Source: Candidatus Versatilivorator sp.
GTDB lineage: Bacteria > Acidobacteriota > Terriglobia > Versatilivoradales > Versatilivoraceae
Direction: 5' to 3'
Length of the DNA stretch: 64,000 nucleotides
NCBI GenBank assembly: GCA_965207735.1
Contig: OZ242296.1
Coordinates: forward strand, 1,984,001-2,048,000
Shown here: piece by piece, positions 1 through 64,000 of the stretch
Layout: each line of letters begins with the position of its first letter
Position numbering within the stretch: position 1 is the stretch's first letter
Position numbers and translations under genes: made by a program
The notes under the pieces: model-generated
Told to the model about the DNA's origin: nothing
Database searches by the model: none
What the model saw: only the letters and a program-made list of their open reading frames with translations

Positions 1-31
1 CCGTCGATCGTAAGTGTTTCGGGGAGACAGT

Positions 32-106
32 TGGCTGGGGCGGGAGGATTCGAACCTCCGAATGCGGGTTCCAAAGACCCGTGTCTTACCACTTGACGAC
101 GCCCCA
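32..106 (-). tRNA. tRNA-Gln (anticodon TTG)
   Basis: Reverse complement reads TGGGGCGTCGTCAAGTGGTAAGACACGGGTCTTTGGAACCCGCATTCGGAGGTTCGAATCCTCCCGCCCCAGCCA: cloverleaf, GGTTCGAATCC T-arm, CTTTGGA anticodon loop, encoded CCA. The position downstream of ispE is the common bacterial arrangement. Confidence 0.96.
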
Positions 107-1018
107 TTATCCGATGGCCCTCGGGAGACATTCGACAAGGGATTGCCGGTATTCACCCCGGGTCAGGGTTCGAGTCGCCAGGAGGCGGACACCCCCGGCC
201 CGGAGAGCTTCTTTGGCCTGTGTCAATGCTCCTTTTTCGTCAAAAAGACCCACAAGCGCCGAGCCGCTTCCGGTGAGGCCGGCTTTCCGGGCGCCCCGTT
301 GGAGGAGTCTCTGCTTCAGGCGCTTCAGGTCAGGCTGTTCCCTGAAAACCACCGTTTCGAAGTGGTTCTCCAGCCCATCCCCTGACTCCAACGCGTCTAA
401 GAAGGCTGGACAGAAGAGCGGAATCTTACTTTTGTTCACCGGGGTTGTCAACCGCAAACTCGCCCTGCGATAGGCCTCGGCGGTCGGCATCGGCCGGGAG
501 GGAAGAACGATCAGGACATGGCAGGGGGCGGCGTCTTCCAGTGGATAGACCTCGGAGCCTCGCCCCACTCCCAGCGCCCGTCCGCCCAGAAAGAAGAAGG
601 GGACGTCCGACCCCAATGCGCCTCCGATCTCGAACCAGTCCCGCCGGGACATTCGCAACCCCAGCAGACGGTTCAACCCCATCACGGCAGCGGCGGCATT
701 GCTGCTCCCCCCGCCGAGGCCGGCCCCCTGGGGAATTCTCTTCTCCAGTCGAGCCTCCAGCCCCCACTCCAGCCCCGCATGGCGGCAAACGGCCTCCATG
801 GCCCGAACCACCAGATTGTCACCGGAGTTCAACTCGGCCCAGTTGCACTGGAAGGACACCCCCTGCCCTTGGGTGAGCCCAATCTCCAGCGTGTCGTGGA
901 GACCTATAGCCTGGAAGACGGTGCGAATCTCGTGAAAACCGTCCTCTCGTTTCCCCAGGATATGGAGTCCCAGGTTCACCTTGGCGTAGCTGCGCAGCTT
1001 GATTCGAGCCGGTTTCAT
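107..1018 (-). CDS. ispE: 4-diphosphocytidyl-2-C-methyl-D-erythritol kinase
   Basis: AKVNLGLHILGKREDGFHEI N-terminus, GHMP motif IPQGAGLGGGSSNAA, LGSDVPFF, GLTGSGS. Start placed at MKPARI (1018). Confidence 0.95.
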   Translation of the reverse strand: MKPARIKLRSYAKVNLGLHILGKREDGFHEIRTVFQAIGLHDTLEIGLTQGQGVSFQCNWAELNSGDNLVVRAMEAVCRHAGLEWGLEARLEKRIPQGAGLGGGSSNAAAAVMGLNRLLGLRMSRRDWFEIGGALGSDVPFFFLGGRALGVGRGSEVYPLEDAAPCHVLIVLPSRPMPTAEAYRRASLRLTTPVNKSKIPLFCPAFLDALESGDGLENHFETVVFREQPDLKRLKQRLLQRGARKAGLTGSGSALVGLFDEKGALTQAKEALRAGGVRLLATRTLTRGEYRQSLVECLPRAIG

Positions 1019-1085
1019 GGTAGTCTTGCGCGCAAAAAAGCCCAATCCCTCGAGATTGGGCTGTATGGGTCGAATCCGCCCCCGG

Positions 1086-3161
1086 CTACTCGTCATCGGC
1101 GGACAAGGCCAGCTTGGTGTCCAGGTCCGCCATCTTCTTCTTGACCTTCCGGGTCTCCTCCTCGTCCTGCCCGTAGGCCACCGAGCGCTGCCAGGCAGAA
1201 CGGGCCTGCCGGTATTTCCCTTTCCGGTAATACAAGTCTCCCATGTGGTCGTGAAGGGTGGGGTCGCGGCGAACACGCTCCAGGGCGCTCACCAGGTAGA
1301 CCTCCGCCTCCTCGATGCGATCCAATTTGAAATAGATCCAACCCAGGCTATCCAGATAGGCGCCGTTATTGGGATCCAGGGCCACCGCCTGCTTGATCAG
1401 GTCCAGCGCCTCGTTCAGGTTGACGCCCAGGTCGGCCCACATGTAGCCGAGGTAATTCAAGGCGGATGCGTGCTTTGGATCCAGGGCGATCACCTTCCTG
1501 AAAGTCTCGGCCGCCTTGTCGTATTCCTTCCGGCGCTCCTGCAGGGCCCCCAGCAAGAAGTAAAAGGACTTTTCATGCTCGAAGTACTTCCGGGCTTCAT
1601 GAAGCTTCTCTTCGGCTTCCTTGAATCGCTTCTCCCTCTGGTAGATCTGCAGGATGTAGTGGTAGATCTCCAGGTCTTCCTTGTTGCCCTCCAGCATCCC
1701 CTGCAGTTCCCGCAATGCCTGCCGGGGTTTTCCACTTTCGGCCAGCACATCGGCGCAAAGCGCGCTGATGGCTCGAGTCGGGGTCTGTTCCCCGGCGGCC
1801 GTGCAGACAGCCAAGGCTAGGGGAACCTGCCTGGCCGCTCGATGGAGTCCAATCAGCAAAACCCTGGCCCGGTTCCTGTTTTCCGTACCCAGAACTCTCA
1901 GATTCTCCTGTTCATGGCCCAGATAGGCTTCCCCGAGCTGCTGCAACTCCTGGAAGTGGCCGGCGGCCTTCTCGAATTTTCCCAGTTCCTGAGCAGCCAG
2001 GCCGAGATGGGTCAGCGAAATGGTGCGGTTGCGCACGGCGCCGAAACTATCGCCCGGATCGCGTAACAGATTCAGCATCCTTTCAAAGCCCGCCTCCGCT
2101 TCCTCAAACCGACCCAGGTCATTGTAAAGCCTGGCCAACTCGAAGATGACTTCCACGTTGTTCTGGAACGAGGCATCGGCTCTCTTCAGATGCTGCAGGG
2201 CCTCCTGGTAACGGTGGCGGGTGCGGCTGACCCTCCCAAGGCCCAGGTGGGCGGCTCCATCATCCGGATCGACTTCCAGGATCTTGCGGTACTCCTTTTC
2301 GGCGGGATCGATCTGTCCGTCGAGTATCAGGGCGCGAGCCAGATCCCTGCGGAGCACATTCACCAGTGTCACATTGGCGGCCTCGACGTTCATGCCCTTC
2401 CGGTAAGTCTCGGCGGCCTTCTTGAAATTGCCCGACTGCTCATAGACCTGGCCCAGCCCCCTTAGAAGCACGGGAGAACCGGCGTTGATCCGGACCGCTT
2501 TTTCCTGATATTCGACGGCTTTCTGCAGCTCGTTCCGGCTGCGATAGAGCTCGGCGAGCATGCTCAAGGCCTCTTCGGAGGAGGGCGCCACTTCCAGGTG
2601 TTTCTCCAGGGTGGCAATGGCTTCCCGGGAGCGCCCGGCCTGGCCGTAGAGGCGGCCGAGCACCAGCAGCGAGTCGCCGTCCTGGGGATCCAACCGCCCA
2701 ATGGCCTCAAATTCGCGGATCGCCTTGTTCAAGCTGTCCCCGGAAGGGATTCGGTGCCCCCGTCTTTCGCTGGCCAGGAGTTCGTAATAGATGGCCCCCA
2801 GGCGCTTGCGGGCTCGCAGGTTGTCCGGGTCGATACGGGTCGCCGTTTCCAACTGCTGGATGGCTTCCAGGACTCGGTTGTTTCGAAGGTAGGCGCCGGC
2901 TACTTCGGTATGCAGCTGGGAGGACTGCGGGTCGTGCTGCAGCGCTTTGCGATACTCGGCCTCGGCCTTGAAAAAACTGCCGCTCTCCTCCAGCAGACGC
3001 CCCAGGCTGAAGTGATAGTAGGCGGCGGCTCGATTCACCGACGGGGCTTCCGCCTGGACGGGCGCGGAGTCGGACTGCTGGACCTGAACCGTGGCCGTCC
3101 AGAAGACCGCCAGCGCAGCCAGCAGGCACCTGTTGCCGATGCCCAGCGTTGGATAGTTCAT
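1086..3161 (-). CDS. secreted/membrane-anchored tetratricopeptide repeat protein
   Basis: Many TPR units, C-terminal ALNYLGY...[12 protein letters not shown]..., and an N-terminal signal-like segment. This type of TPR gene commonly precedes ispE. Start chosen at MNYPTL. Confidence 0.88.
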
Positions 3162-3252
3162 TCGTCTCCTCGACCCTTCATCTTTCCGGATTATCGCATG
3201 CGGCATGGACCCCGTCAAACCGACGCCGACAGCGGCGCGGCCGTGCCGAACC

Positions 3253-4821
3253 TCAATGGCGGAAGTGTCGCCTGCCGGTCAAGACCATGGCCATCCCATG
3301 CTCATTGGCCGACTGGATCACCTCGGAATCCCGGACCGATCCCCCGGGCTGGATCACGGCCCGGATGCCGGCCTCGGCGGCGATATCTATCCCGTCCCTG
3401 AAGGGAAAAAAGGCGTCGGAGGCCATGACGCAACCCTCCAGCGACGCCAGGGCCTTGGAGATGGCCAACCTGGCCGAATCCACTCGACTCATCTGCCCCA
3501 CCCCGATCCCCACGGTGCGGTCGGAGCTGGTATAGACGATGGCGTTGGACTTGATGTGCTTGCCCACCGTCCAGGCAAATCGGAGGGCCTCCCACTCCTC
3601 GGATGTGGGGGAGCGGTCGGTGGCCACCTTCCACCGGTCCTCATCCTCCGGCGCTCGATCCACTTCCTGCACCAGCAGGCCTCCTTCGACCCTTTTGTAG
3701 TCCCAGCGGGAAGGCCGAACCTGCGTGGCCTCATATCGAAGCAACCGCAGGTTCTTCCTGGCGCGCAGCCGCTCAAGCGCCTCCGGCTCGTACCCGGGGG
3801 CGATCACCGCCTCCACGAAGGTAGAGGCAATGGCTCGGGCCGTCTCCGAGTCGACCGTCCGATTGAACCCCAGGACAGAACCAAAGGCCGATACGGGATC
3901 GCATTGACGGGCCTTGAGATAGGCGTCGGCTTGGCTGACCCGGGAGATAGCCACGCCGCAAGGATTGTTGTGCTTGATGATGACCGCGCAGGGAGAAACC
4001 AGTTCGGCCGACAACTGGTAAGCCGCGTTGAGATCCAGCAGGTTGTTGAACGACAGTTCCTTGCCTTGCAGCTGGTCGCTGTCGGGCAGCAGATTGGCTC
4101 CATCGGCCGACTCTCGATAGAAGGCCGCCTGCTGGTGGGGATTCTCTCCGTAACGCAGGTCCATGACTTTTTCCAGGGCAAGGCTCAGCCGGCGCGGGAA
4201 ACCGCCCGGGGCGGGCTGGATGCCTTCGCCGGAGGCTTCCAGACGGGAAAGATGGCTCGAAATTGCCGCATCGTAGCCGGCGGTCAGGCTGAATGCCTCC
4301 TGAGCCAGGCGGAACCTGGACTCCAGGGTCAGGCTTCCCCCTTGGGCCTCAAGCTCTTGAAGGACCCAGCCGTAGTCTTCCTTCCGGACCACCACGGCCA
4401 CGTCCCTGAAGTTCTTGGCTGCCGACCGAACCATGGCCGGACCGCCGATGTCGATCTGTTCAACGGCTTCCTCCAGAGTGACTCCGGGCTGGGCGACGGT
4501 CTGCTGGAAGGGATAGAGGTTGACCACCAGCATGTCGATGGGATGGATGGCCTGCTCCTGCATCTGCCGCTGGTGCTCCCCGTCCTTCCGGATCCCCAGC
4601 AGTCCCCCGTGGATCTTGGGATGGAGAGTCTTGACGCGGCCCCCCAGGATCTCCGGAAACCCAGTCACTTCCGACACTTCGGTGACCCGGGCTCCGCTCT
4701 CCCGCAGGAACCGGGCCGTCCCTCCGGTGGAGAGGATTTCGTAGTCGAGGCGCAACAAACCCTTGACGAAGTCCTGCAGACCCTCCTTGTCGGAGACGCT
4801 CACAAGCACTCGGCGACTCAA
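3253..4821 (-). CDS. purH: bifunctional AICAR formyltransferase/IMP cyclohydrolase
   Basis: [47 protein letters not shown] and RHFRH motifs. TTG start. Confidence 0.97.
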
Positions 4822-4903
4822 GGCGGAACCTCCCTATTGACTGGATGCCTTCAAAAAGCGCCATCATAGTCTGGAAGCCACCGGTCCGCAAGACGGATCG
4901 GTC

Positions 4904-4924
4904 GGAGAGTGGAGAGTGGAGAGT
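4904..4924. repeat. heptamer tandem repeat (GGAGAGT)x3
   Basis: Directly visible in the purH-selA intergenic region. Confidence 0.8.
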
Positions 4925-5086
4925 GGTCAGTAGTCAGCCACCCACCCGTCCTGCCGGGCGGATCATTCGAGGAAAAACACCCAATCGTCACTCGCAGACA
5001 ACATCTCGATATCGCTTGTCACACCCCCCCAATCAACAAGTCGAGGCGTTTGCAAGATTCGGCAGCGGGACCTTTGCCGGGAATGG

Positions 5087-5177
5087 CCACAAAAGGCACA
5101 AAAACACAAAAAGAACCATCGGATGGGCAAGTCTCGAAATCAAGAAACTCGTTTTGTGCCTTTTGTGCTTTTTGTGG
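5087..5177. repeat. imperfect inverted repeat built from ~9-bp CACAAAA units (REP-like)
   Basis: CCACAAAAGGCACAAAAACACAAAA at 5087-5111 pairs with TTTTGTGCCTTTTGTGCTTTTTGTGG at 5152-5177. Confidence 0.8.
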
Positions 5178-5346
5178 TTTCTGTTGTCTCTTGTGCTTAT
5201 CGTGGTGAATGCTGGAGCCTGCAGCACATCATCCTTGCCGCCTCAATGTCATTCCCGATTGCGATATTTGCAAAAGGCTCCTTTTGTTTGAGCTAAGTGG
5301 CGCCCCCTATCCACGACTCTCCGGCCGGTGGTATCCTAGACCGGCC

Positions 5347-6750
5347 ATGGCTCGAACCTCGTCGCCGTCCCTCCGCCGGATTCCGGCAGTGGACAGGATT
5401 GTCGACAGTCCCGGGGCGGCGGCCCTCATCAGCCGCACCAGCCGTCCCTTCGTCACCTTGCTGGTCCGCAGGGTCCTGGAGAACCTCCGCCAAGAGCTGG
5501 CGAGCAACCCCGAAAAGGAGTGGCCGGCCCCGACGCTGGAGGACCGCATCCAGGAAACCCTGCAGCAGGAGTTCCGCTCCTGGGCCTGTCCCACCCTGAA
5601 GAAGGTCATCAACGCCACCGGCGTTGTCCTGCACACCAACCTGGGACGGGCGCCGGTCGGAGATACGGCCCGCCGGCAGTTGGCGGAAGTCGCCTCCAAC
5701 TACTCCAACCTCGAATTCGACCTGGGTCGCGGCAGCCGCGGCAAGAGAGACGTCATTGCCGGCCGCCTCCTGGAAACGATTCTGGATTGCCCGCGAGCCC
5801 TGGTCGTCAACAACAACGCCGCGGCCGTGTTCCTTATTCTCAACTCCCTGGCCGAAGGGGGCGAGGTCCTGATTTCCCGCGGGGAGATGATCGAGATCGG
5901 CGATTCCTTCCGGATCCCCGACATCCTGCGCAAGAGCGGCGCTGGCCTGAAGGAGGTGGGCACCACCAACAAGACCCATCTGAGCGACTACCGGCAGGGC
6001 TTCACCGACAAGACCAGGCTGGTGCTGCGAGTGCATCCCAGCAACTTCAAGATCTCGGGCTTCACCTCCAAACCGAGCCTGGAGGAGCTGTCCGCCCTCT
6101 GCGCCTCCAGGTCCGTCCCTCTGGTGGAGGACCTGGGCAGCGGCTGCCTGATCGACCTCGAGGCCGAGCGGATCGAACCCGAACCCCATCCGCGGGAGAG
6201 TCTTTCTCGAGGGGCCGACCTGGTCTGCTTCAGCGGTGACAAGCTGCTGGGCGGTTCCCAGGCCGGCATCATCGCCGGAAGCTCCCGCTATCTGCAGAGA
6301 ATCCGCCAAAACCCCCTCTTCAGGGCGCTGAGACTGGACAAGCTGGCCCTGGCGGTTCTGGAGTCCACTCTGATTGCATATCTGACCCGCCGGGAGGAGC
6401 TGGAGATTCCGGTGGTGCAGATGATTCGTATGGAGGCCGGCCGCCTGAAAGAGCGGGCAAGCCACCTGGTGGCGCGCCTTTCCGGGCTTCGAACCGATCT
6501 GACCATGGAGGTGGTCGAGGGCGCCTCCGTCATCGGGGGAGGGTCAACTCCCTCCCAGAGCCTGCCGAGCTGGCTCCTCCGACTGCGCCCCTCCGCAACC
6601 TCGGCCGCCGGGCTGGAGGCTCTGCTGAGGCAATCGGACCCGCCCGTGCTGGCGCGCCTGGACCGGGAAGCCGTCCTGCTGGATCTGAGAACCGTCTTCC
6701 CCGCCGACGATGCCCGTTTGGCCGACATCCTGAGCCGGATAGGCAAATAA
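5347..6750 (+). CDS. selA: L-seryl-tRNA(Sec) selenium transferase
   Basis: VINATGVVLHTNLGRAP, YSNLEFDL, VVNNNAAAV, EVGTTNKT, EDLGSG and FSGDKLLGG (PLP lysine). Confidence 0.95.
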   Translation: MARTSSPSLRRIPAVDRIVDSPGAAALISRTSRPFVTLLVRRVLENLRQELASNPEKEWPAPTLEDRIQETLQQEFRSWACPTLKKVINATGVVLHTNLGRAPVGDTARRQLAEVASNYSNLEFDLGRGSRGKRDVIAGRLLETILDCPRALVVNNNAAAVFLILNSLAEGGEVLISRGEMIEIGDSFRIPDILRKSGAGLKEVGTTNKTHLSDYRQGFTDKTRLVLRVHPSNFKISGFTSKPSLEELSALCASRSVPLVEDLGSGCLIDLEAERIEPEPHPRESLSRGADLVCFSGDKLLGGSQAGIIAGSSRYLQRIRQNPLFRALRLDKLALAVLESTLIAYLTRREELEIPVVQMIRMEAGRLKERASHLVARLSGLRTDLTMEVVEGASVIGGGSTPSQSLPSWLLRLRPSATSAAGLEALLRQSDPPVLARLDREAVLLDLRTVFPADDARLADILSRIGK

Positions 6751-6813
6751 TCCGCAGGTTGCCGTCCTTCCCCGCCCGGCCGCCGGGTGCATGAATTTGC
6801 AAGAGGTGCTCCC

Positions 6814-8352
6814 ATGAATGCCAAGCCCAATATCCTCTTCATCCTGACCGACCAGCACGCACCGCGGGTGGCCGGGTTTGCGGGCGACCCCGTCGTGCGT
6901 ACTCCCCACCTGGACGACCTGGCCTCCCGATCGGTGCAGTTCGAAACCGCCAGTTGCGCCTCCCCGGCCTGCACCCCGTCGCGGATGTCCCTGCTGACCG
7001 CCCTGGAACCGCACCGCTGCGCGGCCTGGGCCAACCACTGGATCATTTTTCCCGAACTGGTGACCTGGCCCGGCCACTTTTCCGAGCACGGCTACGCCAC
7101 CTGCCTGGTGGGTAAAATGCACTTCGGGGGCAAGGATCAGTTGCAGGGATTTCAACACCGGCCTTTCGGGGACTTCCATCACGGCCTCTCCCATCAACCG
7201 GAGCCGCTGAGCTTTTTCCCCAGCTACCACAACGCGGAGAGCGCGGGGGTCACGGAAATCCCCGAAAGCCTGCTCCAGGATGTCGTGGTCACCCGCGAAG
7301 CCCAGGCCTTTCTACTGGAACACCAGGACCGGAAGCCGGAGCAGCCCTGGTTCCTCTGCGCCGGTTACGGTCGGCCTCACGCCCCCTTCACCGCACCGGG
7401 CCGCTATATCCGCCGCTACCGGGGCCGGACTCCGCCCCTGGAACAACCCGCCGACAGCGCGAACCGCCTGGAACCCTACGCCCGCCGCATGTACGACAGG
7501 CTCTTTTGCCACTTGACCGAGGAACAGATCCGGAAAGGACGGGAAGGCTACTACGCCTGCGTCGACTACGTGGACGACTGCATCGGGGAACTGCTGGACA
7601 CCCTCCGGCGAAACGGCCTGCTGGAAAACACCATCGTCATCTACACCAGCGACCACGGGGAGATGGGTGGGGCTCACGGCCTGTGGCAGAAGTCGATCTA
7701 CTATGAGGAATCCATGGGAGTCCCTCTTCTTATCACGGGTCCCGGGGTTCAATCCGACCATTCTCGCGTATCCGGGGTGGTGTCCCTGATGGACCTTTTC
7801 CCGACCTGCTGCAGCCTGGCCGGCCTCCCCATTCCCCCGGGTCTGGACGGGATGGATATCAGCCCGCTCTTGCGGGATCCTGCCGGGGGACGTTCTCCTC
7901 GCGAGTTCGCACCCAGCCAGTATTGCGATTGGGGGACCCGCATCAAGACCCATGCCCTTCCCATCGGGCAGCCGACCCGCGCCTGGCGGGCCATCCGCAC
8001 CCGTGACTGGAAATACGTGGAGGTTCAGGGAGGAAAACCGCTGCTGTTCGACATGGCCGACGATCCCCGGGAGATGGCCAACCTGGCCGAGCGGCCCCAG
8101 CATGCCGAGCAATGCGACAGGCTGCGCCGGCAACTCTTTCAGCGGTTCGACTGGGAGGAGGCCATGGCTCAGCTGCGGGCCGACCGCCAGCGGATACCGG
8201 CCCTTGTCTCGGGCATCAAGCCCTCCACTCCCAACCAGTACCGGTTGCCGGACGGACGAACCTTCGATGCCGAAGCATCGCTCTATGAGGCTCGCTGGCT
8301 GCCCGTGGACGACAACGCCACCGGGGGAATCATTCCCCAGCAGTTCGGTTAG
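6814..8352 (+). CDS. Cys-type sulfatase (choline-sulfatase-like)
   Basis: PNILFILTDQH, formylglycine motif CTPSR, GKMH, YTSDHGEM. Confidence 0.9.
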   Translation: MNAKPNILFILTDQHAPRVAGFAGDPVVRTPHLDDLASRSVQFETASCASPACTPSRMSLLTALEPHRCAAWANHWIIFPELVTWPGHFSEHGYATCLVGKMHFGGKDQLQGFQHRPFGDFHHGLSHQPEPLSFFPSYHNAESAGVTEIPESLLQDVVVTREAQAFLLEHQDRKPEQPWFLCAGYGRPHAPFTAPGRYIRRYRGRTPPLEQPADSANRLEPYARRMYDRLFCHLTEEQIRKGREGYYACVDYVDDCIGELLDTLRRNGLLENTIVIYTSDHGEMGGAHGLWQKSIYYEESMGVPLLITGPGVQSDHSRVSGVVSLMDLFPTCCSLAGLPIPPGLDGMDISPLLRDPAGGRSPREFAPSQYCDWGTRIKTHALPIGQPTRAWRAIRTRDWKYVEVQGGKPLLFDMADDPREMANLAERPQHAEQCDRLRRQLFQRFDWEEAMAQLRADRQRIPALVSGIKPSTPNQYRLPDGRTFDAEASLYEARWLPVDDNATGGIIPQQFG

Positions 8353-8404
8353 CCGCCATTCACTATCCAGCCGGCTTGCCGTTCGGAAAGGAGAGGGAGA
8401 CTCC

Positions 8405-9811
8405 ATGCTGGTTGGCATCACCGTGATGCCGGAGTATTTTCAGAGCGAGTCGGTCGACGGCGTGCTCGACAGGCTGGAACGTCTCGCCGGGGTCACCGCG
8501 GTGACGACCTCTCCCTATGTGATGGCGTTGGCGGACCGGCAGACCGGATTCCGGGAACCGCCCATAGACGCCGGCGCCGGCAAGGTCCGCCTGCTGGACC
8601 GGAACCTGTGGGGCAAGCGGGAGCTGTGGGCGCGGACGGCCCCCAGCTTCCAACCGAACCTGGATCTCTATCGGGGGTTGCGCTACCAGCCCTCCGCGGC
8701 GGACGACCTGACCCGAGAGCAGGGTCCCGTGGTGGGAGAGTTCATCCGCAAGGCACAGTCGCGTGGATTGAAGGTCTACCTTCAGGTACAGGCGGCTATT
8801 CCGCCCGGCTACCGGGTCCAGTTCGGTCAGCCCGAACCCGAAGACTGTCCCCGCCTTCCCGACGGCAGTATTCCCACCCGCCGCCTTTCGGCCAACGGGA
8901 GCCTGGCCAGTCCCCACATCCGCGACTACACCCTGGCGCTCCTCCGGGACCTCTGCCGCCAATATCCGACCGTGGACGGCCTACGCCTGGACTGGCCCGA
9001 ATATCCGCCTTACTTGCTGGATTCCATTTTTCTGGACTTCGGCGAGCACGCCCGCAGTCAAGCCCGGCGGATGGGACTCGACTTCAACCGGATGCGCAGC
9101 GCCGCCGGCGCGCTCTACCGCCGCCTTCACGGGGGACTCACCGACGAGGACCTGAGGATTTGCACCGAGGCCGGCAGCCTGGGCGAGGCTCGCCGGCGGT
9201 TGCTGCCGGAGCCTGCCGGCCTGGAGGAGTGGATCGAATTCAAGGCCAGCCTGGTCGAATCCCTGCACGCGGATTTTCGCCAAGCCATGAACGAAGCCGG
9301 CGGCCAAGGCATGGAGTTGCGGCCCAACGCCTTTCCGCCGCCCTGGAACATCTTTTCGGGACTGGACTACGGCCGGGTGAGCCCTTACAGCTCCGCCCTT
9401 TCCGTCAAGCTCTACACCATGCACTGGCCCATGATGCTTCGATTCTACGGGGATCGCCTGCGCCAGGCCAATCCGGGTGTGTCCGAACGGCTTCTGGTGA
9501 GAGCCCTGGCCCGCCTGTTCGATACCGGCCAGGAACCGACCCCGGACCGGTTGGCGGACTTCCGTTATCCGTCCCCTGAAGAACCCCATCCGGCGGGAGA
9601 GGCCGCCCAGCATCGCAAGATCGCTCAGGCCCAACTGGAGGCCGGCAGCACCCCGGTCTGCACCCTGGCACACGCCTACGGTCCCACCACGGACTTTCGA
9701 AGCCGCCTTCAGACGGCCCGGAGCGCCAGCCGGCACGGTTTCTGGATCAACCGCTACGGTCACCTGAGCGACGAAAAGCTGGCAATCGTCGGGGAAGTTG
9801 GGCGGGGGTGA
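8405..9811 (+). CDS. hypothetical protein, probable TIM-barrel glycoside-hydrolase-like fold
   Basis: GGAGAGGGAG RBS before MLVGIT. The segment DLCRQYPTVDGLRLDWPEY resembles GHL10-type domains. Co-oriented with the sulfatase. Confidence 0.6.
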   Translation: MLVGITVMPEYFQSESVDGVLDRLERLAGVTAVTTSPYVMALADRQTGFREPPIDAGAGKVRLLDRNLWGKRELWARTAPSFQPNLDLYRGLRYQPSAADDLTREQGPVVGEFIRKAQSRGLKVYLQVQAAIPPGYRVQFGQPEPEDCPRLPDGSIPTRRLSANGSLASPHIRDYTLALLRDLCRQYPTVDGLRLDWPEYPPYLLDSIFLDFGEHARSQARRMGLDFNRMRSAAGALYRRLHGGLTDEDLRICTEAGSLGEARRRLLPEPAGLEEWIEFKASLVESLHADFRQAMNEAGGQGMELRPNAFPPPWNIFSGLDYGRVSPYSSALSVKLYTMHWPMMLRFYGDRLRQANPGVSERLLVRALARLFDTGQEPTPDRLADFRYPSPEEPHPAGEAAQHRKIAQAQLEAGSTPVCTLAHAYGPTTDFRSRLQTARSASRHGFWINRYGHLSDEKLAIVGEVGRG

Positions 9812-10235
9812 GGGGTCTGGGTGCTGACGGTGGGGGCGATATGGTTGGCGTGTGTTCGGAGAGTTAGCGCGTCCCGGGACGGCGCTACTACTGATGCCGG
9901 AGCCTTTTGCAATATTCCGCAGACAGGGGAGGTAGAGAGTAGGGGACGTTGAAGCAGCGCCGTCTCGCTTAGTGGCTCTACGAGTGCTGCCGATTGCCAC
10001 TTACGGGACGCCGTGTCTGCCCCCCTCCGGATCGACTGCGGGCTTCGCCCTTGTCTCTCCGACTCCCCCTCAAGGGGGGAGTGATACTTGAGGCTTGCAT
10101 GGGGCGCCTTGCCCGATTCCTGGGCACGATGTAAACAATGTTCCCGGTTTAATGGGTGGACGATGCCCCCCCGCGCTCGCGGGGGAATCTCTTCCCTCTG
10201 ATGGGGGGGTACCCCGGGTGCGAGGCATCGGACCG

Positions 10236-11456
10236 CTACAGGTCGGCGAAGGGCAGAGCTGTCACTTCAGGGCCGAGAGGGAGTTGCAGGTCACCTGGAT
10301 GCACGACGTACCCCGGCATCGCAGCCCGCGTCATGTCGCTTTGGAATCTCCTGATGGTAGCGGCCATGGCCGGGCGGGGCGTCGCGGACAGCTTGACCTC
10401 GATCGGCACAAGCCTTCCGTCGGTCTCGACCAGGAAGTCCACTTCAGTTCCCACCATGGTTCTCCAATAATAGACCCGAGGGTCGAGGCCCCGATGGATC
10501 AGGGTTTTGAAGATCTCGGAGAGCACCGCCGTTTCCATGATGGCGCCTCCCATCGGTCCTGAGGCAGCGTGTAGGGGGTCTTTGAGGCCCGCAAGGTAGC
10601 AAAGCGTGCCGACGTCCGTGAAATACACTTTGGGGGTCTTGACGAGCCGTTTTCCTACATTTGCGAAGTAGGGACGCAGCACGATCACCTGATAGGTGGC
10701 TTCGAGCACGGACAGCCATGCCTTGACGGTGTTGACCGCAACGCCGAGGTCCCGGGCAACATCGGTCAGATTCAGGAGTTGGGCGCTTCTGGCCGCCAGC
10801 ACCCGAAGGAAGTTCTGATACTGGATCAGGTCTCCGACCTGACGCAGCATTCGCACGTCCCGTTCAAGATAGGTCTGGATGTAGCCGGCATGCCAAAGCG
10901 ATGCATCCCGGCTGGGTTGTGCCGCAAGTTCAGGGTACCCTCCTCGAAGGAAGTCCTTCCACAGCTCGCCAAAGACATGGGACCATTTCGAAGAAGACCG
11001 GCGTTGTCGCTCCCACGGAAGAGCCATCTGCGGCCGTCCCTCCGCTTCCCGTCTGGAAAGAGGCAATAGGCGCAGAATTGCTGCTCGGCCCGCCAACGAC
11101 TCGCTCACTTTCTCAGAGAGCAACAGATTTTGCGAACCGCTGAGAAGAAATCGACCCTTCCGGCTGCGGTCGGCATCGATCCTCTCTTTGATGTATGGAA
11201 GCAAATCGGGTACGTACTGAACCTCATCGAAGATCACCGGAGGGCGGTACAATTCCAGGAAGCTGCGCGGATCTTGCAGGGCACTCGCACGAACGTCGGG
11301 TGGCTCCAGAGAAACATACCGGCAATGCCTGCCGAAGAGGCGCCGGAGGAGGGTTGTCTTGCCGGATTGTCGAGGTCCGGTCAGAACTACGGCCGGAAAC
11401 TCGGAGGCGGCCTTTTCGAGGATCGGCTCCAGCGACCGGTCAATGTAATCTTGCAT
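10236..11456 (-). CDS. AAA_14 ATPase with C-terminal DUF4143 domain
   Basis: Walker A GPRQSGKT, Walker B IFDEVQ, ESLAGR, GGYPE, YLERDV, KTPKVYFTDVG, EVDF...IEVK. Confidence 0.92.
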   Translation of the reverse strand: MQDYIDRSLEPILEKAASEFPAVVLTGPRQSGKTTLLRRLFGRHCRYVSLEPPDVRASALQDPRSFLELYRPPVIFDEVQYVPDLLPYIKERIDADRSRKGRFLLSGSQNLLLSEKVSESLAGRAAILRLLPLSRREAEGRPQMALPWERQRRSSSKWSHVFGELWKDFLRGGYPELAAQPSRDASLWHAGYIQTYLERDVRMLRQVGDLIQYQNFLRVLAARSAQLLNLTDVARDLGVAVNTVKAWLSVLEATYQVIVLRPYFANVGKRLVKTPKVYFTDVGTLCYLAGLKDPLHAASGPMGGAIMETAVLSEIFKTLIHRGLDPRVYYWRTMVGTEVDFLVETDGRLVPIEVKLSATPRPAMAATIRRFQSDMTRAAMPGYVVHPGDLQLPLGPEVTALPFADL

Positions 11457-11727
11457 CCCGTACACCGGTTAGTTGAGGCATGATCAGTGTCTTCGGATCG
11501 AGTTCTTCCAGCGAGAAACGGACATAGCCGCGTTTGGCACTGCCGAGTTCTCAGCTTCCGAGTGAGCAGATCGCCGATCCAACTGCCATGCTTCTCAATG
11601 TGGAATGAAGATCTCGACCCTTCTTATGTCGATATTATGCATTTATAGTGCAAATAATCTATAAACTCTTGATAGATCGGGAACGATTATCCCGAAGATT
11701 GGCAGGGAGCGCCGGCCAAAGGCATTA

Positions 11728-11776
11728 ACCCGCATTTCTCACCAGGCCGCTGGTGCCATGACGACAAGTATTTTAT
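11728..11776 (+). mobile_element. solitary MITE end, inverted copy of 13726-13775
   Basis: ACCCGCATTTCTCACCAGGCCGCTGGTGCCATGACGACAAGTATTTTAT is the near-exact reverse complement of the right end of the MITE at 13530-13774 and is preceded by TTA. Confidence 0.75.
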
Positions 11777-11782
11777 TAGAAT

Positions 11783-11940
11783 ATCGATGCACAGGATCCA
11801 CAGGATTTGGTCTTAGGAGTCTGGTGTCTTGCAATCCTGGGAATCCGCAATCCCCCACCGCACCATCGCCCGAGCCGGCTTCCGGTGCAGGAACCTCTCG
11901 TCCCGTCTGTCCTGTTCATCCTGTACATCGATGTCAATAA
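11783..11940. repeat. dispersed repeat of the 'ACAGGATGxACAGGA' family with inverted ends (uninterrupted copy)
   Basis: ATCGATGCACAGGATCCACAGGAT (11783-11806) is inverted relative to GTCCTGTTCATCCTGTACATCGAT (~11909-11932). Related copies occur at ~16611 and ~20739. Confidence 0.75.
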
Positions 11941-12075
11941 TCCGTCTAGTGACGACGCGTGCCGTTGAAGCAGCTCCGTCTCGCTTCGTGTTCCTTCGTC
12001 GTTGTTCGTGTCCCTTCGTGGATATCTGTATTCCCGGCGTGCCAGTCTGAGGCACAGCCTCGCCGCCGGCGCGAC

Positions 12076-13460
12076 CTACTTCAGCTCACCCTCCCGGTCC
12101 AACATCTTGAGAAGACCCTCGAAGGCCTCCACCGTCCTTTGCAGGTCCTCATCGGTATGCACTCCCGAGATCAGGCCCCCGGGCCAGGGCAGGACGTCGA
12201 CGCCGTTGCAGAGGAACCCCGCCCGCGCCTTGTGCTGAAGCTGGGCGGAAGCGGCTCCTCGCAGTTTCCAGGAATCCACCCGACCCGCCATGATATCGGC
12301 AGGGGTTACCGGATCGTGGTCGGGATTGGGAAAGACGTGGAATGCTGAAAAATCGCCGTAGACGCACCAGTCGCAACCCAGCCGTTCGGCGACCGAGTTC
12401 ATTTCCCGGCGCAGCCTGGCTCCGCTGGCATTGGCCCGGGCGATCAGATCGGTGGACTGCAGGGTTTGCAAGGTGGCGATCCCGGCGCTGGCGGTGACGG
12501 GCGCCGCATTGTAGGTCCCGTAGTGAACCACCAGGGGCGGAGCCGGGCCGTCGTCTCCCTCCTGGAAATCCATGACCTGCATCACCTCGGCACGCCCCAC
12601 CAGGGCAGCGCCCGGATAGCCGCCCCCCACGATCTTGGCCAGGGTGGTCAGGTCGGGGGTCACGCCATAGTAACCTTGGGCCCCGCCCAGGGAACAACGA
12701 AACCCCGAGACGACTTCGTCGAAGATCAGAAGGATGCCCTGCTGGGCCGTCCACCGCCGCAGCTCCGGCAGGAAGGCGGGATCGAGGGGCACCTTGCCGA
12801 AGGTGGCCCCGGTCGGCTCCAGAATCACTGCGGCCACGTCCTCCCGGTCCCGGCAGAGCTCGTCCAGCCAAGCCAGGTCTCCCGGCGGGCAGACCAGCAC
12901 GTTGTCCACGATTTCCTGCAGGATGCCCGCCGGCGGCTTGGGCCGGCGGATTCCTTGCCAAAAGCCACGTGGTCATGCCATCCGTGGAAGTGGGTGGCGA
13001 AGCGCACCAACTTGGGCTTGCCGGTATAGGCCCTGGCCACCCTCAGAGCCAGGTGGGTCGCCTCGGTCCCGCTGACCGTAAAGCGAACCCGCTCGGCGCT
13101 GGGGACCAGGGACTGAATCAGTTCGGCCCACTCCAGCTCCAGCTGGTGGGAAGACCCGTAGTGGGTCCCGCGGGAGACTTGTTCCAGCACTGCCTCCTGG
13201 ACCGCGGGATGGTTATGCCCCAGCATCAACGCCCCGTGGCCGCCGAAGTAGTCCACATACTCCCGCCCGTCCACGTCCCACTTGCGGGACCCTTGAGCTC
13301 GGGAGACAAACACGGGATGAGGCTCCAGCACCCGGGCCTGGTGGGTGACGCCGCAGGGAAAGACCTGCTGCGCCCTCCTGTAGAGCTCAGCCGAAGTGGG
13401 TGTGGCTTCGATGTAGGACTGAAAGATTTGTGACTCCGCCTGCACGGTTCTGGTGTTCAT
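12076..13460 (-). pseudogene. class-III PLP aminotransferase (glutamate-1-semialdehyde aminomutase-like), split by a one-base frameshift near 12925-12960
   Basis: The 5' ORF has WDVDGREYVDY, LGHNHP, SGTEAT and FHGWHD. The 3' frame continues PPAGILQEIVDN...LEP...FDEVVSGFR...LAKIVGGG. The total span of 1385 nt is one base short of an intact frame. Could be an assembly error. Confidence 0.8.
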
Positions 13461-13529
13461 GGGATATCCACCTGATGGTAGGGTTCAGTCAAGCAAAGAA
13501 ATTCTTTAGGCGCCCGGGAAACGGGCTTA

Positions 13530-13774
13530 GCCCGTATTTTTCACCAGGGGGCATGATCATGGCGCAGGATTTTCCCCTTCAGCGCGTGCTCGCGACCGAA
13601 GAGCGTAGCGGTCACTACGCGCGAGGGAGCATGTGCGCGCTGAAGGGAAAAAGACAAGCCAGGGCATGCCCAGCGCCGTCTGTTACCCGCAAGCCCTTAC
13701 CAGGGAGCCAATCAAAGTACTGAAGATAAACTACTTTTCGTCATGGCACCAGCGGCCTGGTGAGAAATGCGGGC
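13530..13774. mobile_element. ~245-bp MITE with imperfect TIRs and TTA flanks
   Basis: Left AGCCCGTATTTTTCACCAGG (13529-13548) and right CCTGGTGAGAAATGCGGGCT (13756-13775) match at 18/20 positions as an inverted pair. TTA lies at 13527-29 and 13775-77, and the right TTA is the aldolase stop codon. No transposase inside. Confidence 0.75.
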
Positions 13775-14557
13775 TTAGGACTGGACGCCGGACCGGCCCG
13801 TGCCCTTCAAGCGTTCCATTTCCCGGTCCAGGCCGTGGAGCCAAAACTCCAGGTCCGAGCTCACCGTCATGAGCCGCGCGCCCCGATCGATCCAGCCTTG
13901 GCAAGCCTCGGCGCTGCCGACAAAGGTTCCGAAAGGCATCCCGGCTTGTCGGGCGGCTCGAAAGATCTCGTCGACCCTCCGGTCCAGCTCGGGGTGATCG
14001 CGAACCCCCAGCAATCCCATGGATTGCCGCAAGTCGTCCAGCCCCATGAAGACAGCGTCCAGCCCGGGAACGCGCACAATCTCCTCGATATTTTTCACCG
14101 ACTCCAGGCTCTCCATCTGAGCCACCACCGTGATCCAGTCGTTGGCCTGGGCAAAGTACTCATTGGTCCGATGGGTATACTCGGCCCGCAACGGTCCGCA
14201 ACCCCGTCTTCCCAACGGGGCGTACTTGGACCACTTTACCGCCAGGGCCGCCTGCTCGGCATTTTCCACCATGGGAACCACGATTCCGCTGGCTCCCCAG
14301 TCCAGGGCCCGCTTGATTTCAGCCTCTATCAGACCCGGAACCCGAACGATGACGTCGATTTGGGTCCCCTTGGCCGCCAGAAGCAGGGGCAGCAGATCGC
14401 TGGAGGTCAGATGGCCGTGCTCGGTATCCAGGAACAGCCAGTCATAGCCGGCGGCCGCAGCCATTTCCACGAAGGCCGGAGACCCGAAGTAGGCGATAGT
14501 GCCCACGGCTGCCTGGCCCTGCCGAAGCTTGCGCTGCAAGTTACCGCCGTTGAACAT
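13775..14557 (-). CDS. HpcH/HpaI aldolase family protein
   Basis: GYDWLFLDTEHG, IVRVP, ALDWGASGIVVPMV, YAPLGRRG, QMES, FMGLDDL. Confidence 0.92.
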   Translation of the reverse strand: MFNGGNLQRKLRQGQAAVGTIAYFGSPAFVEMAAAAGYDWLFLDTEHGHLTSSDLLPLLLAAKGTQIDVIVRVPGLIEAEIKRALDWGASGIVVPMVENAEQAALAVKWSKYAPLGRRGCGPLRAEYTHRTNEYFAQANDWITVVAQMESLESVKNIEEIVRVPGLDAVFMGLDDLRQSMGLLGVRDHPELDRRVDEIFRAARQAGMPFGTFVGSAEACQGWIDRGARLMTVSSDLEFWLHGLDREMERLKGTGRSGVQS

Positions 14558-14717
14558 TCCGTCACCTCGCGCCAATCCGGCACCCCGCTTTCTCGCCACT
14601 TTCGGCGGTCCGTGCGGAATCCGTCCGGGAAGACGTTGGAGAACGAAGAATAAAGCAATGAGCCGGAGAAGCTCAACCCTCGTTCCGCCGGGCCTCGCGG
14701 GAAAAAATAGGGGCGAC

Positions 14718-15506
14718 CTAAGGGATCCCTCGTCTATCTCCCCCGTCCATGTAGAGGGAACTGCCGAAGAGATAAGAGCAGGGCTCGGAAGCCAGAAAAA
14801 CCACCATGCCGGCGATTTCTTCCGGTTCAGCCAAACGCCCCGCCGGCAGCTTCCGCCCGATCTGCGCCAGAATCTCGTCCACGCTGCGACCTTCCTCCGC
14901 GGCCTTGTCGCGCTGCAAGTCCCTGGCTCGCTGGGTTTTGGTCAGTCCCGGACAGATGGTGTTGACCAGGATCCCGTCCCCGGAGACGGCGTCGGACAGA
15001 GCCCGGGTCATGTTCAGGACGGCGATATTGGACAGGCTCAGTGGGATGTTGGCCCGTGTCGGGCTGGCTCCCGCTCCTCCGGCGATGTTGACGATCCGCC
15101 CCCATCGGTTCCGCTTCATGTGTGGAATAACCAGTTGGGCCATGCGCAGATAGCCGTAGCTTTTCAGTCCCAGCCCCTCGTCGATGACTTCGGTCGAGAG
15201 CTCCAGGATGTCGGCCATCCTGGCCGCACCGGCGCAGTTCACCAGGATGTCCACGCCATCCCACCGCCTCACGGTCTCATCCACCACTCGCCGGCAGCCT
15301 TCCCGGGTGGTCAGATCGCTGGCGACCGCCCAGCCCTCGCCACCTGCCCGGTCGATCTCCGCCCTGACCTCCTCCAGCAAGGTTCGGGTGCGGGCGGTCA
15401 CACAGACCCGGGCGCCTTCCCGGGCCAGTCCCAGGGCGCAGCAGCGGCCGATGCCGCGGCTGCCCCCGGTCACGACGGCACGCTTGCCTTTCAATCCCAA
15501 GTCCAT
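14718..15506 (-). CDS. SDR family oxidoreductase
   Basis: MDLGLKGKRAVVTGGSRGIG, ILVNCAG, GRIVNI, VNTICPG, MDGG. The canonical YxxxK is not evident (LSLSN), so it is an atypical SDR. Confidence 0.9.
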   Translation of the reverse strand: MDLGLKGKRAVVTGGSRGIGRCCALGLAREGARVCVTARTRTLLEEVRAEIDRAGGEGWAVASDLTTREGCRRVVDETVRRWDGVDILVNCAGAARMADILELSTEVIDEGLGLKSYGYLRMAQLVIPHMKRNRWGRIVNIAGGAGASPTRANIPLSLSNIAVLNMTRALSDAVSGDGILVNTICPGLTKTQRARDLQRDKAAEEGRSVDEILAQIGRKLPAGRLAEPEEIAGMVVFLASEPCSYLFGSSLYMDGGDRRGIP

Positions 15507-15520
15507 GGATACCCCCCCGG

Positions 15521-16522
15521 CTAGGCCGCGGGCCAGGGCTGTCCCGCTTCGGTGGCCGCAATCATCTTCTGCAGCTTCTCCACGTAATACTCGACCACCC
15601 GGGCGACCAGCTTTTCCCCCTTGGCTGCCGTAGCCAGCAGCGACTGCTCCTGGCGGGCCCGATCGGTGGCATTCTCGCCTTCCTCGTTGATGCGGCCGTC
15701 GATGAAGGTGCGCCCGTCGATGCGCAGGAAGTGCTCCACCTCCGGCGAGAATCCCGACTCGTAGTTCAGATTGGCGTCGTCGTACTCCTTCATGCTGACC
15801 CGGCGCACGCGGTGGGGATGGGCGGCCAGGGCAATGGAGGTCTCGTACTCCTCGGCGTGAGACAGACGTTTCTTGCTTTCCAGGACGGTCTTGACGAAAT
15901 CCGGCGGGGTCGGCGCCCAAACGGAGTCCACCTCCATCGTCACCCCGAGCTTGCTTCGCCACGTCTCTTCCATTTCCTTGAGCGGCTGCTGGTTCCCTCC
16001 GTGGCCGTTGAGCACCAGCAGGGTATGGATCCCGTTGGTCTTCAAGGAGTGGAGCACATCGAAGATATAGTCCTGGAAGGTCTTGCGGCGCAGGGTGATG
16101 CTCCCCTTCCGCGACATCCAGTAAGGCGCGTAACCGCAAAAGCTCGGCGGCGCCACGATCACTTGCGGGTAGAGCTCCAGGGCAATCTGCTTGGCATAGA
16201 AGGTGGCGTGGGCCGTATCTTCCACCAGGGCGATGTGCTCGTTGTGCTGCTCGATGGAACCCGCCGGCAGGATGGCCGCCTTGAGCAGACCGCTTCCCAG
16301 CAACTCCCGGATCTCCTTGCGAGTGTTCTCCCACAGCAGGACCCGGTCGGGATCGATCCGACGCCTCAGCCGTTCCATGGGCGCATTTCGGGAAGCCGAG
16401 CCGGTTGGCGCCGGCAATGCACCGGCCAAACTCTCGGCCGCCAGTCCCGTCGTGAGCGTCCCCGTAGCCAGTCCGCCGGCTAGGGACTGCAGCAAACTCC
16501 GTCGCGTAATGCCCTGTGTCAT
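15521..16522 (-). CDS. creatininase/mycofactocin-peptidase family amidohydrolase with Tat signal
   Basis: TRRSLL twin-arginine leader. PAGSIEQHNEH..D, NGHGGN and HAEEYETS metal motifs. Confidence 0.88.
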   Translation of the reverse strand: MTQGITRRSLLQSLAGGLATGTLTTGLAAESLAGALPAPTGSASRNAPMERLRRRIDPDRVLLWENTRKEIRELLGSGLLKAAILPAGSIEQHNEHIALVEDTAHATFYAKQIALELYPQVIVAPPSFCGYAPYWMSRKGSITLRRKTFQDYIFDVLHSLKTNGIHTLLVLNGHGGNQQPLKEMEETWRSKLGVTMEVDSVWAPTPPDFVKTVLESKKRLSHAEEYETSIALAAHPHRVRRVSMKEYDDANLNYESGFSPEVEHFLRIDGRTFIDGRINEEGENATDRARQEQSLLATAAKGEKLVARVVEYYVEKLQKMIAATEAGQPWPAA

Positions 16523-16775
16523 GGATTTCCTCCTGGAAATGTGCCAGTGATTTCCGGCGCCGGGTGGCCGGAGCCCGGTTCATAGTCAAGCGTGATTAGA
16601 TGGTTCATCTACATCGATGCACAGGATGAACAGGACCCTTGGGGGAAGGGTTTCACCGTCTCCGGTTCAACCGTCCTGGTGTCTCTTCGTGTTCATTGGT
16701 GTCCATTCGTGGTTCAACTCAAGCAATGACCTACCGTCTTCCCCTGGGTGATCCGCACGGCAGGTTGAGGGCCGG

Positions 16776-17933
16776 CTAAAACGACAGAACCCTGCGGGGA
16801 TTTTCCACCAGAATGGTTCGAATCTGGCTGGTGGAAACACCGAGTTGCTCCAGCGAGGCCGCCAGTCGAGTGGCCACGATGGTGAAGTCGGCCTGATTCT
16901 CCCTCCAGCCCTGGCTACCCTTGGTTTCCGCCGAAAATTCCCCATAAAAGTAGGGGACGTGATCGTGGCTGACCAGAATCTGCTGCAAGAATCCGCCCGC
17001 GATCAGTTTCTGGATCGAGCGGGCCTGCTTGTCGCAGTCGTAGTTTCCGGCGCCGACCCGATCGAACTGCAGGTAGCAGCCCAGCCTCGCAATCTCCTGG
17101 TGATAGTCCCCGGCATCGGCGTTCTTTCCGTCGTCCATGTGGCCCTGGTGCCCGATGATCACCCGGCCGGGATCGGCGCCCGATTCCAGCAACAACCTGG
17201 CCTGCTCCAGCCCGCCCCCGTTGGTGGTGTGGGTGGTGATGGGGCAGCCTGTGCGCCGGCTGGCCTTGGCCGCGGCAAGGTGAACCGCTTTCTCGCTGGG
17301 ACGCATCAGGGCGCTGGTTCCGATCTTGATGGCACCCGCCCGAATCGTGGTGAACCGCTCTCCCCTCCCACCGTGAGGATCTTCCATCCCCTCGGTGATC
17401 TCCCGTACAAACAGGTCTGCCATCTTGTCGGCGCCGTCGGACTCGATCCCCAACCGTACCGCCCAGGGATGCTGGGGCGCCAGGGCCTCGCACCAGAACC
17501 CCGTGGAGGCAATGATGTGGACCTTGGTCCGCCGGGCCAGATCCACCAGCAGTTGAGGATACCGACCCACCCGGATGGGGGTGCATTCCACGATGGCTCC
17601 GGGGCCGTCTTCGGCGGAGAGCGAGTGGTGAAAGGCGTTCAACATCCCCGCGGTCTCAGCCAGCATTCTTTCCCGCAGAGAGCCCAGGGGAGCCGCCGGG
17701 GTTGCGTAAAGCTCGGACCAATCCACCGTGGGCGCATGTTCGTGCATGAGGGTCGCACCCAGGTCTTCGGGATCGACGGGTCCGAGCACCGTCTGCACGG
17801 CCGCGGCCCTGTCCGATCTCTCGGGCGGCCTGCAGGCCCCAAGCTGCAGGGCCGTCCAGGCGGCCACGGCCGACCCGGCCAGGAACTGTCGCCGGCTGAG
17901 GTTGCTTCGATCCAAGAAAGAAGCCGATTCCAT
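16776..17933 (-). CDS. phosphotriesterase/lactonase family protein, Tat lipoprotein
   Basis: SRRQFL Tat motif followed by LGAC lipobox. QTVLGP, LMHEH, AIKIG, TTHT, IGH and SHD amidohydrolase ligands. Confidence 0.88.
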   Translation of the reverse strand: MESASFLDRSNLSRRQFLAGSAVAAWTALQLGACRPPERSDRAAAVQTVLGPVDPEDLGATLMHEHAPTVDWSELYATPAAPLGSLRERMLAETAGMLNAFHHSLSAEDGPGAIVECTPIRVGRYPQLLVDLARRTKVHIIASTGFWCEALAPQHPWAVRLGIESDGADKMADLFVREITEGMEDPHGGRGERFTTIRAGAIKIGTSALMRPSEKAVHLAAAKASRRTGCPITTHTTNGGGLEQARLLLESGADPGRVIIGHQGHMDDGKNADAGDYHQEIARLGCYLQFDRVGAGNYDCDKQARSIQKLIAGGFLQQILVSHDHVPYFYGEFSAETKGSQGWRENQADFTIVATRLAASLEQLGVSTSQIRTILVENPRRVLSF

Positions 17934-18104
17934 GGTCTTCCCGGTCTTCGATCCGCGCGGGTGAGAGCCGGTCCTCGCCCTTTGAATAGCGCCGGACCCG
18001 ACCACGACTATCCTACCCCAAAAGGCCTTCTTCCCCGGCAAAAACCGGGGTTTGGGCCGACAGTGGAATTGGGGCCTGCGTCACAGGAGTTCCGTCAGGT
18101 AAAT

Positions 18105-20399
18105 CTAATCCCTTCCCAGGGCACGCCCCAGGAACTCCACCGCCCGCGCAATGGCGCCCGTCAGACCGAACAGGTTGTGTCCTCCACCCTCGTAGGTGAA
18201 GGCCTCGAACTCGGGAGGCTCGCGTCCCAGGGCCTCCATGGCACGGATCATCGAGTACGCTTGGGAAACGGCGACGGTCTCGTCGGAATCGCCATGGTGT
18301 AGCTGGACGGCCGGCAGGTCTTCGGCGAACAGAACGGAGGAGCGGCGCACCAACTCCAGGCGCACTTCAGGCAGTTCGATTTCGCCTCTCAGGTAGGGCT
18401 GAACAAAGATGGAGTCCAGGTGGGCCACGCCCGTGAGCTCGCGCGGACGCCCCAGGGCCGCCTCGCGCACGATTTGCCGCACCCAGTTGTCGAAGAAGTC
18501 GGTGGGACCGAAGAAGGCGACGATGTTCTCAATGCGCTCGTCGCGGATGCCGGCCAGCATGGCGACGCCCGCTCCACGACTTCCGCCGATGATGCTCACA
18601 CCTTCGGACTTCGCCTGCGGAGTCAGCTCCAGCGCCACGTTCAGGAGCGCCAAGGCGTCGTCCACATCGTAGTCCCAGTGACTGCCGGCGCCGGTCGAGA
18701 TCCACACGCGATCGCCAAACTCAAGCGGTTCGCTGCGAAAAGAGGGGATTACGTAGACGAAGCGGTCTCGCAGCTCGCCCAAGAACTGCCCGATGATATC
18801 CACATCGCCCACGTCGACACCGCTGTCGCCGCCGTGGAGGTACATCAGGACGGGCAGGGTGCCGGGTGCCGCGGAGTCGGGCGCAATGATCGCTCCGTAG
18901 TGGCGCGCCTCCCCGACCCGATGCGACACCACCCGCAGGGTCGCCGGGGTGTCGTCCAGGGGATGCGCCTCCGCGAATTCGAGCAACACGTCAACCGGAG
19001 AGATGTCGCGCTGGGCCCAGTCTGCACGAACGGCTTCGATCTCCGCAGCGGTCGGAGCGGCAAAAATGTTGTCGAGTTCGGTCTCGAGGTCGATCGCGTA
19101 GGCGTTGACAGCCGAAACAGCCAGGTCTGCGGCGACCATGAGCGTCTGGATGCCGGCCCCGGTGCCCAGGGTCCACTCCACCGCGACTTCGCCCTTCCAG
19201 TCCGTGACTGCGGTCGAGGGATCCACCCGGCCGCTTCCCGGCGTTGGCAAGAAGTTCACGGTCACGCCGGAAAGAGACTGACCTGACGTGTCGACAACGC
19301 GAACGACGAGGGGCCTGTCAAGGGTTTGCCGGGTGAACGCGCGTTGCCCCCCGCCTGCTACAATGCGGATCGCGGCCGCCGACTCTCCGAATACCGGATC
19401 GACCGGGACGCTGACCGGATCACATCCCGTCAGGGTGGGCTGTCGGTCCGCTCCTGTCACCGTGATGGGGCAGGTCACCGCACTCGTGGACGACCACGTC
19501 ACCGTCGGCGGGGGGGGATGGCCACCGTCGAGGGGGCCTCCGTCCGGGACCCGAATCGTCGGCACCGCCGAGAGTGAAGGGATCCGCTTCCCAAACCGCA
19601 GCCCGAGCGGAGCGAAAGGGGAATCGTCCTCGCTTCGCAGGAACAGGAGGCCGCGAAAGTTCCCCAGGAACCTTGTATCGACTCCTTCCACTGCGAACCA
19701 TTCCGGGAGCGTGCGCGCCGCCTGGTGGAAATCCCCCCAGTGGACGAACCCACCGTTCAAGGGGTCCCTTCCCTCTTCGTCGCGAATGCGAAGCTCGAGG
19801 CGGGAAGCGGCGTCTGGCTTGAACACTGCGACTCCAGCGCCGACTCTCGTCGATTCCTCCACGAACAGAGCGAATCCCGTCCCCAACCGGACGGGCTCGA
19901 CGCCGACTTCGATTCCCGATTCGGCGTGCCGATAGGTCAACAGCCCACTGACTGTGGCCGGCTCGGCCTCGACCTGGATCCAGCCTTGCCGAATGGATCC
20001 TGAGCCGGCGCTATTCAAGACTCGTCTGCCCCGCGACGGAATCTCCAACGTTATATCGGAATCGAACAGATCCGGGACCGGCTGTGCGTCCGGATCGTAG
20101 ACTTCCACCCGGACTTCGGCGGCGGCGTCCGGGTCGACGTTGCTGAGGACCAACTGCACCGACCATCCGCCTCCATCCACGTAATCCGGGAAGTACAGAA
20201 ATGTCGCTGCCTGTTCCTGCGCTTGTCCGGCGATCGAGTCGTCCGCCGGGCGGCGGACGTTCTCTAGCGGGGCGCCGGCAGTTTGCGCCGGCGACAGGAC
20301 GAAAAACAGGCACAGGGCAGAAATTAATAATCCTGTGCATCGACGTTTGCCAGAAATCAACTCATACCCCACAGGGAGAGCCGAAGCGGGGAACATCAT
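18105..20399 (-). CDS. secreted modular protein: N-terminal beta module + Ig-like (Big_1-type) domain + S9-like alpha/beta hydrolase
   Basis: Signal-like N-terminus, FLYFPDYVDGGGWSVQLVLSN module, PLVVRVVD...GVTVNF...WTLG Ig segment, YLHGG, GGSRG nucleophile, HHGDSDETV, YEGGGH. Start codon uncertain. Confidence 0.75.
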   Translation of the reverse strand: MMFPASALPVGYELISGKRRCTGLLISALCLFFVLSPAQTAGAPLENVRRPADDSIAGQAQEQAATFLYFPDYVDGGGWSVQLVLSNVDPDAAAEVRVEVYDPDAQPVPDLFDSDITLEIPSRGRRVLNSAGSGSIRQGWIQVEAEPATVSGLLTYRHAESGIEVGVEPVRLGTGFALFVEESTRVGAGVAVFKPDAASRLELRIRDEEGRDPLNGGFVHWGDFHQAARTLPEWFAVEGVDTRFLGNFRGLLFLRSEDDSPFAPLGLRFGKRIPSLSAVPTIRVPDGGPLDGGHPPPPTVTWSSTSAVTCPITVTGADRQPTLTGCDPVSVPVDPVFGESAAAIRIVAGGGQRAFTRQTLDRPLVVRVVDTSGQSLSGVTVNFLPTPGSGRVDPSTAVTDWKGEVAVEWTLGTGAGIQTLMVAADLAVSAVNAYAIDLETELDNIFAAPTAAEIEAVRADWAQRDISPVDVLLEFAEAHPLDDTPATLRVVSHRVGEARHYGAIIAPDSAAPGTLPVLMYLHGGDSGVDVGDVDIIGQFLGELRDRFVYVIPSFRSEPLEFGDRVWISTGAGSHWDYDVDDALALLNVALELTPQAKSEGVSIIGGSRGAGVAMLAGIRDERIENIVAFFGPTDFFDNWVRQIVREAALGRPRELTGVAHLDSIFVQPYLRGEIELPEVRLELVRRSSVLFAEDLPAVQLHHGDSDETVAVSQAYSMIRAMEALGREPPEFEAFTYEGGGHNLFGLTGAIARAVEFLGRALGRD

Positions 20400-21066
20400 T
20401 TCGTGACCTTCGTGGCCCTTCGGGATCCTTGGTGCCACTTCGTGGATATCTTTTTTGTCTTTGTGGATAGTCTCTCAATTTTCTTGGGTAGGTTACAGAC
20501 AAGGGAGAGGATGCGGGCGGGACGCCCGCGCTCGCGGGTGGGTCGTCCCGCTGGTGCGGTGGAGCGTATACGGCGGGCGACTTCTCTGAAAGCCGACCGG
20601 CACCCCTTGGGAAACTCCCCTTTGCCCGCGGGCCTGCCCCCGCCACCCTACTCCTGGGTGAATCAAACGAGGGGAAACAACAAATCTTCCCGGCCTATCG
20701 GGAACAAGGACCCTGCCAGGTTGATTCAGAATTCCGGATTATTGAACATGGATACACAGGATGCACAGGATTAACACAACGAGAGGCCGCCGCACGGACT
20801 ACAATATAAAATTTGTAACTGCTCATTATAGTAGACTTACTGTGGTTTGTCCTATTGTAATCCCCTCATTATATCCCTCTAATTGAACGGGAATCCACTG
20901 GACTATTCAGGACGTTGGTGGACAGGACTTACGATGTTGCAACCCCCGAGACTCTTCGTCCGAGACCGTCGAGCGGGGTGGTAGGCTGCCCCTGGGTTCG
21001 GATCGGAGATATCGGGTTGTGAGCATCCTCCAGCCTTGCCCCTCTCGGCCTCTGGCCATCTGTGGT

Positions 21067-21204
21067 CTACTGTTCTTCGAAGGCCTCATCAGTGAGAACC
21101 CGCAGCCGGGAGCCGACGTTGAGGTGCCGCGGGATGCCGAGGCGCTGGAGACGTTGACGGGTTTCGGGAGAGACGGGGATATGAAGCGGTACACGGTGCA
21201 ACAT
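21067..21204 (-). CDS. putative small ribbon-helix-helix (CopG-like) regulator, 45 aa
   Basis: MLHRVPLHIPVSPETRQRLQRLGIPRHLNVGSRLRVLTDEAFEEQ has the alternating-hydrophobic strand, helix, turn, helix pattern of RHH proteins. It lies inside the element. Confidence 0.45.
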   Translation of the reverse strand: MLHRVPLHIPVSPETRQRLQRLGIPRHLNVGSRLRVLTDEAFEEQ

Positions 21205-21328
21205 AAAGACACACAACAACACATGGAGCGACAAGCAGGTTACTAAGCTACACAAAGCCACACGGAGTAGACACTCATCCTCCATGAGCGCGAAAGCGCG
21301 CCTGGAGGCCTTCCCGCCAGGGATCACT

Positions 21329-21440
21329 GTGGAGGGAGCGACCCCCGGAAAGGGGAGGGTAAGGGTGACGTTTTGCCTGTCACCCTTTACCCTGCCCGGT
21401 GCCGCACCAGCGGTCAAAAGGAGGGGGTCGCTCCCTCCAC
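21329..21440. repeat. nested inverted repeat (18-bp perfect outer stem, 14/15-bp inner stem)
   Basis: GTGGAGGGAGCGACCCCC (21329-46) pairs with GGGGGTCGCTCCCTCCAC (21423-40). Inner AGGGTAAGGGTGAC (21356-69) pairs with GTCACCCTTTACCCT (21379-93). Confidence 0.85.
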
Positions 21441-22175
21441 TTTCTCCCCCTCCGGTGCGGCGCCACGACGCGCCGTACGAGGCGGGGACGCGCAGGGCCG
21501 GCGCCGCACGGCGCTTTGGCCCGGAGGACTCGGGGAATCCGTGCCAACCCGCTTCCAATGCGGATTCCCGGGCACAACCTGGACCACAGCGGGGAGGGCT
21601 TCGCCCTCTGAGAGTGGAGCGTTGGGGTTGTTGAGGGGACGCGCCACCACGTGCGCCACCACCGTGCGCCACCCCTCCTTTGTAAGGTGGCCACCCATAT
21701 GACGGCACGAGCGTGACCCCCGGAGGCGGAAATCGTCGATCATTTCGCGGCCGTTGGAGGCCGGGTTTGCCTGCTCCCATCGGGCGATCTTCTCCATGAC
21801 GACATCGAGGCCGCCATGGCGTTCGACCATCGCCCAACCGGCTACAGCGATGGCTTGCCTGAGGGCCGCATCTGGCGACTCGACCGCTCCCATGTCTCAG
21901 GATCCCCGGGCCTGGAGAACGCGCTGGGTGTGGTCGAGATGGTGCTGGTCCTAAACGACCGCGAATACCTCGACAGTCCAGTTTGCCTTGCAACCGGCCG
22001 CGTGAGTATGATGCGTCTTATCTGTCCGAGAAATCCGTGGCGGTACAGACTGGATTCTCGGCGCCCCGCTTATCCTGATGTTGATTGGCTTGCTCGCTGA
22101 TAGACTGACCCGGCGCTAGCCGCCGAGTTGCTCCGCCAAATCGAGGACTGCCGCGAGGCACGCAAAAGAAAAGGG

Positions 22176-23438
22176 ATGGACCACGCTAACCTGTTTAACC
22201 CGTTTAGTTCGCTGCCTCCTGAATATGAGAACCGCTTGACGTGGGCGTTCCTTGTGGCTCTCAAGTATGATCCGCTCCTTCAGAATTTTTTCCGCGAACT
22301 GGTGGAATCAAGACTGCCGCAGAAGGCGCGAGACCTCAGTAACTTCTGGCACCCCGCGCGCGTTGCTACGCAGACGAAATGGATTGACCCATCTACCATC
22401 CAGCTGGTTTCCGTACTCCTCACTGATGACACCATTCAAGACGTGCAGGTCGAGTGGTCGGATCGTGACCCCCGGTACGATGGCGTAATCGAATTTCCAG
22501 ACGGCCTCACGTTTATCGTGGAAAACAAACCTTCCCATGGCAATGTATGGGCGAAACAATTGTCGCCGAGCCGGAGGTCTTTTTCGGGAAACATTGACGA
22601 TTGCACCCTGCATGGTACAGCGATATGCCTGGCGTGGTCAGAAGTTCTGGAAGGTGTATTGGAGTACGTTAACTCCAAAATCGCGCTCTTTGGCAGCCGC
22701 GAAATTTGCCTTGATTTTCTGTCATTCGTGGATGAGTTCCACCCTCGCTTGACTCCCTACCGCACGTTCAGGCTCTGTGGTGACAGGTCTCAGGCACTCG
22801 AAAGACGGACGAAACGGCTGTTGGATGTTTTGGCGAGCAGATTAGGGCTGGAACGTCGGGAAAACTACCTGTTCCGACCAGGCAAGATTGCCGAGAGAAT
22901 TGCGATTTTGGTCGAAGATGGGCCGACGCTCAAGGTAAGTCTTTGGCCGGCAGATACCGTGTGCCAGGCTCGTCGGTTCTACGAAATTGTGGACAGGACG
23001 GCTTTCTTGGATTTGAATGAATGGCAGGTCGAACCTAATCTCCACTTTTCATTCATGAACAGTCACCTAATCTGGGCCAAAACCACTTGGGAAACTGATA
23101 GGTATTTCGATGATTTCGCAGACAGGCAGTTATATGGGCAAATGAACCAAGCCAGACTGCTTCCTTTGGCACAACAATGGGAGAAAAAAGGCCTAATCAC
23201 AGGCAAGGATCGGGGCGATATCGAATATCAGTTCAATTCAACGAGGCGAGAGACCCTTAATGTAATCCCTGGATTTTGTGTCTATCGGGTATGGGACCTC
23301 AACACCGTTATCAAGTTGGAGGAGAGCCGAAAACTCGAAGACGAAATCATTGACGCGCTTGTCAATCCCCTCGAGAGCTGGAAAGAAACTCTAGAAGCGG
23401 GACAACACGGATTTCCCGCGTCTGATGCGACAAAGTGA
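22176..23438 (+). CDS. hypothetical protein with PD-(D/E)xK nuclease-like motif
   Basis: ENRLTWAF helix, then RYDGVIEF...FIVENK (E...D...ExK). Visibly more AT-rich than the flanking chromosome. Cargo of the integrative element. Confidence 0.65.
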   Translation: MDHANLFNPFSSLPPEYENRLTWAFLVALKYDPLLQNFFRELVESRLPQKARDLSNFWHPARVATQTKWIDPSTIQLVSVLLTDDTIQDVQVEWSDRDPRYDGVIEFPDGLTFIVENKPSHGNVWAKQLSPSRRSFSGNIDDCTLHGTAICLAWSEVLEGVLEYVNSKIALFGSREICLDFLSFVDEFHPRLTPYRTFRLCGDRSQALERRTKRLLDVLASRLGLERRENYLFRPGKIAERIAILVEDGPTLKVSLWPADTVCQARRFYEIVDRTAFLDLNEWQVEPNLHFSFMNSHLIWAKTTWETDRYFDDFADRQLYGQMNQARLLPLAQQWEKKGLITGKDRGDIEYQFNSTRRETLNVIPGFCVYRVWDLNTVIKLEESRKLEDEIIDALVNPLESWKETLEAGQHGFPASDATK

Positions 23439-23626
23439 AGCGAGGCGGGGACAGCGGGGCCGGCGGCGCACCGCGTAGTGCCGGGGAGCCAGCCTACCCA
23501 ATGTAATACATTGGGGCTGGCGAGGGGCTCCGGCCCCTTCGAACCCCCGACCGGGGGAACACCCCCCTGCCCCCCATCATCCCCGCCGCTCCCTTCTCCC
23601 TCTCCCGGGAACTTCGAGCCTGACTC

Positions 23627-24856
23627 TCACCCTGGCTTACCCCGGGCACCCGACCCCTGGGCCAGGTAACGCGCCCAGTCGTCCATCAGGACACGCCGGC
23701 GCTCGAATAGGTCCGAGCGGGCATAAGCCGCCTCCACCCGGTTGCGGACCACATGCGCCAGGGCCGCCTCGATCACCTCCCGGGGATGGTCGGTCTCCTC
23801 AGCCGCCCAGTCCCGGAAAGTCGAGCGGAAGCCGTGAGGCACCGCCGCAATCCCAAGCTGGCGCAGCAGTCGGCGCACCGCGCTGTCATGCAGCGGCCTC
23901 CCGCCTCCATGGGTGAACACCAGCGGACCGTCTCCTTCATTCAGCTTCTGCGCCGCCTCGAGAATCTCCAGGGCTCGGCCACACAGTGGCACACGATGCC
24001 GGCGGTTCGTCTTCGCCCGCCTTGCCGGGACGGTCCACACCCTCCCGCTGCAATCGATCTCCTCCCACTCGGCCCACCGAACCTCACTCCACCTGGCTGC
24101 CGTCAGCACCAGGTACTCGAAGGCCAGCTTCGCGGCCGGCACCGCTGCCGATGCCTGCACCGTCCGGATCGCCGCAGCCACCTCCCGATGGGGCACGGCC
24201 TGCATGTGCTCGGTCACGTCCTTTTGGTGACCCAGCACCGGGGCGATCCGGTCACAGGGGTTGTCAAGACGGAACTCCATGGCTACGGCCCATTCCAGGA
24301 CCGCACGCAGGCGCTGGCGCACCCGCTTGGCCGTGGCGACCTTCCGGTGCCAGAGAGGCGTGAGGATCTCAAGCAGATCGGCGCTGGTGACCTCGGAGAC
24401 CGGCATCTTGCCGATGCGGGGAAAGGCGTACCGCCTCAGGCTGGACATCCACTCGCGATGGTGACGCCGGCCGCGCCAGCCGTCCTGCTTCTGTTCCAAA
24501 ACACGCATGGCGGCTTCGGCGAAGGTGAGGATGCCCTCGGCGCGGCGCTTCTCGGCAAGCGGGTCCCCGCCCTGGCGAGCGAGCTTGCGGTTGGCGAGCG
24601 CCTTCTCCCGGGCCTCGGCCAGGGAGACCAGGGCAACGCTGCCGAGTCCGAGCTCGCGGCGGCGGCCTCGGATAAGGAGGCGTTGAATCCAGGCGCGTGT
24701 TCCGCTGGGCTGGACGAAGAGGTACAATCCGTTTCCATCGGCGTGTCTACCGGGCGGAGCGGAGCGAATGAAGGCAGGAGAGAGGGCCTTATGGGGATGG
24801 CGGCCCTTGGGTTTGGTTTTGGGTAGCAGACGGGCGGGATGTGATCCAGTAATCAT
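23627..24856 (-). CDS. tyrosine recombinase/integrase (P4 IntA-like, arm-binding N-domain)
   Basis: PGRHADGNGLYL...W...ELGLG...SLAEAREKA arm domain. Catalytic residues are intact: LTAARWSE, AKT, HGFR, LAH, AAY. Confidence 0.95.
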   Translation of the reverse strand: MITGSHPARLLPKTKPKGRHPHKALSPAFIRSAPPGRHADGNGLYLFVQPSGTRAWIQRLLIRGRRRELGLGSVALVSLAEAREKALANRKLARQGGDPLAEKRRAEGILTFAEAAMRVLEQKQDGWRGRRHHREWMSSLRRYAFPRIGKMPVSEVTSADLLEILTPLWHRKVATAKRVRQRLRAVLEWAVAMEFRLDNPCDRIAPVLGHQKDVTEHMQAVPHREVAAAIRTVQASAAVPAAKLAFEYLVLTAARWSEVRWAEWEEIDCSGRVWTVPARRAKTNRRHRVPLCGRALEILEAAQKLNEGDGPLVFTHGGGRPLHDSAVRRLLRQLGIAAVPHGFRSTFRDWAAEETDHPREVIEAALAHVVRNRVEAAYARSDLFERRRVLMDDWARYLAQGSGARGKPG

Positions 24857-25283
24857 CCCCCCATTATATAGGGGATGGCAATGGATTGCAAGGGAGGTTA
24901 TGGGCTGGCCGAACGGCTGCGGGACTCAGTTAAGTCAATGATAATAAATACAGTTATGGACATTACTGGACAAGAATGGACGTAGCTGGAACTTGATAGG
25001 ATGTTGTCGCACGGGAAGCAGACTCGCTCAATGATCGAGTGCGCATTTGCGGATGTCCAGGACTGCAAGCCAGACCCCCGCCCTGCCGTGCGGATCATTC
25101 GAGAGTGAAACAATCGGAAATCGTCAATCCTTTCGCGAACTTGGCACCCCGTCGCGGCCACTCTCAGCGCCTTAGTGCCCCTTCGTGGTTCTTCGTGGCC
25201 CTTCGTGGATAGCTCTTTTTCTTTTTTCTTTTGTTTCTCTTGTTTCAGGCAGGCCGACCAGGAAATCGGTTCCGCACAGGCCC

Positions 25284-28200
25284 CTATTTCCTCGCCGGCA
25301 GGTAGGCTCCGTCGCCGCTACGTTGTCCTGGAGCCCCGCCGTCGTTGACCACCCCGTAGGCCAGGAACGGGTTCTCCCCCGACACCTTCTCGATCCGGAT
25401 GTACCCCTGCCTGGTCTCCGGGTTGGCTCTGAGCAGAACCCTGTTGATTTGATGCCAGCCCCGGGCCGGGATCGGCTTGGTGACCACCGTCTCCTCCAGC
25501 AACCCCGTCTCCCCGTTATAGATCTCCAGGTGAAAGACGCTCTCACTCTCATCCACTTCGCCGGTGTTGACCAGCGCCAGGTTGCTGCGGTTCTCCTCAT
25601 TCTGCTGCAACCCATTCACCCAGGCCTCCTTCTCGAAGGCCTCACCTTCCGGCACCGCGTTGTAGAAAACGCTGTACTGCCCGCCGCCTCCTTGAGACCC
25701 CGTCCTGGCCCCAATCACGATCCCGCTCAGGTCTCCCTCTTCGGCCGTGACGAACAACGGCCCCAGGTAGAAGCCCCTGCTCCTGCCCAGCTTCGCCATC
25801 TCCTCTCGACGCAACTCCTCCACCAGCTCGGGAACGATCTGCTGCTCTCCGGCTTCCAGCTCCATGCTGAAGCCCACCCTCTTGTCCTCCCCCTTGATCT
25901 GCTCCGACACAAATTCCAGGTTCAGCGTCCTGGGCTCCTGGGAGAAGTTCGTCACCGTCAGCTCGCTCCTGAACTCACTCGTCTCCACGATCACCGGCAA
26001 CGTCTGGGCCATCTTCCCTTCCAACGAACTGGCCGTCACCGGAAAGACGAACGACCCGTCCGAGTTCACCTGGTCGTTGATCACCCCGTAAGCGTAGAAG
26101 GGCGCCTCTCCTTCCACCCGCTCCACCTTCACGTAGCCGCTCTCCACACTGCCCAGCAGCCCCGAGTACTGGTGAAACCCTCCCGGCTCGAGCGCTACGT
26201 CGTCCAGCTCCCGGGCAGTCGCATCCCCCGCCTCTCCCGAATACACCGTAGTCCTCAGGATGATCGCTCCCTCCCCCGGTGACCCCATGTTCTGGAAGGC
26301 AACGTTGGAGCGATCCTGACTGTTCTGCCGCAGTCCGCTCAGATAGACGGCCTCGGTAAAACCCTCTTCCTCTGCCACCCCCAGATAGGCCAGCCCCGCC
26401 TTCCCATCAGGCACCAGCGTCGCCGTCCGCACCACCGCCTCCACCTCAGAGCCCAGCGGCACCTCCACCCGCAACGTCCCCAGCTGGTTCCCCGTTTCGG
26501 GAATCGGGACCCCAAGACCCCTCAGGTAGTCGAGGGCGTCGATCTCGATCTTCTGTCTGCCTGCGGACAGCATGTCCGAGGCTTCCCCGCTTCTCTTTTC
26601 AGGCTCGTCCCTGGACGTATAGGTGAAGTTGAGCTCTACCTCCTCGTCCCCCCGGTTGGTCAGCGTCAACTCCGAGGTGAAAAAGGACTGGTTCCGGCCT
26701 GCTGAGGAGAGAATCACCGGGACGAACAGTGACCCCGTTGTCAGGCGGAAGCTCCCCTCGGCCGGACCCTCATCGCCGCAGTCATAGGCGAACCTCCCCA
26801 ATTCAGACTCGGTGAAGCTCAAACGAATCTCGCAGGAGGCCCCGTCATCGTAGTCCAGCCTCACTGTCCCCATGTGAAGACCTGTCTTCTCATAGGTGTA
26901 AGTGCCCGATCGGGAGGCATCTCCCGACTCTGTCTGTTCGAAGCGGTTGCCGTCTCCGAACTGTAGCTCAAAAGTTCTCGCAGCCCCGTCTTCACCTGTC
27001 AGGTTCAAGGTCAGCCGTTTGCCCTCCAGGTCTGCCTCGGTAAGTTCCGGCGGATCATCTCCCACTTCTTCCGTGGCTTCTTCCGAGGCGACCCTGAGGA
27101 TCAGGTCTCTGCCGCCGCCGTTCGAGGTGGTCACATACAGCGCCCCGTCGGGGCCCATCATCGGGGTCCGGAGCCGGCCGTAGGAGCGATCCAGCTCGGA
27201 GACAATGACCTGACCGACGAAGTCGCCCTCCGGGGTGAACTCGAACAGACGCAGCCGGCTGTCCCTGAGCGTGGCCACAGCCAGCCGCCCCTCCCAGACG
27301 CCCCATTGCCTGCCCTCCAGGAAGATACCGCCGCTCACGGCCACGGTCGGTGACCCCGACGACCACTTGGCCTCAACCGCGTCGGGGAACTTCGCCCGGT
27401 CGGTCATGGGAACGGATTCGTTGTAGCCGGGCACCGGATCCCAGCCGTAGTTGCCGCCGGCAACCAGCAGGTTGATCTCGTCGTCCACTCTCGGTCCGTG
27501 TTCCACCCCCCACATCTGACTGGTGCCGGGACGCAGCGCCAATCCCTGCACGTTTCGGTGGCCATAGCTGTAGACCCGCGAGGGAGCCAGCGGGTTTGTG
27601 TCCGCTCCTGCACCAGTGGCCGGGTCGACTCGAAGCACCTTGCCTCCCAATGAGGTCAGATCCTGCGGGATCCTCCCCGAGGCCGCGTCCCCGGTCCCAA
27701 TCCACAGATAGCCCTCCGGTCCGAAGCGCAGCCGGCAGCCGCCGTGACGCCCGCTGGTGGCCGGGATGCCCCCGACCAGGGGATCGGCCACCCGGGTGGC
27801 CGCGGTGTAAACGGCGTTCATGGTCCAGGCGATCACCTGGACCTCGGGCCCGACGTGGCCCTGGCAGGTGTAGAAGCGGCGGTTGGAGGCGAAGTCCGGA
27901 TCGACCACGATACCCATCAGCCCGGTCTCGCCGACGGCGAACAAGTCTCCCATCTCTGCGTTGACCCTGCGAATTGTGCCGTCGGCCCCTCGGCTGCTGA
28001 GCACGCCCCGTTTCTCAGTGAACAGCATGGTCCCGTCGGGCGTGAAATCCAGATCCCAGGGGATGGTCAGGCCGGAAACCAGGGTGGAAACCAGCAGTTC
28101 GGGCGCGATCTCCGCGGTCTCGACCGACTGAAGAGTGAAGGTCAGGGTGGCGATCGGCTCGTTCGAGAACTTTCCCATACCCCGAATGCTGGTGATGACT

Positions 28201-29000
28201 CCCTGCGGCGTTGTGGCAGGGTTCGACAGTGAAAACTCGGTGCCTCCCTCAGTTCCGGCGTCCCACGGGTACAGGTTGACCGTCAGCGACGCCATCCATT
28301 CCCCCTGCTCATCCAGAAGGGACAGCCCGGAGACCCCCACGAACCAGTCCGGGCTCGGAGCGATCATGGTGAGCAGGGTGACCCGGGGATGATCGGTGGT
28401 GAGCATGACGCTGTCGATGGTGGACGAGCCTGTGGGCCGGATGTTGCCGCTGCCCAGCAGGACAGCGAGCGCATCAGGCGCGGCTGCCCTGACTTCGTTC
28501 GCCAGGGTGCTCGTCCCCCCCAGTTCCGCCATGAACTCGACCCCGGCGGTGGCCCTGCCGCCCTCCCTCAGGAAAGTCACGCCGGCATTGTGCACCCCTC
28601 CGATCAACCTGGTGAAATGCGCACTGCCTGGAAGGCCGCCGGAGGTGACGGCGGTGGTCCATAATCCCCGGAAGGTCACGCTGTAGGTGGCTTCCGAGTG
28701 AACCTCAACCGCCGGATCGCTCTCCGGCGGATCCAGCCACATATTGAACAGCGCATCGGCCTGACCCTCATCCGCGATCGCCGCCGCTGCATCGAATGGA
28801 TCCGACGCTGCCAGGCCCAGGGATGCAAGGCACGCCAGGATCAGGGTGGAGAGAGTTCGCCGCAACGGTCCGGCCCCATCCCGCCACCAAGAGTCGATCG
28901 GGGTGACCAGCAGCCGGAGGGTCGATTGCAGCCCCTTTGCCCGGACAACGATGAGGGAACGTGGGGGTAATGAGCTCGGGTACTCGGTTTTTTTGTCCAT
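25284..29000 (-). CDS. secreted modular protein: Spondin_N + PQQ-dependent sugar dehydrogenase beta-propeller + conserved C-terminal module
   Basis: Spondin_N motifs ATYSVTF, MIAPSPDWFVG and PWDAGT. GSDH motifs PWDLDFTPDG, HGGCRLRFGPEGYLWIGTGD, YGHRNVQG, DEIN, NYGW. The C-terminal ~580 aa are homologous to the end of the 4221-aa protein. Start uncertain. Confidence 0.85.
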   Translation of the reverse strand: MDKKTEYPSSLPPRSLIVVRAKGLQSTLRLLVTPIDSWWRDGAGPLRRTLSTLILACLASLGLAASDPFDAAAAIADEGQADALFNMWLDPPESDPAVEVHSEATYSVTFRGLWTTAVTSGGLPGSAHFTRLIGGVHNAGVTFLREGGRATAGVEFMAELGGTSTLANEVRAAAPDALAVLLGSGNIRPTGSSTIDSVMLTTDHPRVTLLTMIAPSPDWFVGVSGLSLLDEQGEWMASLTVNLYPWDAGTEGGTEFSLSNPATTPQGVITSIRGMGKFSNEPIATLTFTLQSVETAEIAPELLVSTLVSGLTIPWDLDFTPDGTMLFTEKRGVLSSRGADGTIRRVNAEMGDLFAVGETGLMGIVVDPDFASNRRFYTCQGHVGPEVQVIAWTMNAVYTAATRVADPLVGGIPATSGRHGGCRLRFGPEGYLWIGTGDAASGRIPQDLTSLGGKVLRVDPATGAGADTNPLAPSRVYSYGHRNVQGLALRPGTSQMWGVEHGPRVDDEINLLVAGGNYGWDPVPGYNESVPMTDRAKFPDAVEAKWSSGSPTVAVSGGIFLEGRQWGVWEGRLAVATLRDSRLRLFEFTPEGDFVGQVIVSELDRSYGRLRTPMMGPDGALYVTTSNGGGRDLILRVASEEATEEVGDDPPELTEADLEGKRLTLNLTGEDGAARTFELQFGDGNRFEQTESGDASRSGTYTYEKTGLHMGTVRLDYDDGASCEIRLSFTESELGRFAYDCGDEGPAEGSFRLTTGSLFVPVILSSAGRNQSFFTSELTLTNRGDEEVELNFTYTSRDEPEKRSGEASDMLSAGRQKIEIDALDYLRGLGVPIPETGNQLGTLRVEVPLGSEVEAVVRTATLVPDGKAGLAYLGVAEEEGFTEAVYLSGLRQNSQDRSNVAFQNMGSPGEGAIILRTTVYSGEAGDATARELDDVALEPGGFHQYSGLLGSVESGYVKVERVEGEAPFYAYGVINDQVNSDGSFVFPVTASSLEGKMAQTLPVIVETSEFRSELTVTNFSQEPRTLNLEFVSEQIKGEDKRVGFSMELEAGEQQIVPELVEELRREEMAKLGRSRGFYLGPLFVTAEEGDLSGIVIGARTGSQGGGGQYSVFYNAVPEGEAFEKEAWVNGLQQNEENRSNLALVNTGEVDESESVFHLEIYNGETGLLEETVVTKPIPARGWHQINRVLLRANPETRQGYIRIEKVSGENPFLAYGVVNDGGAPGQRSGDGAYLPARK

Positions 29001-29199
29001 ACTCAATCTAGATTTCTCGAGTCGAAACAACGTTGCCAAATAAACTAGCCTGGCCACCCTGCCGGGCAGATTATTCGAGGGAAAACGGTCGATCGTCAAT
29101 AAAGACGCACCACGAATGAACACGAATATACACGAATACAGATGGACTTCCTTCAACGACATGCAACACCAAAATGCTTCTGCAAGATTGTTACTTTGG

Positions 29200-31194
29200 G
29201 TAGAGTCGAGGGGAGGCGCGCCGGCCTTAGATCGAGGGAGTCGCTGTTGCCGGCGGCTTTCGCCACTCGCCGGTGCCTCAATCTCGTTCCTCGCTGCGTT
29301 TCCTCGCCCCCGCTCGTCAAACCGGACGTGCGGTTTTCCCGCATCCGGCTTTCAGTCAAGATCATGCCTTCGCCCTCGGAAGGCTCTGTGGCTTCGACCC
29401 CAGGCAAGTGAGTCCATAGGTTTTCCATAGTCTCTCGTCCGAGAAGCGCACACTCCCCCCGGTCCTCACCTTGTGCTTCCGACAGAGCCACTGACGCAGC
29501 CGCCCGCCCGCGTGGCGGTCGATCGCTCGGTAGGCCGGGCTCACCTGCCCCAGAACGAAGTAGTTCGCCCACCCGGTCATCGCCCGGTTCAGGTGTTCTA
29601 CCATCTGTCCTCGAAGCAGCGTCCCGTTCCTCGGCGCCGTCCACTCGCTGATCTTGCGGCAGATGCTCTGGACGCTCGCCTGGCTGGGTCGTGTGCCGAT
29701 GTAGGCTCCTTTCCCTTTGGGGCGATAGTTGCGTCCGATGCGATATCCCAGAAACCCCATCGGTTCCTCCGGACACCGCAAGCATCGGGTCTTCCGCTCG
29801 TTGACCGGTAGCTTCAGCTCCTCCATGATCCGCTTGACCGCCGTCAGCATCTCTGCCGCCGGTGCCCTGCCGAGTACACGGAAGTCATCCGCATAGTTGA
29901 CGATCTCCGCACAGAAGCGCCGGGCATATCCCAGCACCTTCCAGCCCAAAACGAAGCGCCGCATGTAGAGATTGCTGAGCAACGGTGAGATCGGGGCTCC
30001 TTGCGGTGTCCCCTTCCGCTCCCGGCGCCCTCGGTTCCGGCGGCGTCTGCCACCCTTCCCGTCGTCCTCCTCCACCGGCATCTCCAGCCATGCCTTGATG
30101 AGCTTGAGCATCCTCCCGTCACTCACGCGCCGGGCAATGCTTCGAATCAGCTCCGCATGCGGAATCTCGCCGAAGTAGTTGGACAGGTCGCCGTCAACCA
30201 CCTCCTGGTAACCCCTTTGCAGGAGTTCATGCACGCGTTTGACCGCGTCGTTGGCACTCCGCCCCCGCCGATAGCCATATTGCTCCGGTTGCAGGTCCGC
30301 TTCGAAGATCGGCTCCAACACCAGCAAAGCCGCCGTCTGCGCTACCCGGTCCCGTATGCAGGGTATGCCCAAAGGCCGGAACTTGCCGGGCTGTTTCTTC
30401 GGGATCAGCACCTGCCGCACCGGCTTCGGTACGTAGGTTCCTTCCCTCAGGTCCCGCGCCAGTTCCCCCAGCCAGCCCTCCACCCCATACGCCTCGATGT
30501 CCTTGAAGCCCTCCCCGTCCACCCCGGCCGACCCGCCGTTTCGGCGTACCTGTGCCCAGGCTTCCTTCAGAAAGTCCTCTCGCCACACCTTGTCCGACAG
30601 CGCATGAAACCGCCGCTTGGGGTCCTCCTTCGCTTTCGCATGTAGCATGGTCTGGAATTTCCGAACCCCCTCTGACCCTGTTAGACTCTTGTCAGTGGCC
30701 ACGCCTTGCCTCCTTTCCATGCTGCTCTCAACTCAGGGTCCCTTCCCTCCACCGGCGTTACCCGGCTTCTCCGGTACTACCGACCCATCCGCCACCCTGA
30801 CGGCCCGGCCTGCCCCTCGCGGGGTCCCGGTTGATGTGTGCCGCATCTCCCCCAGGGCTTCCCGTGTTGCTGCCTTCTTCCCCTTCCATGCGTGCCAGCG
30901 TCACTACCCCGACGGAAGCGGATCGGTGCCCGCGTCGCTCTCTTCCCCATCCGCCAACGGCCTTCCCCTAAAGACAGGAGGGTCGGCTTCCGTATTGTCC
31001 GTTTCGAGGCCTGCTCGACGTTCACTCGCGTTCCGGCCCGCATGCTCGCTGAGCCGCCCTTGGCGGCCCTTGACCCCAGAGTGCTTCAGACCATTTCGTT
31101 ACCTCCATGATCCGCCCTGGCTGCTACCAACCGGAGCGACAGTTGTTGGGCGGGGTTCGCACCCGCCAGAAGAAGGCGCCTTTCCACGGCGCAC
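29200..31194 (-). mobile_element. complete group II intron (RT without En domain; class D/E-like)
   Basis: 5' end GTGCGCCGTGG at 31194. Domain V GAAAGCCGGATGCGGGAAAACCGCACGTCCGGTTTGACGAG (AGC triad) at ~29315-29355. 3' end ...CTCGACTCTAC at 29200. Confidence 0.9.
29362..30720 (-). CDS. ltrA: group II intron reverse transcriptase/maturase
   Basis: SAGVDG, RPLGIP..RDRVAQ, YGYR, DLSNYF, GTPQGAPISPLLSN, YADD, FLGY, and maturase X domain GWANYF. Confidence 0.95.
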   Translation of the reverse strand: MERRQGVATDKSLTGSEGVRKFQTMLHAKAKEDPKRRFHALSDKVWREDFLKEAWAQVRRNGGSAGVDGEGFKDIEAYGVEGWLGELARDLREGTYVPKPVRQVLIPKKQPGKFRPLGIPCIRDRVAQTAALLVLEPIFEADLQPEQYGYRRGRSANDAVKRVHELLQRGYQEVVDGDLSNYFGEIPHAELIRSIARRVSDGRMLKLIKAWLEMPVEEDDGKGGRRRRNRGRRERKGTPQGAPISPLLSNLYMRRFVLGWKVLGYARRFCAEIVNYADDFRVLGRAPAAEMLTAVKRIMEELKLPVNERKTRCLRCPEEPMGFLGYRIGRNYRPKGKGAYIGTRPSQASVQSICRKISEWTAPRNGTLLRGQMVEHLNRAMTGWANYFVLGQVSPAYRAIDRHAGGRLRQWLCRKHKVRTGGSVRFSDERLWKTYGLTCLGSKPQSLPRAKA

Positions 31195-31277
31195 TATCAC
31201 TTCGTGGATAGCTCTTTTTACCCCGGGCCCGACCCCGATTGTGCATGCCGAACATGGTTTACGCCTTACCCCCCAAC

Positions 31278-31357
31278 GTAGAGGCAACCCTTGTGGTTGC
31301 CTGCGGCGTGGTTGCCCGGCGATTCCCGGATTGGGCGCCCACAAGGGGCGCCCTTAC
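31278..31357. repeat. GTAG-type REP doublet
   Basis: GTAGAGGCAACCCTTGTGGTTGCC followed by the inverted GGGCGCCCACAAGGGGCGCCCTTAC, just downstream of the giant protein's stop codon. Confidence 0.7.
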
Positions 31358-31390
31358 GGTTGCGTGCAGGACGACAATAGCGACCGTCCG

Positions 31391-34300
31391 CTACTCCCTC
31401 GCCGGCAGGTAGGCCCCGTCGCCGCTCCTCTGTCCCGGAGCCCCGCCGTCGTTGACCACCCCATAGGCCAGAAACGGGTTCTCCCCCGACACCTTCTCGA
31501 TCCGGATATACCCCTGCCGGGTCTCCGAAGAAGCTCTGCCCAGGATCCCGTTGATCTGATACCAGCTCCGCGCCGGGATCGGCCTGGTCACCACCGTCTC
31601 GGCCAGCATCCCTGTCTCCCCGTTGTAGATCTCCAGGTGGAAGACGCTCTCACTGCCGTCCACCTCTCCCGTGTTCACCAGCGCCAGGTTGCTGCGGTTC
31701 TCCTGGTTCTGCTGCAATCCCTCCACCCAGGCCTCCTCGGTGAAACCCTCACCCTGCGGCACCGCGTTGTAGAAGACGCTGTATTGCCCGCCCCCTCCCT
31801 TTGAACCTGTCCTGGCTCCGATCACCACCCCGCTCAGGTCTCCCTCTTCGGCCACCACGAACAACGGCCCCGCGTAGAAGCCCCGCGTCGTACCCAGCCC
31901 CGCCACTCCCTGTCGCCGCAACTCCTCCACCACCTCGGGCACGATCGCCTGCTCGCCCCCTTCCAGCTCCATGCTGAAAGCAGCCGTCTTGTCGTCGGTC
32001 TTGACTTGCTCGCCCACAAACTCGAATTCCAGCCTCCTGGGCTCCTCGGAGAAGTTCGTCACCGTCAGCTCGCTCCTGAACTCCCCGGTCTCCACAATTA
32101 CGGGCAAGGTCTGTCGGGTTGTCCCCGTCAGTGAACTGGCCGTCACCGGAAAGACGAACGACCCGTCCGAGTTCGCCTGGTCGTTGATCACCCCGTAGGC
32201 GTAGAAGGGCGCCTCTCCCTCCACACGCTCCACCTTCACGTAGCCGTTCTCCACACTGCCCAGCAGCCCCGAGTACTGGTGAAACCCTCCCGGCTCCAGC
32301 GTTACATCGTCCAGCTCCCGGGGGCTGGTGTCGGATGCCTCGCCCGAATACACCGTGGTCCTCAACGTGATCGCTCCCTCTTCTGAGGTCCCCATGTTCT
32401 GGAAGGCCACGTTCGAGCGGTCCTGGCTGTTCTGCCTGAGCCCGCACAGATAGACCGGCTCGCTGAAGCCCTCCTCCTCGGCTACTCCCAGGTAGGCCAG
32501 CCCCGCCCTTCCGTCTGGCACCAGCGTGGTGGTCCGCACCACCGCCTCCACCTCGGAGCCCAGTTTGACCTCTACCCGTAACGTCCCGATCCGGTTCCCG
32601 GTTGCGGGGATCGGTACCCCCAGACCCCTCAGATAGTCCAGGGCGTCGGTCTCGATCTTCTGCCGACCTGCGTCGAGCCGGTCGGTGGCCGTGCCGCTTC
32701 CCCCGCCTGCATCCGCCGTGTAGATGTAGTGGAGGGTGGCCTCTTCCATCCCTCGGTTGGTCAGCGTCAGCTCCGAGGTGAAAAAGGAGTTGTTCCGCCC
32801 CGCCGAGGACAGGATCACCGGGACAAACGGCGACCCCGTCGTTAGCCGGAAGCTCCCTGCGGCCACCTCCCCCTCCCCGCAGTCATAGACGAACCTGCCC
32901 TCTCCCAACTCGGTGAAGGTCAGTGAAACTTCACAGGAACTCCCGTCATCGTAGTCCAGCCCCAGCCTTCCCTTGCGCGGACCTGTCCTCTCATAGGTGT
33001 AGGCACCCGTTCGGGAGGGGGTGCTCTCCGATCGGGAGTCGGCGCTCTCTGACCGAATCGCCGCCTGCGCTCCCACCCTCTCGATCTGCTCGAATCGGTT
33101 GCCTTCTGCAAACCGCAGTTCAATGCGTCTGGCGGTCCCCTCTTCGCCCGTGATCCTCAAGGTCGCCCGCTTCCCCTCCAGATCCTCATCGCTGAAGTCC
33201 GCCGGATCCTCTGAGTCGGGCTCCTCTGCCTCCGTCCTCCCTTCCCCCGGCTGCGACCACTCACCCCTCCCCTCTTCGTTCACGGCTCTCACCTCCACCC
33301 GGTAGAGCCTCTCCTCCTCGAGGCCCGTCAGCGTCAACCTCAGTCCCGTCCCCTCGTGTCCCCCGTCCCGGTAGCCTTCCTCTCCCTCCTCCCGGTAGCG
33401 CACCTCATAGCCGGTGATCTCAGGCCCCCGGTTCTCAGGCTCGGACCAGCTCACCGTCAAGCTGTCGGTGCCCTCCGCTCTCACCTCCGGCGCCGCCACC
33501 GCCCCCGGCGGCTCCTCCTCGTCACTCACCCGCACCCGTATGGCCCTCTGCCTCCTCCGTTCCCTCTCTCCCTCCCCGCTCCTCGCCTCCACCACCACCA
33601 CGTATTCGTTGTCTCCCGCTCCGCTTGCCGGGTCGGTGCCAGCCGCATCGGCAGGCCTCTCATAGTCCGGCGCCTCCGTGAAGCTCAGCTCTCCCGTCTG
33701 CTCAACTACCCTAAACAGCGCCCCGTCCGCTCCCCCCGCAATCCCGTAGCCGGCAACCTCGTCCCCCTCGTCGGAGTCCACCGCCTCCAGCCGCACTACC
33801 TTCGTCTGGTTCTCCACCACCTCGAACTGCCCCGGGCTGGTGATCTCAGGCACCCGGTTCAGCTCGCTCAGCCGGAAGCTCCCCTGTCCCTGCAACGCGC
33901 CCCCGCAGCGGTAGCTGTAGCTGCCTTCTCCCACTCCGCCGAAGCTCATCCGCAGTTCGCACGTCTCCCCCCCGTCGTAGTCCAGGCTCAGCTCTCCCGT
34001 CGTCCGGCTGGTGTAGCGGTACCGGTAGCTCCCCATGCGGGTCGCCGTCACTTCCCCCGCTGCATCCAGCTCCCTCTCCTCAAACCGCAGACCCCCTCCA
34101 AACCTCACCTTCAGACTCCGCCGGCTTCCTCCAAACGGCGTCCACTCCAATCCGGCCTCTCCACCCTCCAGGTCCTCCGCCCGGAAGTTCGACCGATAGG
34201 CCGGGTCCAGAGGCATCACCGCCTCCACCGCCTCCGTCTCCCGCCCGTTGCCGATCTGGTTGACCCCACGCAGCTCCAAGGCATAGACCGTCCCGTTGAG

Positions 34301-37300
34301 AAGCCCCATGAGGGTGTAGCCGGAGGCGTTGACCTCCCCGGGAGCGCTGTCCGGGATGGGCGTCCACTCGCCGAACTCGCCCAGGCCTTCTTTCAGTCGG
34401 TACTCGTAGCGCAGGATCTCGGCGCCCCCGTCGCTTTCCGGCGGACTCCACGCCAACCGCACCGCCCCGTCCCCAAGCGTCGCCGTCAGGGCTGCCGGCG
34501 CCTCCGGCGCAAACAGCAGGCCGCCACCTCCTCCTCCGCCGCCGCCGGTGCCGGTGCCGGTGCCGGGCGGCGTTACCCCTTGCTCGGGTGTCGCCATCGC
34601 CGTCTCCACTCCCCCTTTCCCCAGGGCATTGACCGCCCGCACCTCGAAGGCATACTCCCGGCCGTTGATCAGGCCTCCCACCGTCACCCCGCTCGACCCC
34701 GCTCCCACGCTTCCCCACTCGCTCCACGCCTCCCCGGTAGCCGCGTGCCGGTACTCGTAGCGGATGATCGGAGAGCCTCCGTTATCCGACGGCCGGCTCC
34801 AGCTCAACCTCACCGATCCGCTCGCCCCATTGGCTCTCAGACTCAAAGTCGAGATCGCCTCGGGCGCCCCCGGCGGCGACACCCGGATCGCGAGCGGCTC
34901 ATCGGGATCCTCGTTCGGCTTGCTGCCCGCAGACGAGTTCACACGGCCCGCCGGCACCGTCAGCCTCAAGGTGTAGCTGTGGGCCACACTGCCGGTCCGC
35001 GGCGTCACCGTGGTGGTGAAGACCCGGTCGTCGGCTGTCTGCAGATCCCCGATCCCCGGATCGCAGAACACCGGATTGTTCAGATCGTCCGTGCACTCAG
35101 GATCCTGGTCGGACTCGATGTCGCTCCCGCTGAACCCCGACACCGGCTCAGAGAAGCTGATTCTCACCATAAACGAACCCGACACCGGAGGCCCGGTCTC
35201 GCTCGCCATCACTACCGTCAGCGGCGTCACGGTCATCCCCTCGCCGGAGACCGACCAGTCGCTCGCCCCCTCGTCGTTTCTGGCCTTGATCTGCACCTCG
35301 TAGTCCGTGCCCGGCTCGAGGTCAGATAGCGTCAAGCTGAGCCCCGGCTCTTGGTGGTTCACGATAGTGAAGCCCCCCCTGCCCTTCTCCCGGTACTGCA
35401 CGTCGTAGTCGGTAATGTCCGGTCCCGTGTTGTCCGGCTCGCTCCAGCTCACCGTCAGGCTGTCGGCCGTCTCCCCCGAAATGACCGGCGCCCCCGGTGC
35501 TTCCGGCGGCTCCCGCTGGTCGGTCACCCGAACGATGAACGTCTGCTCCGCCTCCAGATCCCTGGCTCCCGCCCCACTTCTCGCTTCCACCGTCACCACG
35601 TACTCGTTGTCCCCGGCGGCGCTCATCGGATCCGTACTGGCCACATCCAGGGGATCCTCGTAGTCCGGCGCCGATTGAAAGCTCAGATCTCCCGTATCGG
35701 AAGTGATGGAGAACTGGCCCTGATCGGCCCCGCCCACGATTTCCCAGCCCGTCAGCTCGTCCCCCGCGTCGGTGTCCCGTGCCGCCAGTCGCCTCACCAG
35801 CACCTGGTTCTCCCCTACACTCAGCGTTCCCCCGGTCGTGATCTGCGGCGCCGTGTTGGGTGCGTCGGTGGTGTTGGTCACCGACCGGTTGCTCAGCGCC
35901 TGTGCGTCATTGCCCACCTCATCCCGGATCGGGTTGGTCCCCACTGTGTAGCTCACCCGAATCCCCGTATCCCCATGCTCCACCGCCGGGTTGAGGGTCA
36001 GCGTTACTACGCTACCGCTCACAGACGCGTCCGACACGGTTCTCCCGCTACCGCCTACCGTCACCGTGAAATCTCCCGAAGCCGGTTCCGATCCTCCATC
36101 CAGCGATTCCCGGTAGGCCAGCGTCAGCGAGGCCCCGTCCACCGCCGCGCTCACAAACGCCGGGCGGACCCCGTCCACCTGGTGCCCCATGTCGGCCGCT
36201 ACCGCCTCGTGGGCCAGTTCGGCCGCATTCTCCGCCTCGTCCTTGATCGTTCCTCCATTGAGCCTCAGTTGGTTCGCCCCCACACTGACCCCATCGGTGT
36301 CTTCGTCCCCGTCGGCCACCTCGTAGGCAAACACCAGCGCCTCCGTATCCATACCGCTCTCATAGCCGGCAGTCCGGGTCCTGGCCCCCACTCTCAATGC
36401 AAGTTGCGGCGTTCCCGTCACTTTCACCGTCTCGTTGAAGGTCACCGTCACCTCGATCTCGTCCCCAATCGCATAGGTCTGGTCGGATCCCGGGCTCGAA
36501 CTAATGGATACACGACTCACCTCCGGTGGGGTCGTGTCCGGCGTTTCGTTGGTCACCGATTCCCGGCTCAGCCCCTCCGCCTGGTTACCCGGCACGTCCC
36601 GCAACGGCTTCATTCCCGGTGTGTAGCTCACCTGGATTCCCGACTCCTCGTGCTCGGCTCCCGCATTCAGGGTCAGTGTCACCGCGCTCCCACTCATGGA
36701 CACCCGCGTGACCGTCCGGGTCTGATCGCCTCCCGACACCGTGAAGTCTCCCGCATCGGGCGTTGAGCTCCGGTCCAGGGGCTCGTCGTAGGTCAGTGTC
36801 AGCGACGTCGCGTTGACCACTGCCCCGCCGGTCGAGGCCAGGCGCGGCTTGACCCCGTCCACCTTGTGGCTCGAGTCTGCAGACAGCCCGTCATGGTCCA
36901 GTTCCGCGTTGTTGGGGGCCGCATCCCGGATGGTCCCGCCCGAGAGGCTGTCGCCCTCGACGCCTACCCCGCCGGTATCGCTATCCCCGTCGGCCACCTC
37001 GTAGGCGAAGACCAGGGATACCGTTCCCGAACCACCCTCGTAGGCAGCCGATCGCGTCCCTCCGCCCAGTTCCAGAGTCAACCGCGGCGTCCCCGTCACT
37101 TCCACCGTCTCGCTGAAAGTCACCGTCACCTGGATCTCGTCACCGGCCGCGTAGGTCCGGTCCGTCCCCGAGTTCGAGGTAATTTCCAGCTTGCTTACCT
37201 TCGGGGGAGTTGTGTCCGGGGTCTCGTTGACCACCGGCTCGTTGTTCAGCCGGGCCACTGCGTTGCCCACCCTGTCCCGCAGCGGACTTTCCCCCGCCCG

Positions 37301-40300
37301 TGTCGGAACCCGGTAGCTCAACCGGATCCCCGTCTCCCCGTGCTCCACTGCCGTGTCAAGGGTCAGCAGCACTGCACTCCCGCTCAAGGCGACGTTTCCG
37401 ACTGTTCGGGATGCACCTCCTCCCGTCACCGTGAAGGCGCCCGCGGGGGGTGTCGAAGACCCATCCAGCGGTTCATCATAGGTCAGAGTCAGCGTCGCCC
37501 CGTTCACTACCGCTTCGTCCATCGAGACCAGTTCGGGCTTGACCCCGTCCACCTGGTGGCCGGACTGCGCGCTCAATGCCGTGTGGGTCAGAACGGCCGC
37601 GTTTCTGGCTCTGTCGGTGATCGTCCCGCCGTTCAGCATCAACTTGTTTGCCTCGATGCTCACCCCGTCCGTGTCTGCGTCATCGTCCTCCACCTTGTAG
37701 GCGAACAGAAGCGCCGCCGTGCCGGTGCCGACGTCATATTCCGCCATTCGATCCTCGCCGCCGACCTCGATCGTCAACCGCGGCCTCCGAGTCACCACCA
37801 CCGGCTCGCTGAAGGTTACAGTGACTGCGATCTCGTCGTCCGCCGCGTAGATTCCGTCGGTCCCCGGATCGGAGGTGATTGCGACCATGCTCACCGTTGG
37901 AGGCGTGTTGTCGGGCACGGTGACCGAGAGCCGCGCACTGCGCGCGGCCTCGCCGTCGGCGACCTCGGCCGCCACCTGGTAGACGTAGGTTTCACCTTGC
38001 ATCACGTCGCTGTCGTTGTAGGTGAGCCCGGAGGTGTTCTCCACCAGGGCTTCGATGGTAGCGCCCTCTTCACGGTAGAGGGTGTAGGTCACGCCCGGGG
38101 CCGGAGTCCAGTGGCTGGTCACCACGGCCGTCCAGGTCAGGGCCACCCCCGTGGTTTCGGCTGTTGACATCAGGGAGGGCCCTTCCCGAAGCTGGTGGCC
38201 GAACTCCTGCCAGCTGGCTCCGTCGGCCCCATCCACGTCCACCGAAAGCACCGGGTACTGGCTGCCGGTTCCGAAGTGCCAGGGGCTGTCGTTGGTATCG
38301 TCGCCGTCGAGGTCCAGGTTCCAGCTACCGTAGATGCCGCTGTAGCCGGTGGAAGACTTCAACTGAGAGGTGGTGCGCCCCCCGCTTCCGGTGGTGTGTC
38401 CGGACGTGCTGGTGTCCCAGTAGCTGCTGGTAACCTCCCCATCGTTCAACCCGGCCAGGCCGCCGGCGTTGCTTGCACCCGTGACGCGGCCCGTGGCGTA
38501 AGAGGATGAAATCTCGCCATCCGCCTGGTTGTTCCCGACCAAGCCGCCGGCTTCGGTTACGCCCGTGACCCGACCCGTCGCGTAGCTGGCGCCAATGATG
38601 CCGCGGTTGTCCCCGACCAGACCGCCCAGGTCGTCTTCACCGGTCACGCGGACGGTGGCGTAGCAGCCCCGAATGTACCCGGTGAATGCGTTAATCCCGA
38701 CCAATCCCCCCACGTTGTCAGTTCCCGAAACCTGGCCCGTGACGTAGCTGGTGCGAATCTCGCCTGAGTTCCACGCCACCAGGCCGGCAGCCAGGCCGGT
38801 TGAATCCACCTCGACCTCGACATCGATCAACCCCACGTTCCGAATGCTGGACAGGACAGCATAACCGAACAGTCCCGAGAGAACGGCCGTATCGGTATCG
38901 ATGAACAGGTGGCTTATGGTGTGCCCGTTGCCCTCGAAGATTGACAGGTACGCATTCCTCAGGAACAACAAGCTGCCACTCATGGTGGTGCCTTCGCCAC
39001 CGATTGGCGCCCAGCCGGCGCCGTTGTTCCAGTAGGTGTCGCCCGCATCGGCCATGCCGTTCCCGTTGGTGTCGAAATCCAGGTCGTCCGTCAACTCATA
39101 ACCGGAGCACCCCTCCAGTGCGTTGCACCCCATCCAATCGACGGCATTGGAAAAGGCCGACTCGTAAGCCGTCTTGCCATCCTCGGTAGGCCCCCCGTCC
39201 CCGCCCCGGTCGTGGCGGATGGCGTCGAGTTGGGCCAGGTTGCCGATCTCGATCAGTCCGTCATCGTCGGAATCGTAATCCACCGCGTTCGACGCCCAGA
39301 CCATCACCGTGAACCGTTGGGTGGCGGCGGTATTGGACCCGGAGGCGTCGGTCGCCGTCACCGTGATGGTGGTGCGGCCGGCGGCCACCGGGGTGATGGT
39401 GACCACGGACCCCGAGGTGCTCGCCGTGGCCACCGTCGTCGCCGCGGAGGAGGCGCCGTAGGTCAAGGTGTCGCTTTCCGTATCCGCGAACGCCCCTGAA
39501 ACCGTTGCGGTACCGGTACCGCCACCCACCCGCAGCGTCATATCCGCCAGCCTGCCCACCGGCACTGGCGGCTGGTTGGAAGCCCCAGCCTTGATCGACA
39601 CCCAACTGCTGCGCACCATTTCCCCGCCCTGGACCACCGCCGCCACCTGGTAGGTGTAGGAGCTGTTGAGAGTCACGCCGGCGTCGGTGTGACTGCGCGT
39701 CGTGACATTGCCGGCCACGGCCTCGACGGTGGTGCCGTCGTCGCGGTAGAGGGTGTAGGTGAGGCTCGGCGCCGGGCTCCAGTGGTTGGCCGCCACGGCT
39801 GTCCAGCTCAGGGACACCTGGGTCTGTCCGGATGTCGAGGTCGCCGTCAGGGTCGGCCCCGAGCGGAGCTGGTAGCCGTGCTCCTGCCAGCTCGCCCCCC
39901 CGCTGCCATTCAGGTCGGCCGAGAGAGCCGGGTACTGGGTGGCCGTCCCAAAGTGCCAGGGGTCATCGCCTTTGCCGTCCCCGTCCAGGTCCCGGTTCCA
40001 GTACTCATAGATGCCGCTGTTATCGGTGGGCGACTGCAACTCCGAGGTGGAATGGCCTGCCAGGCCGAGCACCGGCGACTCCGAGGGGTCCATCCGGCCG
40101 TTGTCGTTGGAGTCGTCAGCGCCGAAACCCACCCGCACCCCGGAAGTCTCAGTGTCCCAGAAACTGGATCGGAACTGCGCCGACCCCGTGCCGGCCAGTC
40201 CCCCGACCGCCGCGGTCCCCGAGACCGGCCCGGTGGCGTAGCTGGCCACCACGGCGCTGCAGACGTTCCCCACCAGGCCGCCGACTCCGCCTTCGGACCC

Positions 40301-43300
40301 ACAGTCGGCGCCTGCCACGGGATGAGTACCTCCCCCGTTGACTCGGCCGGTGGCATAGCTGACCACGACAAGATCCGCTGCGCCCACCAAGCCGCCGACG
40401 CCATCTCCGGTTGCCGACACCTCGACGGCGGCGTAGCTGCTCCAAACCCGGTCCAGCCTGCCGGCCAGGCCGCCCACCACGTCTTCGCCCGTTACACTAC
40501 CCGTGACGTGGCACCTTCCGACACGCCCCTCCTCGCCGTCGCCGACCAGGCCGCCGACATAGTCCTTTCCGGTCACGTCGACTGCCTCCAGACCGAGATT
40601 GCGGATCCATCCGAACACACCCAGTTCGCTGAACAGCCCGACATCGTCTTCGGTGTCACGGTCGATGAACAGGTTGGCAATGGTCCGCCCGTTGCCGTCG
40701 AAGATGCCTTGGAAGGGATCATCGCCTATGGGCTCCCAGCCGTCGCCGCCATTCCAGTAGGTGTCCCCGTCGTTGGCCCCGCCGCTGCTGTCGGTGTCGA
40801 GGTCGAGGTCGGCGTTCAGCTCATAGCCCTCACAGATTGAGGAGCACCCCATGTTCGCAGTGGCCTGGGTAAAGGCGGCAAAATAGGAGGGCCAGTCGGA
40901 GGCGTCGTCCGCCACCCCGTTCCCGTTGGAGTCGTAGCGGATGGCGTTGAGCTGGGCCAGGTTGGACACTTCGATGAGGTCGTCGTCGTCGCGGTCGTAG
41001 TCGCGGGTTCCCAACCTGACCGAGACCGAGAAGGAGTCGACGGCGCTCAAGCCGTCGGGGTCGGTGGCGCGCACCGTCACCGTGGCAGTGCCCGGCGCCC
41101 CCGGGGTCAGGGTCAGCATGGACCCGGTCCGGGAGAGGGACGCCCGAGAGGTGTTGCTGGAGAGCTCCGAGTAGGTCAGGGTGTCGTTTTCCGGATCGGT
41201 GAAGACATCCGCCAGGTCCATGGTCACGGCAGCAGCCCCCAGCGCAAAAGTACGGTCGTCCAGGCCGCTCTCGACCGTCGGCGCCTGGTTGCGGTCGGCC
41301 GCGGCCACGTCCACCGCATCCACCGCCCCGGGAGCCATGACGATGCCGGCTCCGGAATCGCGGTCGACCCCGGTGGCCTCGATGTCGAGGGCCGATCCGG
41401 TCATGGCCGCCAGCAACTGCGTCTGGGTCAGACTATTGGGTCCTTCGGCGCCCTCCAGCACCAGGGCACCGATGGCGGCCGCATGGGGAGCCGCCGAGGA
41501 GGCGCCGCAGAAGAACGAGAACCCAGGCGTCGTGGTCCGCACGCAGGTCGCGGCAGCCAGATCCGGCTTCTGGAGCAACTTTCCGCCGGTGGAGGAGAAA
41601 TTGCCGGCGGTGATGGGGGTGCCGTCGGGCTCGAAGAAGATCCGGCGCGGCCCGTCCGAGTTGCCGGTGCGAACCGACTCGGTCCCGTTGAAGACGCCGC
41701 CGGCCCCGCCGGCGCTCTGGACTGCGACCTGCGCAACCGCAATGGCGTTTTCGGCCGCCGAGTGTCCGAAGAGATTGCCGGCGGTGGAGACCGCCAACCG
41801 CCCTTCCAGGGTGTCGAGACGCAGGTAGCGGTCGGCGGCTCCCGAAGTCTTGACAATGACCAGGCGGTTGCCGGTGTAGTCTTCATCAGAGGAGTCGATG
41901 TACTCGTACGGATCCCGGGTCCCGTCCTGGATGCGGGTCGAGCTCCTCACAACGTCTCCGTCTTCGTCGACCAGAAACAGGTCGTAGTCGTTCGAGGAGC
42001 CCTCCAGCGGGTCGGCCCACCAGAGAACGAAAGCGCCCCCGTCGTCATCGGTGATCCGGTTCTGGGTGACGCCGCCTCCAAAGTCGTGTTGTGTCCCGAC
42101 CGTGACGCTGTTGAGGACCAACGGGGTCCCGGCCGCGAAGTCGCCTTCCCAGACTCCCGCCGTGCCGTCGTTCTTGTTGCCGGCGTTTCCCCCGGCCGAG
42201 AAGTAGAAGCAGCCGTCGGCCACCGCCGCGTTGACTCCCTGCGAAATGATGTCGTCCTGGAAAGGCCCTTCCAGAAAGTAGTAGACGTCATCCACGATGA
42301 CGTCGGCTCCGGCCTCGCAGAGCGCCTCGATGTTCTCCGCGAAAGAAGCCATCCCGCCGAAGGCCGTCGCGAAATAGAGCTCGGCTCCCGGAGCCAGGTC
42401 GTGGACGATCTCGAGCATGGCCGTCCCCTCGTCGCCCTCTCCCTGCTGGTGCTCCAGCACCGTCACCCGGGCCGGCAAGTCTCGCGTTGCCTGCCGCCTG
42501 GCCAGGGTGCCGACCCCGTCCGAGAGCACCCCGATCCCGATGCCGGCGCCGTCGACGCCGTGGGTGGTGCGCGCCGTGTTGGCCCGGTGGGCCACGTCGC
42601 CCTGGGTGGTGCGGGACCCCGCGTTCAATATGTCGACCAGGAGGTCGGGGGAAGGCTTCCGTCGCCGGTTGCGGGTCATCGCCTTGTCGGCGGTGCGGAT
42701 GGAGCGCACCGCCTGGTGGGCGGCCAGCGCCTCCACCTCCGACAACGGCAACTCCGCCCGGATGGCCCGGTAGTGCTCGACGCTGCTGAGCACCTTGCCG
42801 CCCAGCTCCCGTATGCGGTCCAGGACCTCCGGGGTCACCTCGGCCCGGAGGTCGACCGTCACCATCCGGTCCGCTCCCGGCCGGCCCCGCGCCTTTTGCC
42901 ACTCCTCCAGCAACTGCGAATCCACCTTCCGCTGGGCAAGCGTACGTTCCTGCTTGGCCTCCAGAATCGCCTGGATCTGGCGCACGGTCCGTGCCGAAAG
43001 CCCCGTGCCGGTCCGGTTGGTCACGGCCCGGTCTGTGAAACCCTCGGCCGGGTTGCCGGCCTGGTCGCGGACCTCCTTTCCAGGCTTCTCCGCTTCCGCC
43101 TCGTAGCTGACCGCGGCGGCTTGGCCTTCCTCCGCGGGCGAGTCCACTGTCAGCCTCACCTCGCTCCCCTCCACCTCCACTTCGGCAACTTCCCGACTCT
43201 GGCCCGCCACCGTCACCCTGAAGTCGTCGGCTTCCGGTGTGGAATCCACGTCGAGCCTCTCCGCGAACTGGAGAGTCAATTGGTCCCCGTCGATCTCGGT

Positions 43301-44056
43301 TTCGTCTTCAAGCAGGACCGGCCTGATCCCGTCCACCCGGTGCCGCGGATCCGCATCCAGCCCCACGTGGTCCGTCAGGGCGGCATTCCCCGACAGATCG
43401 CTGATATCCCCCTCGTCGAGCAGCAGGCTGCCGGCCTCGATGCTCACTCCGTCAGCGTCTTCGTCCCCCTCGGCCACCCGGTAGGTAAACACCAGCTCCG
43501 AGCGGCCAGAGCCGCCTTGGTAAAGGGCCGGCTTCACCTCTGACCCCACCCGCAGCTCGAGCTCCGGCGCCCCCGTCACCTCCACCGCCCGGCTGAAGGC
43601 CACCGTCACCCGGATCTCGTCCTCTACCGCGTAGGTCCCGTCGGTGCCGGGATCCGAGCTGATCTCGATCCTACGCACCCTCGAGTCCTTGTCCTCCCCC
43701 TCCCGCGGCTTCCCCTTCAGATCAACATCCACCTCATCCGCACCTGGCCCGCCACTCACCTCTACCCCGGTCCGGCCAGGGCCGCCACCAGCCCTGTCAT
43801 CTGCATCCCGGTTCGGCGGCGGCGCGTCGCCAACTTCGGCGCCGGGCCGTTCGGGCGGCCCAGGGGCGCTGTCGAGCAGGAGCTGGGCGAAATGGGACCC
43901 TCCGAATCCGAGGGCAAGGAGAAATGCAAGAAAACCAACGGCGAGGGTAGAGGTGGAGACGACTCGGCGGAATGAATCGGCGCAAGTCCGATGCCCGGCT
44001 CGGAATCCGAACCCCGGGAGTCGGAGTGCCCGGTGAGATGCCCTGACACGCATCAT
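31391..44056 (-). CDS. giant 4221-aa surface protein: S8-type peptidase, GLUG repeats, SwmB-like repeats, cadherin-like and FN3 domains, shared C-terminal module
   Basis: IGVLSDG / EGTAMLEIVHDLAPGA / KPDL / GASSAAPH peptidase, GGLVG repeats, LTLTYDEPLD repeats, APDYE cadherin motifs, LTVSWSEPDNTGPDITDYDVQYR FN3 units, and a hydrophobic N-terminal anchor. Confidence 0.88.
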   Translation of the reverse strand: MMRVRASHRALRLPGFGFRAGHRTCADSFRRVVSTSTLAVGFLAFLLALGFGGSHFAQLLLDSAPGPPERPGAEVGDAPPPNRDADDRAGGGPGRTGVEVSGGPGADEVDVDLKGKPREGEDKDSRVRRIEISSDPGTDGTYAVEDEIRVTVAFSRAVEVTGAPELELRVGSEVKPALYQGGSGRSELVFTYRVAEGDEDADGVSIEAGSLLLDEGDISDLSGNAALTDHVGLDADPRHRVDGIRPVLLEDETEIDGDQLTLQFAERLDVDSTPEADDFRVTVAGQSREVAEVEVEGSEVRLTVDSPAEEGQAAAVSYEAEAEKPGKEVRDQAGNPAEGFTDRAVTNRTGTGLSARTVRQIQAILEAKQERTLAQRKVDSQLLEEWQKARGRPGADRMVTVDLRAEVTPEVLDRIRELGGKVLSSVEHYRAIRAELPLSEVEALAAHQAVRSIRTADKAMTRNRRRKPSPDLLVDILNAGSRTTQGDVAHRANTARTTHGVDGAGIGIGVLSDGVGTLARRQATRDLPARVTVLEHQQGEGDEGTAMLEIVHDLAPGAELYFATAFGGMASFAENIEALCEAGADVIVDDVYYFLEGPFQDDIISQGVNAAVADGCFYFSAGGNAGNKNDGTAGVWEGDFAAGTPLVLNSVTVGTQHDFGGGVTQNRITDDDGGAFVLWWADPLEGSSNDYDLFLVDEDGDVVRSSTRIQDGTRDPYEYIDSSDEDYTGNRLVIVKTSGAADRYLRLDTLEGRLAVSTAGNLFGHSAAENAIAVAQVAVQSAGGAGGVFNGTESVRTGNSDGPRRIFFEPDGTPITAGNFSSTGGKLLQKPDLAAATCVRTTTPGFSFFCGASSAAPHAAAIGALVLEGAEGPNSLTQTQLLAAMTGSALDIEATGVDRDSGAGIVMAPGAVDAVDVAAADRNQAPTVESGLDDRTFALGAAAVTMDLADVFTDPENDTLTYSELSSNTSRASLSRTGSMLTLTPGAPGTATVTVRATDPDGLSAVDSFSVSVRLGTRDYDRDDDDLIEVSNLAQLNAIRYDSNGNGVADDASDWPSYFAAFTQATANMGCSSICEGYELNADLDLDTDSSGGANDGDTYWNGGDGWEPIGDDPFQGIFDGNGRTIANLFIDRDTEDDVGLFSELGVFGWIRNLGLEAVDVTGKDYVGGLVGDGEEGRVGRCHVTGSVTGEDVVGGLAGRLDRVWSSYAAVEVSATGDGVGGLVGAADLVVVSYATGRVNGGGTHPVAGADCGSEGGVGGLVGNVCSAVVASYATGPVSGTAAVGGLAGTGSAQFRSSFWDTETSGVRVGFGADDSNDNGRMDPSESPVLGLAGHSTSELQSPTDNSGIYEYWNRDLDGDGKGDDPWHFGTATQYPALSADLNGSGGASWQEHGYQLRSGPTLTATSTSGQTQVSLSWTAVAANHWSPAPSLTYTLYRDDGTTVEAVAGNVTTRSHTDAGVTLNSSYTYQVAAVVQGGEMVRSSWVSIKAGASNQPPVPVGRLADMTLRVGGGTGTATVSGAFADTESDTLTYGASSAATTVATASTSGSVVTITPVAAGRTTITVTATDASGSNTAATQRFTVMVWASNAVDYDSDDDGLIEIGNLAQLDAIRHDRGGDGGPTEDGKTAYESAFSNAVDWMGCNALEGCSGYELTDDLDFDTNGNGMADAGDTYWNNGAGWAPIGGEGTTMSGSLLFLRNAYLSIFEGNGHTISHLFIDTDTAVLSGLFGYAVLSSIRNVGLIDVEVEVDSTGLAAGLVAWNSGEIRTSYVTGQVSGTDNVGGLVGINAFTGYIRGCYATVRVTGEDDLGGLVGDNRGIIGASYATGRVTGVTEAGGLVGNNQADGEISSSYATGRVTGASNAGGLAGLNDGEVTSSYWDTSTSGHTTGSGGRTTSQLKSSTGYSGIYGSWNLDLDGDDTNDSPWHFGTGSQYPVLSVDVDGADGASWQEFGHQLREGPSLMSTAETTGVALTWTAVVTSHWTPAPGVTYTLYREEGATIEALVENTSGLTYNDSDVMQGETYVYQVAAEVADGEAARSARLSVTVPDNTPPTVSMVAITSDPGTDGIYAADDEIAVTVTFSEPVVVTRRPRLTIEVGGEDRMAEYDVGTGTAALLFAYKVEDDDADTDGVSIEANKLMLNGGTITDRARNAAVLTHTALSAQSGHQVDGVKPELVSMDEAVVNGATLTLTYDEPLDGSSTPPAGAFTVTGGGASRTVGNVALSGSAVLLTLDTAVEHGETGIRLSYRVPTRAGESPLRDRVGNAVARLNNEPVVNETPDTTPPKVSKLEITSNSGTDRTYAAGDEIQVTVTFSETVEVTGTPRLTLELGGGTRSAAYEGGSGTVSLVFAYEVADGDSDTGGVGVEGDSLSGGTIRDAAPNNAELDHDGLSADSSHKVDGVKPRLASTGGAVVNATSLTLTYDEPLDRSSTPDAGDFTVSGGDQTRTVTRVSMSGSAVTLTLNAGAEHEESGIQVSYTPGMKPLRDVPGNQAEGLSRESVTNETPDTTPPEVSRVSISSSPGSDQTYAIGDEIEVTVTFNETVKVTGTPQLALRVGARTRTAGYESGMDTEALVFAYEVADGDEDTDGVSVGANQLRLNGGTIKDEAENAAELAHEAVAADMGHQVDGVRPAFVSAAVDGASLTLAYRESLDGGSEPASGDFTVTVGGSGRTVSDASVSGSVVTLTLNPAVEHGDTGIRVSYTVGTNPIRDEVGNDAQALSNRSVTNTTDAPNTAPQITTGGTLSVGENQVLVRRLAARDTDAGDELTGWEIVGGADQGQFSITSDTGDLSFQSAPDYEDPLDVASTDPMSAAGDNEYVVTVEARSGAGARDLEAEQTFIVRVTDQREPPEAPGAPVISGETADSLTVSWSEPDNTGPDITDYDVQYREKGRGGFTIVNHQEPGLSLTLSDLEPGTDYEVQIKARNDEGASDWSVSGEGMTVTPLTVVMASETGPPVSGSFMVRISFSEPVSGFSGSDIESDQDPECTDDLNNPVFCDPGIGDLQTADDRVFTTTVTPRTGSVAHSYTLRLTVPAGRVNSSAGSKPNEDPDEPLAIRVSPPGAPEAISTLSLRANGASGSVRLSWSRPSDNGGSPIIRYEYRHAATGEAWSEWGSVGAGSSGVTVGGLINGREYAFEVRAVNALGKGGVETAMATPEQGVTPPGTGTGTGGGGGGGGGLLFAPEAPAALTATLGDGAVRLAWSPPESDGGAEILRYEYRLKEGLGEFGEWTPIPDSAPGEVNASGYTLMGLLNGTVYALELRGVNQIGNGRETEAVEAVMPLDPAYRSNFRAEDLEGGEAGLEWTPFGGSRRSLKVRFGGGLRFEERELDAAGEVTATRMGSYRYRYTSRTTGELSLDYDGGETCELRMSFGGVGEGSYSYRCGGALQGQGSFRLSELNRVPEITSPGQFEVVENQTKVVRLEAVDSDEGDEVAGYGIAGGADGALFRVVEQTGELSFTEAPDYERPADAAGTDPASGAGDNEYVVVVEARSGEGERERRRQRAIRVRVSDEEEPPGAVAAPEVRAEGTDSLTVSWSEPENRGPEITGYEVRYREEGEEGYRDGGHEGTGLRLTLTGLEEERLYRVEVRAVNEEGRGEWSQPGEGRTEAEEPDSEDPADFSDEDLEGKRATLRITGEEGTARRIELRFAEGNRFEQIERVGAQAAIRSESADSRSESTPSRTGAYTYERTGPRKGRLGLDYDDGSSCEVSLTFTELGEGRFVYDCGEGEVAAGSFRLTTGSPFVPVILSSAGRNNSFFTSELTLTNRGMEEATLHYIYTADAGGGSGTATDRLDAGRQKIETDALDYLRGLGVPIPATGNRIGTLRVEVKLGSEVEAVVRTTTLVPDGRAGLAYLGVAEEEGFSEPVYLCGLRQNSQDRSNVAFQNMGTSEEGAITLRTTVYSGEASDTSPRELDDVTLEPGGFHQYSGLLGSVENGYVKVERVEGEAPFYAYGVINDQANSDGSFVFPVTASSLTGTTRQTLPVIVETGEFRSELTVTNFSEEPRRLEFEFVGEQVKTDDKTAAFSMELEGGEQAIVPEVVEELRRQGVAGLGTTRGFYAGPLFVVAEEGDLSGVVIGARTGSKGGGGQYSVFYNAVPQGEGFTEEAWVEGLQQNQENRSNLALVNTGEVDGSESVFHLEIYNGETGMLAETVVTRPIPARSWYQINGILGRASSETRQGYIRIEKVSGENPFLAYGVVNDGGAPGQRSGDGAYLPARE

Positions 44057-44236
44057 GGCAACGGAACGCGGCGGCCGAGAGCGGCAGTGCCAATTGGAGT
44101 GCTTCAGTTGGGCCGGCGCGCCTCAGTCGATTCACCGGCCGAACCCGGCACACATCAGCCGGGCCAGTCCGGGAACACCAGTTTAACACGCCGGCTGCGC
44201 GCATTTAGGCGCCGTCATCAAGGCAAGCCAAGTCGG

Positions 44237-44605
44237 TCAGACGCGTTCGTCGGAGTAGAGTTGCACATGCCAGGGCGGCAAGTTGACATCGATGGGATCA
44301 TCGTCCGGAGTGTAGTGTTCCACCAAGGGTTCGAGGATGTCCGCCAGGTATCGTTCGACCCCGTTTCTGAAGCCATTTTCGACGACCGCCCAGGTGACGT
44401 AGAGGCGTTTATTGGCCACGTACCTCAAGATCTGTGGGTCTTTTCTGTGCCGTGAGAACCTCTCCTCGAAATCTCCTTGGCCAACGTAAACCACACCTCT
44501 CGCGGACCAGAGGATGTAGATGCCGCCTTTGCCGGAACTCCAGCCAAGTTTTACGGCTCTCAAGTCGCACCAGCCATTCTCACAGATTCTCCATTCGAGT
44601 TCCAT
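44237..44605 (-). CDS. small GIY-YIG nuclease family protein
   Basis: GIYILW...VYVGQG..EERF..H...VERYL...P. The GIY/YVG motifs, Arg and Glu are retained. GAGGG RBS. Confidence 0.75.
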   Translation of the reverse strand: MELEWRICENGWCDLRAVKLGWSSGKGGIYILWSARGVVYVGQGDFEERFSRHRKDPQILRYVANKRLYVTWAVVENGFRNGVERYLADILEPLVEHYTPDDDPIDVNLPPWHVQLYSDERV

Positions 44606-44634
44606 CGTGGGTCCCTCATGTAGACGGGATCTCT

Positions 44635-44925
44635 TCAGTCGCAAATGGGTCGGTACTTGCTTATCCACTGCTGACATCTAGTGATTCGGGCTTGCTCCCA
44701 CCACACCATTTCGCAATTGAAGTGGGTGGGCAGGTGTTTCCAAATGCAGGAGGATTGTTCTGACGTCTTGTCGAAATGCATCATCAGGCTCATGAGAGTG
44801 TTTTCGGAATGACCTACGTAGATGTCCAGATACGATACTCCCGGTCCGGATCGGCAGATCAAGAAAACTCCCGCCGTATTTGGAGCTTCGCTTTGGATGG
44901 CCTTTTTCGAGAATCGATAGTTCAT
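44635..44925 (-). CDS. small degenerate GIY-YIG-like protein
   Basis: PNTAGVFLI...IYVGHSEN..L..H...I.KYRP pattern. The catalytic Tyr/Arg/Glu positions appear substituted. Confidence 0.6.
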   Translation of the reverse strand: MNYRFSKKAIQSEAPNTAGVFLICRSGPGVSYLDIYVGHSENTLMSLMMHFDKTSEQSSCIWKHLPTHFNCEMVWWEQARITRCQQWISKYRPICD

Positions 44926-45707
44926 ACGTATCTGTCTTGTCGCTGGAGTGTGTGCGACTCGGGCCTTACGGCCTTCCGGAACCCGTCATCGCACTCCCGG
45001 CAAAGAAGAGGAATATGGCAATCTCTCCAGACGACAGGGCGAGGAAGATACAGTGCTCGGCCATTTGTCACTCAACCGCGCAGCCAAGACCACCACCTGC
45101 ATCTTTTTCGTCTGTTGCCGGCACCGATCCCGCTAGCTGCCAGACAAAAGATTCGATCGAGAACAAACAATGGCTGCCAAGATAGCTACTCTCGGTGACA
45201 TTAATGTGCATCTATTGATTTTTATGGTGATTTTGTGGTGAATCCACCCATTGGGAGAACAACTCGGAGGGTACGACGCCCTATCTGTCACCCGGGAGGT
45301 TTCTGGATGGGTCCAACCAGAACTTCTGTCCATCCATGCAGACGATCGTCCCTACTTGAGCCGAGAGTGGAATTCGTCGTTAATGAGCCTATGCAGGATT
45401 GATGCATTTCGGGTACGCCGTCGGGTATATTGGCGCAATTTCCACGGAGACCCTATTCGCATGCGGGTTGTGATCGGAATATGCTGATTCTGATTCCTGT
45501 CGGTCGCGCGGTCGGGCGATGGAAAGTACCAATTACGCCCGGTAGTTGCCCGGGCCAAGGGACCGCCATGGTTGATGCCGCGATTTTTTCCGATACAATT
45601 GGTGCCGCACCCGAAGACACGATGAGCGACCTGATTGGGGTAATGTTTCATCAACCCTTTGGCGCGCTGGGTGCCGCAGCCGTCAAGTCGAAGGATTTCA
45701 GCGCACT

Positions 45708-46784
45708 ATGCTAACCGAATCCGCCGGGCAGCACCCTGTCCCCGACGTGCTTGACCCGTTTCCCGAGGGTTGGTACTTCGTTGCCAGCCGTGAATCCATC
45801 CTCAAGGAAAAACTGATTGAGAAGACCTGGATGGGCGAAGATATCGTGGCTTGGTGCGACGGTGTGGGCGGCGTCTGCGTGGCTGAGGCGGTCTGTCCCC
45901 ACCTGGGCGCCAACCTGGGTCCGGCCGGCGGGGGCCGGGTGCGCAATTCCCGACTCGTCTGTCCGTTTCACGGCTTCGAGTTCGCCGTCAGCGGCCAATG
46001 CGTTGCCACCCCCTTTTCCCCGGCGCCCAGGTCCACCGGTCTGAGGGTGTTCGAGACGCGGGAAATGCTCGGCATGGTCTTCGCCTGGTGGGGGAAAAAC
46101 GACCGGCCGCCGCAATGGCGCCTTCCCGAGGATCCGCCGTCCGGACCCGACTGGAGCGAAATGGGATACAGGACGCTCAGATTTCCCGGTCATCCCCAGG
46201 AAACCACCGAAAATGCGGTGGACCTGGCGCACCTGCGTTACGTGCACGGCTACGGCAACGTGTCCCGGGTGGCGCCGCTATCGGTGGAAGGCGTCTGCCT
46301 CACGAGCTCCATCGACTTCAAACGCACCAGGACTATCGCCGGGATCGGCGACCTTGTGTTCGACGTCTCCGCCGCCACCTACGTCTTCGGACTGGGTTAC
46401 TCGCAAGTGGACATTCGCGAACGTACGATTGGCATGGATTCGCGTCTGTGGGTGCTGGCAACGCCCGTCGACGGCACACACATCGACCTCGTGCTGGCCG
46501 GGCAGGTGCGGGAGATACGTAAACCGAAGCGGCCCATCGTCGGTCTGAGGTTCGTTCCCACGAGCTTGCGCGCCGGGATCATGAACAGAATGATGATGGC
46601 CATTCAAAAGCAGGATGTTCTGCAGGATGTGGTGATCTGGGGAAGAAAAAGGTACCGGGCCCGCCCGCGCCTGTGCCGGTCCGACGGCGAGATCGGACGG
46701 TATCGACGCTACTGCCAACAGTTCTACCCGGATCATCGGGATGGCGGTCGGGATCGGTGTGAACCTCCGTCCGTAGAGTCCTGA
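45708..46784 (+). CDS. Rieske [2Fe-2S] oxygenase, cholesterol 7-desaturase (Neverland)/KshA-like
   Basis: FPEGWY, CPHLGA...CPFHG Rieske ligands, ENAVDLAHLRYVH mononuclear Fe site, and C-terminal QDVVIW..K.Y...DG.I..YRRY..QFY typical of the steroid-acting subgroup. Confidence 0.85.
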   Translation: MLTESAGQHPVPDVLDPFPEGWYFVASRESILKEKLIEKTWMGEDIVAWCDGVGGVCVAEAVCPHLGANLGPAGGGRVRNSRLVCPFHGFEFAVSGQCVATPFSPAPRSTGLRVFETREMLGMVFAWWGKNDRPPQWRLPEDPPSGPDWSEMGYRTLRFPGHPQETTENAVDLAHLRYVHGYGNVSRVAPLSVEGVCLTSSIDFKRTRTIAGIGDLVFDVSAATYVFGLGYSQVDIRERTIGMDSRLWVLATPVDGTHIDLVLAGQVREIRKPKRPIVGLRFVPTSLRAGIMNRMMMAIQKQDVLQDVVIWGRKRYRARPRLCRSDGEIGRYRRYCQQFYPDHRDGGRDRCEPPSVES

Positions 46785-46827
46785 CAACGTTGTCCGAATC
46801 CTATCCGTGTCCACTGAGTAGATCGGC

Positions 46828-48045
46828 ATGAGAAAACTAATCAGCTTCTTTATTGCGACTGTCATCCTTGTGGGCTCCGGCGCCCTGGCCTATTACCTGG
46901 TGTCTATGGCGCCTGAACCGGAGCGCCGCGAGCCACCGCCCCAAATCCCCTTTGCACAGACTGCCAGGGTTGTGGCCGGCTCAGGAGCCATCCCCGTATA
47001 CGGCGCCGGGACGGTGCGGCCCAGCGCCGAAATCGACATCGCTCCGCTGGTCGGCGGAAACGTGGTCTGGATGAATCCGGCGTTCCAGAGCGGAGGACGG
47101 ATCCGGGCGGGCCAGGCGATATTCCGAATCGAGAAGGAAGACTACCTGCATCGGGTGCGCCAGGTGGAAGCCGAACTCGAAGCTCGCCGGGTCGCCCTCT
47201 TCGTGGCCCGGGAAGAAGCGGCATTCGCCCGCAGCGAATTCGAGCAGTACTCCCGCCAGCAGCTCGAGGCAGGTGAGTCAGCGGGAGAGCCGGGCCCCCT
47301 TGCTCTTAAGGAACCCCAGATGAAGGCGGCCCAAGCGGCCATAGACCGTGTGGAATCTCAACTGGCCGATGCCAGGCTGGCCCTGTCCCGCACCGAAGTG
47401 CGAGCGCCCTTTGACGGCTACGTGCGCCACGAGTCGTTGGATGTGGGACAGTTTGTAACCACCGGCCAAGCCGTTGGGCGGCTGTTTGCCGCCGATGCGG
47501 TCGAGGTGGTGGTTCCCCTGTCCGACGCCAACGCCGCCTTGATCCCGGGGCTCTGGAAACTGCGGGCGGGGGACTCCAGAAGACGCGTGGCTGCTCGCGT
47601 CATCGCCAGATACGGTGACAAGAGTTACGTTTGGAAGGGTTACGTCGACCGGGCTGAAGTATCCATCGACGAGCAGTCGCGAACCATTGACGCAATCCTG
47701 CGCGTGCCCAACCCCTTTTCCGCGGGAGCCCCAGCCGAGGAAACCGATGAGCCCGGCGCCTCACCCCCGCTCCTGGTGGGCAAGTTTGTGGAGGTGGCGA
47801 TCCAGGGTCTTGCTCCTGAGAGCTACTTGCGGGTGCCGCGGGCGGCGCTGCACCCCGGCAACGAGGTTTGGACGGTGAGCGAAGACAAGAGGGTTAATGT
47901 AGTCCCGGTGCGCGTCCTTCAGCGCGTCAACGATGAGGCGTATATCATCGGGGCTCTCGAAGACGGGCAGTTGGCCATCATTGGGGGCATTCAGCATGTC
48001 ACCGAAGGCATGCTGGTACAGACCGGGGACGGCTCGGCTCCGTGA
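46828..48045 (+). CDS. RND efflux periplasmic adaptor (MFP)
   Basis: N-terminal TM helix, GTVRP, coiled hairpin, TEVRAPFDG, LLVGKFVEV, VPRAAL. Confidence 0.9.
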   Translation: MRKLISFFIATVILVGSGALAYYLVSMAPEPERREPPPQIPFAQTARVVAGSGAIPVYGAGTVRPSAEIDIAPLVGGNVVWMNPAFQSGGRIRAGQAIFRIEKEDYLHRVRQVEAELEARRVALFVAREEAAFARSEFEQYSRQQLEAGESAGEPGPLALKEPQMKAAQAAIDRVESQLADARLALSRTEVRAPFDGYVRHESLDVGQFVTTGQAVGRLFAADAVEVVVPLSDANAALIPGLWKLRAGDSRRRVAARVIARYGDKSYVWKGYVDRAEVSIDEQSRTIDAILRVPNPFSAGAPAEETDEPGASPPLLVGKFVEVAIQGLAPESYLRVPRAALHPGNEVWTVSEDKRVNVVPVRVLQRVNDEAYIIGALEDGQLAIIGGIQHVTEGMLVQTGDGSAP

Positions 48046-48062
48046 GTGAAATTAAAAAGCAG

Positions 48063-48073
48063 TATGCTAAAAT
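48063..48073 (+). promoter_or_regulatory. candidate extended -10 promoter (TATGCTAAAAT)
   Basis: Matches TRTGnTAnnnT. Conserved as TATGATAAAAT at 55501-55511 upstream of the second P450 copy. Confidence 0.5.
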
Positions 48074-48236
48074 GCGAAAGTTCAGTCATCTGGTGGCTCC
48101 CCCGTTTCTCGATGCCCGACACTTGTCGGACGGGGGCGAAGACGCTTGTGTCGCGAAGCGTGATGTTCGGTGCGTCCAATGACCGGATTCCGACAAGCGC
48201 ACCGGCCTTGAGCCGTCCGATCAGGACAGGAAAACT

Positions 48237-50264
48237 ATGGGCACGGCTGTGCAATCCCCGATACGCCTCGCCGAAGAGTTGATCCTCCTGATGCTCAATG
48301 AGCAGAGCGGCTATCTGGAGATGGTACCCGGCTGGAGTTTCTCCTGCGTCATGGCCGGCTCCGTCATCGCCGATCTTGCGCTGGAGGATCGAATCGACAG
48401 TGATTTGAACAGGTTGTATCTTGTGGATCCCACTCCAATCGGAGACAAGCTGCTCGACCCCACGCTCAAGGAGATCGCCGAGTCCCGGGAATCGTCGGAC
48501 ACGCAATTCTGGATCGAACGGACCGCGGGCCGTTCCGAAGAAATCGTCACGGCCACACTCGATCGCCTGGTGGAGAGGAAGATCCTCGACTACGAGATGG
48601 GTGGATTCTGGGGCCTCTCGCGCTCCGTTTCACGCTCAGGAACCTATCCGACCTCTGACTTCCACGTCCGCCAGGAAGCTAAATCAAGAGTCCTGAGCGT
48701 CATCTTGAACGACGACATCCCTGACCCGAGCGATGCCATTCTCATTGCCTTGATGCATACCTGCGGCGGTTTCAAGCTGGTGCTTTCACCGGAAGACTAC
48801 GAGGAGAAGCTCGAGCGGATCGAGACGATCGCCAAGCTGGATCTGGTAGGGCGGTCGGTTGCCAGCGCAGTGAGGGACAGCACCGCCCAACCGAAGACCC
48901 GTCGTGTTATCCAGGCCAAACCCATTCCGAAGCTCCGATTCGTCGACATCCTGCGACAGCGTGACCTTCGCTCGGGAAATATCCCGAAGGCGATGAACGG
49001 CATCTTCCGGGAGTATGGGCCGGTCGTCCGGCTTCCCTTCAAGATCCGCAAGTCACCCGTAGTCGCCTTGATGGGGCCGGACACCAATCAGTGGGTCAAC
49101 AAGTACGGGCGGTTCTACCTCCGCTCGAAGGACTACATCCAGGACCTGGAGCGTGCGTTCGGAGCCACCCGCACCATGCCGGGCATGGATGGCGCCGAGC
49201 ACTACAGGATGCGCAAGTCGCTTCAGGGCGCTTATTCCCGCGCCGCGCTGGGGCGGAATCTGCCGGAGTTGATCCACCAGTGCAGACATTCGCTGCGGCG
49301 ATGGAATGAAGGCGAGGTTTTGCGAGCAGGCCCGACCTTCAAGAACCACGTCAGCAGCCAAATCTCTCATCTGGTGATCGGAGTGGATTGCAGCCACTAC
49401 GTCGATGAACTGCTCGAATACGAACATCGCGCGCTGGTGACGCAAGTTCAGGGCGCATTGCCCAAGTTCATGCTGCGCACGCCCAAGATGAAGCGCTATG
49501 GAAAGCGCGTCCGTGAACTCCAGGAGGCGATCATCGCATCCCACACCCCGGCGCAGCGGAGGGGGAAGCCGCCGGATATTGCCGACGCAATCCTCGAACT
49601 CCACAAGAACGACCCCCAGTTCCTGCCGGAAACGGACATTACCTTCCCGTTTGTAGCGGCAATGGTCGCCAGCATCTATCTCGGCAGCGGGCTCGCCTTC
49701 GCAGTCTATTCCATGATTCGACACCCGGACCTGCACGCGAAGATCCAACGAGAAGCCGAGTTGCTCTTCGGCAACGGGCGTGAACCGCAGGCGGAGGACT
49801 TTAGTCACGACAGCATCGACGTCACCGTCCGCCTCTGCATGGAGTCCGCGCGCTTGTACCCGGTGATTCCCTGGCAGTTGAGAACGGTCATGAACGAATG
49901 TATTGTCAGTGGCTATGAAATTCCGGCCAAGACGATGCTATTGATTTGCCAGACGGCAACTCATTACGCCGAGGACCTCTTCAAGGACCCGCTCGCGTTC
50001 GACATAGACCGCTATCTGCCGGATCGGGGAGAACATGCGACCCCGGGCGCCTATGCCCCCTATGGCCTGGGCACGCACACTTGCCTTGGAAGTCGGTGGG
50101 TGGAACTGCAGATGGCCGTCAACATCCTGCTGATCGCGTACCACTTGAAGCTGGAGGTGACGCCCGCAGACTACAAACTTGGATTCAATCCCTTCCCGAC
50201 ATCTTCCCCCAACAAGAAGTTGAAGTTCCGCGTCGCTCAAATCAGGAACCCGATCCTGTCCTGA
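48237..50264 (+). CDS. GPP34 (GOLPH3/Vps74)-cytochrome P450 fusion, copy 1
   Basis: N-terminal ~210 aa IRLAEELILLML...AGSVIADLALEDRI...LDRLVERKIL (GPP34 pattern). C-terminal P450 with ESAR (ExxR), IDRY and heme motif PYGLGTHTCLG. Confidence 0.88.
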   Translation: MGTAVQSPIRLAEELILLMLNEQSGYLEMVPGWSFSCVMAGSVIADLALEDRIDSDLNRLYLVDPTPIGDKLLDPTLKEIAESRESSDTQFWIERTAGRSEEIVTATLDRLVERKILDYEMGGFWGLSRSVSRSGTYPTSDFHVRQEAKSRVLSVILNDDIPDPSDAILIALMHTCGGFKLVLSPEDYEEKLERIETIAKLDLVGRSVASAVRDSTAQPKTRRVIQAKPIPKLRFVDILRQRDLRSGNIPKAMNGIFREYGPVVRLPFKIRKSPVVALMGPDTNQWVNKYGRFYLRSKDYIQDLERAFGATRTMPGMDGAEHYRMRKSLQGAYSRAALGRNLPELIHQCRHSLRRWNEGEVLRAGPTFKNHVSSQISHLVIGVDCSHYVDELLEYEHRALVTQVQGALPKFMLRTPKMKRYGKRVRELQEAIIASHTPAQRRGKPPDIADAILELHKNDPQFLPETDITFPFVAAMVASIYLGSGLAFAVYSMIRHPDLHAKIQREAELLFGNGREPQAEDFSHDSIDVTVRLCMESARLYPVIPWQLRTVMNECIVSGYEIPAKTMLLICQTATHYAEDLFKDPLAFDIDRYLPDRGEHATPGAYAPYGLGTHTCLGSRWVELQMAVNILLIAYHLKLEVTPADYKLGFNPFPTSSPNKKLKFRVAQIRNPILS

Positions 50265-50664
50265 ACACCCCAGTCTCAACCCATTGAACCAACCCGTCTG
50301 ATGCAGCCGGGCCGCAGTCAAGCAACAGCAGGGCGCCAGTATCGGAAGTGATGGGACCGCCGTCGAAAGCAGCCACGAAGCCGCCTCGGCCGGAGCGAGA
50401 TCGATCGACGTTTTCCGCCTCCGGGGGTCAAGGTTGTGGCGTCATATGGGTGGCCACCTTACAAAGTTCGCCTATGCCGGTTTGTAGCAACTGCGTACGA
50501 CTTCAATGGTTCTGGATTCGGCCGCCTTTGAAGTGTTGGTCCGGCGCGTCATGTTCTGATACCGTTCCTTTTGAAAGTGTGGTTAAGTTAGGCATCGGAC
50601 TCAAACTCTTGCTGCAGCCCGCTGACACGCGGGTGCTTCTCCAGACCCGCTCCGACCCTTACCA

Positions 50665-53600
50665 ATGAATTTCAACAGAAACAACCACGCCGAACCCCGT
50701 GGACCGATTGCCTATATGGCGGGCAACAGCGTCGCGTCCAATCTGCTGATGTTCGGCATCATCGCTGCGGGCCTCGTGTCGCTGACCGGCCTCGAGCAAG
50801 AAGGGTGGCCCACGGTGCCCTTCTATCAGTTCGAAATCTCCGTGGCGCTCCCCGGGGCAACGCCCGAAGAGGTGGAGGAGGCCATCGTCGTCAAGATCGA
50901 GGATGAGGTCAGGGGACTGGCGGACGTGAAGGCGGTCAGGTCCGTAGCGGCCCCGGGAATCGCGTCCGTCAGGGTCGAATTCAAATCGGGCACGGACATG
51001 GGCGCGAAGAGGGATGAAGTCGAGTCGGCGGTCGGGCGCATTCAGACGTTCCCGGGCGGAGCCGAGCGGCCCCAAATCCGGGAAATGACCAACGCCCAGA
51101 GCATGATGCGCCTCATCCTCTACGGCGACGTACCCGAGCGGTCGCTGAAGGAGCTCGCCAACCGTATCGAGGACGATCTCGCTTCGCTCCCGAACGTGTC
51201 CCAGGTCGAGACCAGCGCTGTGCGCGACTACGAGATCTCGATCGAAGTACCAATGCAGCGGCTGCGGGCCCTTCGGCTTACTCTTACCGATGTCGCCAAT
51301 GCGATTCGCCGCGGTTCCCTGGACCTGTCCGCGGGCAGCATCAATACCGAGCAGTCCCAGGTGCGAATTCGGACCCTCGGTCAGAGCTACCATCAGCAGG
51401 ATTTCGAGGACATCGTCATCCTCGGCCGCGACGACGGCACAGTGGTGCGCCTGGGTGATATTGCCGAGGTGCGCGACGGATTCCAGGACTCAGATTTGAT
51501 CGTGCGGCACCAGGGTCATCCAGCCGTGTTCGTTGAGGTTTCGCGAGCCGACGGCGAGAGGGTGATGGATGTGTCGCGCGCCGTTCGGGACCATGTTGCG
51601 AACGAGATCACGCCCTCGCTCCCCGACGGCGTGGGCATCAGTATCTGGAGCGACGACTCTTCGGTCTTCGTGGAGCGCGGCCTCATTCTCCTCAAGAACG
51701 GAGGCATGGGGCTGTTGCTGGTCTTGCTCGCGCTGGGCCTTTTCCTCGAACTCCGGCTGGCGTTTTGGGTCGCCGTCGGTCTCGGCGTTTCCGCGATCGG
51801 CGCCCTGGCCGCCATGCTGATTTTCGACATCCCGCTCCATGAGATATCGCTCTTCGCGTTCGTGCTCGCGATCGGAATCGTCGTAGACGACGCGATCGTC
51901 GTGTCCGAGCACATTCACCAGGAGCGAATGCGCGGAACGGCGGGGGTTGTAGCGGCGATCCGGGGTGCGCGACGAATCAAGGTGCCGCTGATTTTCGCAG
52001 TGCTGACAACGGTCGTGGCGTTCCTTCCGCTGGCCTTCATACCCGCGGGCTTCGGAGAGGTCTGGAAGGCCCTGCCGATCGTCGTCATTGCCATGCTGCT
52101 GATTTCGCTGGCCGAATCGCTGCTGGTACTGCCCAACCATCTATCCCATCATCTGCACGGCCCGGATTGGGTGCCCGGTACGGGCACTGAACGAATCGTC
52201 TCCCGGATCCAGAATCGTGTCGATTCCTGGTTCAACAGTTTTGTACAGGGGCCCCTGGATCGTGGGATACAGTTCGCGACGGACTGGCCTGAGGTGACGG
52301 TCGCGGGGGCCGTCGCGCTGCTCATCCTGAGCATTTCCCTCATCCCGGCCGGCATCGTCCCCACCACCTTCGCAACAGCGGTCGAAGGCGACTTCGCAAT
52401 CGCCACCATCGAGATGCCGGACGGAACGACCGCGCAGCAGACGTACGCAGTGGCGCAACAGTTGGAGTCAGCCGGTCGCCGGGCCATGGAGCGGCTTTCC
52501 GAAGGCCGGCCCGCGGATGCGCCTCCTCTACTGTCCGGCGTTACGGTCGTCGTCGGTCAGCGTTCGCGGATCGAAACCGGGGGCCTCAACCCCTCGCCCA
52601 CCCTGAACCCGGAAGCCAATGTCGCCACCATCGAGTTCAAGCTCCTGAGCGCGCAGCAGCGGCGCATCACTTCGGGGGAAGTCGTGCAGGCATGGCGCGA
52701 GGAGGTGGGTGTCATGCCTCATGTGCGCGCGGTCACCTTCATCAGCGAGATCTACACACTGGGCAACCCGGTCGAGGCCGCGCTGTCCCACCCGGATCCG
52801 GAACGCCTGGTCGAGATCGCATCTTCCGCAGTCGCTGGCCTTGGCGGAGTCGGAGGCGTCTTCGACATACGCTCTGATCACACTCGCGGCATCCCGGAAG
52901 TTCAGATGGGATTGCGTCCCGAAGCGCGCACCCTCGGCCTCACGCTCGATGATCTTGCCCGGCAGACGAGAGCCGCCTTCTTTGGCGTAGAGGCCGTGCG
53001 GGTGCAGCGAGGACGTGAAGAAGTTCGGGTTTATGTGCGGCTACCCGAGGAGCAGCGTAATGCGATCACCGACGTCGAGAGATACTGGCTCCGTACGCCA
53101 ACCGGTGCCGACGTGCCGTTAAGCCGCGTGGCTTCGCTGAGTTCGGGCACATCGCCGCCGGCCATCCGGCGCCAAGACGGCCAGCGCATTGTCACGGTCA
53201 CCGCTGACGTGGATGCCAGTGTGATTTCCGCCGCGACCGCCAATGACATTCTGGAGAACACTATCTTCGCGGAACTCATCGACGAAAACCCGGAACTCAC
53301 CTACACCTTCGGAGGTGAACAGCAGCAGCAGCTCGACTCTCTAGGCGGTCTATATCGCGGATTCGTAATCGCGTTGCTCATGATCTTCGCGCTGCTGGCC
53401 ATTCCGCTGCGCTCCTATACCAAACCGTTCATCGTCATGGCCATCATCCCGTTTGGGTTCATCGGCGTGATCCTGGGCCACTGGGTCCTGGGGGTGGCCG
53501 TGAGCGCGGAATCCTTCGTCGGGATATTCGGCCTCGCCGGCGTGGTGGTGAACGATTCCCTGGTGATGATCGATTTCACCGATCAGAAGCTCAGGGAAGA

Positions 53601-53844
53601 CATTCCGGTGCGAACCGCGATCATCGAGGGTGCGAAGGGACGATTTCGCCCGGTCATGCTTACTTCCCTGACCACCTTCCTCGGCTTCACCCCCCTTATT
53701 CTCGAAGACGCGATTCAGGCGCAGTTCTTTGTTCCCTTTGCCGCCTCGATCGGCTGCGGCATCCTCTTCACCACGACAATGGTCATGTTTCTGGTGCCCG
53801 CGCTTTCCTCGATCCATCAGCGCCTGACCTCGGCGCGGGGCTGA
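50665..53844 (+). CDS. RND efflux permease (AcrB-like)
   Basis: PGATPEEVEE, IGIVVDDAIVV, GVVVNDSLVM, RFRPVMLTSLTT. Two periplasmic loops, 1059 aa. Confidence 0.93.
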   Translation: MNFNRNNHAEPRGPIAYMAGNSVASNLLMFGIIAAGLVSLTGLEQEGWPTVPFYQFEISVALPGATPEEVEEAIVVKIEDEVRGLADVKAVRSVAAPGIASVRVEFKSGTDMGAKRDEVESAVGRIQTFPGGAERPQIREMTNAQSMMRLILYGDVPERSLKELANRIEDDLASLPNVSQVETSAVRDYEISIEVPMQRLRALRLTLTDVANAIRRGSLDLSAGSINTEQSQVRIRTLGQSYHQQDFEDIVILGRDDGTVVRLGDIAEVRDGFQDSDLIVRHQGHPAVFVEVSRADGERVMDVSRAVRDHVANEITPSLPDGVGISIWSDDSSVFVERGLILLKNGGMGLLLVLLALGLFLELRLAFWVAVGLGVSAIGALAAMLIFDIPLHEISLFAFVLAIGIVVDDAIVVSEHIHQERMRGTAGVVAAIRGARRIKVPLIFAVLTTVVAFLPLAFIPAGFGEVWKALPIVVIAMLLISLAESLLVLPNHLSHHLHGPDWVPGTGTERIVSRIQNRVDSWFNSFVQGPLDRGIQFATDWPEVTVAGAVALLILSISLIPAGIVPTTFATAVEGDFAIATIEMPDGTTAQQTYAVAQQLESAGRRAMERLSEGRPADAPPLLSGVTVVVGQRSRIETGGLNPSPTLNPEANVATIEFKLLSAQQRRITSGEVVQAWREEVGVMPHVRAVTFISEIYTLGNPVEAALSHPDPERLVEIASSAVAGLGGVGGVFDIRSDHTRGIPEVQMGLRPEARTLGLTLDDLARQTRAAFFGVEAVRVQRGREEVRVYVRLPEEQRNAITDVERYWLRTPTGADVPLSRVASLSSGTSPPAIRRQDGQRIVTVTADVDASVISAATANDILENTIFAELIDENPELTYTFGGEQQQQLDSLGGLYRGFVIALLMIFALLAIPLRSYTKPFIVMAIIPFGFIGVILGHWVLGVAVSAESFVGIFGLAGVVVNDSLVMIDFTDQKLREDIPVRTAIIEGAKGRFRPVMLTSLTTFLGFTPLILEDAIQAQFFVPFAASIGCGILFTTTMVMFLVPALSSIHQRLTSARG

Positions 53845-54063
53845 CGGCCGCTGGGGAAAGTGGCGCGCGCACCGGGGCCACACCGGGAGAACCGGCCAGC
53901 GACGTTCCCGGTTGGCAGGGAAAGTGAGGGAGGAGCGCCCACCGGGAGGATTGGCCCGGGCGTATTCCGACCGAAACTCAACGATGAAGGCTGCGAAGCG
54001 ACGCGCACTCGCCGGGATGCATCGCCGGTCGAATGCCACACTACCGCGTCAGCAGGCCGCTGT

Positions 54064-55116
54064 TTACCCCCGAAGAGGCCGGCGCACCAAGAAACAGTAG
54101 AGCGACGTGAAGATTCCGGCCCGGCCCCCGGCGACATAAGCGCTTGCGGTCCGATCCAGCAGGCTGACGACCTCCGTCGAGCCCTTCGGGAACACACCGA
54201 GATATTCGGCCATCCTGGATCCCCACTTCCAAGCCTTGCGGCCCATCGGAGTCCGGCGGAAAGCACTGCCGAGCAGTCCGCCCCGGGTTTCCATGGGCTG
54301 ATACCACGGCGTGATCGGACCATGCTGGGCGCGGGCGAGGTCCAACCCCTCCATGACTTCGAATCCCGCGGTTTCGAGCGCCCTGTTTACCTCACGAAAC
54401 GTTGCGATTTCCTTGAGCGCGATGCCGTGCATGAGTTCCCGCTTGATGGCGCGATGCCGATCGTTACCGGGATCGAACAGGTCCGTCATGCACATTTCCT
54501 GACCCCAGAAGAGGGCTCCCGGTTTCAGGACGCGGTAGATTTCGGCGAACGCAGCCGCCTTGTCGGCCGCGTGGCAGGTCGATTCGATCGCGTAGCCACT
54601 GTCGAACGTTTTGTCCGCGATGCCTTTCATTTCCATGAAGCTGCACACCAGGCAGTCGGTCATGTCATCGAGCCCCGCAGCCGCGTTCAGCCGCTTGGCT
54701 TTGTTGCACTGGACTTCACTTATGTTGACCCCGACGACCCTGACACCGGCCTCGCGGGCGACCCGGCGCATTGGACCACCGATCCCGCAGCCGATGTCGA
54801 CTACCGTCATGCCCGGCCGCAGTTCGAGCTTGGAGATCATGAGTTGCTGGTGCCGGAGCTTGGAGTCCTCCAAGCTCTCGCCAGGCGACAGCGGCGCGAA
54901 GTGAAGGGATTCTCCCCAACCCCAGACCATGAAGTCGCTACAAAGGTCGTAGTATTCCCTGACGGTCGGCGTGTGGTCGTAGCCCGCTTCGGAATCCTGG
55001 TGGGACACCCTTCTGGTCCATCCGTCGAAGTCCTGCACGCGGCGGACGACGTTCGACCCGCCGAATGCGGCCTTCAGCGCATTGGATAATTCGTGGAATT
55101 GCCTCGCCGACCTCAT
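54064..55116 (-). CDS. sterol C24-methyltransferase (SMT/Erg6)-like SAM methyltransferase
   Basis: SMT regions: YYD...WGWGESLHFAP (I), DIGCGIGGPMR (II), AIESTCHA (III), EIYRVLKPG (IV). Confidence 0.88.
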   Translation of the reverse strand: MRSARQFHELSNALKAAFGGSNVVRRVQDFDGWTRRVSHQDSEAGYDHTPTVREYYDLCSDFMVWGWGESLHFAPLSPGESLEDSKLRHQQLMISKLELRPGMTVVDIGCGIGGPMRRVAREAGVRVVGVNISEVQCNKAKRLNAAAGLDDMTDCLVCSFMEMKGIADKTFDSGYAIESTCHAADKAAAFAEIYRVLKPGALFWGQEMCMTDLFDPGNDRHRAIKRELMHGIALKEIATFREVNRALETAGFEVMEGLDLARAQHGPITPWYQPMETRGGLLGSAFRRTPMGRKAWKWGSRMAEYLGVFPKGSTEVVSLLDRTASAYVAGGRAGIFTSLYCFLVRRPLRG

Positions 55117-55394
55117 GGCAGGTTCTCCAGTCACTCCGGGACGGCCATGCGGGCTTCCTCCTGGAACTGATTGGTTGCGCTCCTCTCAGTTTCTCGGATT
55201 TAGCCCGTATGAACAACCATCACAGAATTCACAGCCAGCCCTATCGACCATCCCCGGTGACGGACCGAAAAAATCAAGCTAGCGTGGAAAGCTAGATTCA
55301 ACTTACTTAACCAAATGTTCAACAAGGAATGGTATACGAACATGACGCGCCTGACCATTACTTCAAAGACGGCCGAATCCAGAACCAATTGAGT

Positions 55395-55484
55395 CTGGAA
55401 GACGGGCAGTGGGTCATCACCGGCGGCAGTCAGCACGTCAGCGAAGGCATGGTGGTAGAGACCGGGGACGGGCCGACGCGGTGA
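55395..55484 (+). pseudogene. 3' remnant of the MFP gene carried by the segmental duplication
   Basis: Translates LEDGQWVITGGSQHVSEGMVVETGDGPTR*, compared with the MFP C-terminus LEDGQLAIIGGIQHVTEGMLVQTGDGSAP*. Confidence 0.85.
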
Positions 55485-55612
55485 GTCGGTTTAAAAGCCG
55501 TATGATAAAATGCGAAAGTTCAGTCATTTGCCGACTCCCCCGTTTCTCGATGTCCGGAGTTAGCCCGCAATTCTCGCCAAGCCGCTAAGCATACGGTAGG
55601 TGCAGGAAGATC

Positions 55613-57640
55613 ATGAGCTCGTCCGTGCAATCCCCAATACGCCTCGCCGAAGAGTTGGTCCTCCTGATGCTCAACGAGCAGAGCGGCTACCTGGAGATGG
55701 TGCCGGGCTGGAGTTTCTCCTGCGTCATGGCCGGCGCCGTGATCGCCGATCTGGCGCTGGAGGATCGAATCGACAGTGATTTGAACAGGATGTATCTTAC
55801 CGATCCCACGCCGACCGGAGACTCCCTGCTCGACCCCACGCTCAAGGAGATCGCCGAGTCCCGGGAAACGTCGGACACTCAATTCTGGATCGAACGGACC
55901 GCGGGCCGTTCCGACGAAATCGTCACGACCACGCTGGATCGCCTGGTGGAGAGGAAAATCCTCGACTACGAGAGTGGTGGATTCTGGGGACTTTCGCGCT
56001 CGGTTTCCCGTTCGGGAACCTATCAGACTTCCGACCTCCAAATCCGCCAGGAAGCCAAGGCAAGAGTGCTGAGCGTCATCTTGAACGACGACATCCCTGA
56101 TCCGAGCGATGCCATTCTCATTGCCTTGATGCATACTTGCAGCGGTTTCAAGCTGGTGCTTTCGCCGGAAGACTACCAAGAGAAGCTCGAGCGAATCGAG
56201 ACGATTGCCAAGCTGGATCTGGTAGGGCGGTCGGTTGCCAGCGCAGTGAGGGACAGCACCGCCCAACCGAAGACCCGTCGTGTCATCCAAGCCAAACCCA
56301 TTCCGAAACTCCGATTCGTCGACATCCTGCGACAACGTGACCTTCGCTCGGGAAATATCCCGAAGGCGATGAACGGCATCTTCCGTGAGTACGGGCCGGT
56401 CGTCCAGCTTCCCTTCAAGATCCGCAAGTCGACCGTAGTCGCCTTGATGGGGCCGGACACCAATCAGTGGGTCAACAAGTACGGGCGGTTCTACCTGCGC
56501 TCGAAGGACTACATCCAGGATCTGGAACGTGCGTTCGGAGCCACCCGCACCATGCCGGGCATGGATGGCGCCGAGCACTACAGGATGCGCAAGTCGCTTC
56601 AGGGTGCTTATTCCCGTGCCGCGCTCGGGCGGAAGCTGCCGGAGTTGATCCACCAATGCAGACAATCGCTGTGCCGATGGAATGAAGGCGAGGTTTTGCG
56701 AGCAGGCCCGACCTTCAAGAAACACGTCAGCAGCCAAATCTCTCATCTGGTGATCGGAGTGGATTGCGGCCATTACGTCGACGAACTGCTTGAATACGAA
56801 CATCGCGCGCTGGTGACGCAAGTTCAGGGCGCATTGCCCAAGTTCATGCTGCGCACGCCCAAGATGAAGCGCTATGGAAAGCGTGTCCGTGAACTCCAGG
56901 AAGCGATAACCGCATCGCACACGCCGGCTCAGCGGAGGGGAAAGCCGCCGGATATTGCCGACGCAATCCTCGAACTTCACAAGAACGACCCGCAGTTCCT
57001 GCCGGAAACGGACATTACCTTCCCGTTTGTAGCATCAATGGTCGCCAGCATCTATCTCGGCAGCGGGCTCGCCTTCGCGGTCTATTCCATGATTCGACAC
57101 CCGGACCTGTACGCGAAGATCCAACGAGAAGCCGAGTTGCTCTTCGGAAACGGACGTGAACCGCAAGCGGAGGACTTTAGTCACGAGAGCATCGACGCGA
57201 CCGTCCGCCTCTGCATGGAGTCCGCGCGTCTGTACCCGGTGATTCCCTGGCAGTTGAGAACGGTCATGAACGAGTGTATTGTCAGTGGCTATGAAATTCC
57301 GGCCAAGACGATGCTATTGATTTGCCAGACGGCAACTCACTATGCGGAGGACCTGTTCAAGGACCCGCTGGACTTCGACATAGACCGTTATCTACCGGAT
57401 CGGGCGGAACATACGACCCCGGGCGCCTATGCCCCCTATGGCTTGGGAACGCACACTTGCCTTGGAAGTCGGTGGGTGGAACTGCAGATGGCCGTCAATA
57501 TCCTGCTCATCGCCTACCACTTGAAGCTGGACGTGATGCCCGCGGACTACAAACTTGGATTCAATCCCTTCCCGACATCTTCCCCCAACAAGAAGTTGAA
57601 GTTCCGCGTCACTCAAATCAGGAATCCGGTCCTGTCTTGA
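55613..57640 (+). CDS. GPP34 (GOLPH3/Vps74)-cytochrome P450 fusion, copy 2
   Basis: Same length (675 aa) and motifs as copy 1, with roughly 40 substitutions by manual comparison. Confidence 0.88.
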   Translation: MSSSVQSPIRLAEELVLLMLNEQSGYLEMVPGWSFSCVMAGAVIADLALEDRIDSDLNRMYLTDPTPTGDSLLDPTLKEIAESRETSDTQFWIERTAGRSDEIVTTTLDRLVERKILDYESGGFWGLSRSVSRSGTYQTSDLQIRQEAKARVLSVILNDDIPDPSDAILIALMHTCSGFKLVLSPEDYQEKLERIETIAKLDLVGRSVASAVRDSTAQPKTRRVIQAKPIPKLRFVDILRQRDLRSGNIPKAMNGIFREYGPVVQLPFKIRKSTVVALMGPDTNQWVNKYGRFYLRSKDYIQDLERAFGATRTMPGMDGAEHYRMRKSLQGAYSRAALGRKLPELIHQCRQSLCRWNEGEVLRAGPTFKKHVSSQISHLVIGVDCGHYVDELLEYEHRALVTQVQGALPKFMLRTPKMKRYGKRVRELQEAITASHTPAQRRGKPPDIADAILELHKNDPQFLPETDITFPFVASMVASIYLGSGLAFAVYSMIRHPDLYAKIQREAELLFGNGREPQAEDFSHESIDATVRLCMESARLYPVIPWQLRTVMNECIVSGYEIPAKTMLLICQTATHYAEDLFKDPLDFDIDRYLPDRAEHTTPGAYAPYGLGTHTCLGSRWVELQMAVNILLIAYHLKLDVMPADYKLGFNPFPTSSPNKKLKFRVTQIRNPVLS

Positions 57641-57944
57641 ACATTCCAGTCTCAAAACAATACAGAGACCATTTCGATCTTTCTGTGGTAAATTTAGGTT
57701 GCTCGTGTGGTAAATGTGCGTTATTTGCAACCGAAAAATCTGCTGCAGGCCCGCACTTTGGATTGATGCGGCTGCGAGTGTTGGCGGCGGAACGTGGTCT
57801 CTGGGCGGGCTCTCTGGTGTTCTCAGACTGTGCTTCGACGCCGTCATGGTCGTTGGGGCGACCGGCCGCGACGACAATCATGCCGGCGCCCGAAGAATAT
57901 GACCTGATCCCGTAGGGACTCCTACCCGCGATGGAGCGGGGGAA

Positions 57945-58931
57945 ATGACGATGACGGACCATAGAGGCGAGGGCTGTCTGAGAGTTGTCCTGGCCCAGCC
58001 CCGAGGCTTTTGCGCGGGCGTGGAGCGGGCGATAGAGATCGTTGAGGCGGCGCTGCGGAAATTCGGACCTCCGGTATATGTGCGGCATGAAATCGTCCAC
58101 AACCGGCGCGTCGTCGAGAATCTGAAGGCGAAGGGTGTGCACTTCGTGGAGGAGATCGAACAGATTCCAAAAGGGATGGTAGCCGTCTTTAGCGCTCACG
58201 GGGTGGCAGCGCAGGTCGAGCAGGACGCCGCGACACGGGGGCTGCGCGCGATCGATGCTACCTGTCCGCTTGTGTCCAAGGTGCACGCGGAAGGACGGCG
58301 GTACGCCCGCGGCGGCTACGACATCGTGCTGATCGGCCACGAGAACCACCCGGAAGTTGAAGGCACGGTCGGGCAAATTCCAGGCAGGGTCATCGTGATC
58401 GGAGACGTCGAGGGGGTCGAGGCTCTGACGGTGCGCGATCCGGAGAAGGTGGCTTACATTACGCAGACGACCCTTTCCGTTGACGATACGCGTGAGGTAA
58501 TCGCGGCACTTCGACGGCGGTTTCCGAAGATCGTAGGACCGGACGTCAAGGATATCTGTTACGCGACACAGAACCGCCAGGCGGCTGTCCGAATGGCGGC
58601 CTCGATCGTGGATGTGGTTCTGGTGGTGGGCGCCCGCAACAGCTCGAACTCGAACCGGCTGTGCGAGGTGGCTGAGGACGCTGGCGTGCCTGGCTTCCTG
58701 GTCGAAGACGCGTCGAAGCTCGATCCGGCCTGGCTGGAGGGCAAGAAGAGCGTCTGCATTACAGCCGGTGCGTCCGCTCCGGAGGAACTGATCTGGGAGG
58801 TCATCGGGAAGCTCCGGGAATACGCAACGCTGGACGTTTCAACCATGGACGGGATTGTCGAGCACGTGCACTTCGGCCTGCCCGATGGGCTCGATGCCGC
58901 CGGCCCGGGGAGCGAAAGCCGAGCGACCTGA
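57945..58931 (+). CDS. ispH: 4-hydroxy-3-methylbut-2-enyl diphosphate reductase
   Basis: [64 protein letters not shown]. Confidence 0.97.
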
Positions 58932-58950
58932 AGAGCGATCCGGGATCAAC

Positions 58951-59079
58951 ATGGCCGCAAGTCACTCGAGCTCTTCGGCGTCGAGCGACATCACATTCCG
59001 GACGGAGATGCTGGACGGGTTGCAGTTCATCCTCTTCAAGCTCTTTACCTTCGGTTTGCCCAAAACGTCGGCGGCATGA
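58951..59079 (+). CDS. possible 42-aa peptide translationally coupled to squalene synthase
   Basis: [42 protein letters not shown] fills the ispH-SQS gap, and its TGA overlaps the next ATG (ATGA). Confidence 0.35.
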
Positions 59080-60152
59080 GCGCGACTTCTTCAAATGGAC
59101 CGACCGACAGCGATCTTTCCTGCCAGACGCGTTTGCTGCAAGACGTTTCACGCACCTTTGCTCTCACCATTCCGCAGCTCCCCCATCGCTTGCGATGGCC
59201 CGTAACCAACGCTTATCTCCTGTGTCGGATTGCCGACACCATCGAGGACGAGCCTGCGCTCTCGCTGGCGCAGAAGCAGGCGTTCCTGGACCGGTTGGTT
59301 CAAATGATTGCCGGTCGTGAAGATGCGACCCCATTCGCTCGTGACCTCGGCTCACTGCTGTCTTCATCCACCACCGAGCAGGAGCGGGACCTTGTTGCCA
59401 ACTGCAGCCGCGTAATCCGTATCACTGCAAGTCTCCGTTCCAGCCAGCGCGGAGCCATCGTGCGTTGCTTGCGAATCATGTCTCGCGGCATGATGGAGTT
59501 CCAGCGAAATCCAAACCCGGTCGGGCTGAAGGACTGTTCCTGTCTGGATCGCTATTGCTATTACGTTGCGGGAGTTGTGGGGGAGATGCTCACCGAGTTG
59601 TTCTGCGACTACTCCGCCGAAGTCAACAAGCAGCGAAAGGGTCTGCTGGAATTGTCGGTGGCCTACGCCCAGGGACTGCAGATGACCAACATCCTCAAGG
59701 ACCTGTGGGACGACCGGCGGCGCGGTGTGTGCTGGCTTCCCAGAGACGTGTTCCGGGCATCAGGTTTCGAGTTGGATCAACTGTCCCCCGGCGAGGCCGA
59801 TCCAAGGTTCCTCGATGGGTTCTTCGAGCTGGTGGCGATTACCGTGCGCTTGCTCCGGGATGGATTGCGGTACGTTCTGCTCATCCCTGCCCATGAAGCC
59901 GGCCTCCGCCGCTATCTATTATGGAGCCTGGGCTTGTCCGTGCTCACGTTGCGGCGCCTCTACAGGACGCCCTCATTCATGAGCGGCCGGAATATAAGAC
60001 TGTCGCGGTTGAGCGTCGCAGCGCTCATTGTCTTGAGCAGCGTCCTGGCTCGGTCGGATTCCGCCTTGAAGTTCCTGTTCAAGGCGGTCACCCGCGGTCT
60101 GCCCGTCGCCGCGCAGCCTCAACCGGTCAACTCCTTGAATATTGAGCGCTAA
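59076..60152 (+). CDS. squalene/phytoene synthase family (farnesyl-diphosphate farnesyltransferase-like)
   Basis: [35 protein letters not shown] and [10 protein letters not shown], matching the single-enzyme squalene-synthase-type signature. Confidence 0.9.
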
Positions 60153-60273
60153 GGGGTGCGCTCGGAAAATTTCTCGCAGCTTCCTCAACTCTCGGTGTAT
60201 GACGAGGAGGGGATGAGCTGCAAGATGCCCGATCACGTCCATTCCGCCAAGTCAAGTTCCTGGTGAATGCCGT

Positions 60274-61524
60274 CTAGAAATTGTAGCTAAAGCTGAACGA
60301 GAAGAAGCTGTCGCGACGGATCTCATGGAGGATGTCGGATTCGTCCACGTTGGGAAAGGCGATCGATTCCACGCTGAGTGACCACCGGTCCGTGATTCTC
60401 CGATTGAATTCCAGGGTCACCACCTGCGAGGAACGGGTCGCATCGAACATGATACCGGCCAGCAACTCCGTTCCCTGGACATCATTGGGCGCCCACCGCG
60501 TGGCCACGAAGACATCGTTATCGAAGAAATTGGTCGCGTTGCCTCCCCGCCCGTCGTAGTTCCACTCGCCCAGAAGACTGACATCGTGGGCCGATCCCCA
60601 CACCGAATAGAAGGTGTATTCAAGCCCGGAGACCAGCGCTCCGTAGTCTTGCTTCGCCCTCCGAAGGTTGCGCGCCCCGGACCGCTGAATCGTTTCGAGC
60701 TTGAGCAGCCAGGCGCCGAGCGTGAGTTGCGCGTCCAGGCCCAATTGGCGGATCTGCTCGTAATAGGGCCGCAGAACAGGAGTGCCGCCCGAGTTCAGCT
60801 CCGGTTGAAAGAAGGGTTCGCGGCTGGTGCCGTCAAAGACGCTGGCGCCGATGTCCAGGGGACCGAAACTGTGGCTGTAACGGGCTGCGACGTCGAAGTG
60901 CCACTGCTTGGCGCGGCTCTCGTAGAGGGGGTTGTCCTTGTCGACGACCAGCGAGTAGCGCAGGCGGCCCCCGGACCCCGGAAAGGTGCGGGAACGGTGG
61001 TAGGGCAGGCCGAAAACCTCGACCACGCCCCAATCCGCGGACCAGGTGAGATGGGCCATGGGCTGGCCCAGCTTTTCCTCTTCGTCGGGGTGTTCGATCA
61101 GATCGGTCTGGTTGACGATATCGACCAGGTGGCGGGATTCCGCCACCCCCCAGAACACGCGGTCGACCCCGAGGCGCAACTCCCATTCACCGCGGTCGCT
61201 CTGGCCGAACCACAGCAGATAGGCCTCGCGCAGGTCGAAATGGGTTCGGTGAGGGTCGGCGCTGTCGTAGCGGAAAAAGGGGGTCAGCGTAAGGCTGCGG
61301 CCGCGGGCGTCTTCAAAATGGAATTCCGGTTCCGCCAACACGCCGCTGGCGTGCCAGCTCTGCTCCGGATAGGCTCCGGACTGGGGATGCCAGCGGCCCT
61401 CCAGGCTCAGGCGACCGGAAAAATCGTAGTCAATGGGCGGAGCCGAAGACCCTGGGGCCACCCCGAACAAGGCCACCCAAATCGAAACGAGAACGATGTG
61501 GACAAGGGCCGCGCCCCACCTCAT
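60274..61524 (-). CDS. putative outer-membrane beta-barrel protein
   Basis: Signal peptide, DLREAY...GVDRVFWG pattern, alternating beta strands, C-terminal FSFSYNF aromatic end. Translationally coupled to the LolA-like gene. Confidence 0.75.
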   Translation of the reverse strand: MRWGAALVHIVLVSIWVALFGVAPGSSAPPIDYDFSGRLSLEGRWHPQSGAYPEQSWHASGVLAEPEFHFEDARGRSLTLTPFFRYDSADPHRTHFDLREAYLLWFGQSDRGEWELRLGVDRVFWGVAESRHLVDIVNQTDLIEHPDEEEKLGQPMAHLTWSADWGVVEVFGLPYHRSRTFPGSGGRLRYSLVVDKDNPLYESRAKQWHFDVAARYSHSFGPLDIGASVFDGTSREPFFQPELNSGGTPVLRPYYEQIRQLGLDAQLTLGAWLLKLETIQRSGARNLRRAKQDYGALVSGLEYTFYSVWGSAHDVSLLGEWNYDGRGGNATNFFDNDVFVATRWAPNDVQGTELLAGIMFDATRSSQVVTLEFNRRITDRWSLSVESIAFPNVDESDILHEIRRDSFFSFSFSYNF

Positions 61525-62348
61525 CAACGGATTCGTCTCAGCCCTGTTCGTGTGAAGTCGTTCTCGTTCAGATTGTTCTGGAATTGAAAATCCGTCCACG
61601 TCAGAGTCGTGCTCTTGCCGGTGATGTGATTGACCATCGTCATCTTTCCGGCATACCAGTAGCGGTCGAGATACCGGCCGTAGTCTGCAACGGTAAGCGT
61701 CTTCAGGTGGGCGTTCTTGCGATCGTAGTAGTCTACCTTCCAGACGCGCAGCTCGTCCAGGTCCTGCCAGACCTCCTGACGGCTGTAGCCGGAGCGCCGG
61801 TCCGCCGGGATGCGTTCCGAGACGGTGCAGGTCAGATCCCCGCACGGCTCCTCCCGCAGGTAGCGATAGGTAAACTTCTCCACCTCCGGAGTGCCCATGT
61901 CTTCGTAGGCGAATTCACTGCCCATGAAGGAGCCGGACTGGTTCGACGAGCTGATTCGCTTGACCCGTCGCAGCGCCGGCAGATAGAGCCACTGTTCGTC
62001 ATCTTTCTCCCTGTGGGAGTGGATCAGCAACGCGGTCCCCTTCACGTCGCGCGGCTCGTCGAACACGAACAGGTTCTTGTCTCCCTCTCCCGGCACCTCC
62101 AGAACCTGCAAACGCAACTGGCGCCGACTCTCCTGCCCTCCCCGGTTGCGGAGCACCATGGTCTGACGCGCGCTAAAATCACCGAAGCCCTCGCCGCGCT
62201 CACGCGCATCCAGGGCGATCTTGAGGCCTCGGGCCTCCGGGTCCGACTCCTGGCTCAAAGCCGGAGTCCAAGCGGACAAAAACGCCCAAACAGCCAGACA
62301 ACTCATGCAATACAGGGATGGCCGACGGCGGAAAAAGGGATGATTCAT
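61524..62348 (-). CDS. outer-membrane lipoprotein-sorting (LolA-like) protein
   Basis: FDEPRDVKGTALL, DDEQWLYLPALRRVKRI, SGSFMGSEFAYED, DYYDRK..LKTL. Confidence 0.88.
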   Translation of the reverse strand: MNHPFFRRRPSLYCMSCLAVWAFLSAWTPALSQESDPEARGLKIALDARERGEGFGDFSARQTMVLRNRGGQESRRQLRLQVLEVPGEGDKNLFVFDEPRDVKGTALLIHSHREKDDEQWLYLPALRRVKRISSSNQSGSFMGSEFAYEDMGTPEVEKFTYRYLREEPCGDLTCTVSERIPADRRSGYSRQEVWQDLDELRVWKVDYYDRKNAHLKTLTVADYGRYLDRYWYAGKMTMVNHITGKSTTLTWTDFQFQNNLNENDFTRTGLRRIR

Positions 62349-64000
62349 GATTTGTCTCGATCGATGGCCATCAGCAGGGGCGGGAGCAGCAGAAAATCAG
62401 CCAGAAGCGCAAACCCCAGCGTGATGGCGACCAGCAGGCCCAGCACGGAGCTGACCTGAAATCCCGATGAAGCAAACACCAGAAAACTTGCCGACAAAAC
62501 CGCGGTCGTGGTCCACAACGCGTGGCCGACGGTGCGGAAAGTGGCGCGCACCGACTCGGAAGCGGAGGCTCCTCCGCGGCGGGCTTCGAGGTACTTGCTC
62601 ATGAAATGGATGGTATCGTCAACCACAATGCCGAATGCCACGGCGCAGACCACCGAGGCGGAAAGGCCCACCTGACCCACCAGGTAGCCCCACAGACCGA
62701 AGCTCATGGCCGCGGGAATGAAGTTGGGAAACAGGCTGACCAGACCGAACCGCAGGCTCTTGAACGTGCCGACAAGGATCAGCGAAATCATGGCCATGGC
62801 CACGATCGTACTGCGCAGCATGCTCTCGATGTTTCTCTGGGCCAAGTGAGCGAAGACCATTGTGACGCCCGATGCTTCTCCGGTCAATCCGGGCGCGTTG
62901 GCCCCGACCCACTCCCGGGCCCGCTCGTCCAGTTGGCGCAGACCCCGTGCGGACGCGCTGGCCACCACCGTCATTCGCGTGGCCGACTTGGCGACGTCGA
63001 TGCGGTCGTTCAAGTCATTGCCGAGCGGCAGCGACAGTTCGTACAGCAGCAGGTTCTGGGCTGCCAGCGCCGGATCCTCGGGAATTCGATAGAAGGCGGG
63101 GTCGTCGCCGTGCATGTTCTTGTTCAGGCGTTTCATGACGTCGGGAAACGACTGAACGAAGTTCACCTCCGGCTGATCCCGATACCATTCGGCAAAGGCG
63201 TCGGCCCTGCGCAGATAGGCCGGATCGGTGATACCGCCTTCGCGCCCGGAGTCCAGCGAGTACTCGAGCGTATCCAGCCCGGTCAGGTTTTCGATGACGA
63301 AGTCGGTATCGCTGCGGAAACTGTAACGCTGATCGAAATAACGCGTCCAATTGTCGCTCAGCTCGACGCGCGGAATGCCGGCGACCAGTACCACTGTCAC
63401 AATGGAGACCACCGCCAGCAGGACCTTGCGCCGTTCCACCACGAATGCGCCGAAGCGGTCGAAGAAGCCGGGACGGTCATCCGGAGTCGGATTCGGGCGC
63501 AACGGCAGAATCGAAAGCAAGGCCGGCAGAAACGTCATCGAGTAGACGAAAATGCACACTAGGCCAAAAGCCACCATATTGCCCAGAACATGGAAGGGGG
63601 GCGAATCCGAGGCATTCAGGCTCAGAAATCCGATCGCGGTTGTCAATGCGGCCAGGAAGACCGGGTAGGCATTGATCCGAAGCGATTTTCGGATCGCCTC
63701 CTCCCGGCTCTGCCCCTCCCGGAGGCCTGCCAGGGTGCTGGTGACGATGTGGACCGCGTGCGCGACGGCGATGGCCATGACGATGATCGGCACACCGGCG
63801 CTGGCGGGGCTGAATATCTGGCCGGTCCAACCGGCGAAACCCATGGTGCCGGCGATAACGAGTACGAACATGGTCACGATCGCCAGGGTTGCCAATATCG
63901 ACTTCAAGAGCAGGGCCGAGCTCACCACGATGATCAGGAACACGATCGGCACCAGCGTCTCCAGGTCGGCCGCGGTCGCCGCAGCCAGCACTCGATTCAT
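62345..64000 (-). CDS. MMPL/RND family lipid transporter (5' part beyond the window)
   Basis: LTTAIGFLSL, GIVVDDTIHF, multiple TM helices. The ORF runs to the window edge. Confidence 0.9.
   Translation of the reverse strand: MNRVLAAATAADLETLVPIVFLIIVVSSALLLKSILATLAIVTMFVLVIAGTMGFAGWTGQIFSPASAGVPIIVMAIAVAHAVHIVTSTLAGLREGQSREEAIRKSLRINAYPVFLAALTTAIGFLSLNASDSPPFHVLGNMVAFGLVCIFVYSMTFLPALLSILPLRPNPTPDDRPGFFDRFGAFVVERRKVLLAVVSIVTVVLVAGIPRVELSDNWTRYFDQRYSFRSDTDFVIENLTGLDTLEYSLDSGREGGITDPAYLRRADAFAEWYRDQPEVNFVQSFPDVMKRLNKNMHGDDPAFYRIPEDPALAAQNLLLYELSLPLGNDLNDRIDVAKSATRMTVVASASARGLRQLDERAREWVGANAPGLTGEASGVTMVFAHLAQRNIESMLRSTIVAMAMISLILVGTFKSLRFGLVSLFPNFIPAAMSFGLWGYLVGQVGLSASVVCAVAFGIVVDDTIHFMSKYLEARRGGASASESVRATFRTVGHALWTTTAVLSASFLVFASSGFQVSSVLGLLVAITLGFALLADFLLLPPLLMAIDRDKS

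Follow-up and report, generated by a model that had tools for sequence, protein, structure and literature searches.

What does a run of steroid-type enzymes, squalene genes and lipid pumps do when it is packed into one stretch of an acidobacterial chromosome? The locus fills the end of the window, by which we mean the whole stretch of 64,000 nucleotides that was analysed; positions past its end carry on the window numbering, and G000:C1 coordinates equal window coordinates plus 1,984,000. An earlier note had read it as one dedicated pathway that makes, or imports and remodels, a C24-alkylated, oxidised sterol-like lipid and moves it across the envelope. We rather see a composite island, in which a module A remodels outside sterols and a module B makes and ships squalene or an open-chain derivative, an interpretation to which we give about an even chance. 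The host bacterium is probably sponge-dwelling.

Every gene that had been listed in the window is an open frame in its place, with its family confirmed by profile searches (Pfam, NCBIfam). Module A consists of a methyltransferase of the sterol methyltransferase (SMT) family, a GPP34-P450 fusion, a KshA/Neverland-type Rieske oxygenase and an RND transporter. It starts with the Rieske non-heme iron oxygenase, of the steroid-ring type (45708..46784, + strand; Pfam Rieske and KshA_C), which is followed by an RND periplasmic adaptor, or MFP (46828..48045, +; TIGR01730, above cut-off), copy 1 of the GPP34-cytochrome P450 fusion (48237..50264, +; Pfam), an AcrB-type RND permease (50665..53844, +; Pfam) and the divergent SMT-family enzyme (54064..55116, -; Sterol_MT_C), whose likely start at 55116 gives 350 aa, the same length as its homologues. 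Copy 2 of the GPP34-P450 comes next (55613..57640, +). The two fusions are both present, as had been noted, but they share 94% protein identity and 93.5% DNA identity, which points to a recent duplication and not to two distinct steps.

Module B, made up of ispH, two squalene synthases and an MMPL/LolA/barrel set, begins with IspH (57945..58931, +; above the NCBIfam cut-off) and squalene synthase 1 (SQS1; 59076..60152, +; SQS_PSY), of the single-enzyme FDFT1 type. After 36 codons left over from an MpaB/Lcp-family oxygenase gene (60156..60263, +) lie a probable outer-membrane barrel protein (60274..61524, -), a LolA-like periplasmic carrier (61524..62348, -; PF17131, LolA_like, E 1e-59), whose gene overlaps both neighbours, and an MMPL/HAE3-type RND transporter of 780 aa (62345..64687, -; window part to 64000). 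The outer-membrane gene claimed earlier is thus there, with a probable start at 61524, but its family support is a weak DUF1302 match below cut-off (E 0.0035). Beyond 64000, where the earlier note had suggested a look, the island extends for about 7 kb more, with the remainder of the MMPL gene, a YjbQ-like gene that is a probable passenger (64858-65955, -), a second AcrB (AcrB2; 66155-67990, -) broken by two internal deletions, a TolC-like outer-membrane factor (68059-69525, -) and squalene synthase 2 (SQS2; 69869-70930, -), which is 61% identical to SQS1.

Module A is by no means restricted to this genome. In a survey of 80 loci with SMT relatives 69-88% identical to that of the window, it recurs across eight phyla, going by the record titles, so the syntenic set of sterol-type tailoring and transport genes proposed earlier holds. 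Within 10 kb of the SMT, the GPP34-P450 turns up in 61/80 loci and the Rieske gene in 52/80, both lower bounds, as several loci end early; a flavoprotein of the generic amine-oxidase family is present in 30/80. An RND-superfamily transporter is found in 68 of the 80 loci: AcrB, which travels tail-to-tail with the methyltransferase, in 27, a Chloroflexota-type MMPL in 38 and a further window-type MMPL in 3. A canonical SMT lies within 10 kb in 3/80, and in G060 the GPP34-P450 and an MMPL adjoin an epoxidase and an oxidosqualene cyclase (OSC). Among 77 genomes with this SMT clade, an OSC was found in 4 and a squalene synthase of the window type in 8 (lower bounds, since many of these genomes are fragmented and come with no completeness figure). 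The substrate of module A is therefore probably an external sterol.

Could the window organism nevertheless make a C24-alkylated sterol de novo? IspH, polyprenyl synthases and squalene synthases are present, and a complete sterol cluster occurs in one genus member (G010). Against this, the genome, a 100%-complete single contig, gave no match for OSC, CYP51 or SdmA, PF08491 (squalene epoxidase) had 0 matches in it, and its only full-length cyclase-like gene, which has a DxDD motif and its own polyprenyl synthase, scores 94-108 bits vs cut-offs of 323-851. The genome check for epoxidase, OSC/SHC and CYP51 that the earlier note proposed thus finds none above cut-off; the "make" branch is largely refuted, and we regard such synthesis as extremely unlikely, the more so as the SMT fails the functional-residue test described below. 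A bacterial sterol cluster of the CSG/msb type was rejected accordingly, with SE-OSC, CYP51 and SdmA found neither in the cluster nor in the genome, as was a hopanoid biosynthesis cluster (no SHC above cut-off with hpnH/hpnG). Among the 14 genus genomes, stronger cyclase matches occur only in G003 (E 1e-132) and in a fusion of G010. For SdmB, the genome has only a generic 31% epimerase-family match, and ring catabolism genes gave no match in it. An unlinked ERG4/ERG24-family reductase, 29% identical to the cluster-type reductase, has a DUF1295 neighbour, and this pair fits the handling of an outside sterol.

The methyltransferase carries a methyltransferase domain and Sterol_MT_C (E 2e-14, above the Pfam cut-off), and in our tree it nests within the SMT family, among relatives of fungal Erg6 and rice SMT1 and not in tocopherol or carotenoid clades, which upholds its first assignment. 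This tree (FastTree, 122 sequences, untrimmed, midpoint root) gives a support of 1.0 to its 16-member clade and of 0.75-0.85 to the deeper nodes. The enzyme shares its domains, its sponge-symbiont-type hosts and its horizontal cross-phylum spread with the published symbiont C24-SMTs and sterol clusters (PMC10070321, bioRxiv 10.64898/2025.12.19.695621, PMC9531527, PMC7074536), to whose canonical SMTs the clade is only ~40% identical. Unlike those clusters, the window has no SE-OSC, CYP51 or SdmAB, and its SMT partners (GPP34-P450, KshA-type Rieske, RND pumps) are not linked to an SMT in the portions of these papers that were available.

The residues of the enzyme call C24 alkylation into question. 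According to bioRxiv 10.64898/2025.12.19.695621, 25 residues are kept by all functional SMTs. The window SMT keeps 22 of them, including all five known to be essential (H90, D125, G129, P133 and E195), and departs by T78S, F89L and P359S. F89L is found in 199/199 clade members and T78 is retained in 28/199, while P359S is private to the window copy and strikes a residue conserved throughout the SMTs tested there, so that this copy may be impaired. By the published rule, it is possibly non-functional on the substrates of that study. In yeast numbering, the window enzyme has Met81, Val82, Leu89 and Ile249, of which the clade fixes Met81, Leu89 and Ile249, a remodelling of the pocket at 81, 89 and 249. 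With clade-wide changes at positions that all functional C24-SMTs conserve, the C24 alkylation assumed by the earlier note is doubtful; a motif search of the published SMT supplements available gave 0 matches for tested SMTs of this clade. The clade SMT is also dispensable for the island, as it is found in only 4/13 other genus genomes (the P450 in 9/13).

The oxygenases lean towards sterols, each in its own way. The P450 keeps the heme Cys and the ExxR Glu and Arg, each in 62/62 relatives, and lacks the acid-alcohol pair of the I-helix (Asp/Glu/His-Thr): a Tyr-Leu replaces it, Tyr in 62/62 and Leu in 61/62 at the site aligned with the His-Thr of CYP51. Its best sequence matches are bacterial CYP51 and CYP46A1, both weak (E 2e-19 to 1e-18). 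The predicted model (pLDDT 83.5) has a P450 fold, with fatty-acid (oleate)-bound CYP184A1 as top match and BM3, CYP51 and CYP46A1 scoring alike; such matches of a model are generic and count against the sterol reading. A CYP51 orthologue was considered and rejected (~24% identity to the P450 of the G010 cluster; E 2e-19 to solved bacterial CYP51). The Rieske protein has KshA as best solved relative (PDB search; E 1e-22, 84 bits) and shares with it the Rieske plus KshA_C architecture and all metal ligands, the cluster and iron ligands being invariant in 57/57 relatives. Among its Atlas neighbours are clusters with the automatic name cholesterol 7-desaturase, the activity of Neverland/DAF-36, our other comparison type. 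As far as sequence tells, the data fit KshA-like and Neverland-like activity alike, and the likeness to KshA is moderate in a family with many non-steroid members, which also counts against the sterol reading. No KshB-like reductase was seen in the island, TIGR03213 (HsaC-type proteins) had 0 matches in the genome and NF005882 (KstD proteins) only short N-terminal ones, which argues against a 9,10-seco degradation pathway. A sponge-only KshA cluster has been reported (PMC5790920). Taken together, the three steroid-leaning enzymes (SMT, Rieske, P450) support the sterol reading, as judged from their sequences.

The N-terminal GPP34 domain fused to the P450 opens another possibility. It matches GOLPH3 and Vps74 (E 6e-6), but the PI4P-binding Trp/Arg residues of GOLPH3 go unmatched in the weak alignment. 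The same two-domain architecture defines GPP34_L, fusions reported only from sponge symbionts and expressed in a sponge metatranscriptome, for which a PI4P-based modulation of phagocytosis has been proposed (PMC11706023); the text available gives no substrate. The fusion studied here has a non-canonical I-helix. If the published account applied to it, it would be a host-directed PI4P binder and its neighbours incidental. We find this very improbable: the gene regularly accompanies those for the SMT and the Rieske enzyme, and "sterol" and "methyltransferase" have 0 matches in the main text of that paper as available.

A methyltransferase, oxygenases and a tripartite pump also make a detoxification-like layout. 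The island might thus modify another hydrophobic compound of the host or its community (sponge terpenoids, steroidal toxins, unusual fatty acids) and then expel it. The oleate-bound enzyme at the top of the P450 fold matches, the remodelled SMT pocket, the generic flavoprotein partner and a wide horizontal spread that fits a habitat-specific defence all agree with this. Sterol_MT_C and KshA_C are, however, both retained, some genomes have module genes adjoining canonical SMTs or SE/OSC, and the Chloroflexota and Actinomycetota carriers pair the module A enzymes with MMPL lipid transporters, not with drug pumps, so we hold this explanation to be unlikely.

For module A, we therefore keep to the remodelling of outside sterols. 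It would likely methylate and oxidise sterols from the host or from neighbouring microbes, and probably move them through its RND pump, in the outward direction. The methyltransferase would depart from the ordinary C24 alkylation of desmosterol in its site or its substrate, the leading idea being C26 of a Delta-25 sterol; the Rieske enzyme would desaturate or hydroxylate the sterol ring; and the P450, lacking the acid-threonine pair, might carry out a substrate-assisted oxidation, rearrangement or cleavage.

The C-26 idea can be made specific. Sterol 26-SMTs are still undiscovered, (epi)codisterol has been named as their likely substrate, and SMT screens used desmosterol and 24-methylenecholesterol (PMC10070321). 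The window enzyme could be such a C-26 methyltransferase, acting on the Delta-25 products of ordinary sponge or symbiont SMTs, (epi)codisterol and (epi)clerosterol, to give side chains of the aplysterol and 26-methylstigmastane types; the ring unsaturation or oxidation credited to sponges would come from the Rieske enzyme and from the GPP34-P450 that lacks the threonine. We offer this as a long shot. If it were true, and with cyclase-free squalene exporters such as module B, sponge sterols would be the product of several symbionts and the host. Evidence for the earliest animals is drawn from steranes with 26-methyl and other extended side chains; whether the enzymes reside in sponges or bacteria is stated to be open (PMC12541326). 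For these fossil-marker sponge sterols, the locus supplies a well-delimited enzyme of wide occurrence as a candidate, together with a specific, so far untried substrate. It further suggests that the GPP34-P450 fusion, reported from sponges only, may be a lipid enzyme, and it brings to light P450s whose I-helix is unusual and two diverged bacterial squalene synthases that lack an adjoining cyclase. The parts of the island are already in print (PMC10070321, PMC9531527, PMC11706023), and the combination as one unit was not found in the literature searched, as far as the texts were available, in line with the earlier statement that it matched no described cluster. The contribution of this copy lies in its residue-level clues and in a complete genome where the two modules are joined.

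Module B has another origin. SQS1 has its flap, both Asp-rich motifs and the catalytic Tyr intact, and it scores higher against the single-enzyme squalene synthase family than against HpnC, HpnD or CrtB, although the two synthases stay below the TIGR01559 cut-off (94 and 109 bits vs 287). Relatives of SQS1 at ~50-55% identity sit in hopanoid operons of metagenome loci: 38/80 such loci have a cyclase in the fetched DNA, the one checked passes the SHC cut-off, and hpnG, hpnA, hpnH, FPP synthase and IDI are common neighbours. An ispH lies beside them in 2 loci besides the near-identical L158, and the genome has another full IspH elsewhere, 52% identical to that of the island. Module B thus descends from hopanoid operons (SQS-SHC-hpnG-hpnA-hpnH-ispH, with the HpnN transporter), with which it shares the single-enzyme synthase; unlike them, it has no adjoining cyclase and no hpn genes, and its synthase is duplicated. 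The MMPL protein was rejected as HpnN, its in-window part (551 aa) scoring 87 vs 752 (TIGR03480/NF052374 cut-off); the PDB search returned MmpL4/5 and HpnN only. By description only, the trio resembles BstABC of Methylococcus capsulatus, inner-membrane, periplasmic and outer-membrane proteins proposed to move a triterpenoid lipid (PMC10942540), except that its periplasmic part is LolA-like and its outer part DUF1302-like. Module B would likely make squalene, or an open-chain lipid derived from it, and probably ship this product by the MMPL/LolA/barrel route.

Are the two modules nonetheless one pathway? The TMT enzymes of Botryococcus are kin of the SMT family. In that alga, two diverged SQS paralogues, SSL-1/SSL-3, work alongside TMT-1/2/3 (PMC5978867, PMC7839719), a precedent likened here by description. 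In a similar scheme, IspH would feed FPP, SQS1 and SQS2 would split the steps through presqualene diphosphate, the SMT-like enzyme would methylate the chain, the P450, Rieske and MpaB would oxidise or cleave it, and the MMPL would export an open-chain, methylated, oxidised triterpenoid. Physical linkage of the modules does occur, in this genome as well as in G004 and G007; the SQS duplication is old and shared by other Acidobacteriota, with two motif changes fixed in 15/15 SQS2 sequences, and no squalene-consuming cyclase stands above cut-off in the genome. SQS-SMT linkage is, however, rare outside the genus: 69/77 SMT-clade genomes show no SQS of the window type, just 1/80 loci places SQS within 10 kb of the SMT, and 9/13 other genus genomes do without the clade SMT, yet SQS is found in 12/13. 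Module B also travels without A: SQS adjoins LolA/barrel in G070 and MpaB in G083, and in G011 it forms part of an MpaB-MMPL-LolA-barrel run. Since the squalene genes mostly move separately from those for the SMT, P450 and Rieske enzyme, the single dedicated pathway of the earlier note does not hold, and the Botryococcus-like version is rather improbable. In the composite island that we prefer, the modules would probably share a site because each deals with isoprenoid lipids of C27-C30 and transporter parts are exchanged between them.

The site itself might suffice to explain the joining, as an insertion hot spot beside a tRNA-Ala that gathers unrelated symbiont genes, in a partly decaying copy. 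In four genomes, the island adjoins giant repeat-protein genes near tRNA-Ala(GGC), gene order and content vary within the genus, and the YjbQ-like passenger fits as well. Such a patchwork would explain the joining of A and B but not the make-up of either, and module A recurs across eight phyla with few private changes at conserved columns in this copy (P450 0, Rieske 1, SMT 3, a number matched or exceeded by 21% of relatives); we consider it quite improbable. The decay of the island, seen in the AcrB2 deletions and the MpaB remnant, also counts against our own explanation. AcrB2 is intact in G002 and G008. G002 also has a whole MpaB gene in the interval from SQS1 to the barrel gene, and the window genome carries a whole one elsewhere. 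The two P450 copies flank the AcrB-SMT block, and the close relative G002 is without that block at this site.

The gene list drawn up from the sequence held when we checked it, and each gene is an open frame of the family first assigned to it (ORF, Pfam and NCBIfam checks). The source genome (G000) is a single 5.26-Mb contig with a completeness rating of 100%, and its genus, Candidatus Versatilivorator, is one that we take to be sponge-dwelling; a literature search by the genus name Versatilivorator returned no paper. Inspection of the contig beyond 64000, as the earlier note had advised, extends the island to window position 70930, taking in the remainder of the MMPL gene and genes for a YjbQ-like protein, a deletion-bearing second AcrB, an outer-membrane factor and another squalene synthase (SQS2). 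We distinguish module A, made up of the methyltransferase (SMT), the GPP34-P450, the Rieske oxygenase and the RND transporter (MFP/AcrB), from module B, with ispH, the two squalene synthases (SQS1 and SQS2) and the MMPL, LolA-like and outer-membrane barrel genes. The gene parts, their linkage, the absences and the residue changes are established directly. In the explanation that we prefer overall, and to which we give an even chance, an outside sterol would enter the membrane, receive a methyl group at a non-standard site, be oxidised, and then leave or be repositioned via MFP/AcrB/OMF; separately, additional IspH flux would go to squalene, which would be exported unchanged or after oxidation. 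Publications exist on symbiont SMTs and sterol clusters, on a KshA cluster reported only from sponges and on the GPP34-P450, each taken separately; the module A cassette was not found as a unit in our search of the openly accessible literature.

The earlier note had read the genes as one dedicated pathway, a view that is not supported. Squalene synthase genes lie with LolA/barrel, MMPL or MpaB genes and no SMT in genomes G011, G070 and G083, and MMPL adjoins module A in the absence of squalene synthase at loci L038, L051 and L094. The two modules share transporter parts, yet they are separable. A single open-chain triterpenoid pathway, for which their linkage in this island could speak, is improbable. 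Synteny of the tailoring and transport genes, on the other hand, was borne out. A scan of species genomes gave 463 stretches coding for SMT relatives, and the best 80 of the 463 (69-88% identical) were analysed; their titles name Acidobacteriota, Chloroflexota, Gemmatimonadota, Alpha- and Gammaproteobacteria, Latescibacterota, Rhodothermales, Acidimicrobiales and Dadabacteria. Within 10 kb of the SMT, these 80 loci, which are rich in Chloroflexota and, where related, non-independent, carry an RND-superfamily transporter in 68 cases, the GPP34-P450 in 61, the Rieske gene in 52 and a flavoprotein in 30. A flavoprotein of this type (74%) is also present in G000, unlinked to the island (G000:C1:3415020-3416387, L128). 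The SMT is unevenly distributed in close relatives: it occurs in 4/13 other genus genomes and 0/11 other family genomes, with one distant-type match in the class genomes (n=16). We then consider the 77 genomes that are left from the best 80 loci once two genus members and a repeat are set aside, and that come without completeness figures: OSC at 70% or more occurs in 4, SQS of the window type in 8, and both together in none, with four additional SQS matches that are weak (near 32%). Thus, module A would usually operate without a home-made sterol or a window-type squalene supply. Its links to sterol genes exist and are few: a canonical SMT is nearby in 3 of the 80 loci, and in genome G060 GPP34-P450 and MMPL adjoin an epoxidase and an OSC.

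The source genome itself was searched for both synthesis and breakdown of sterols. No squalene epoxidase domain was found by domain search of this complete genome, and translated searches gave no match to the epoxidase, OSC or SdmA-like proteins of G010, a genus member with a full sterol cluster; the P450 of that cluster matched at 23-29% only. The one full-length cyclase-like gene of G000 carries a DxDD motif, and we rejected it as a squalene or oxidosqualene cyclase on its sequence features: it scores far under the SHC/OSC cut-offs, occurs in 14/14 genus genomes and has its own polyprenyl synthase. Its operon (radical SAM, polyprenyl synthase, a prenyltransferase-fold gene and the divergent cyclase-like gene; G000:C1:816186-828550, L006 and just upstream) is broken up by a multi-copy insertion. 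KstD and HsaC-type genes of steroid catabolism were not found in G000 either; sterol rings are thus probably neither made nor broken down in this cell. De novo synthesis, which the earlier note had kept in play, is therefore highly improbable. Elsewhere the genome has an ERG4/ERG24-family sterol-reductase-like gene paired with a DUF1295 gene (G000:C1:1558453-1560563, L130, adjoining a multi-copy repeat). In G010, downstream of CYP51-like, ERG24, SdmA-like and SdmB-like genes, a single frame of 1524 aa (L116:200-4774, minus strand, contig G010:C232) has squalene epoxidase and oxidosqualene cyclase joined to a sterol methyltransferase at its C-terminus; the SE-OSC fusion, as described in the accessible literature, has a separate SMT, and the frame may be a genuine fusion of three genes or reflect a lost stop codon.

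The island SMT belongs to a long-branch clade (support 1.0) nested in the SMT family, with relatives named Erg6 and SMT1, as the earlier note had supposed; the C24 alkylation that it had also proposed is not upheld. The available part of the 2025 preprint (bioRxiv 10.64898/2025.12.19.695621) gives 25 residues common to all functional SMTs, on which our yeast numbering is anchored and with which the canonical SMTs of the alignment agree. The island SMT keeps 22 of the 25, including all five known to be essential, and departs at T78, F89 and P359. Moreover, Met81 (198), Leu89 (199) and Ile249 (198) are fixed among the 199 clade members, as opposed to Tyr81 (93) and Phe89 (94) in 106 outside sequences. 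According to the same source, residues 81 and 249 line the side chain of the docked sterol, and the mutant G249I retains one methylation and loses further ones. A side-chain pocket that is remodelled and fixed, while the SAM site stays intact, would point to a changed reaction and not to decay. Our boldest reading, a C-26 sterol methyltransferase, is doubtful; such enzymes are described as undiscovered, with (epi)codisterol as would-be substrate, in the part of PMC10070321 at hand. The island allele may be impaired, since Pro359Ser is private to it (Pro in 198/199 relatives); its three private changes are not unusual, since as many are present in 21% of relatives. The idea that the preprint's Gly249 SMTs belong to the clade was given up once position 249 of the clade turned out to be Ile. 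'Nitrospira SMT 2 of 2' may be an inactive clade member; a motif search of the searchable supplements gave no match, and activities are given in figures. In the same literature, as far as available, three genomes or clusters have a second SMT (about 35% to Erg6). A search for a close solved Erg6-type structure returned none.

All metal ligands of the Rieske protein are kept in 57/57 relatives, and KshA is its best solved relative; its activity may be KshA-like or Neverland-like. The GPP34-P450 has an intact heme Cys and ExxR, and at the His-Thr site of CYP51 it has Tyr (62/62) and Leu (61/62). P450s that lack the I-helix threonine often rely on substrate-assisted or peroxide chemistry, and no reductase gene was seen among the island genes. 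The predicted structure of the GPP34-P450 is confident (pLDDT 83.5), with generic fold matches led by a fatty-acid-bound P450; the fold search did not narrow the substrate, and these model-based matches do not favour sterols. Detoxification of another lipid, for which the match to a fatty-acid-bound P450 could speak, is possible but unlikely. In the accessible text of PMC11706023 the fusion is reported from no hosts other than sponge symbionts. A host-directed role of GPP34 is very improbable, since the fusion accompanies the SMT in 61 of the 80 loci. The GPP34-P450 gene is present twice, and its copies delimit a 7.4-kb block, made up of the AcrB and SMT genes and a single P450 copy, that is not at the same place in the close relative G002, so this block was probably gained or lost by recombination at the P450 gene.

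The island lies between genes for giant fn3/cadherin/SWM-repeat proteins (window 31391-44056, minus strand, and G000:C1:2056017-2065453), a multi-copy family with about 82-95% DNA identity across G000. A phage-type integrase is found about 20 kb to the left (window 23627-24856, minus strand), followed by a group II intron-type reverse transcriptase element (window 29196-31219) with at least 10 further copies in G000 that are >99% identical. Downstream, a tRNA-Ala (G000:C1:2068133-2068209) is present in G000 and three related genomes. Such surroundings could suit a mere patchwork of genes, which we hold to be quite unlikely given the recurrent linkage of module A. The GC3 of the island genes (0.70-0.83) is similar to the long-ORF median (0.76), and their composition is thus without sign of recent foreign origin. 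A promoter/terminator scan was near chance (7 vs 4.6 +/- 2.0; 16 vs 15.4 +/- 4.0). As to expression, one RNA run labelled sponge metagenome matched 0.11 of the words; its contigs cover 30/30 bins, yet only 37/392 are at least 99% alike, in a contigs-only run that may contain DNA. The YjbQ-like gene just past the window (L001:2858-3955, minus strand, 365 aa) has weak YjbQ/UPF0047 similarity, no Pfam match above cut-off and 4262 homologues, and apparently consists of two YjbQ-like halves, as judged by eye. It was discarded as a core part of the island, being present in 42/301 phylum genomes with island genes in 0/12 neighbourhoods examined.

As for module B, SQS1 and SQS2 are closer to eukaryotic squalene synthases than to HpnC, HpnD or CrtB, and score under the curated cut-off. 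Their relatives at 80 metagenome loci lie mostly in hopanoid-type operons (cyclase in 38/80), which is probably the reason for the ispH neighbour. SQS occurs in 12/13 other genus genomes, as a tandem pair in 7, and pairs are found in five further Acidobacteriota genomes. The tree makes the two an old duplication, and two motif changes are fixed in 15/15 SQS2 sequences; the pair is reminiscent, by analogy, of the split squalene-synthase-like enzymes of Botryococcus as described in the available portions of PMC5978867 and PMC7839719. Elsewhere than in the island, G000 holds two MpaB/Lcp-family oxygenase genes. A displaced piece of the island (G000:C1:3322316-3324557, L129) contains an ispH fragment (90%) and a truncated copy of SQS1 (89%), together with an entire MpaB/Lcp-family oxygenase, which is 98% identical to its counterpart inside the G002 island.

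Follow-up and report, generated by a model that had tools for sequence, protein, structure and literature searches.

The window, that is, the whole 64,000-nucleotide stretch of DNA analyzed here, carries a gene that fuses an N-terminal GPP34 (GOLPH3-like) domain to a C-terminal cytochrome P450, a second copy of this gene, and a neighborhood of oxygenase, efflux, methyltransferase, isoprenoid, and putative lipid transport genes (Table 1). The fusion gene is a single unbroken frame running from ATG to TGA. In line with the sequence-only reading, which had described a GPP34-like domain joined to a complete P450 in one ORF that is present twice, Pfam calls both domains: residues 11–213 match GPP34 (PF05719; E 4.7e-32, 199 of 201 profile positions covered) and residues 241–646 match p450 (PF00067; E 4.5e-34), and the same two domains are found in copy 2, which is intact. 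Because both domains are also present in all 120 best homologs listed, of 1276 found, the fusion is not a frameshift or read-through artifact. A fusion of a P450 to a redox partner was rejected because GPP34 and p450 are the only Pfam domains present; the N-domain contains one invariant Cys (C37) and no cluster motif. The two copies are the only GPP34 genes in the source genome, and scans for promoters and terminators gave hits at chance level only.

Table 1 Features of the fusion locus and their positions in the window
Feature	Position	Strand	Remarks
Rieske oxygenase with KshA C-terminal domain (steroid-ring oxygenase type)	45708..46784	+	Pfam; the genome's only one
RND periplasmic adaptor (HlyD/MFP)	46828..48045	+	
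GPP34–P450 fusion, copy 1	48237..50264	+	675 aa; AlphaFold pLDDT 85.5, pTM 0.83
GPP34/GOLPH3-like domain, aa 11–213	48267..48875	+	Acidic; PI4P pocket residues replaced
Hydrophobic hairpin tip F124, W125, L127	48606..48617	+	Aligns with GOLPH3 beta3/beta4 hairpin
Cytochrome P450 domain, aa 241–646	48957..50174	+	ExxR 536–539 and heme Cys616 retained
I-helix center ASIYL, aa 478–482	49668..49682	+	One residue short; no acid-alcohol pair; Tyr481 invariant
RND efflux permease (AcrB family)	50665..53844	+	
Sterol-methyltransferase-like gene	54064..55134	-	Sterol_MT_C E 2.5e-14
Adaptor-gene 3' end remnant and intergenic DNA, upstream of copy 2	55394..55556	+	83% like 47955-48118
GPP34–P450 fusion, copy 2	55613..57640	+	Direct repeat of copy 1; the two enclose RND permease and methyltransferase
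IspH, extra copy (isoprenoid precursor supply)	57945..58931	+	
Squalene/phytoene synthase family	59076..60152	+	Nearest squalene synthase, under family cut-off
Putative lipid transport trio	60274..64000	-	The three genes below
Weak DUF1302-like outer-membrane protein	60274-61845	-	
LolA-like/DUF1329	61524-62348	-	
MMPL/sterol-sensing transporter	62345 to beyond window	-	

The two copies are direct repeats with a spacing of 7,376 bp and are identical at 636 of 675 amino acids (94%) and at 1900 of 2028 nucleotides; dN/dS between them is 0.14 (0.11 for the P450 part). That the duplicate is an assembly artifact is ruled out by contigs that span all four unique junctions of the two-copy layout (run X2, which may be the source sample, and X4 and X7 of a second study) and by loci L049 and L090, which match copy 1 and copy 2, respectively, each with its own downstream genes. 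Locus L001, in which the region is 95–98% alike, has a single chimeric copy, the first ~600 nt resembling copy 1 and the remainder copy 2, and the enclosed block is absent. Thus, recombination between the direct repeats can let the permease–methyltransferase block come or go.

The nearest relatives of the fusion are in Terriglobia MAGs (91–96% identity), and of 301 genomes from the phylum, only 11 contain a match. A sponge-metagenome-labelled RNA run contains pieces that are 92–97% alike, a likeness rather than a demonstration that this locus is transcribed. Beyond the window lies a conserved neighbor of 365 aa, whose look-alikes are all unnamed.

The GPP34 domain

The N-domain matches the solved GOLPH3/Vps74 structures by phmmer (E 5.8e-6), and a profile built from 20 bacterial GPP34 domains extends the homology to the whole domain (E 1e-18). 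Judged by this sequence homology, the N-domain is a true GOLPH3/Vps74 relative. In the AlphaFold model of the full chain, which was built on a 98-sequence alignment, it is helical with a hairpin; folding of the GPP34 domain from a single sequence gave a pLDDT of 36 and was set aside, and fold searches with the full-length model, which yielded nothing but P450s, did not probe the N-domain.

The PI4P pocket of GOLPH3 consists of W81, R90, R171, and R174, and alanine swaps at these sites are reported to abolish binding in GOLPH3/Vps74 (PMC2806290). In the profile alignment, the corresponding residues here are V30/P31, A40, E101, and V104. Among 98 aligned members, R90 is replaced by Ala in 97, R171 by Asp or Glu in 97, and R174 by Val or Ile in 97, and in none of the 98 is any of these three sites occupied by Arg or Lys; a conserved W33 sits two to three residues from the W81 position. 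The domain is acidic, with a net charge of −15 (mean −17 over 122 sequences), and residues 216–675 have a net charge of +17. The replaced pocket and the acidity argue against the suggestion of the sequence-only reading that the domain targets the P450 to anionic-lipid membranes and against the model put forward in the text of PMC11706023, in which the protein is secreted, binds PI4P of the host, and, as an effector, halts the maturation of phagosomes. Both ideas draw on the true GOLPH3 homology and on other bacterial GPP34 domains, some of which retain an Arg in place of R174 and two of which, both short, are basic, so that the pocket argument is restricted to the clade of fusions with a shortened I-helix (the deletion clade; see below); the effector model also draws on the restriction to sponge symbionts and the in situ expression reported in that paper. 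Against an effector, the operon-like context is metabolic. Moreover, the most hydrophobic 19-residue window of the protein, as found by a hydropathy scan rather than a dedicated predictor, is the I-helix, and a signal peptide or transmembrane anchor is therefore not evident, and three secretion markers (VipB, the VirB4 family, and HrcV) had no match in the genome, which is 100% complete. On this balance, we consider host-PI4P binding or anionic-lipid targeting most improbable, and the fusion is very probably a lipid-tailoring enzyme, not an effector.

The tip of the hairpin is kept in almost all of the 98 members (F124 in 97, W125 in 95, and L127 in 96), and model strands E117–120 and E124–127 form the hairpin region; the hairpin aromatics are weaker in several paralogs with an intact I-helix. 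We predict that GPP34 is a membrane dock that acts via this hydrophobic hairpin and independently of PI4P, a prediction with an even chance of being right; anionic membranes might repel so acidic a domain, which argues against docking. The prediction retains the core of the proposal, made in the sequence-only reading, that the domain takes the place of the TM anchor of eukaryotic sterol P450s. Alternatively, GPP34 may be a protein adaptor or regulatory lid that binds the basic surface of the P450, a partner enzyme, or the pump. Such a role would fit the opposite charges of the two parts, their about equal mean column conservation (0.82 and 0.83), the whole-chain pTM of 0.83, which suggests a fixed arrangement in the model, the oligomer contacts also reported for the GOLPH3 hairpin (PMC2806290), and the gene set described below, in which no conserved ferredoxin or reductase was found that could be the electron donor. 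However, the same domain occurs on P450s that have an intact I-helix and other neighbors, and also stand-alone, and no single partner thus accounts for it; we regard an adaptor or lid as rather improbable.

The P450 domain and its I-helix

The C-terminal part of the model has the standard P450 fold (Z 34.5, rmsd 3.1, 432 residues aligned). Solved P450 structures are at most 21% identical to the domain, and the top structural matches, which are fatty-acid, cholesterol, and sterol-demethylase P450s, are tied at Z 34.5, 34.4, and 34.2, respectively. Cys616 is found in 98 of 98 aligned members, E536 and R539 of the ExxR motif are invariant, and 149 near-invariant P450 positions are retained. The center of the I-helix reads ASI-YL (AGH-YL in more distant members) versus AGLDT in relatives, i.e. 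one residue is deleted and, with it, the acid-alcohol pair is lost. As read from the alignment, the canonical O2-activating acid-alcohol pair is absent from this P450; Tyr481 is present in all 98 members. EryF, CYP74, and CYP152 are P450s that naturally lack the Thr and yet are active. In most P450s the pair governs proton delivery, and its loss usually impairs turnover, as reported in PMC10100219.

The proteins with the deletion are monophyletic (FastTree support 0.993, and 1.0 in a tree of 57 sequences). In the tree they branch from within the fused proteins whose I-helix is intact, apart from the CYP51 of steroid clusters, and from this branching the fusion likely predates the deletion, subject to the root chosen. 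A CYP51 identity was considered and rejected on the basis of the missing His-Thr pair in the I-helix and the placement outside the CYP51 clade.

Gene cassette, candidate substrate, and proposed role

To describe the gene context, we used 120 fetched loci, 43 from genomes and 77 from metagenomes, the latter from the best 80 of 405 matches. Five fragments were removed, and the remaining 115 loci were classified by I-helix type; a cassette gene was called at an identity of at least 45%, a cut-off that favors near relatives. At least one cassette gene of the Rieske, sterol-methyltransferase-like, flavin oxidase, AcrB, or HlyD type was present in 69 of the 77 deletion-clade loci and in 0 of the 38 loci with an intact I-helix (35 stand-alone and 3 fused); because the loci are not independent (they include kin and one organism in several assemblies), these figures are plain counts rather than a statistical test. 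A looser screen gave an agreeing result. Neither this conserved cassette nor the I-helix deletion had been picked up in the sequence-only reading. Within the 77 deletion-clade loci, the genes found were AcrB (59), Rieske (48), HlyD (44), TolC (38), the sterol-methyltransferase-like gene (SMT; 23), and a flavin oxidase (22). Outside this clade, two intact paralogs (L138 and L143) adjoin more distant RND genes. The order of the cassette genes is shuffled and their chromosomal sites vary across Acidobacteriota, Rhodothermales, and Latescibacterota, and the cassette may be a mobile tailoring-and-export gene set. The cassette flavoprotein is LkcE-like (E 3e-28) and in the source genome is located elsewhere; we speculate that it acts as a peroxide donor. 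The MMPL, LolA-like, and outer-membrane trio accompanied the fusion in just 5 of 44 loci.

The linkage to the RND permease (59 of 77) exceeds that of any enzyme, and there is no redox partner nearby. Together with the deleted acid-alcohol pair, this could mean that the deletion clade has lost all monooxygenase activity and works for the pump instead, carrying or sensing lipids as a heme protein. We hold this to be very unlikely given the conservation of Cys616, ExxR, and the near-invariant P450 positions, the dN/dS of 0.11 in the P450 part, and the active P450s without Thr named above.

The gene context supports well the tie to lipid or sterol chemistry that the sequence-only reading had drawn, and we consider that the substrate is probably a sterol. 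The methyltransferase combines a SAM domain with a Sterol_MT_C domain (Pfam) and is 45% identical over 298 aa to the SMT beside the oxidosqualene cyclase (OSC) in locus L132; for cluster SMTs, the identity to the cassette methyltransferase is 43–45%. Cyclase/SMT clusters of the L132 type are described in the texts of Kelly 2022 (PMC9531527) and Brown 2023 (PMC10070321), and the latter reports that symbiont SMTs methylate sterols in vitro. The best PDB matches of the Rieske gene are KshA structures (E 1e-22). Elsewhere in the source genome, an ERG4/ERG24-family reductase lies beside a DUF1295 gene, and this reductase is present at an identity of at least 77% in 18 of 48 related genomes. Counting against a sterol, the methyltransferase adjoins the fusion in just 23 of the 77 deletion-clade loci and is found at high identity anywhere in the genome in ~25 of 43 carriers, and the structural matches leave sterol and fatty-acid P450s on a par. 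De novo sterol synthesis by the source genome was rejected because neither an epoxidase nor an OSC was matched there, and a sterol would thus be imported; OSC was found in 4 of 43 carrier genomes and in none of the fetched flanks. Nor is steroid catabolism indicated, as the one marker searched for, an HsaC-like ring-cleavage dioxygenase, had no match in the source genome.

The same cassette logic could apply to a non-sterol substrate, i.e. a hopanoid, a different triterpenoid derived from squalene, or some other long-chain lipid that the cell makes itself. The squalene synthase and IspH genes, which adjoin the cassette in 7 and 5 of 44 loci, respectively, and a divergent squalene-hopene-type cyclase in the source genome allow for a home-made triterpenoid, which counts against a sterol. 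Paralogs of the fusion lie beside a hopene cyclase or a type III PKS, the top structural match of the P450 part is a fatty-acid P450, and the motif in the substrate region of the methyltransferase is altered (FMVWGWG versus FYEFGWG in the cyclase-adjacent SMTs, with three positions differing). However, a strong cyclase match (E 1e-30) was found in 13 of 48 genomes, most cassette genomes being without one, the Sterol_MT_C and KshA_C domains point to sterols, and the gene of the sterol-reductase family travels in the same genomes. We therefore consider a non-sterol substrate unlikely.

To look at the wider family, all GPP34 genes were listed across 48 genomes and the non-cassette ones were then fetched. 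Among 17 fused paralogs with an intact I-helix, several of which are near-identical kin, 14 adjoin conjugation, cyclase, PKS, or ligase genes: seven are followed by a membrane acyltransferase, three by a sulfotransferase (two of these lie directly after a squalene-hopene cyclase), and two by an EcKL kinase-like gene, one follows a type III PKS and ICMT, and one precedes an acyl-CoA ligase. The L138 paralog belongs to an RND block with a cyclase close by, and no informative neighbor was seen for L097 or for the second copy in L135. This pattern of oxidation followed by conjugation fits small-molecule lipid tailoring; six short GPP34 loci that were examined had no consistent neighbors of the conjugation type.

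Our working model is that the fusion is a P450 of the cytoplasm, docked on a membrane, and that it tailors an imported lipid of the sterol type before this is exported, a chain for which, taken as a whole, we see the chances as balanced. A sterol would be taken up from outside, from the host or from cyclase-bearing neighbors. The methyltransferase would C-methylate its side chain, the KshA-like Rieske enzyme would oxidize its rings, and the P450, docked on the inner membrane by the GPP34 hairpin and not via PI4P, would act next, on a product that is already oxygenated. A hydroxyl of the substrate or the invariant Tyr481 may stand in for the lost Thr; alternatively, the P450 may perform non-standard chemistry such as desaturation or C-C cleavage. 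The RND pump would then export the product. More broadly, and as a distinctly doubtful extension, bacterial GPP34 might be a general lipid module that brings P450s to membrane lipids, each paralog being wired to its own scaffold or conjugation step (sulfation of hopanoids, acylation, phosphorylation, a polyketide lipid, or a sterol). In this extension, the deletion clade would be a new mechanistic class of P450 that, together with the Rieske enzyme and the methyltransferase, makes from host sterols a part of those rearranged or cleaved sterols that are usually credited to sponges.

If the model is correct, bacterial GPP34 gains a testable function and a published symbiosis model is corrected; a compact gene set spread across symbiont phyla could then explain sterol modification in sponges, which matters both for the natural products of sponges and for sterane biomarkers. 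Enzymology, too, gains a direct target in a conserved P450 clade whose I-helix is shortened and lacks the acid-alcohol pair.

Comparison with known systems

The steroid clusters of sponge symbionts occur in 4 of 43 genomes of the same hosts; as described in the texts of PMC9531527 and PMC10070321, they comprise SMO-OSC, ERG24, and SdmA/B for de novo synthesis without GPP34, whereas the cassette described here has no cyclase; an operon of the PMC9531527 type, with ERG24, CYP51, and oxidosqualene cyclase, was not found in the source genome. The neighboring Rieske enzyme shows just 22% likeness to the SdmA-type gene in L132 and shares the Rieske and KshA_C domains with the 3-ketosteroid 9-alpha-hydroxylase KshA, to which its match is distant. 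The supplements of Brown 2023 (PMC10070321) that were searched gave no match to P450, Rieske, Golgi, AcrB, or two methyltransferase motifs. For the P450 domain, the best sequence match in the PDB is Methylococcus CYP51 (6MCW/7JJ1; E 2e-19), which retains the His-Thr pair and belongs to a P450 clade separate from the fusion. For the N-domain, the counterpart is GOLPH3/Vps74 (PDB 3KN1 and 2ZII; PMC2806290), with which it shares homology over the whole domain and the position of the hydrophobic beta-hairpin; as described in that text, the PI4P pocket of GOLPH3/Vps74 is basic, whereas here the pocket is replaced and the domain is net acidic and fused to an enzyme.

The closest known system is GPP34_L, a set of 656 proteins that the main text of Ferreira et al. 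(Microbiome 2025; PMC11706023) reports from sponge symbionts alone and as expressed in situ, and for which it proposes a role as secreted PI4P-binding effectors that block phagosome maturation. The protein described here is a member of GPP34_L, and the GPP34–P450 architecture had thus already been published: in both, GPP34 is combined with PF00067, in Acidobacteriota and other symbiont phyla, with several copies per genome. Sterol, lipid, threonine, methyltransferase, and signal peptide all go unmentioned in that main text, which, as far as our reading reached, also leaves aside the PI4P residues, the I-helix, and the genes around GPP34_L, and our search of the literature, which covered few subscription journals, found no description of the cassette or of the I-helix deletion. 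As far as this search reached, the reading of the family as metabolic enzymes looks unprinted. The two systems differ in two further respects. First, GPP34_L paralogs are described as mostly ancient, whereas the two copies here are 94% identical. Second, GPP34_L is treated as one group of PI4P effectors, whereas here two parts of the family stand apart, a deletion clade with the cassette and intact paralogs with conjugating or cyclase genes.

Sterol- and squalene-related genes and a flavoprotein elsewhere in the genome

The genome carries an ERG4/ERG24-family reductase together with a DUF1295 gene in the absence of a sterol cyclase (Table), and the reductase stretch is found at an identity of at least 77% in 18 of 48 related genomes. 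The genome also encodes a divergent squalene-hopene-type cyclase, near which polyprenyl-synthase-like and radical-SAM-like ORFs were named by eye from the sequence. At a further locus, the squalene-synthase-like and IspH pieces face an mpaB/rubber-oxygenase-like gene. The LkcE-like flavoprotein of the cassette, i.e. of the genes around the GPP34-P450 fusion, lies ~1.4 Mb away from the cassette in this genome and is 74% identical to the cassette-linked copies.

Positions of features (L, fetched loci; G000:C1, contig coordinates of the same genome)
Feature	Position	Strand	Source
ERG4/ERG24-family sterol reductase adjoining DUF1295 gene	L161:6454-8564 = G000:C1:1558453-1560563		
Divergent squalene-hopene-type cyclase	L044:6635-8551		
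Third squalene-synthase-like stretch (89%) and IspH fragment (90%)	L162:5317-7531		
LkcE-like flavoprotein	L160:7012-8370	-	
Phage-type integrase	window 23627-24856	-	Pfam
1292-aa protein, Spondin_N and glucose/sorbosone dehydrogenase domains	window 25284-29162	-	Pfam
Group II intron reverse transcriptase/maturase	window 29362-30720	-	Pfam
4221-aa ORF, modules repeated	window 31391-44056	-	
365-aa conserved protein, no known family	G000:C1:2048858-2049955	-	

Other features in and immediately outside the window

Between the two P450 copies, the block of RND permease and methyltransferase is bounded by an inverted repeat of 91 bp (window 50503-50591 and 55302-55392; 86% alike). Elsewhere in the window, the 4221-aa ORF has partial relatives immediately outside the window, and its homologue at locus L042 matched subtilase and SWM repeat families; Spondin_N genes are close to the cassette in 9 of the 44 loci surveyed. 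The 365-aa protein, encoded immediately outside the window, adjoins the MMPL trio of putative lipid transport genes in 5 of these 44 loci, and its Atlas matches are Acidobacteriota clusters without names. Its gene is followed by TolC, a second permease (partial), and a second squalene-synthase-like gene.

Neighbours of GPP34-P450 paralogues with an intact I-helix

Directly after GPP34-P450 paralogues whose I-helix is intact, we found an Acyl_transf_3 membrane acyltransferase at seven loci (L140, L141, L142, L143, L145, L149, and L151). At three others (L139:5993-11140, L152, and L138), a squalene-hopene cyclase, the GPP34-P450, and a sulfotransferase form a single gene run, and here the I-helix of the GPP34-P450 has His-Thr. 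Finally, L135:5963-9606 consists of consecutive genes for a type III PKS, an ICMT-family methyltransferase, and a GPP34-P450.
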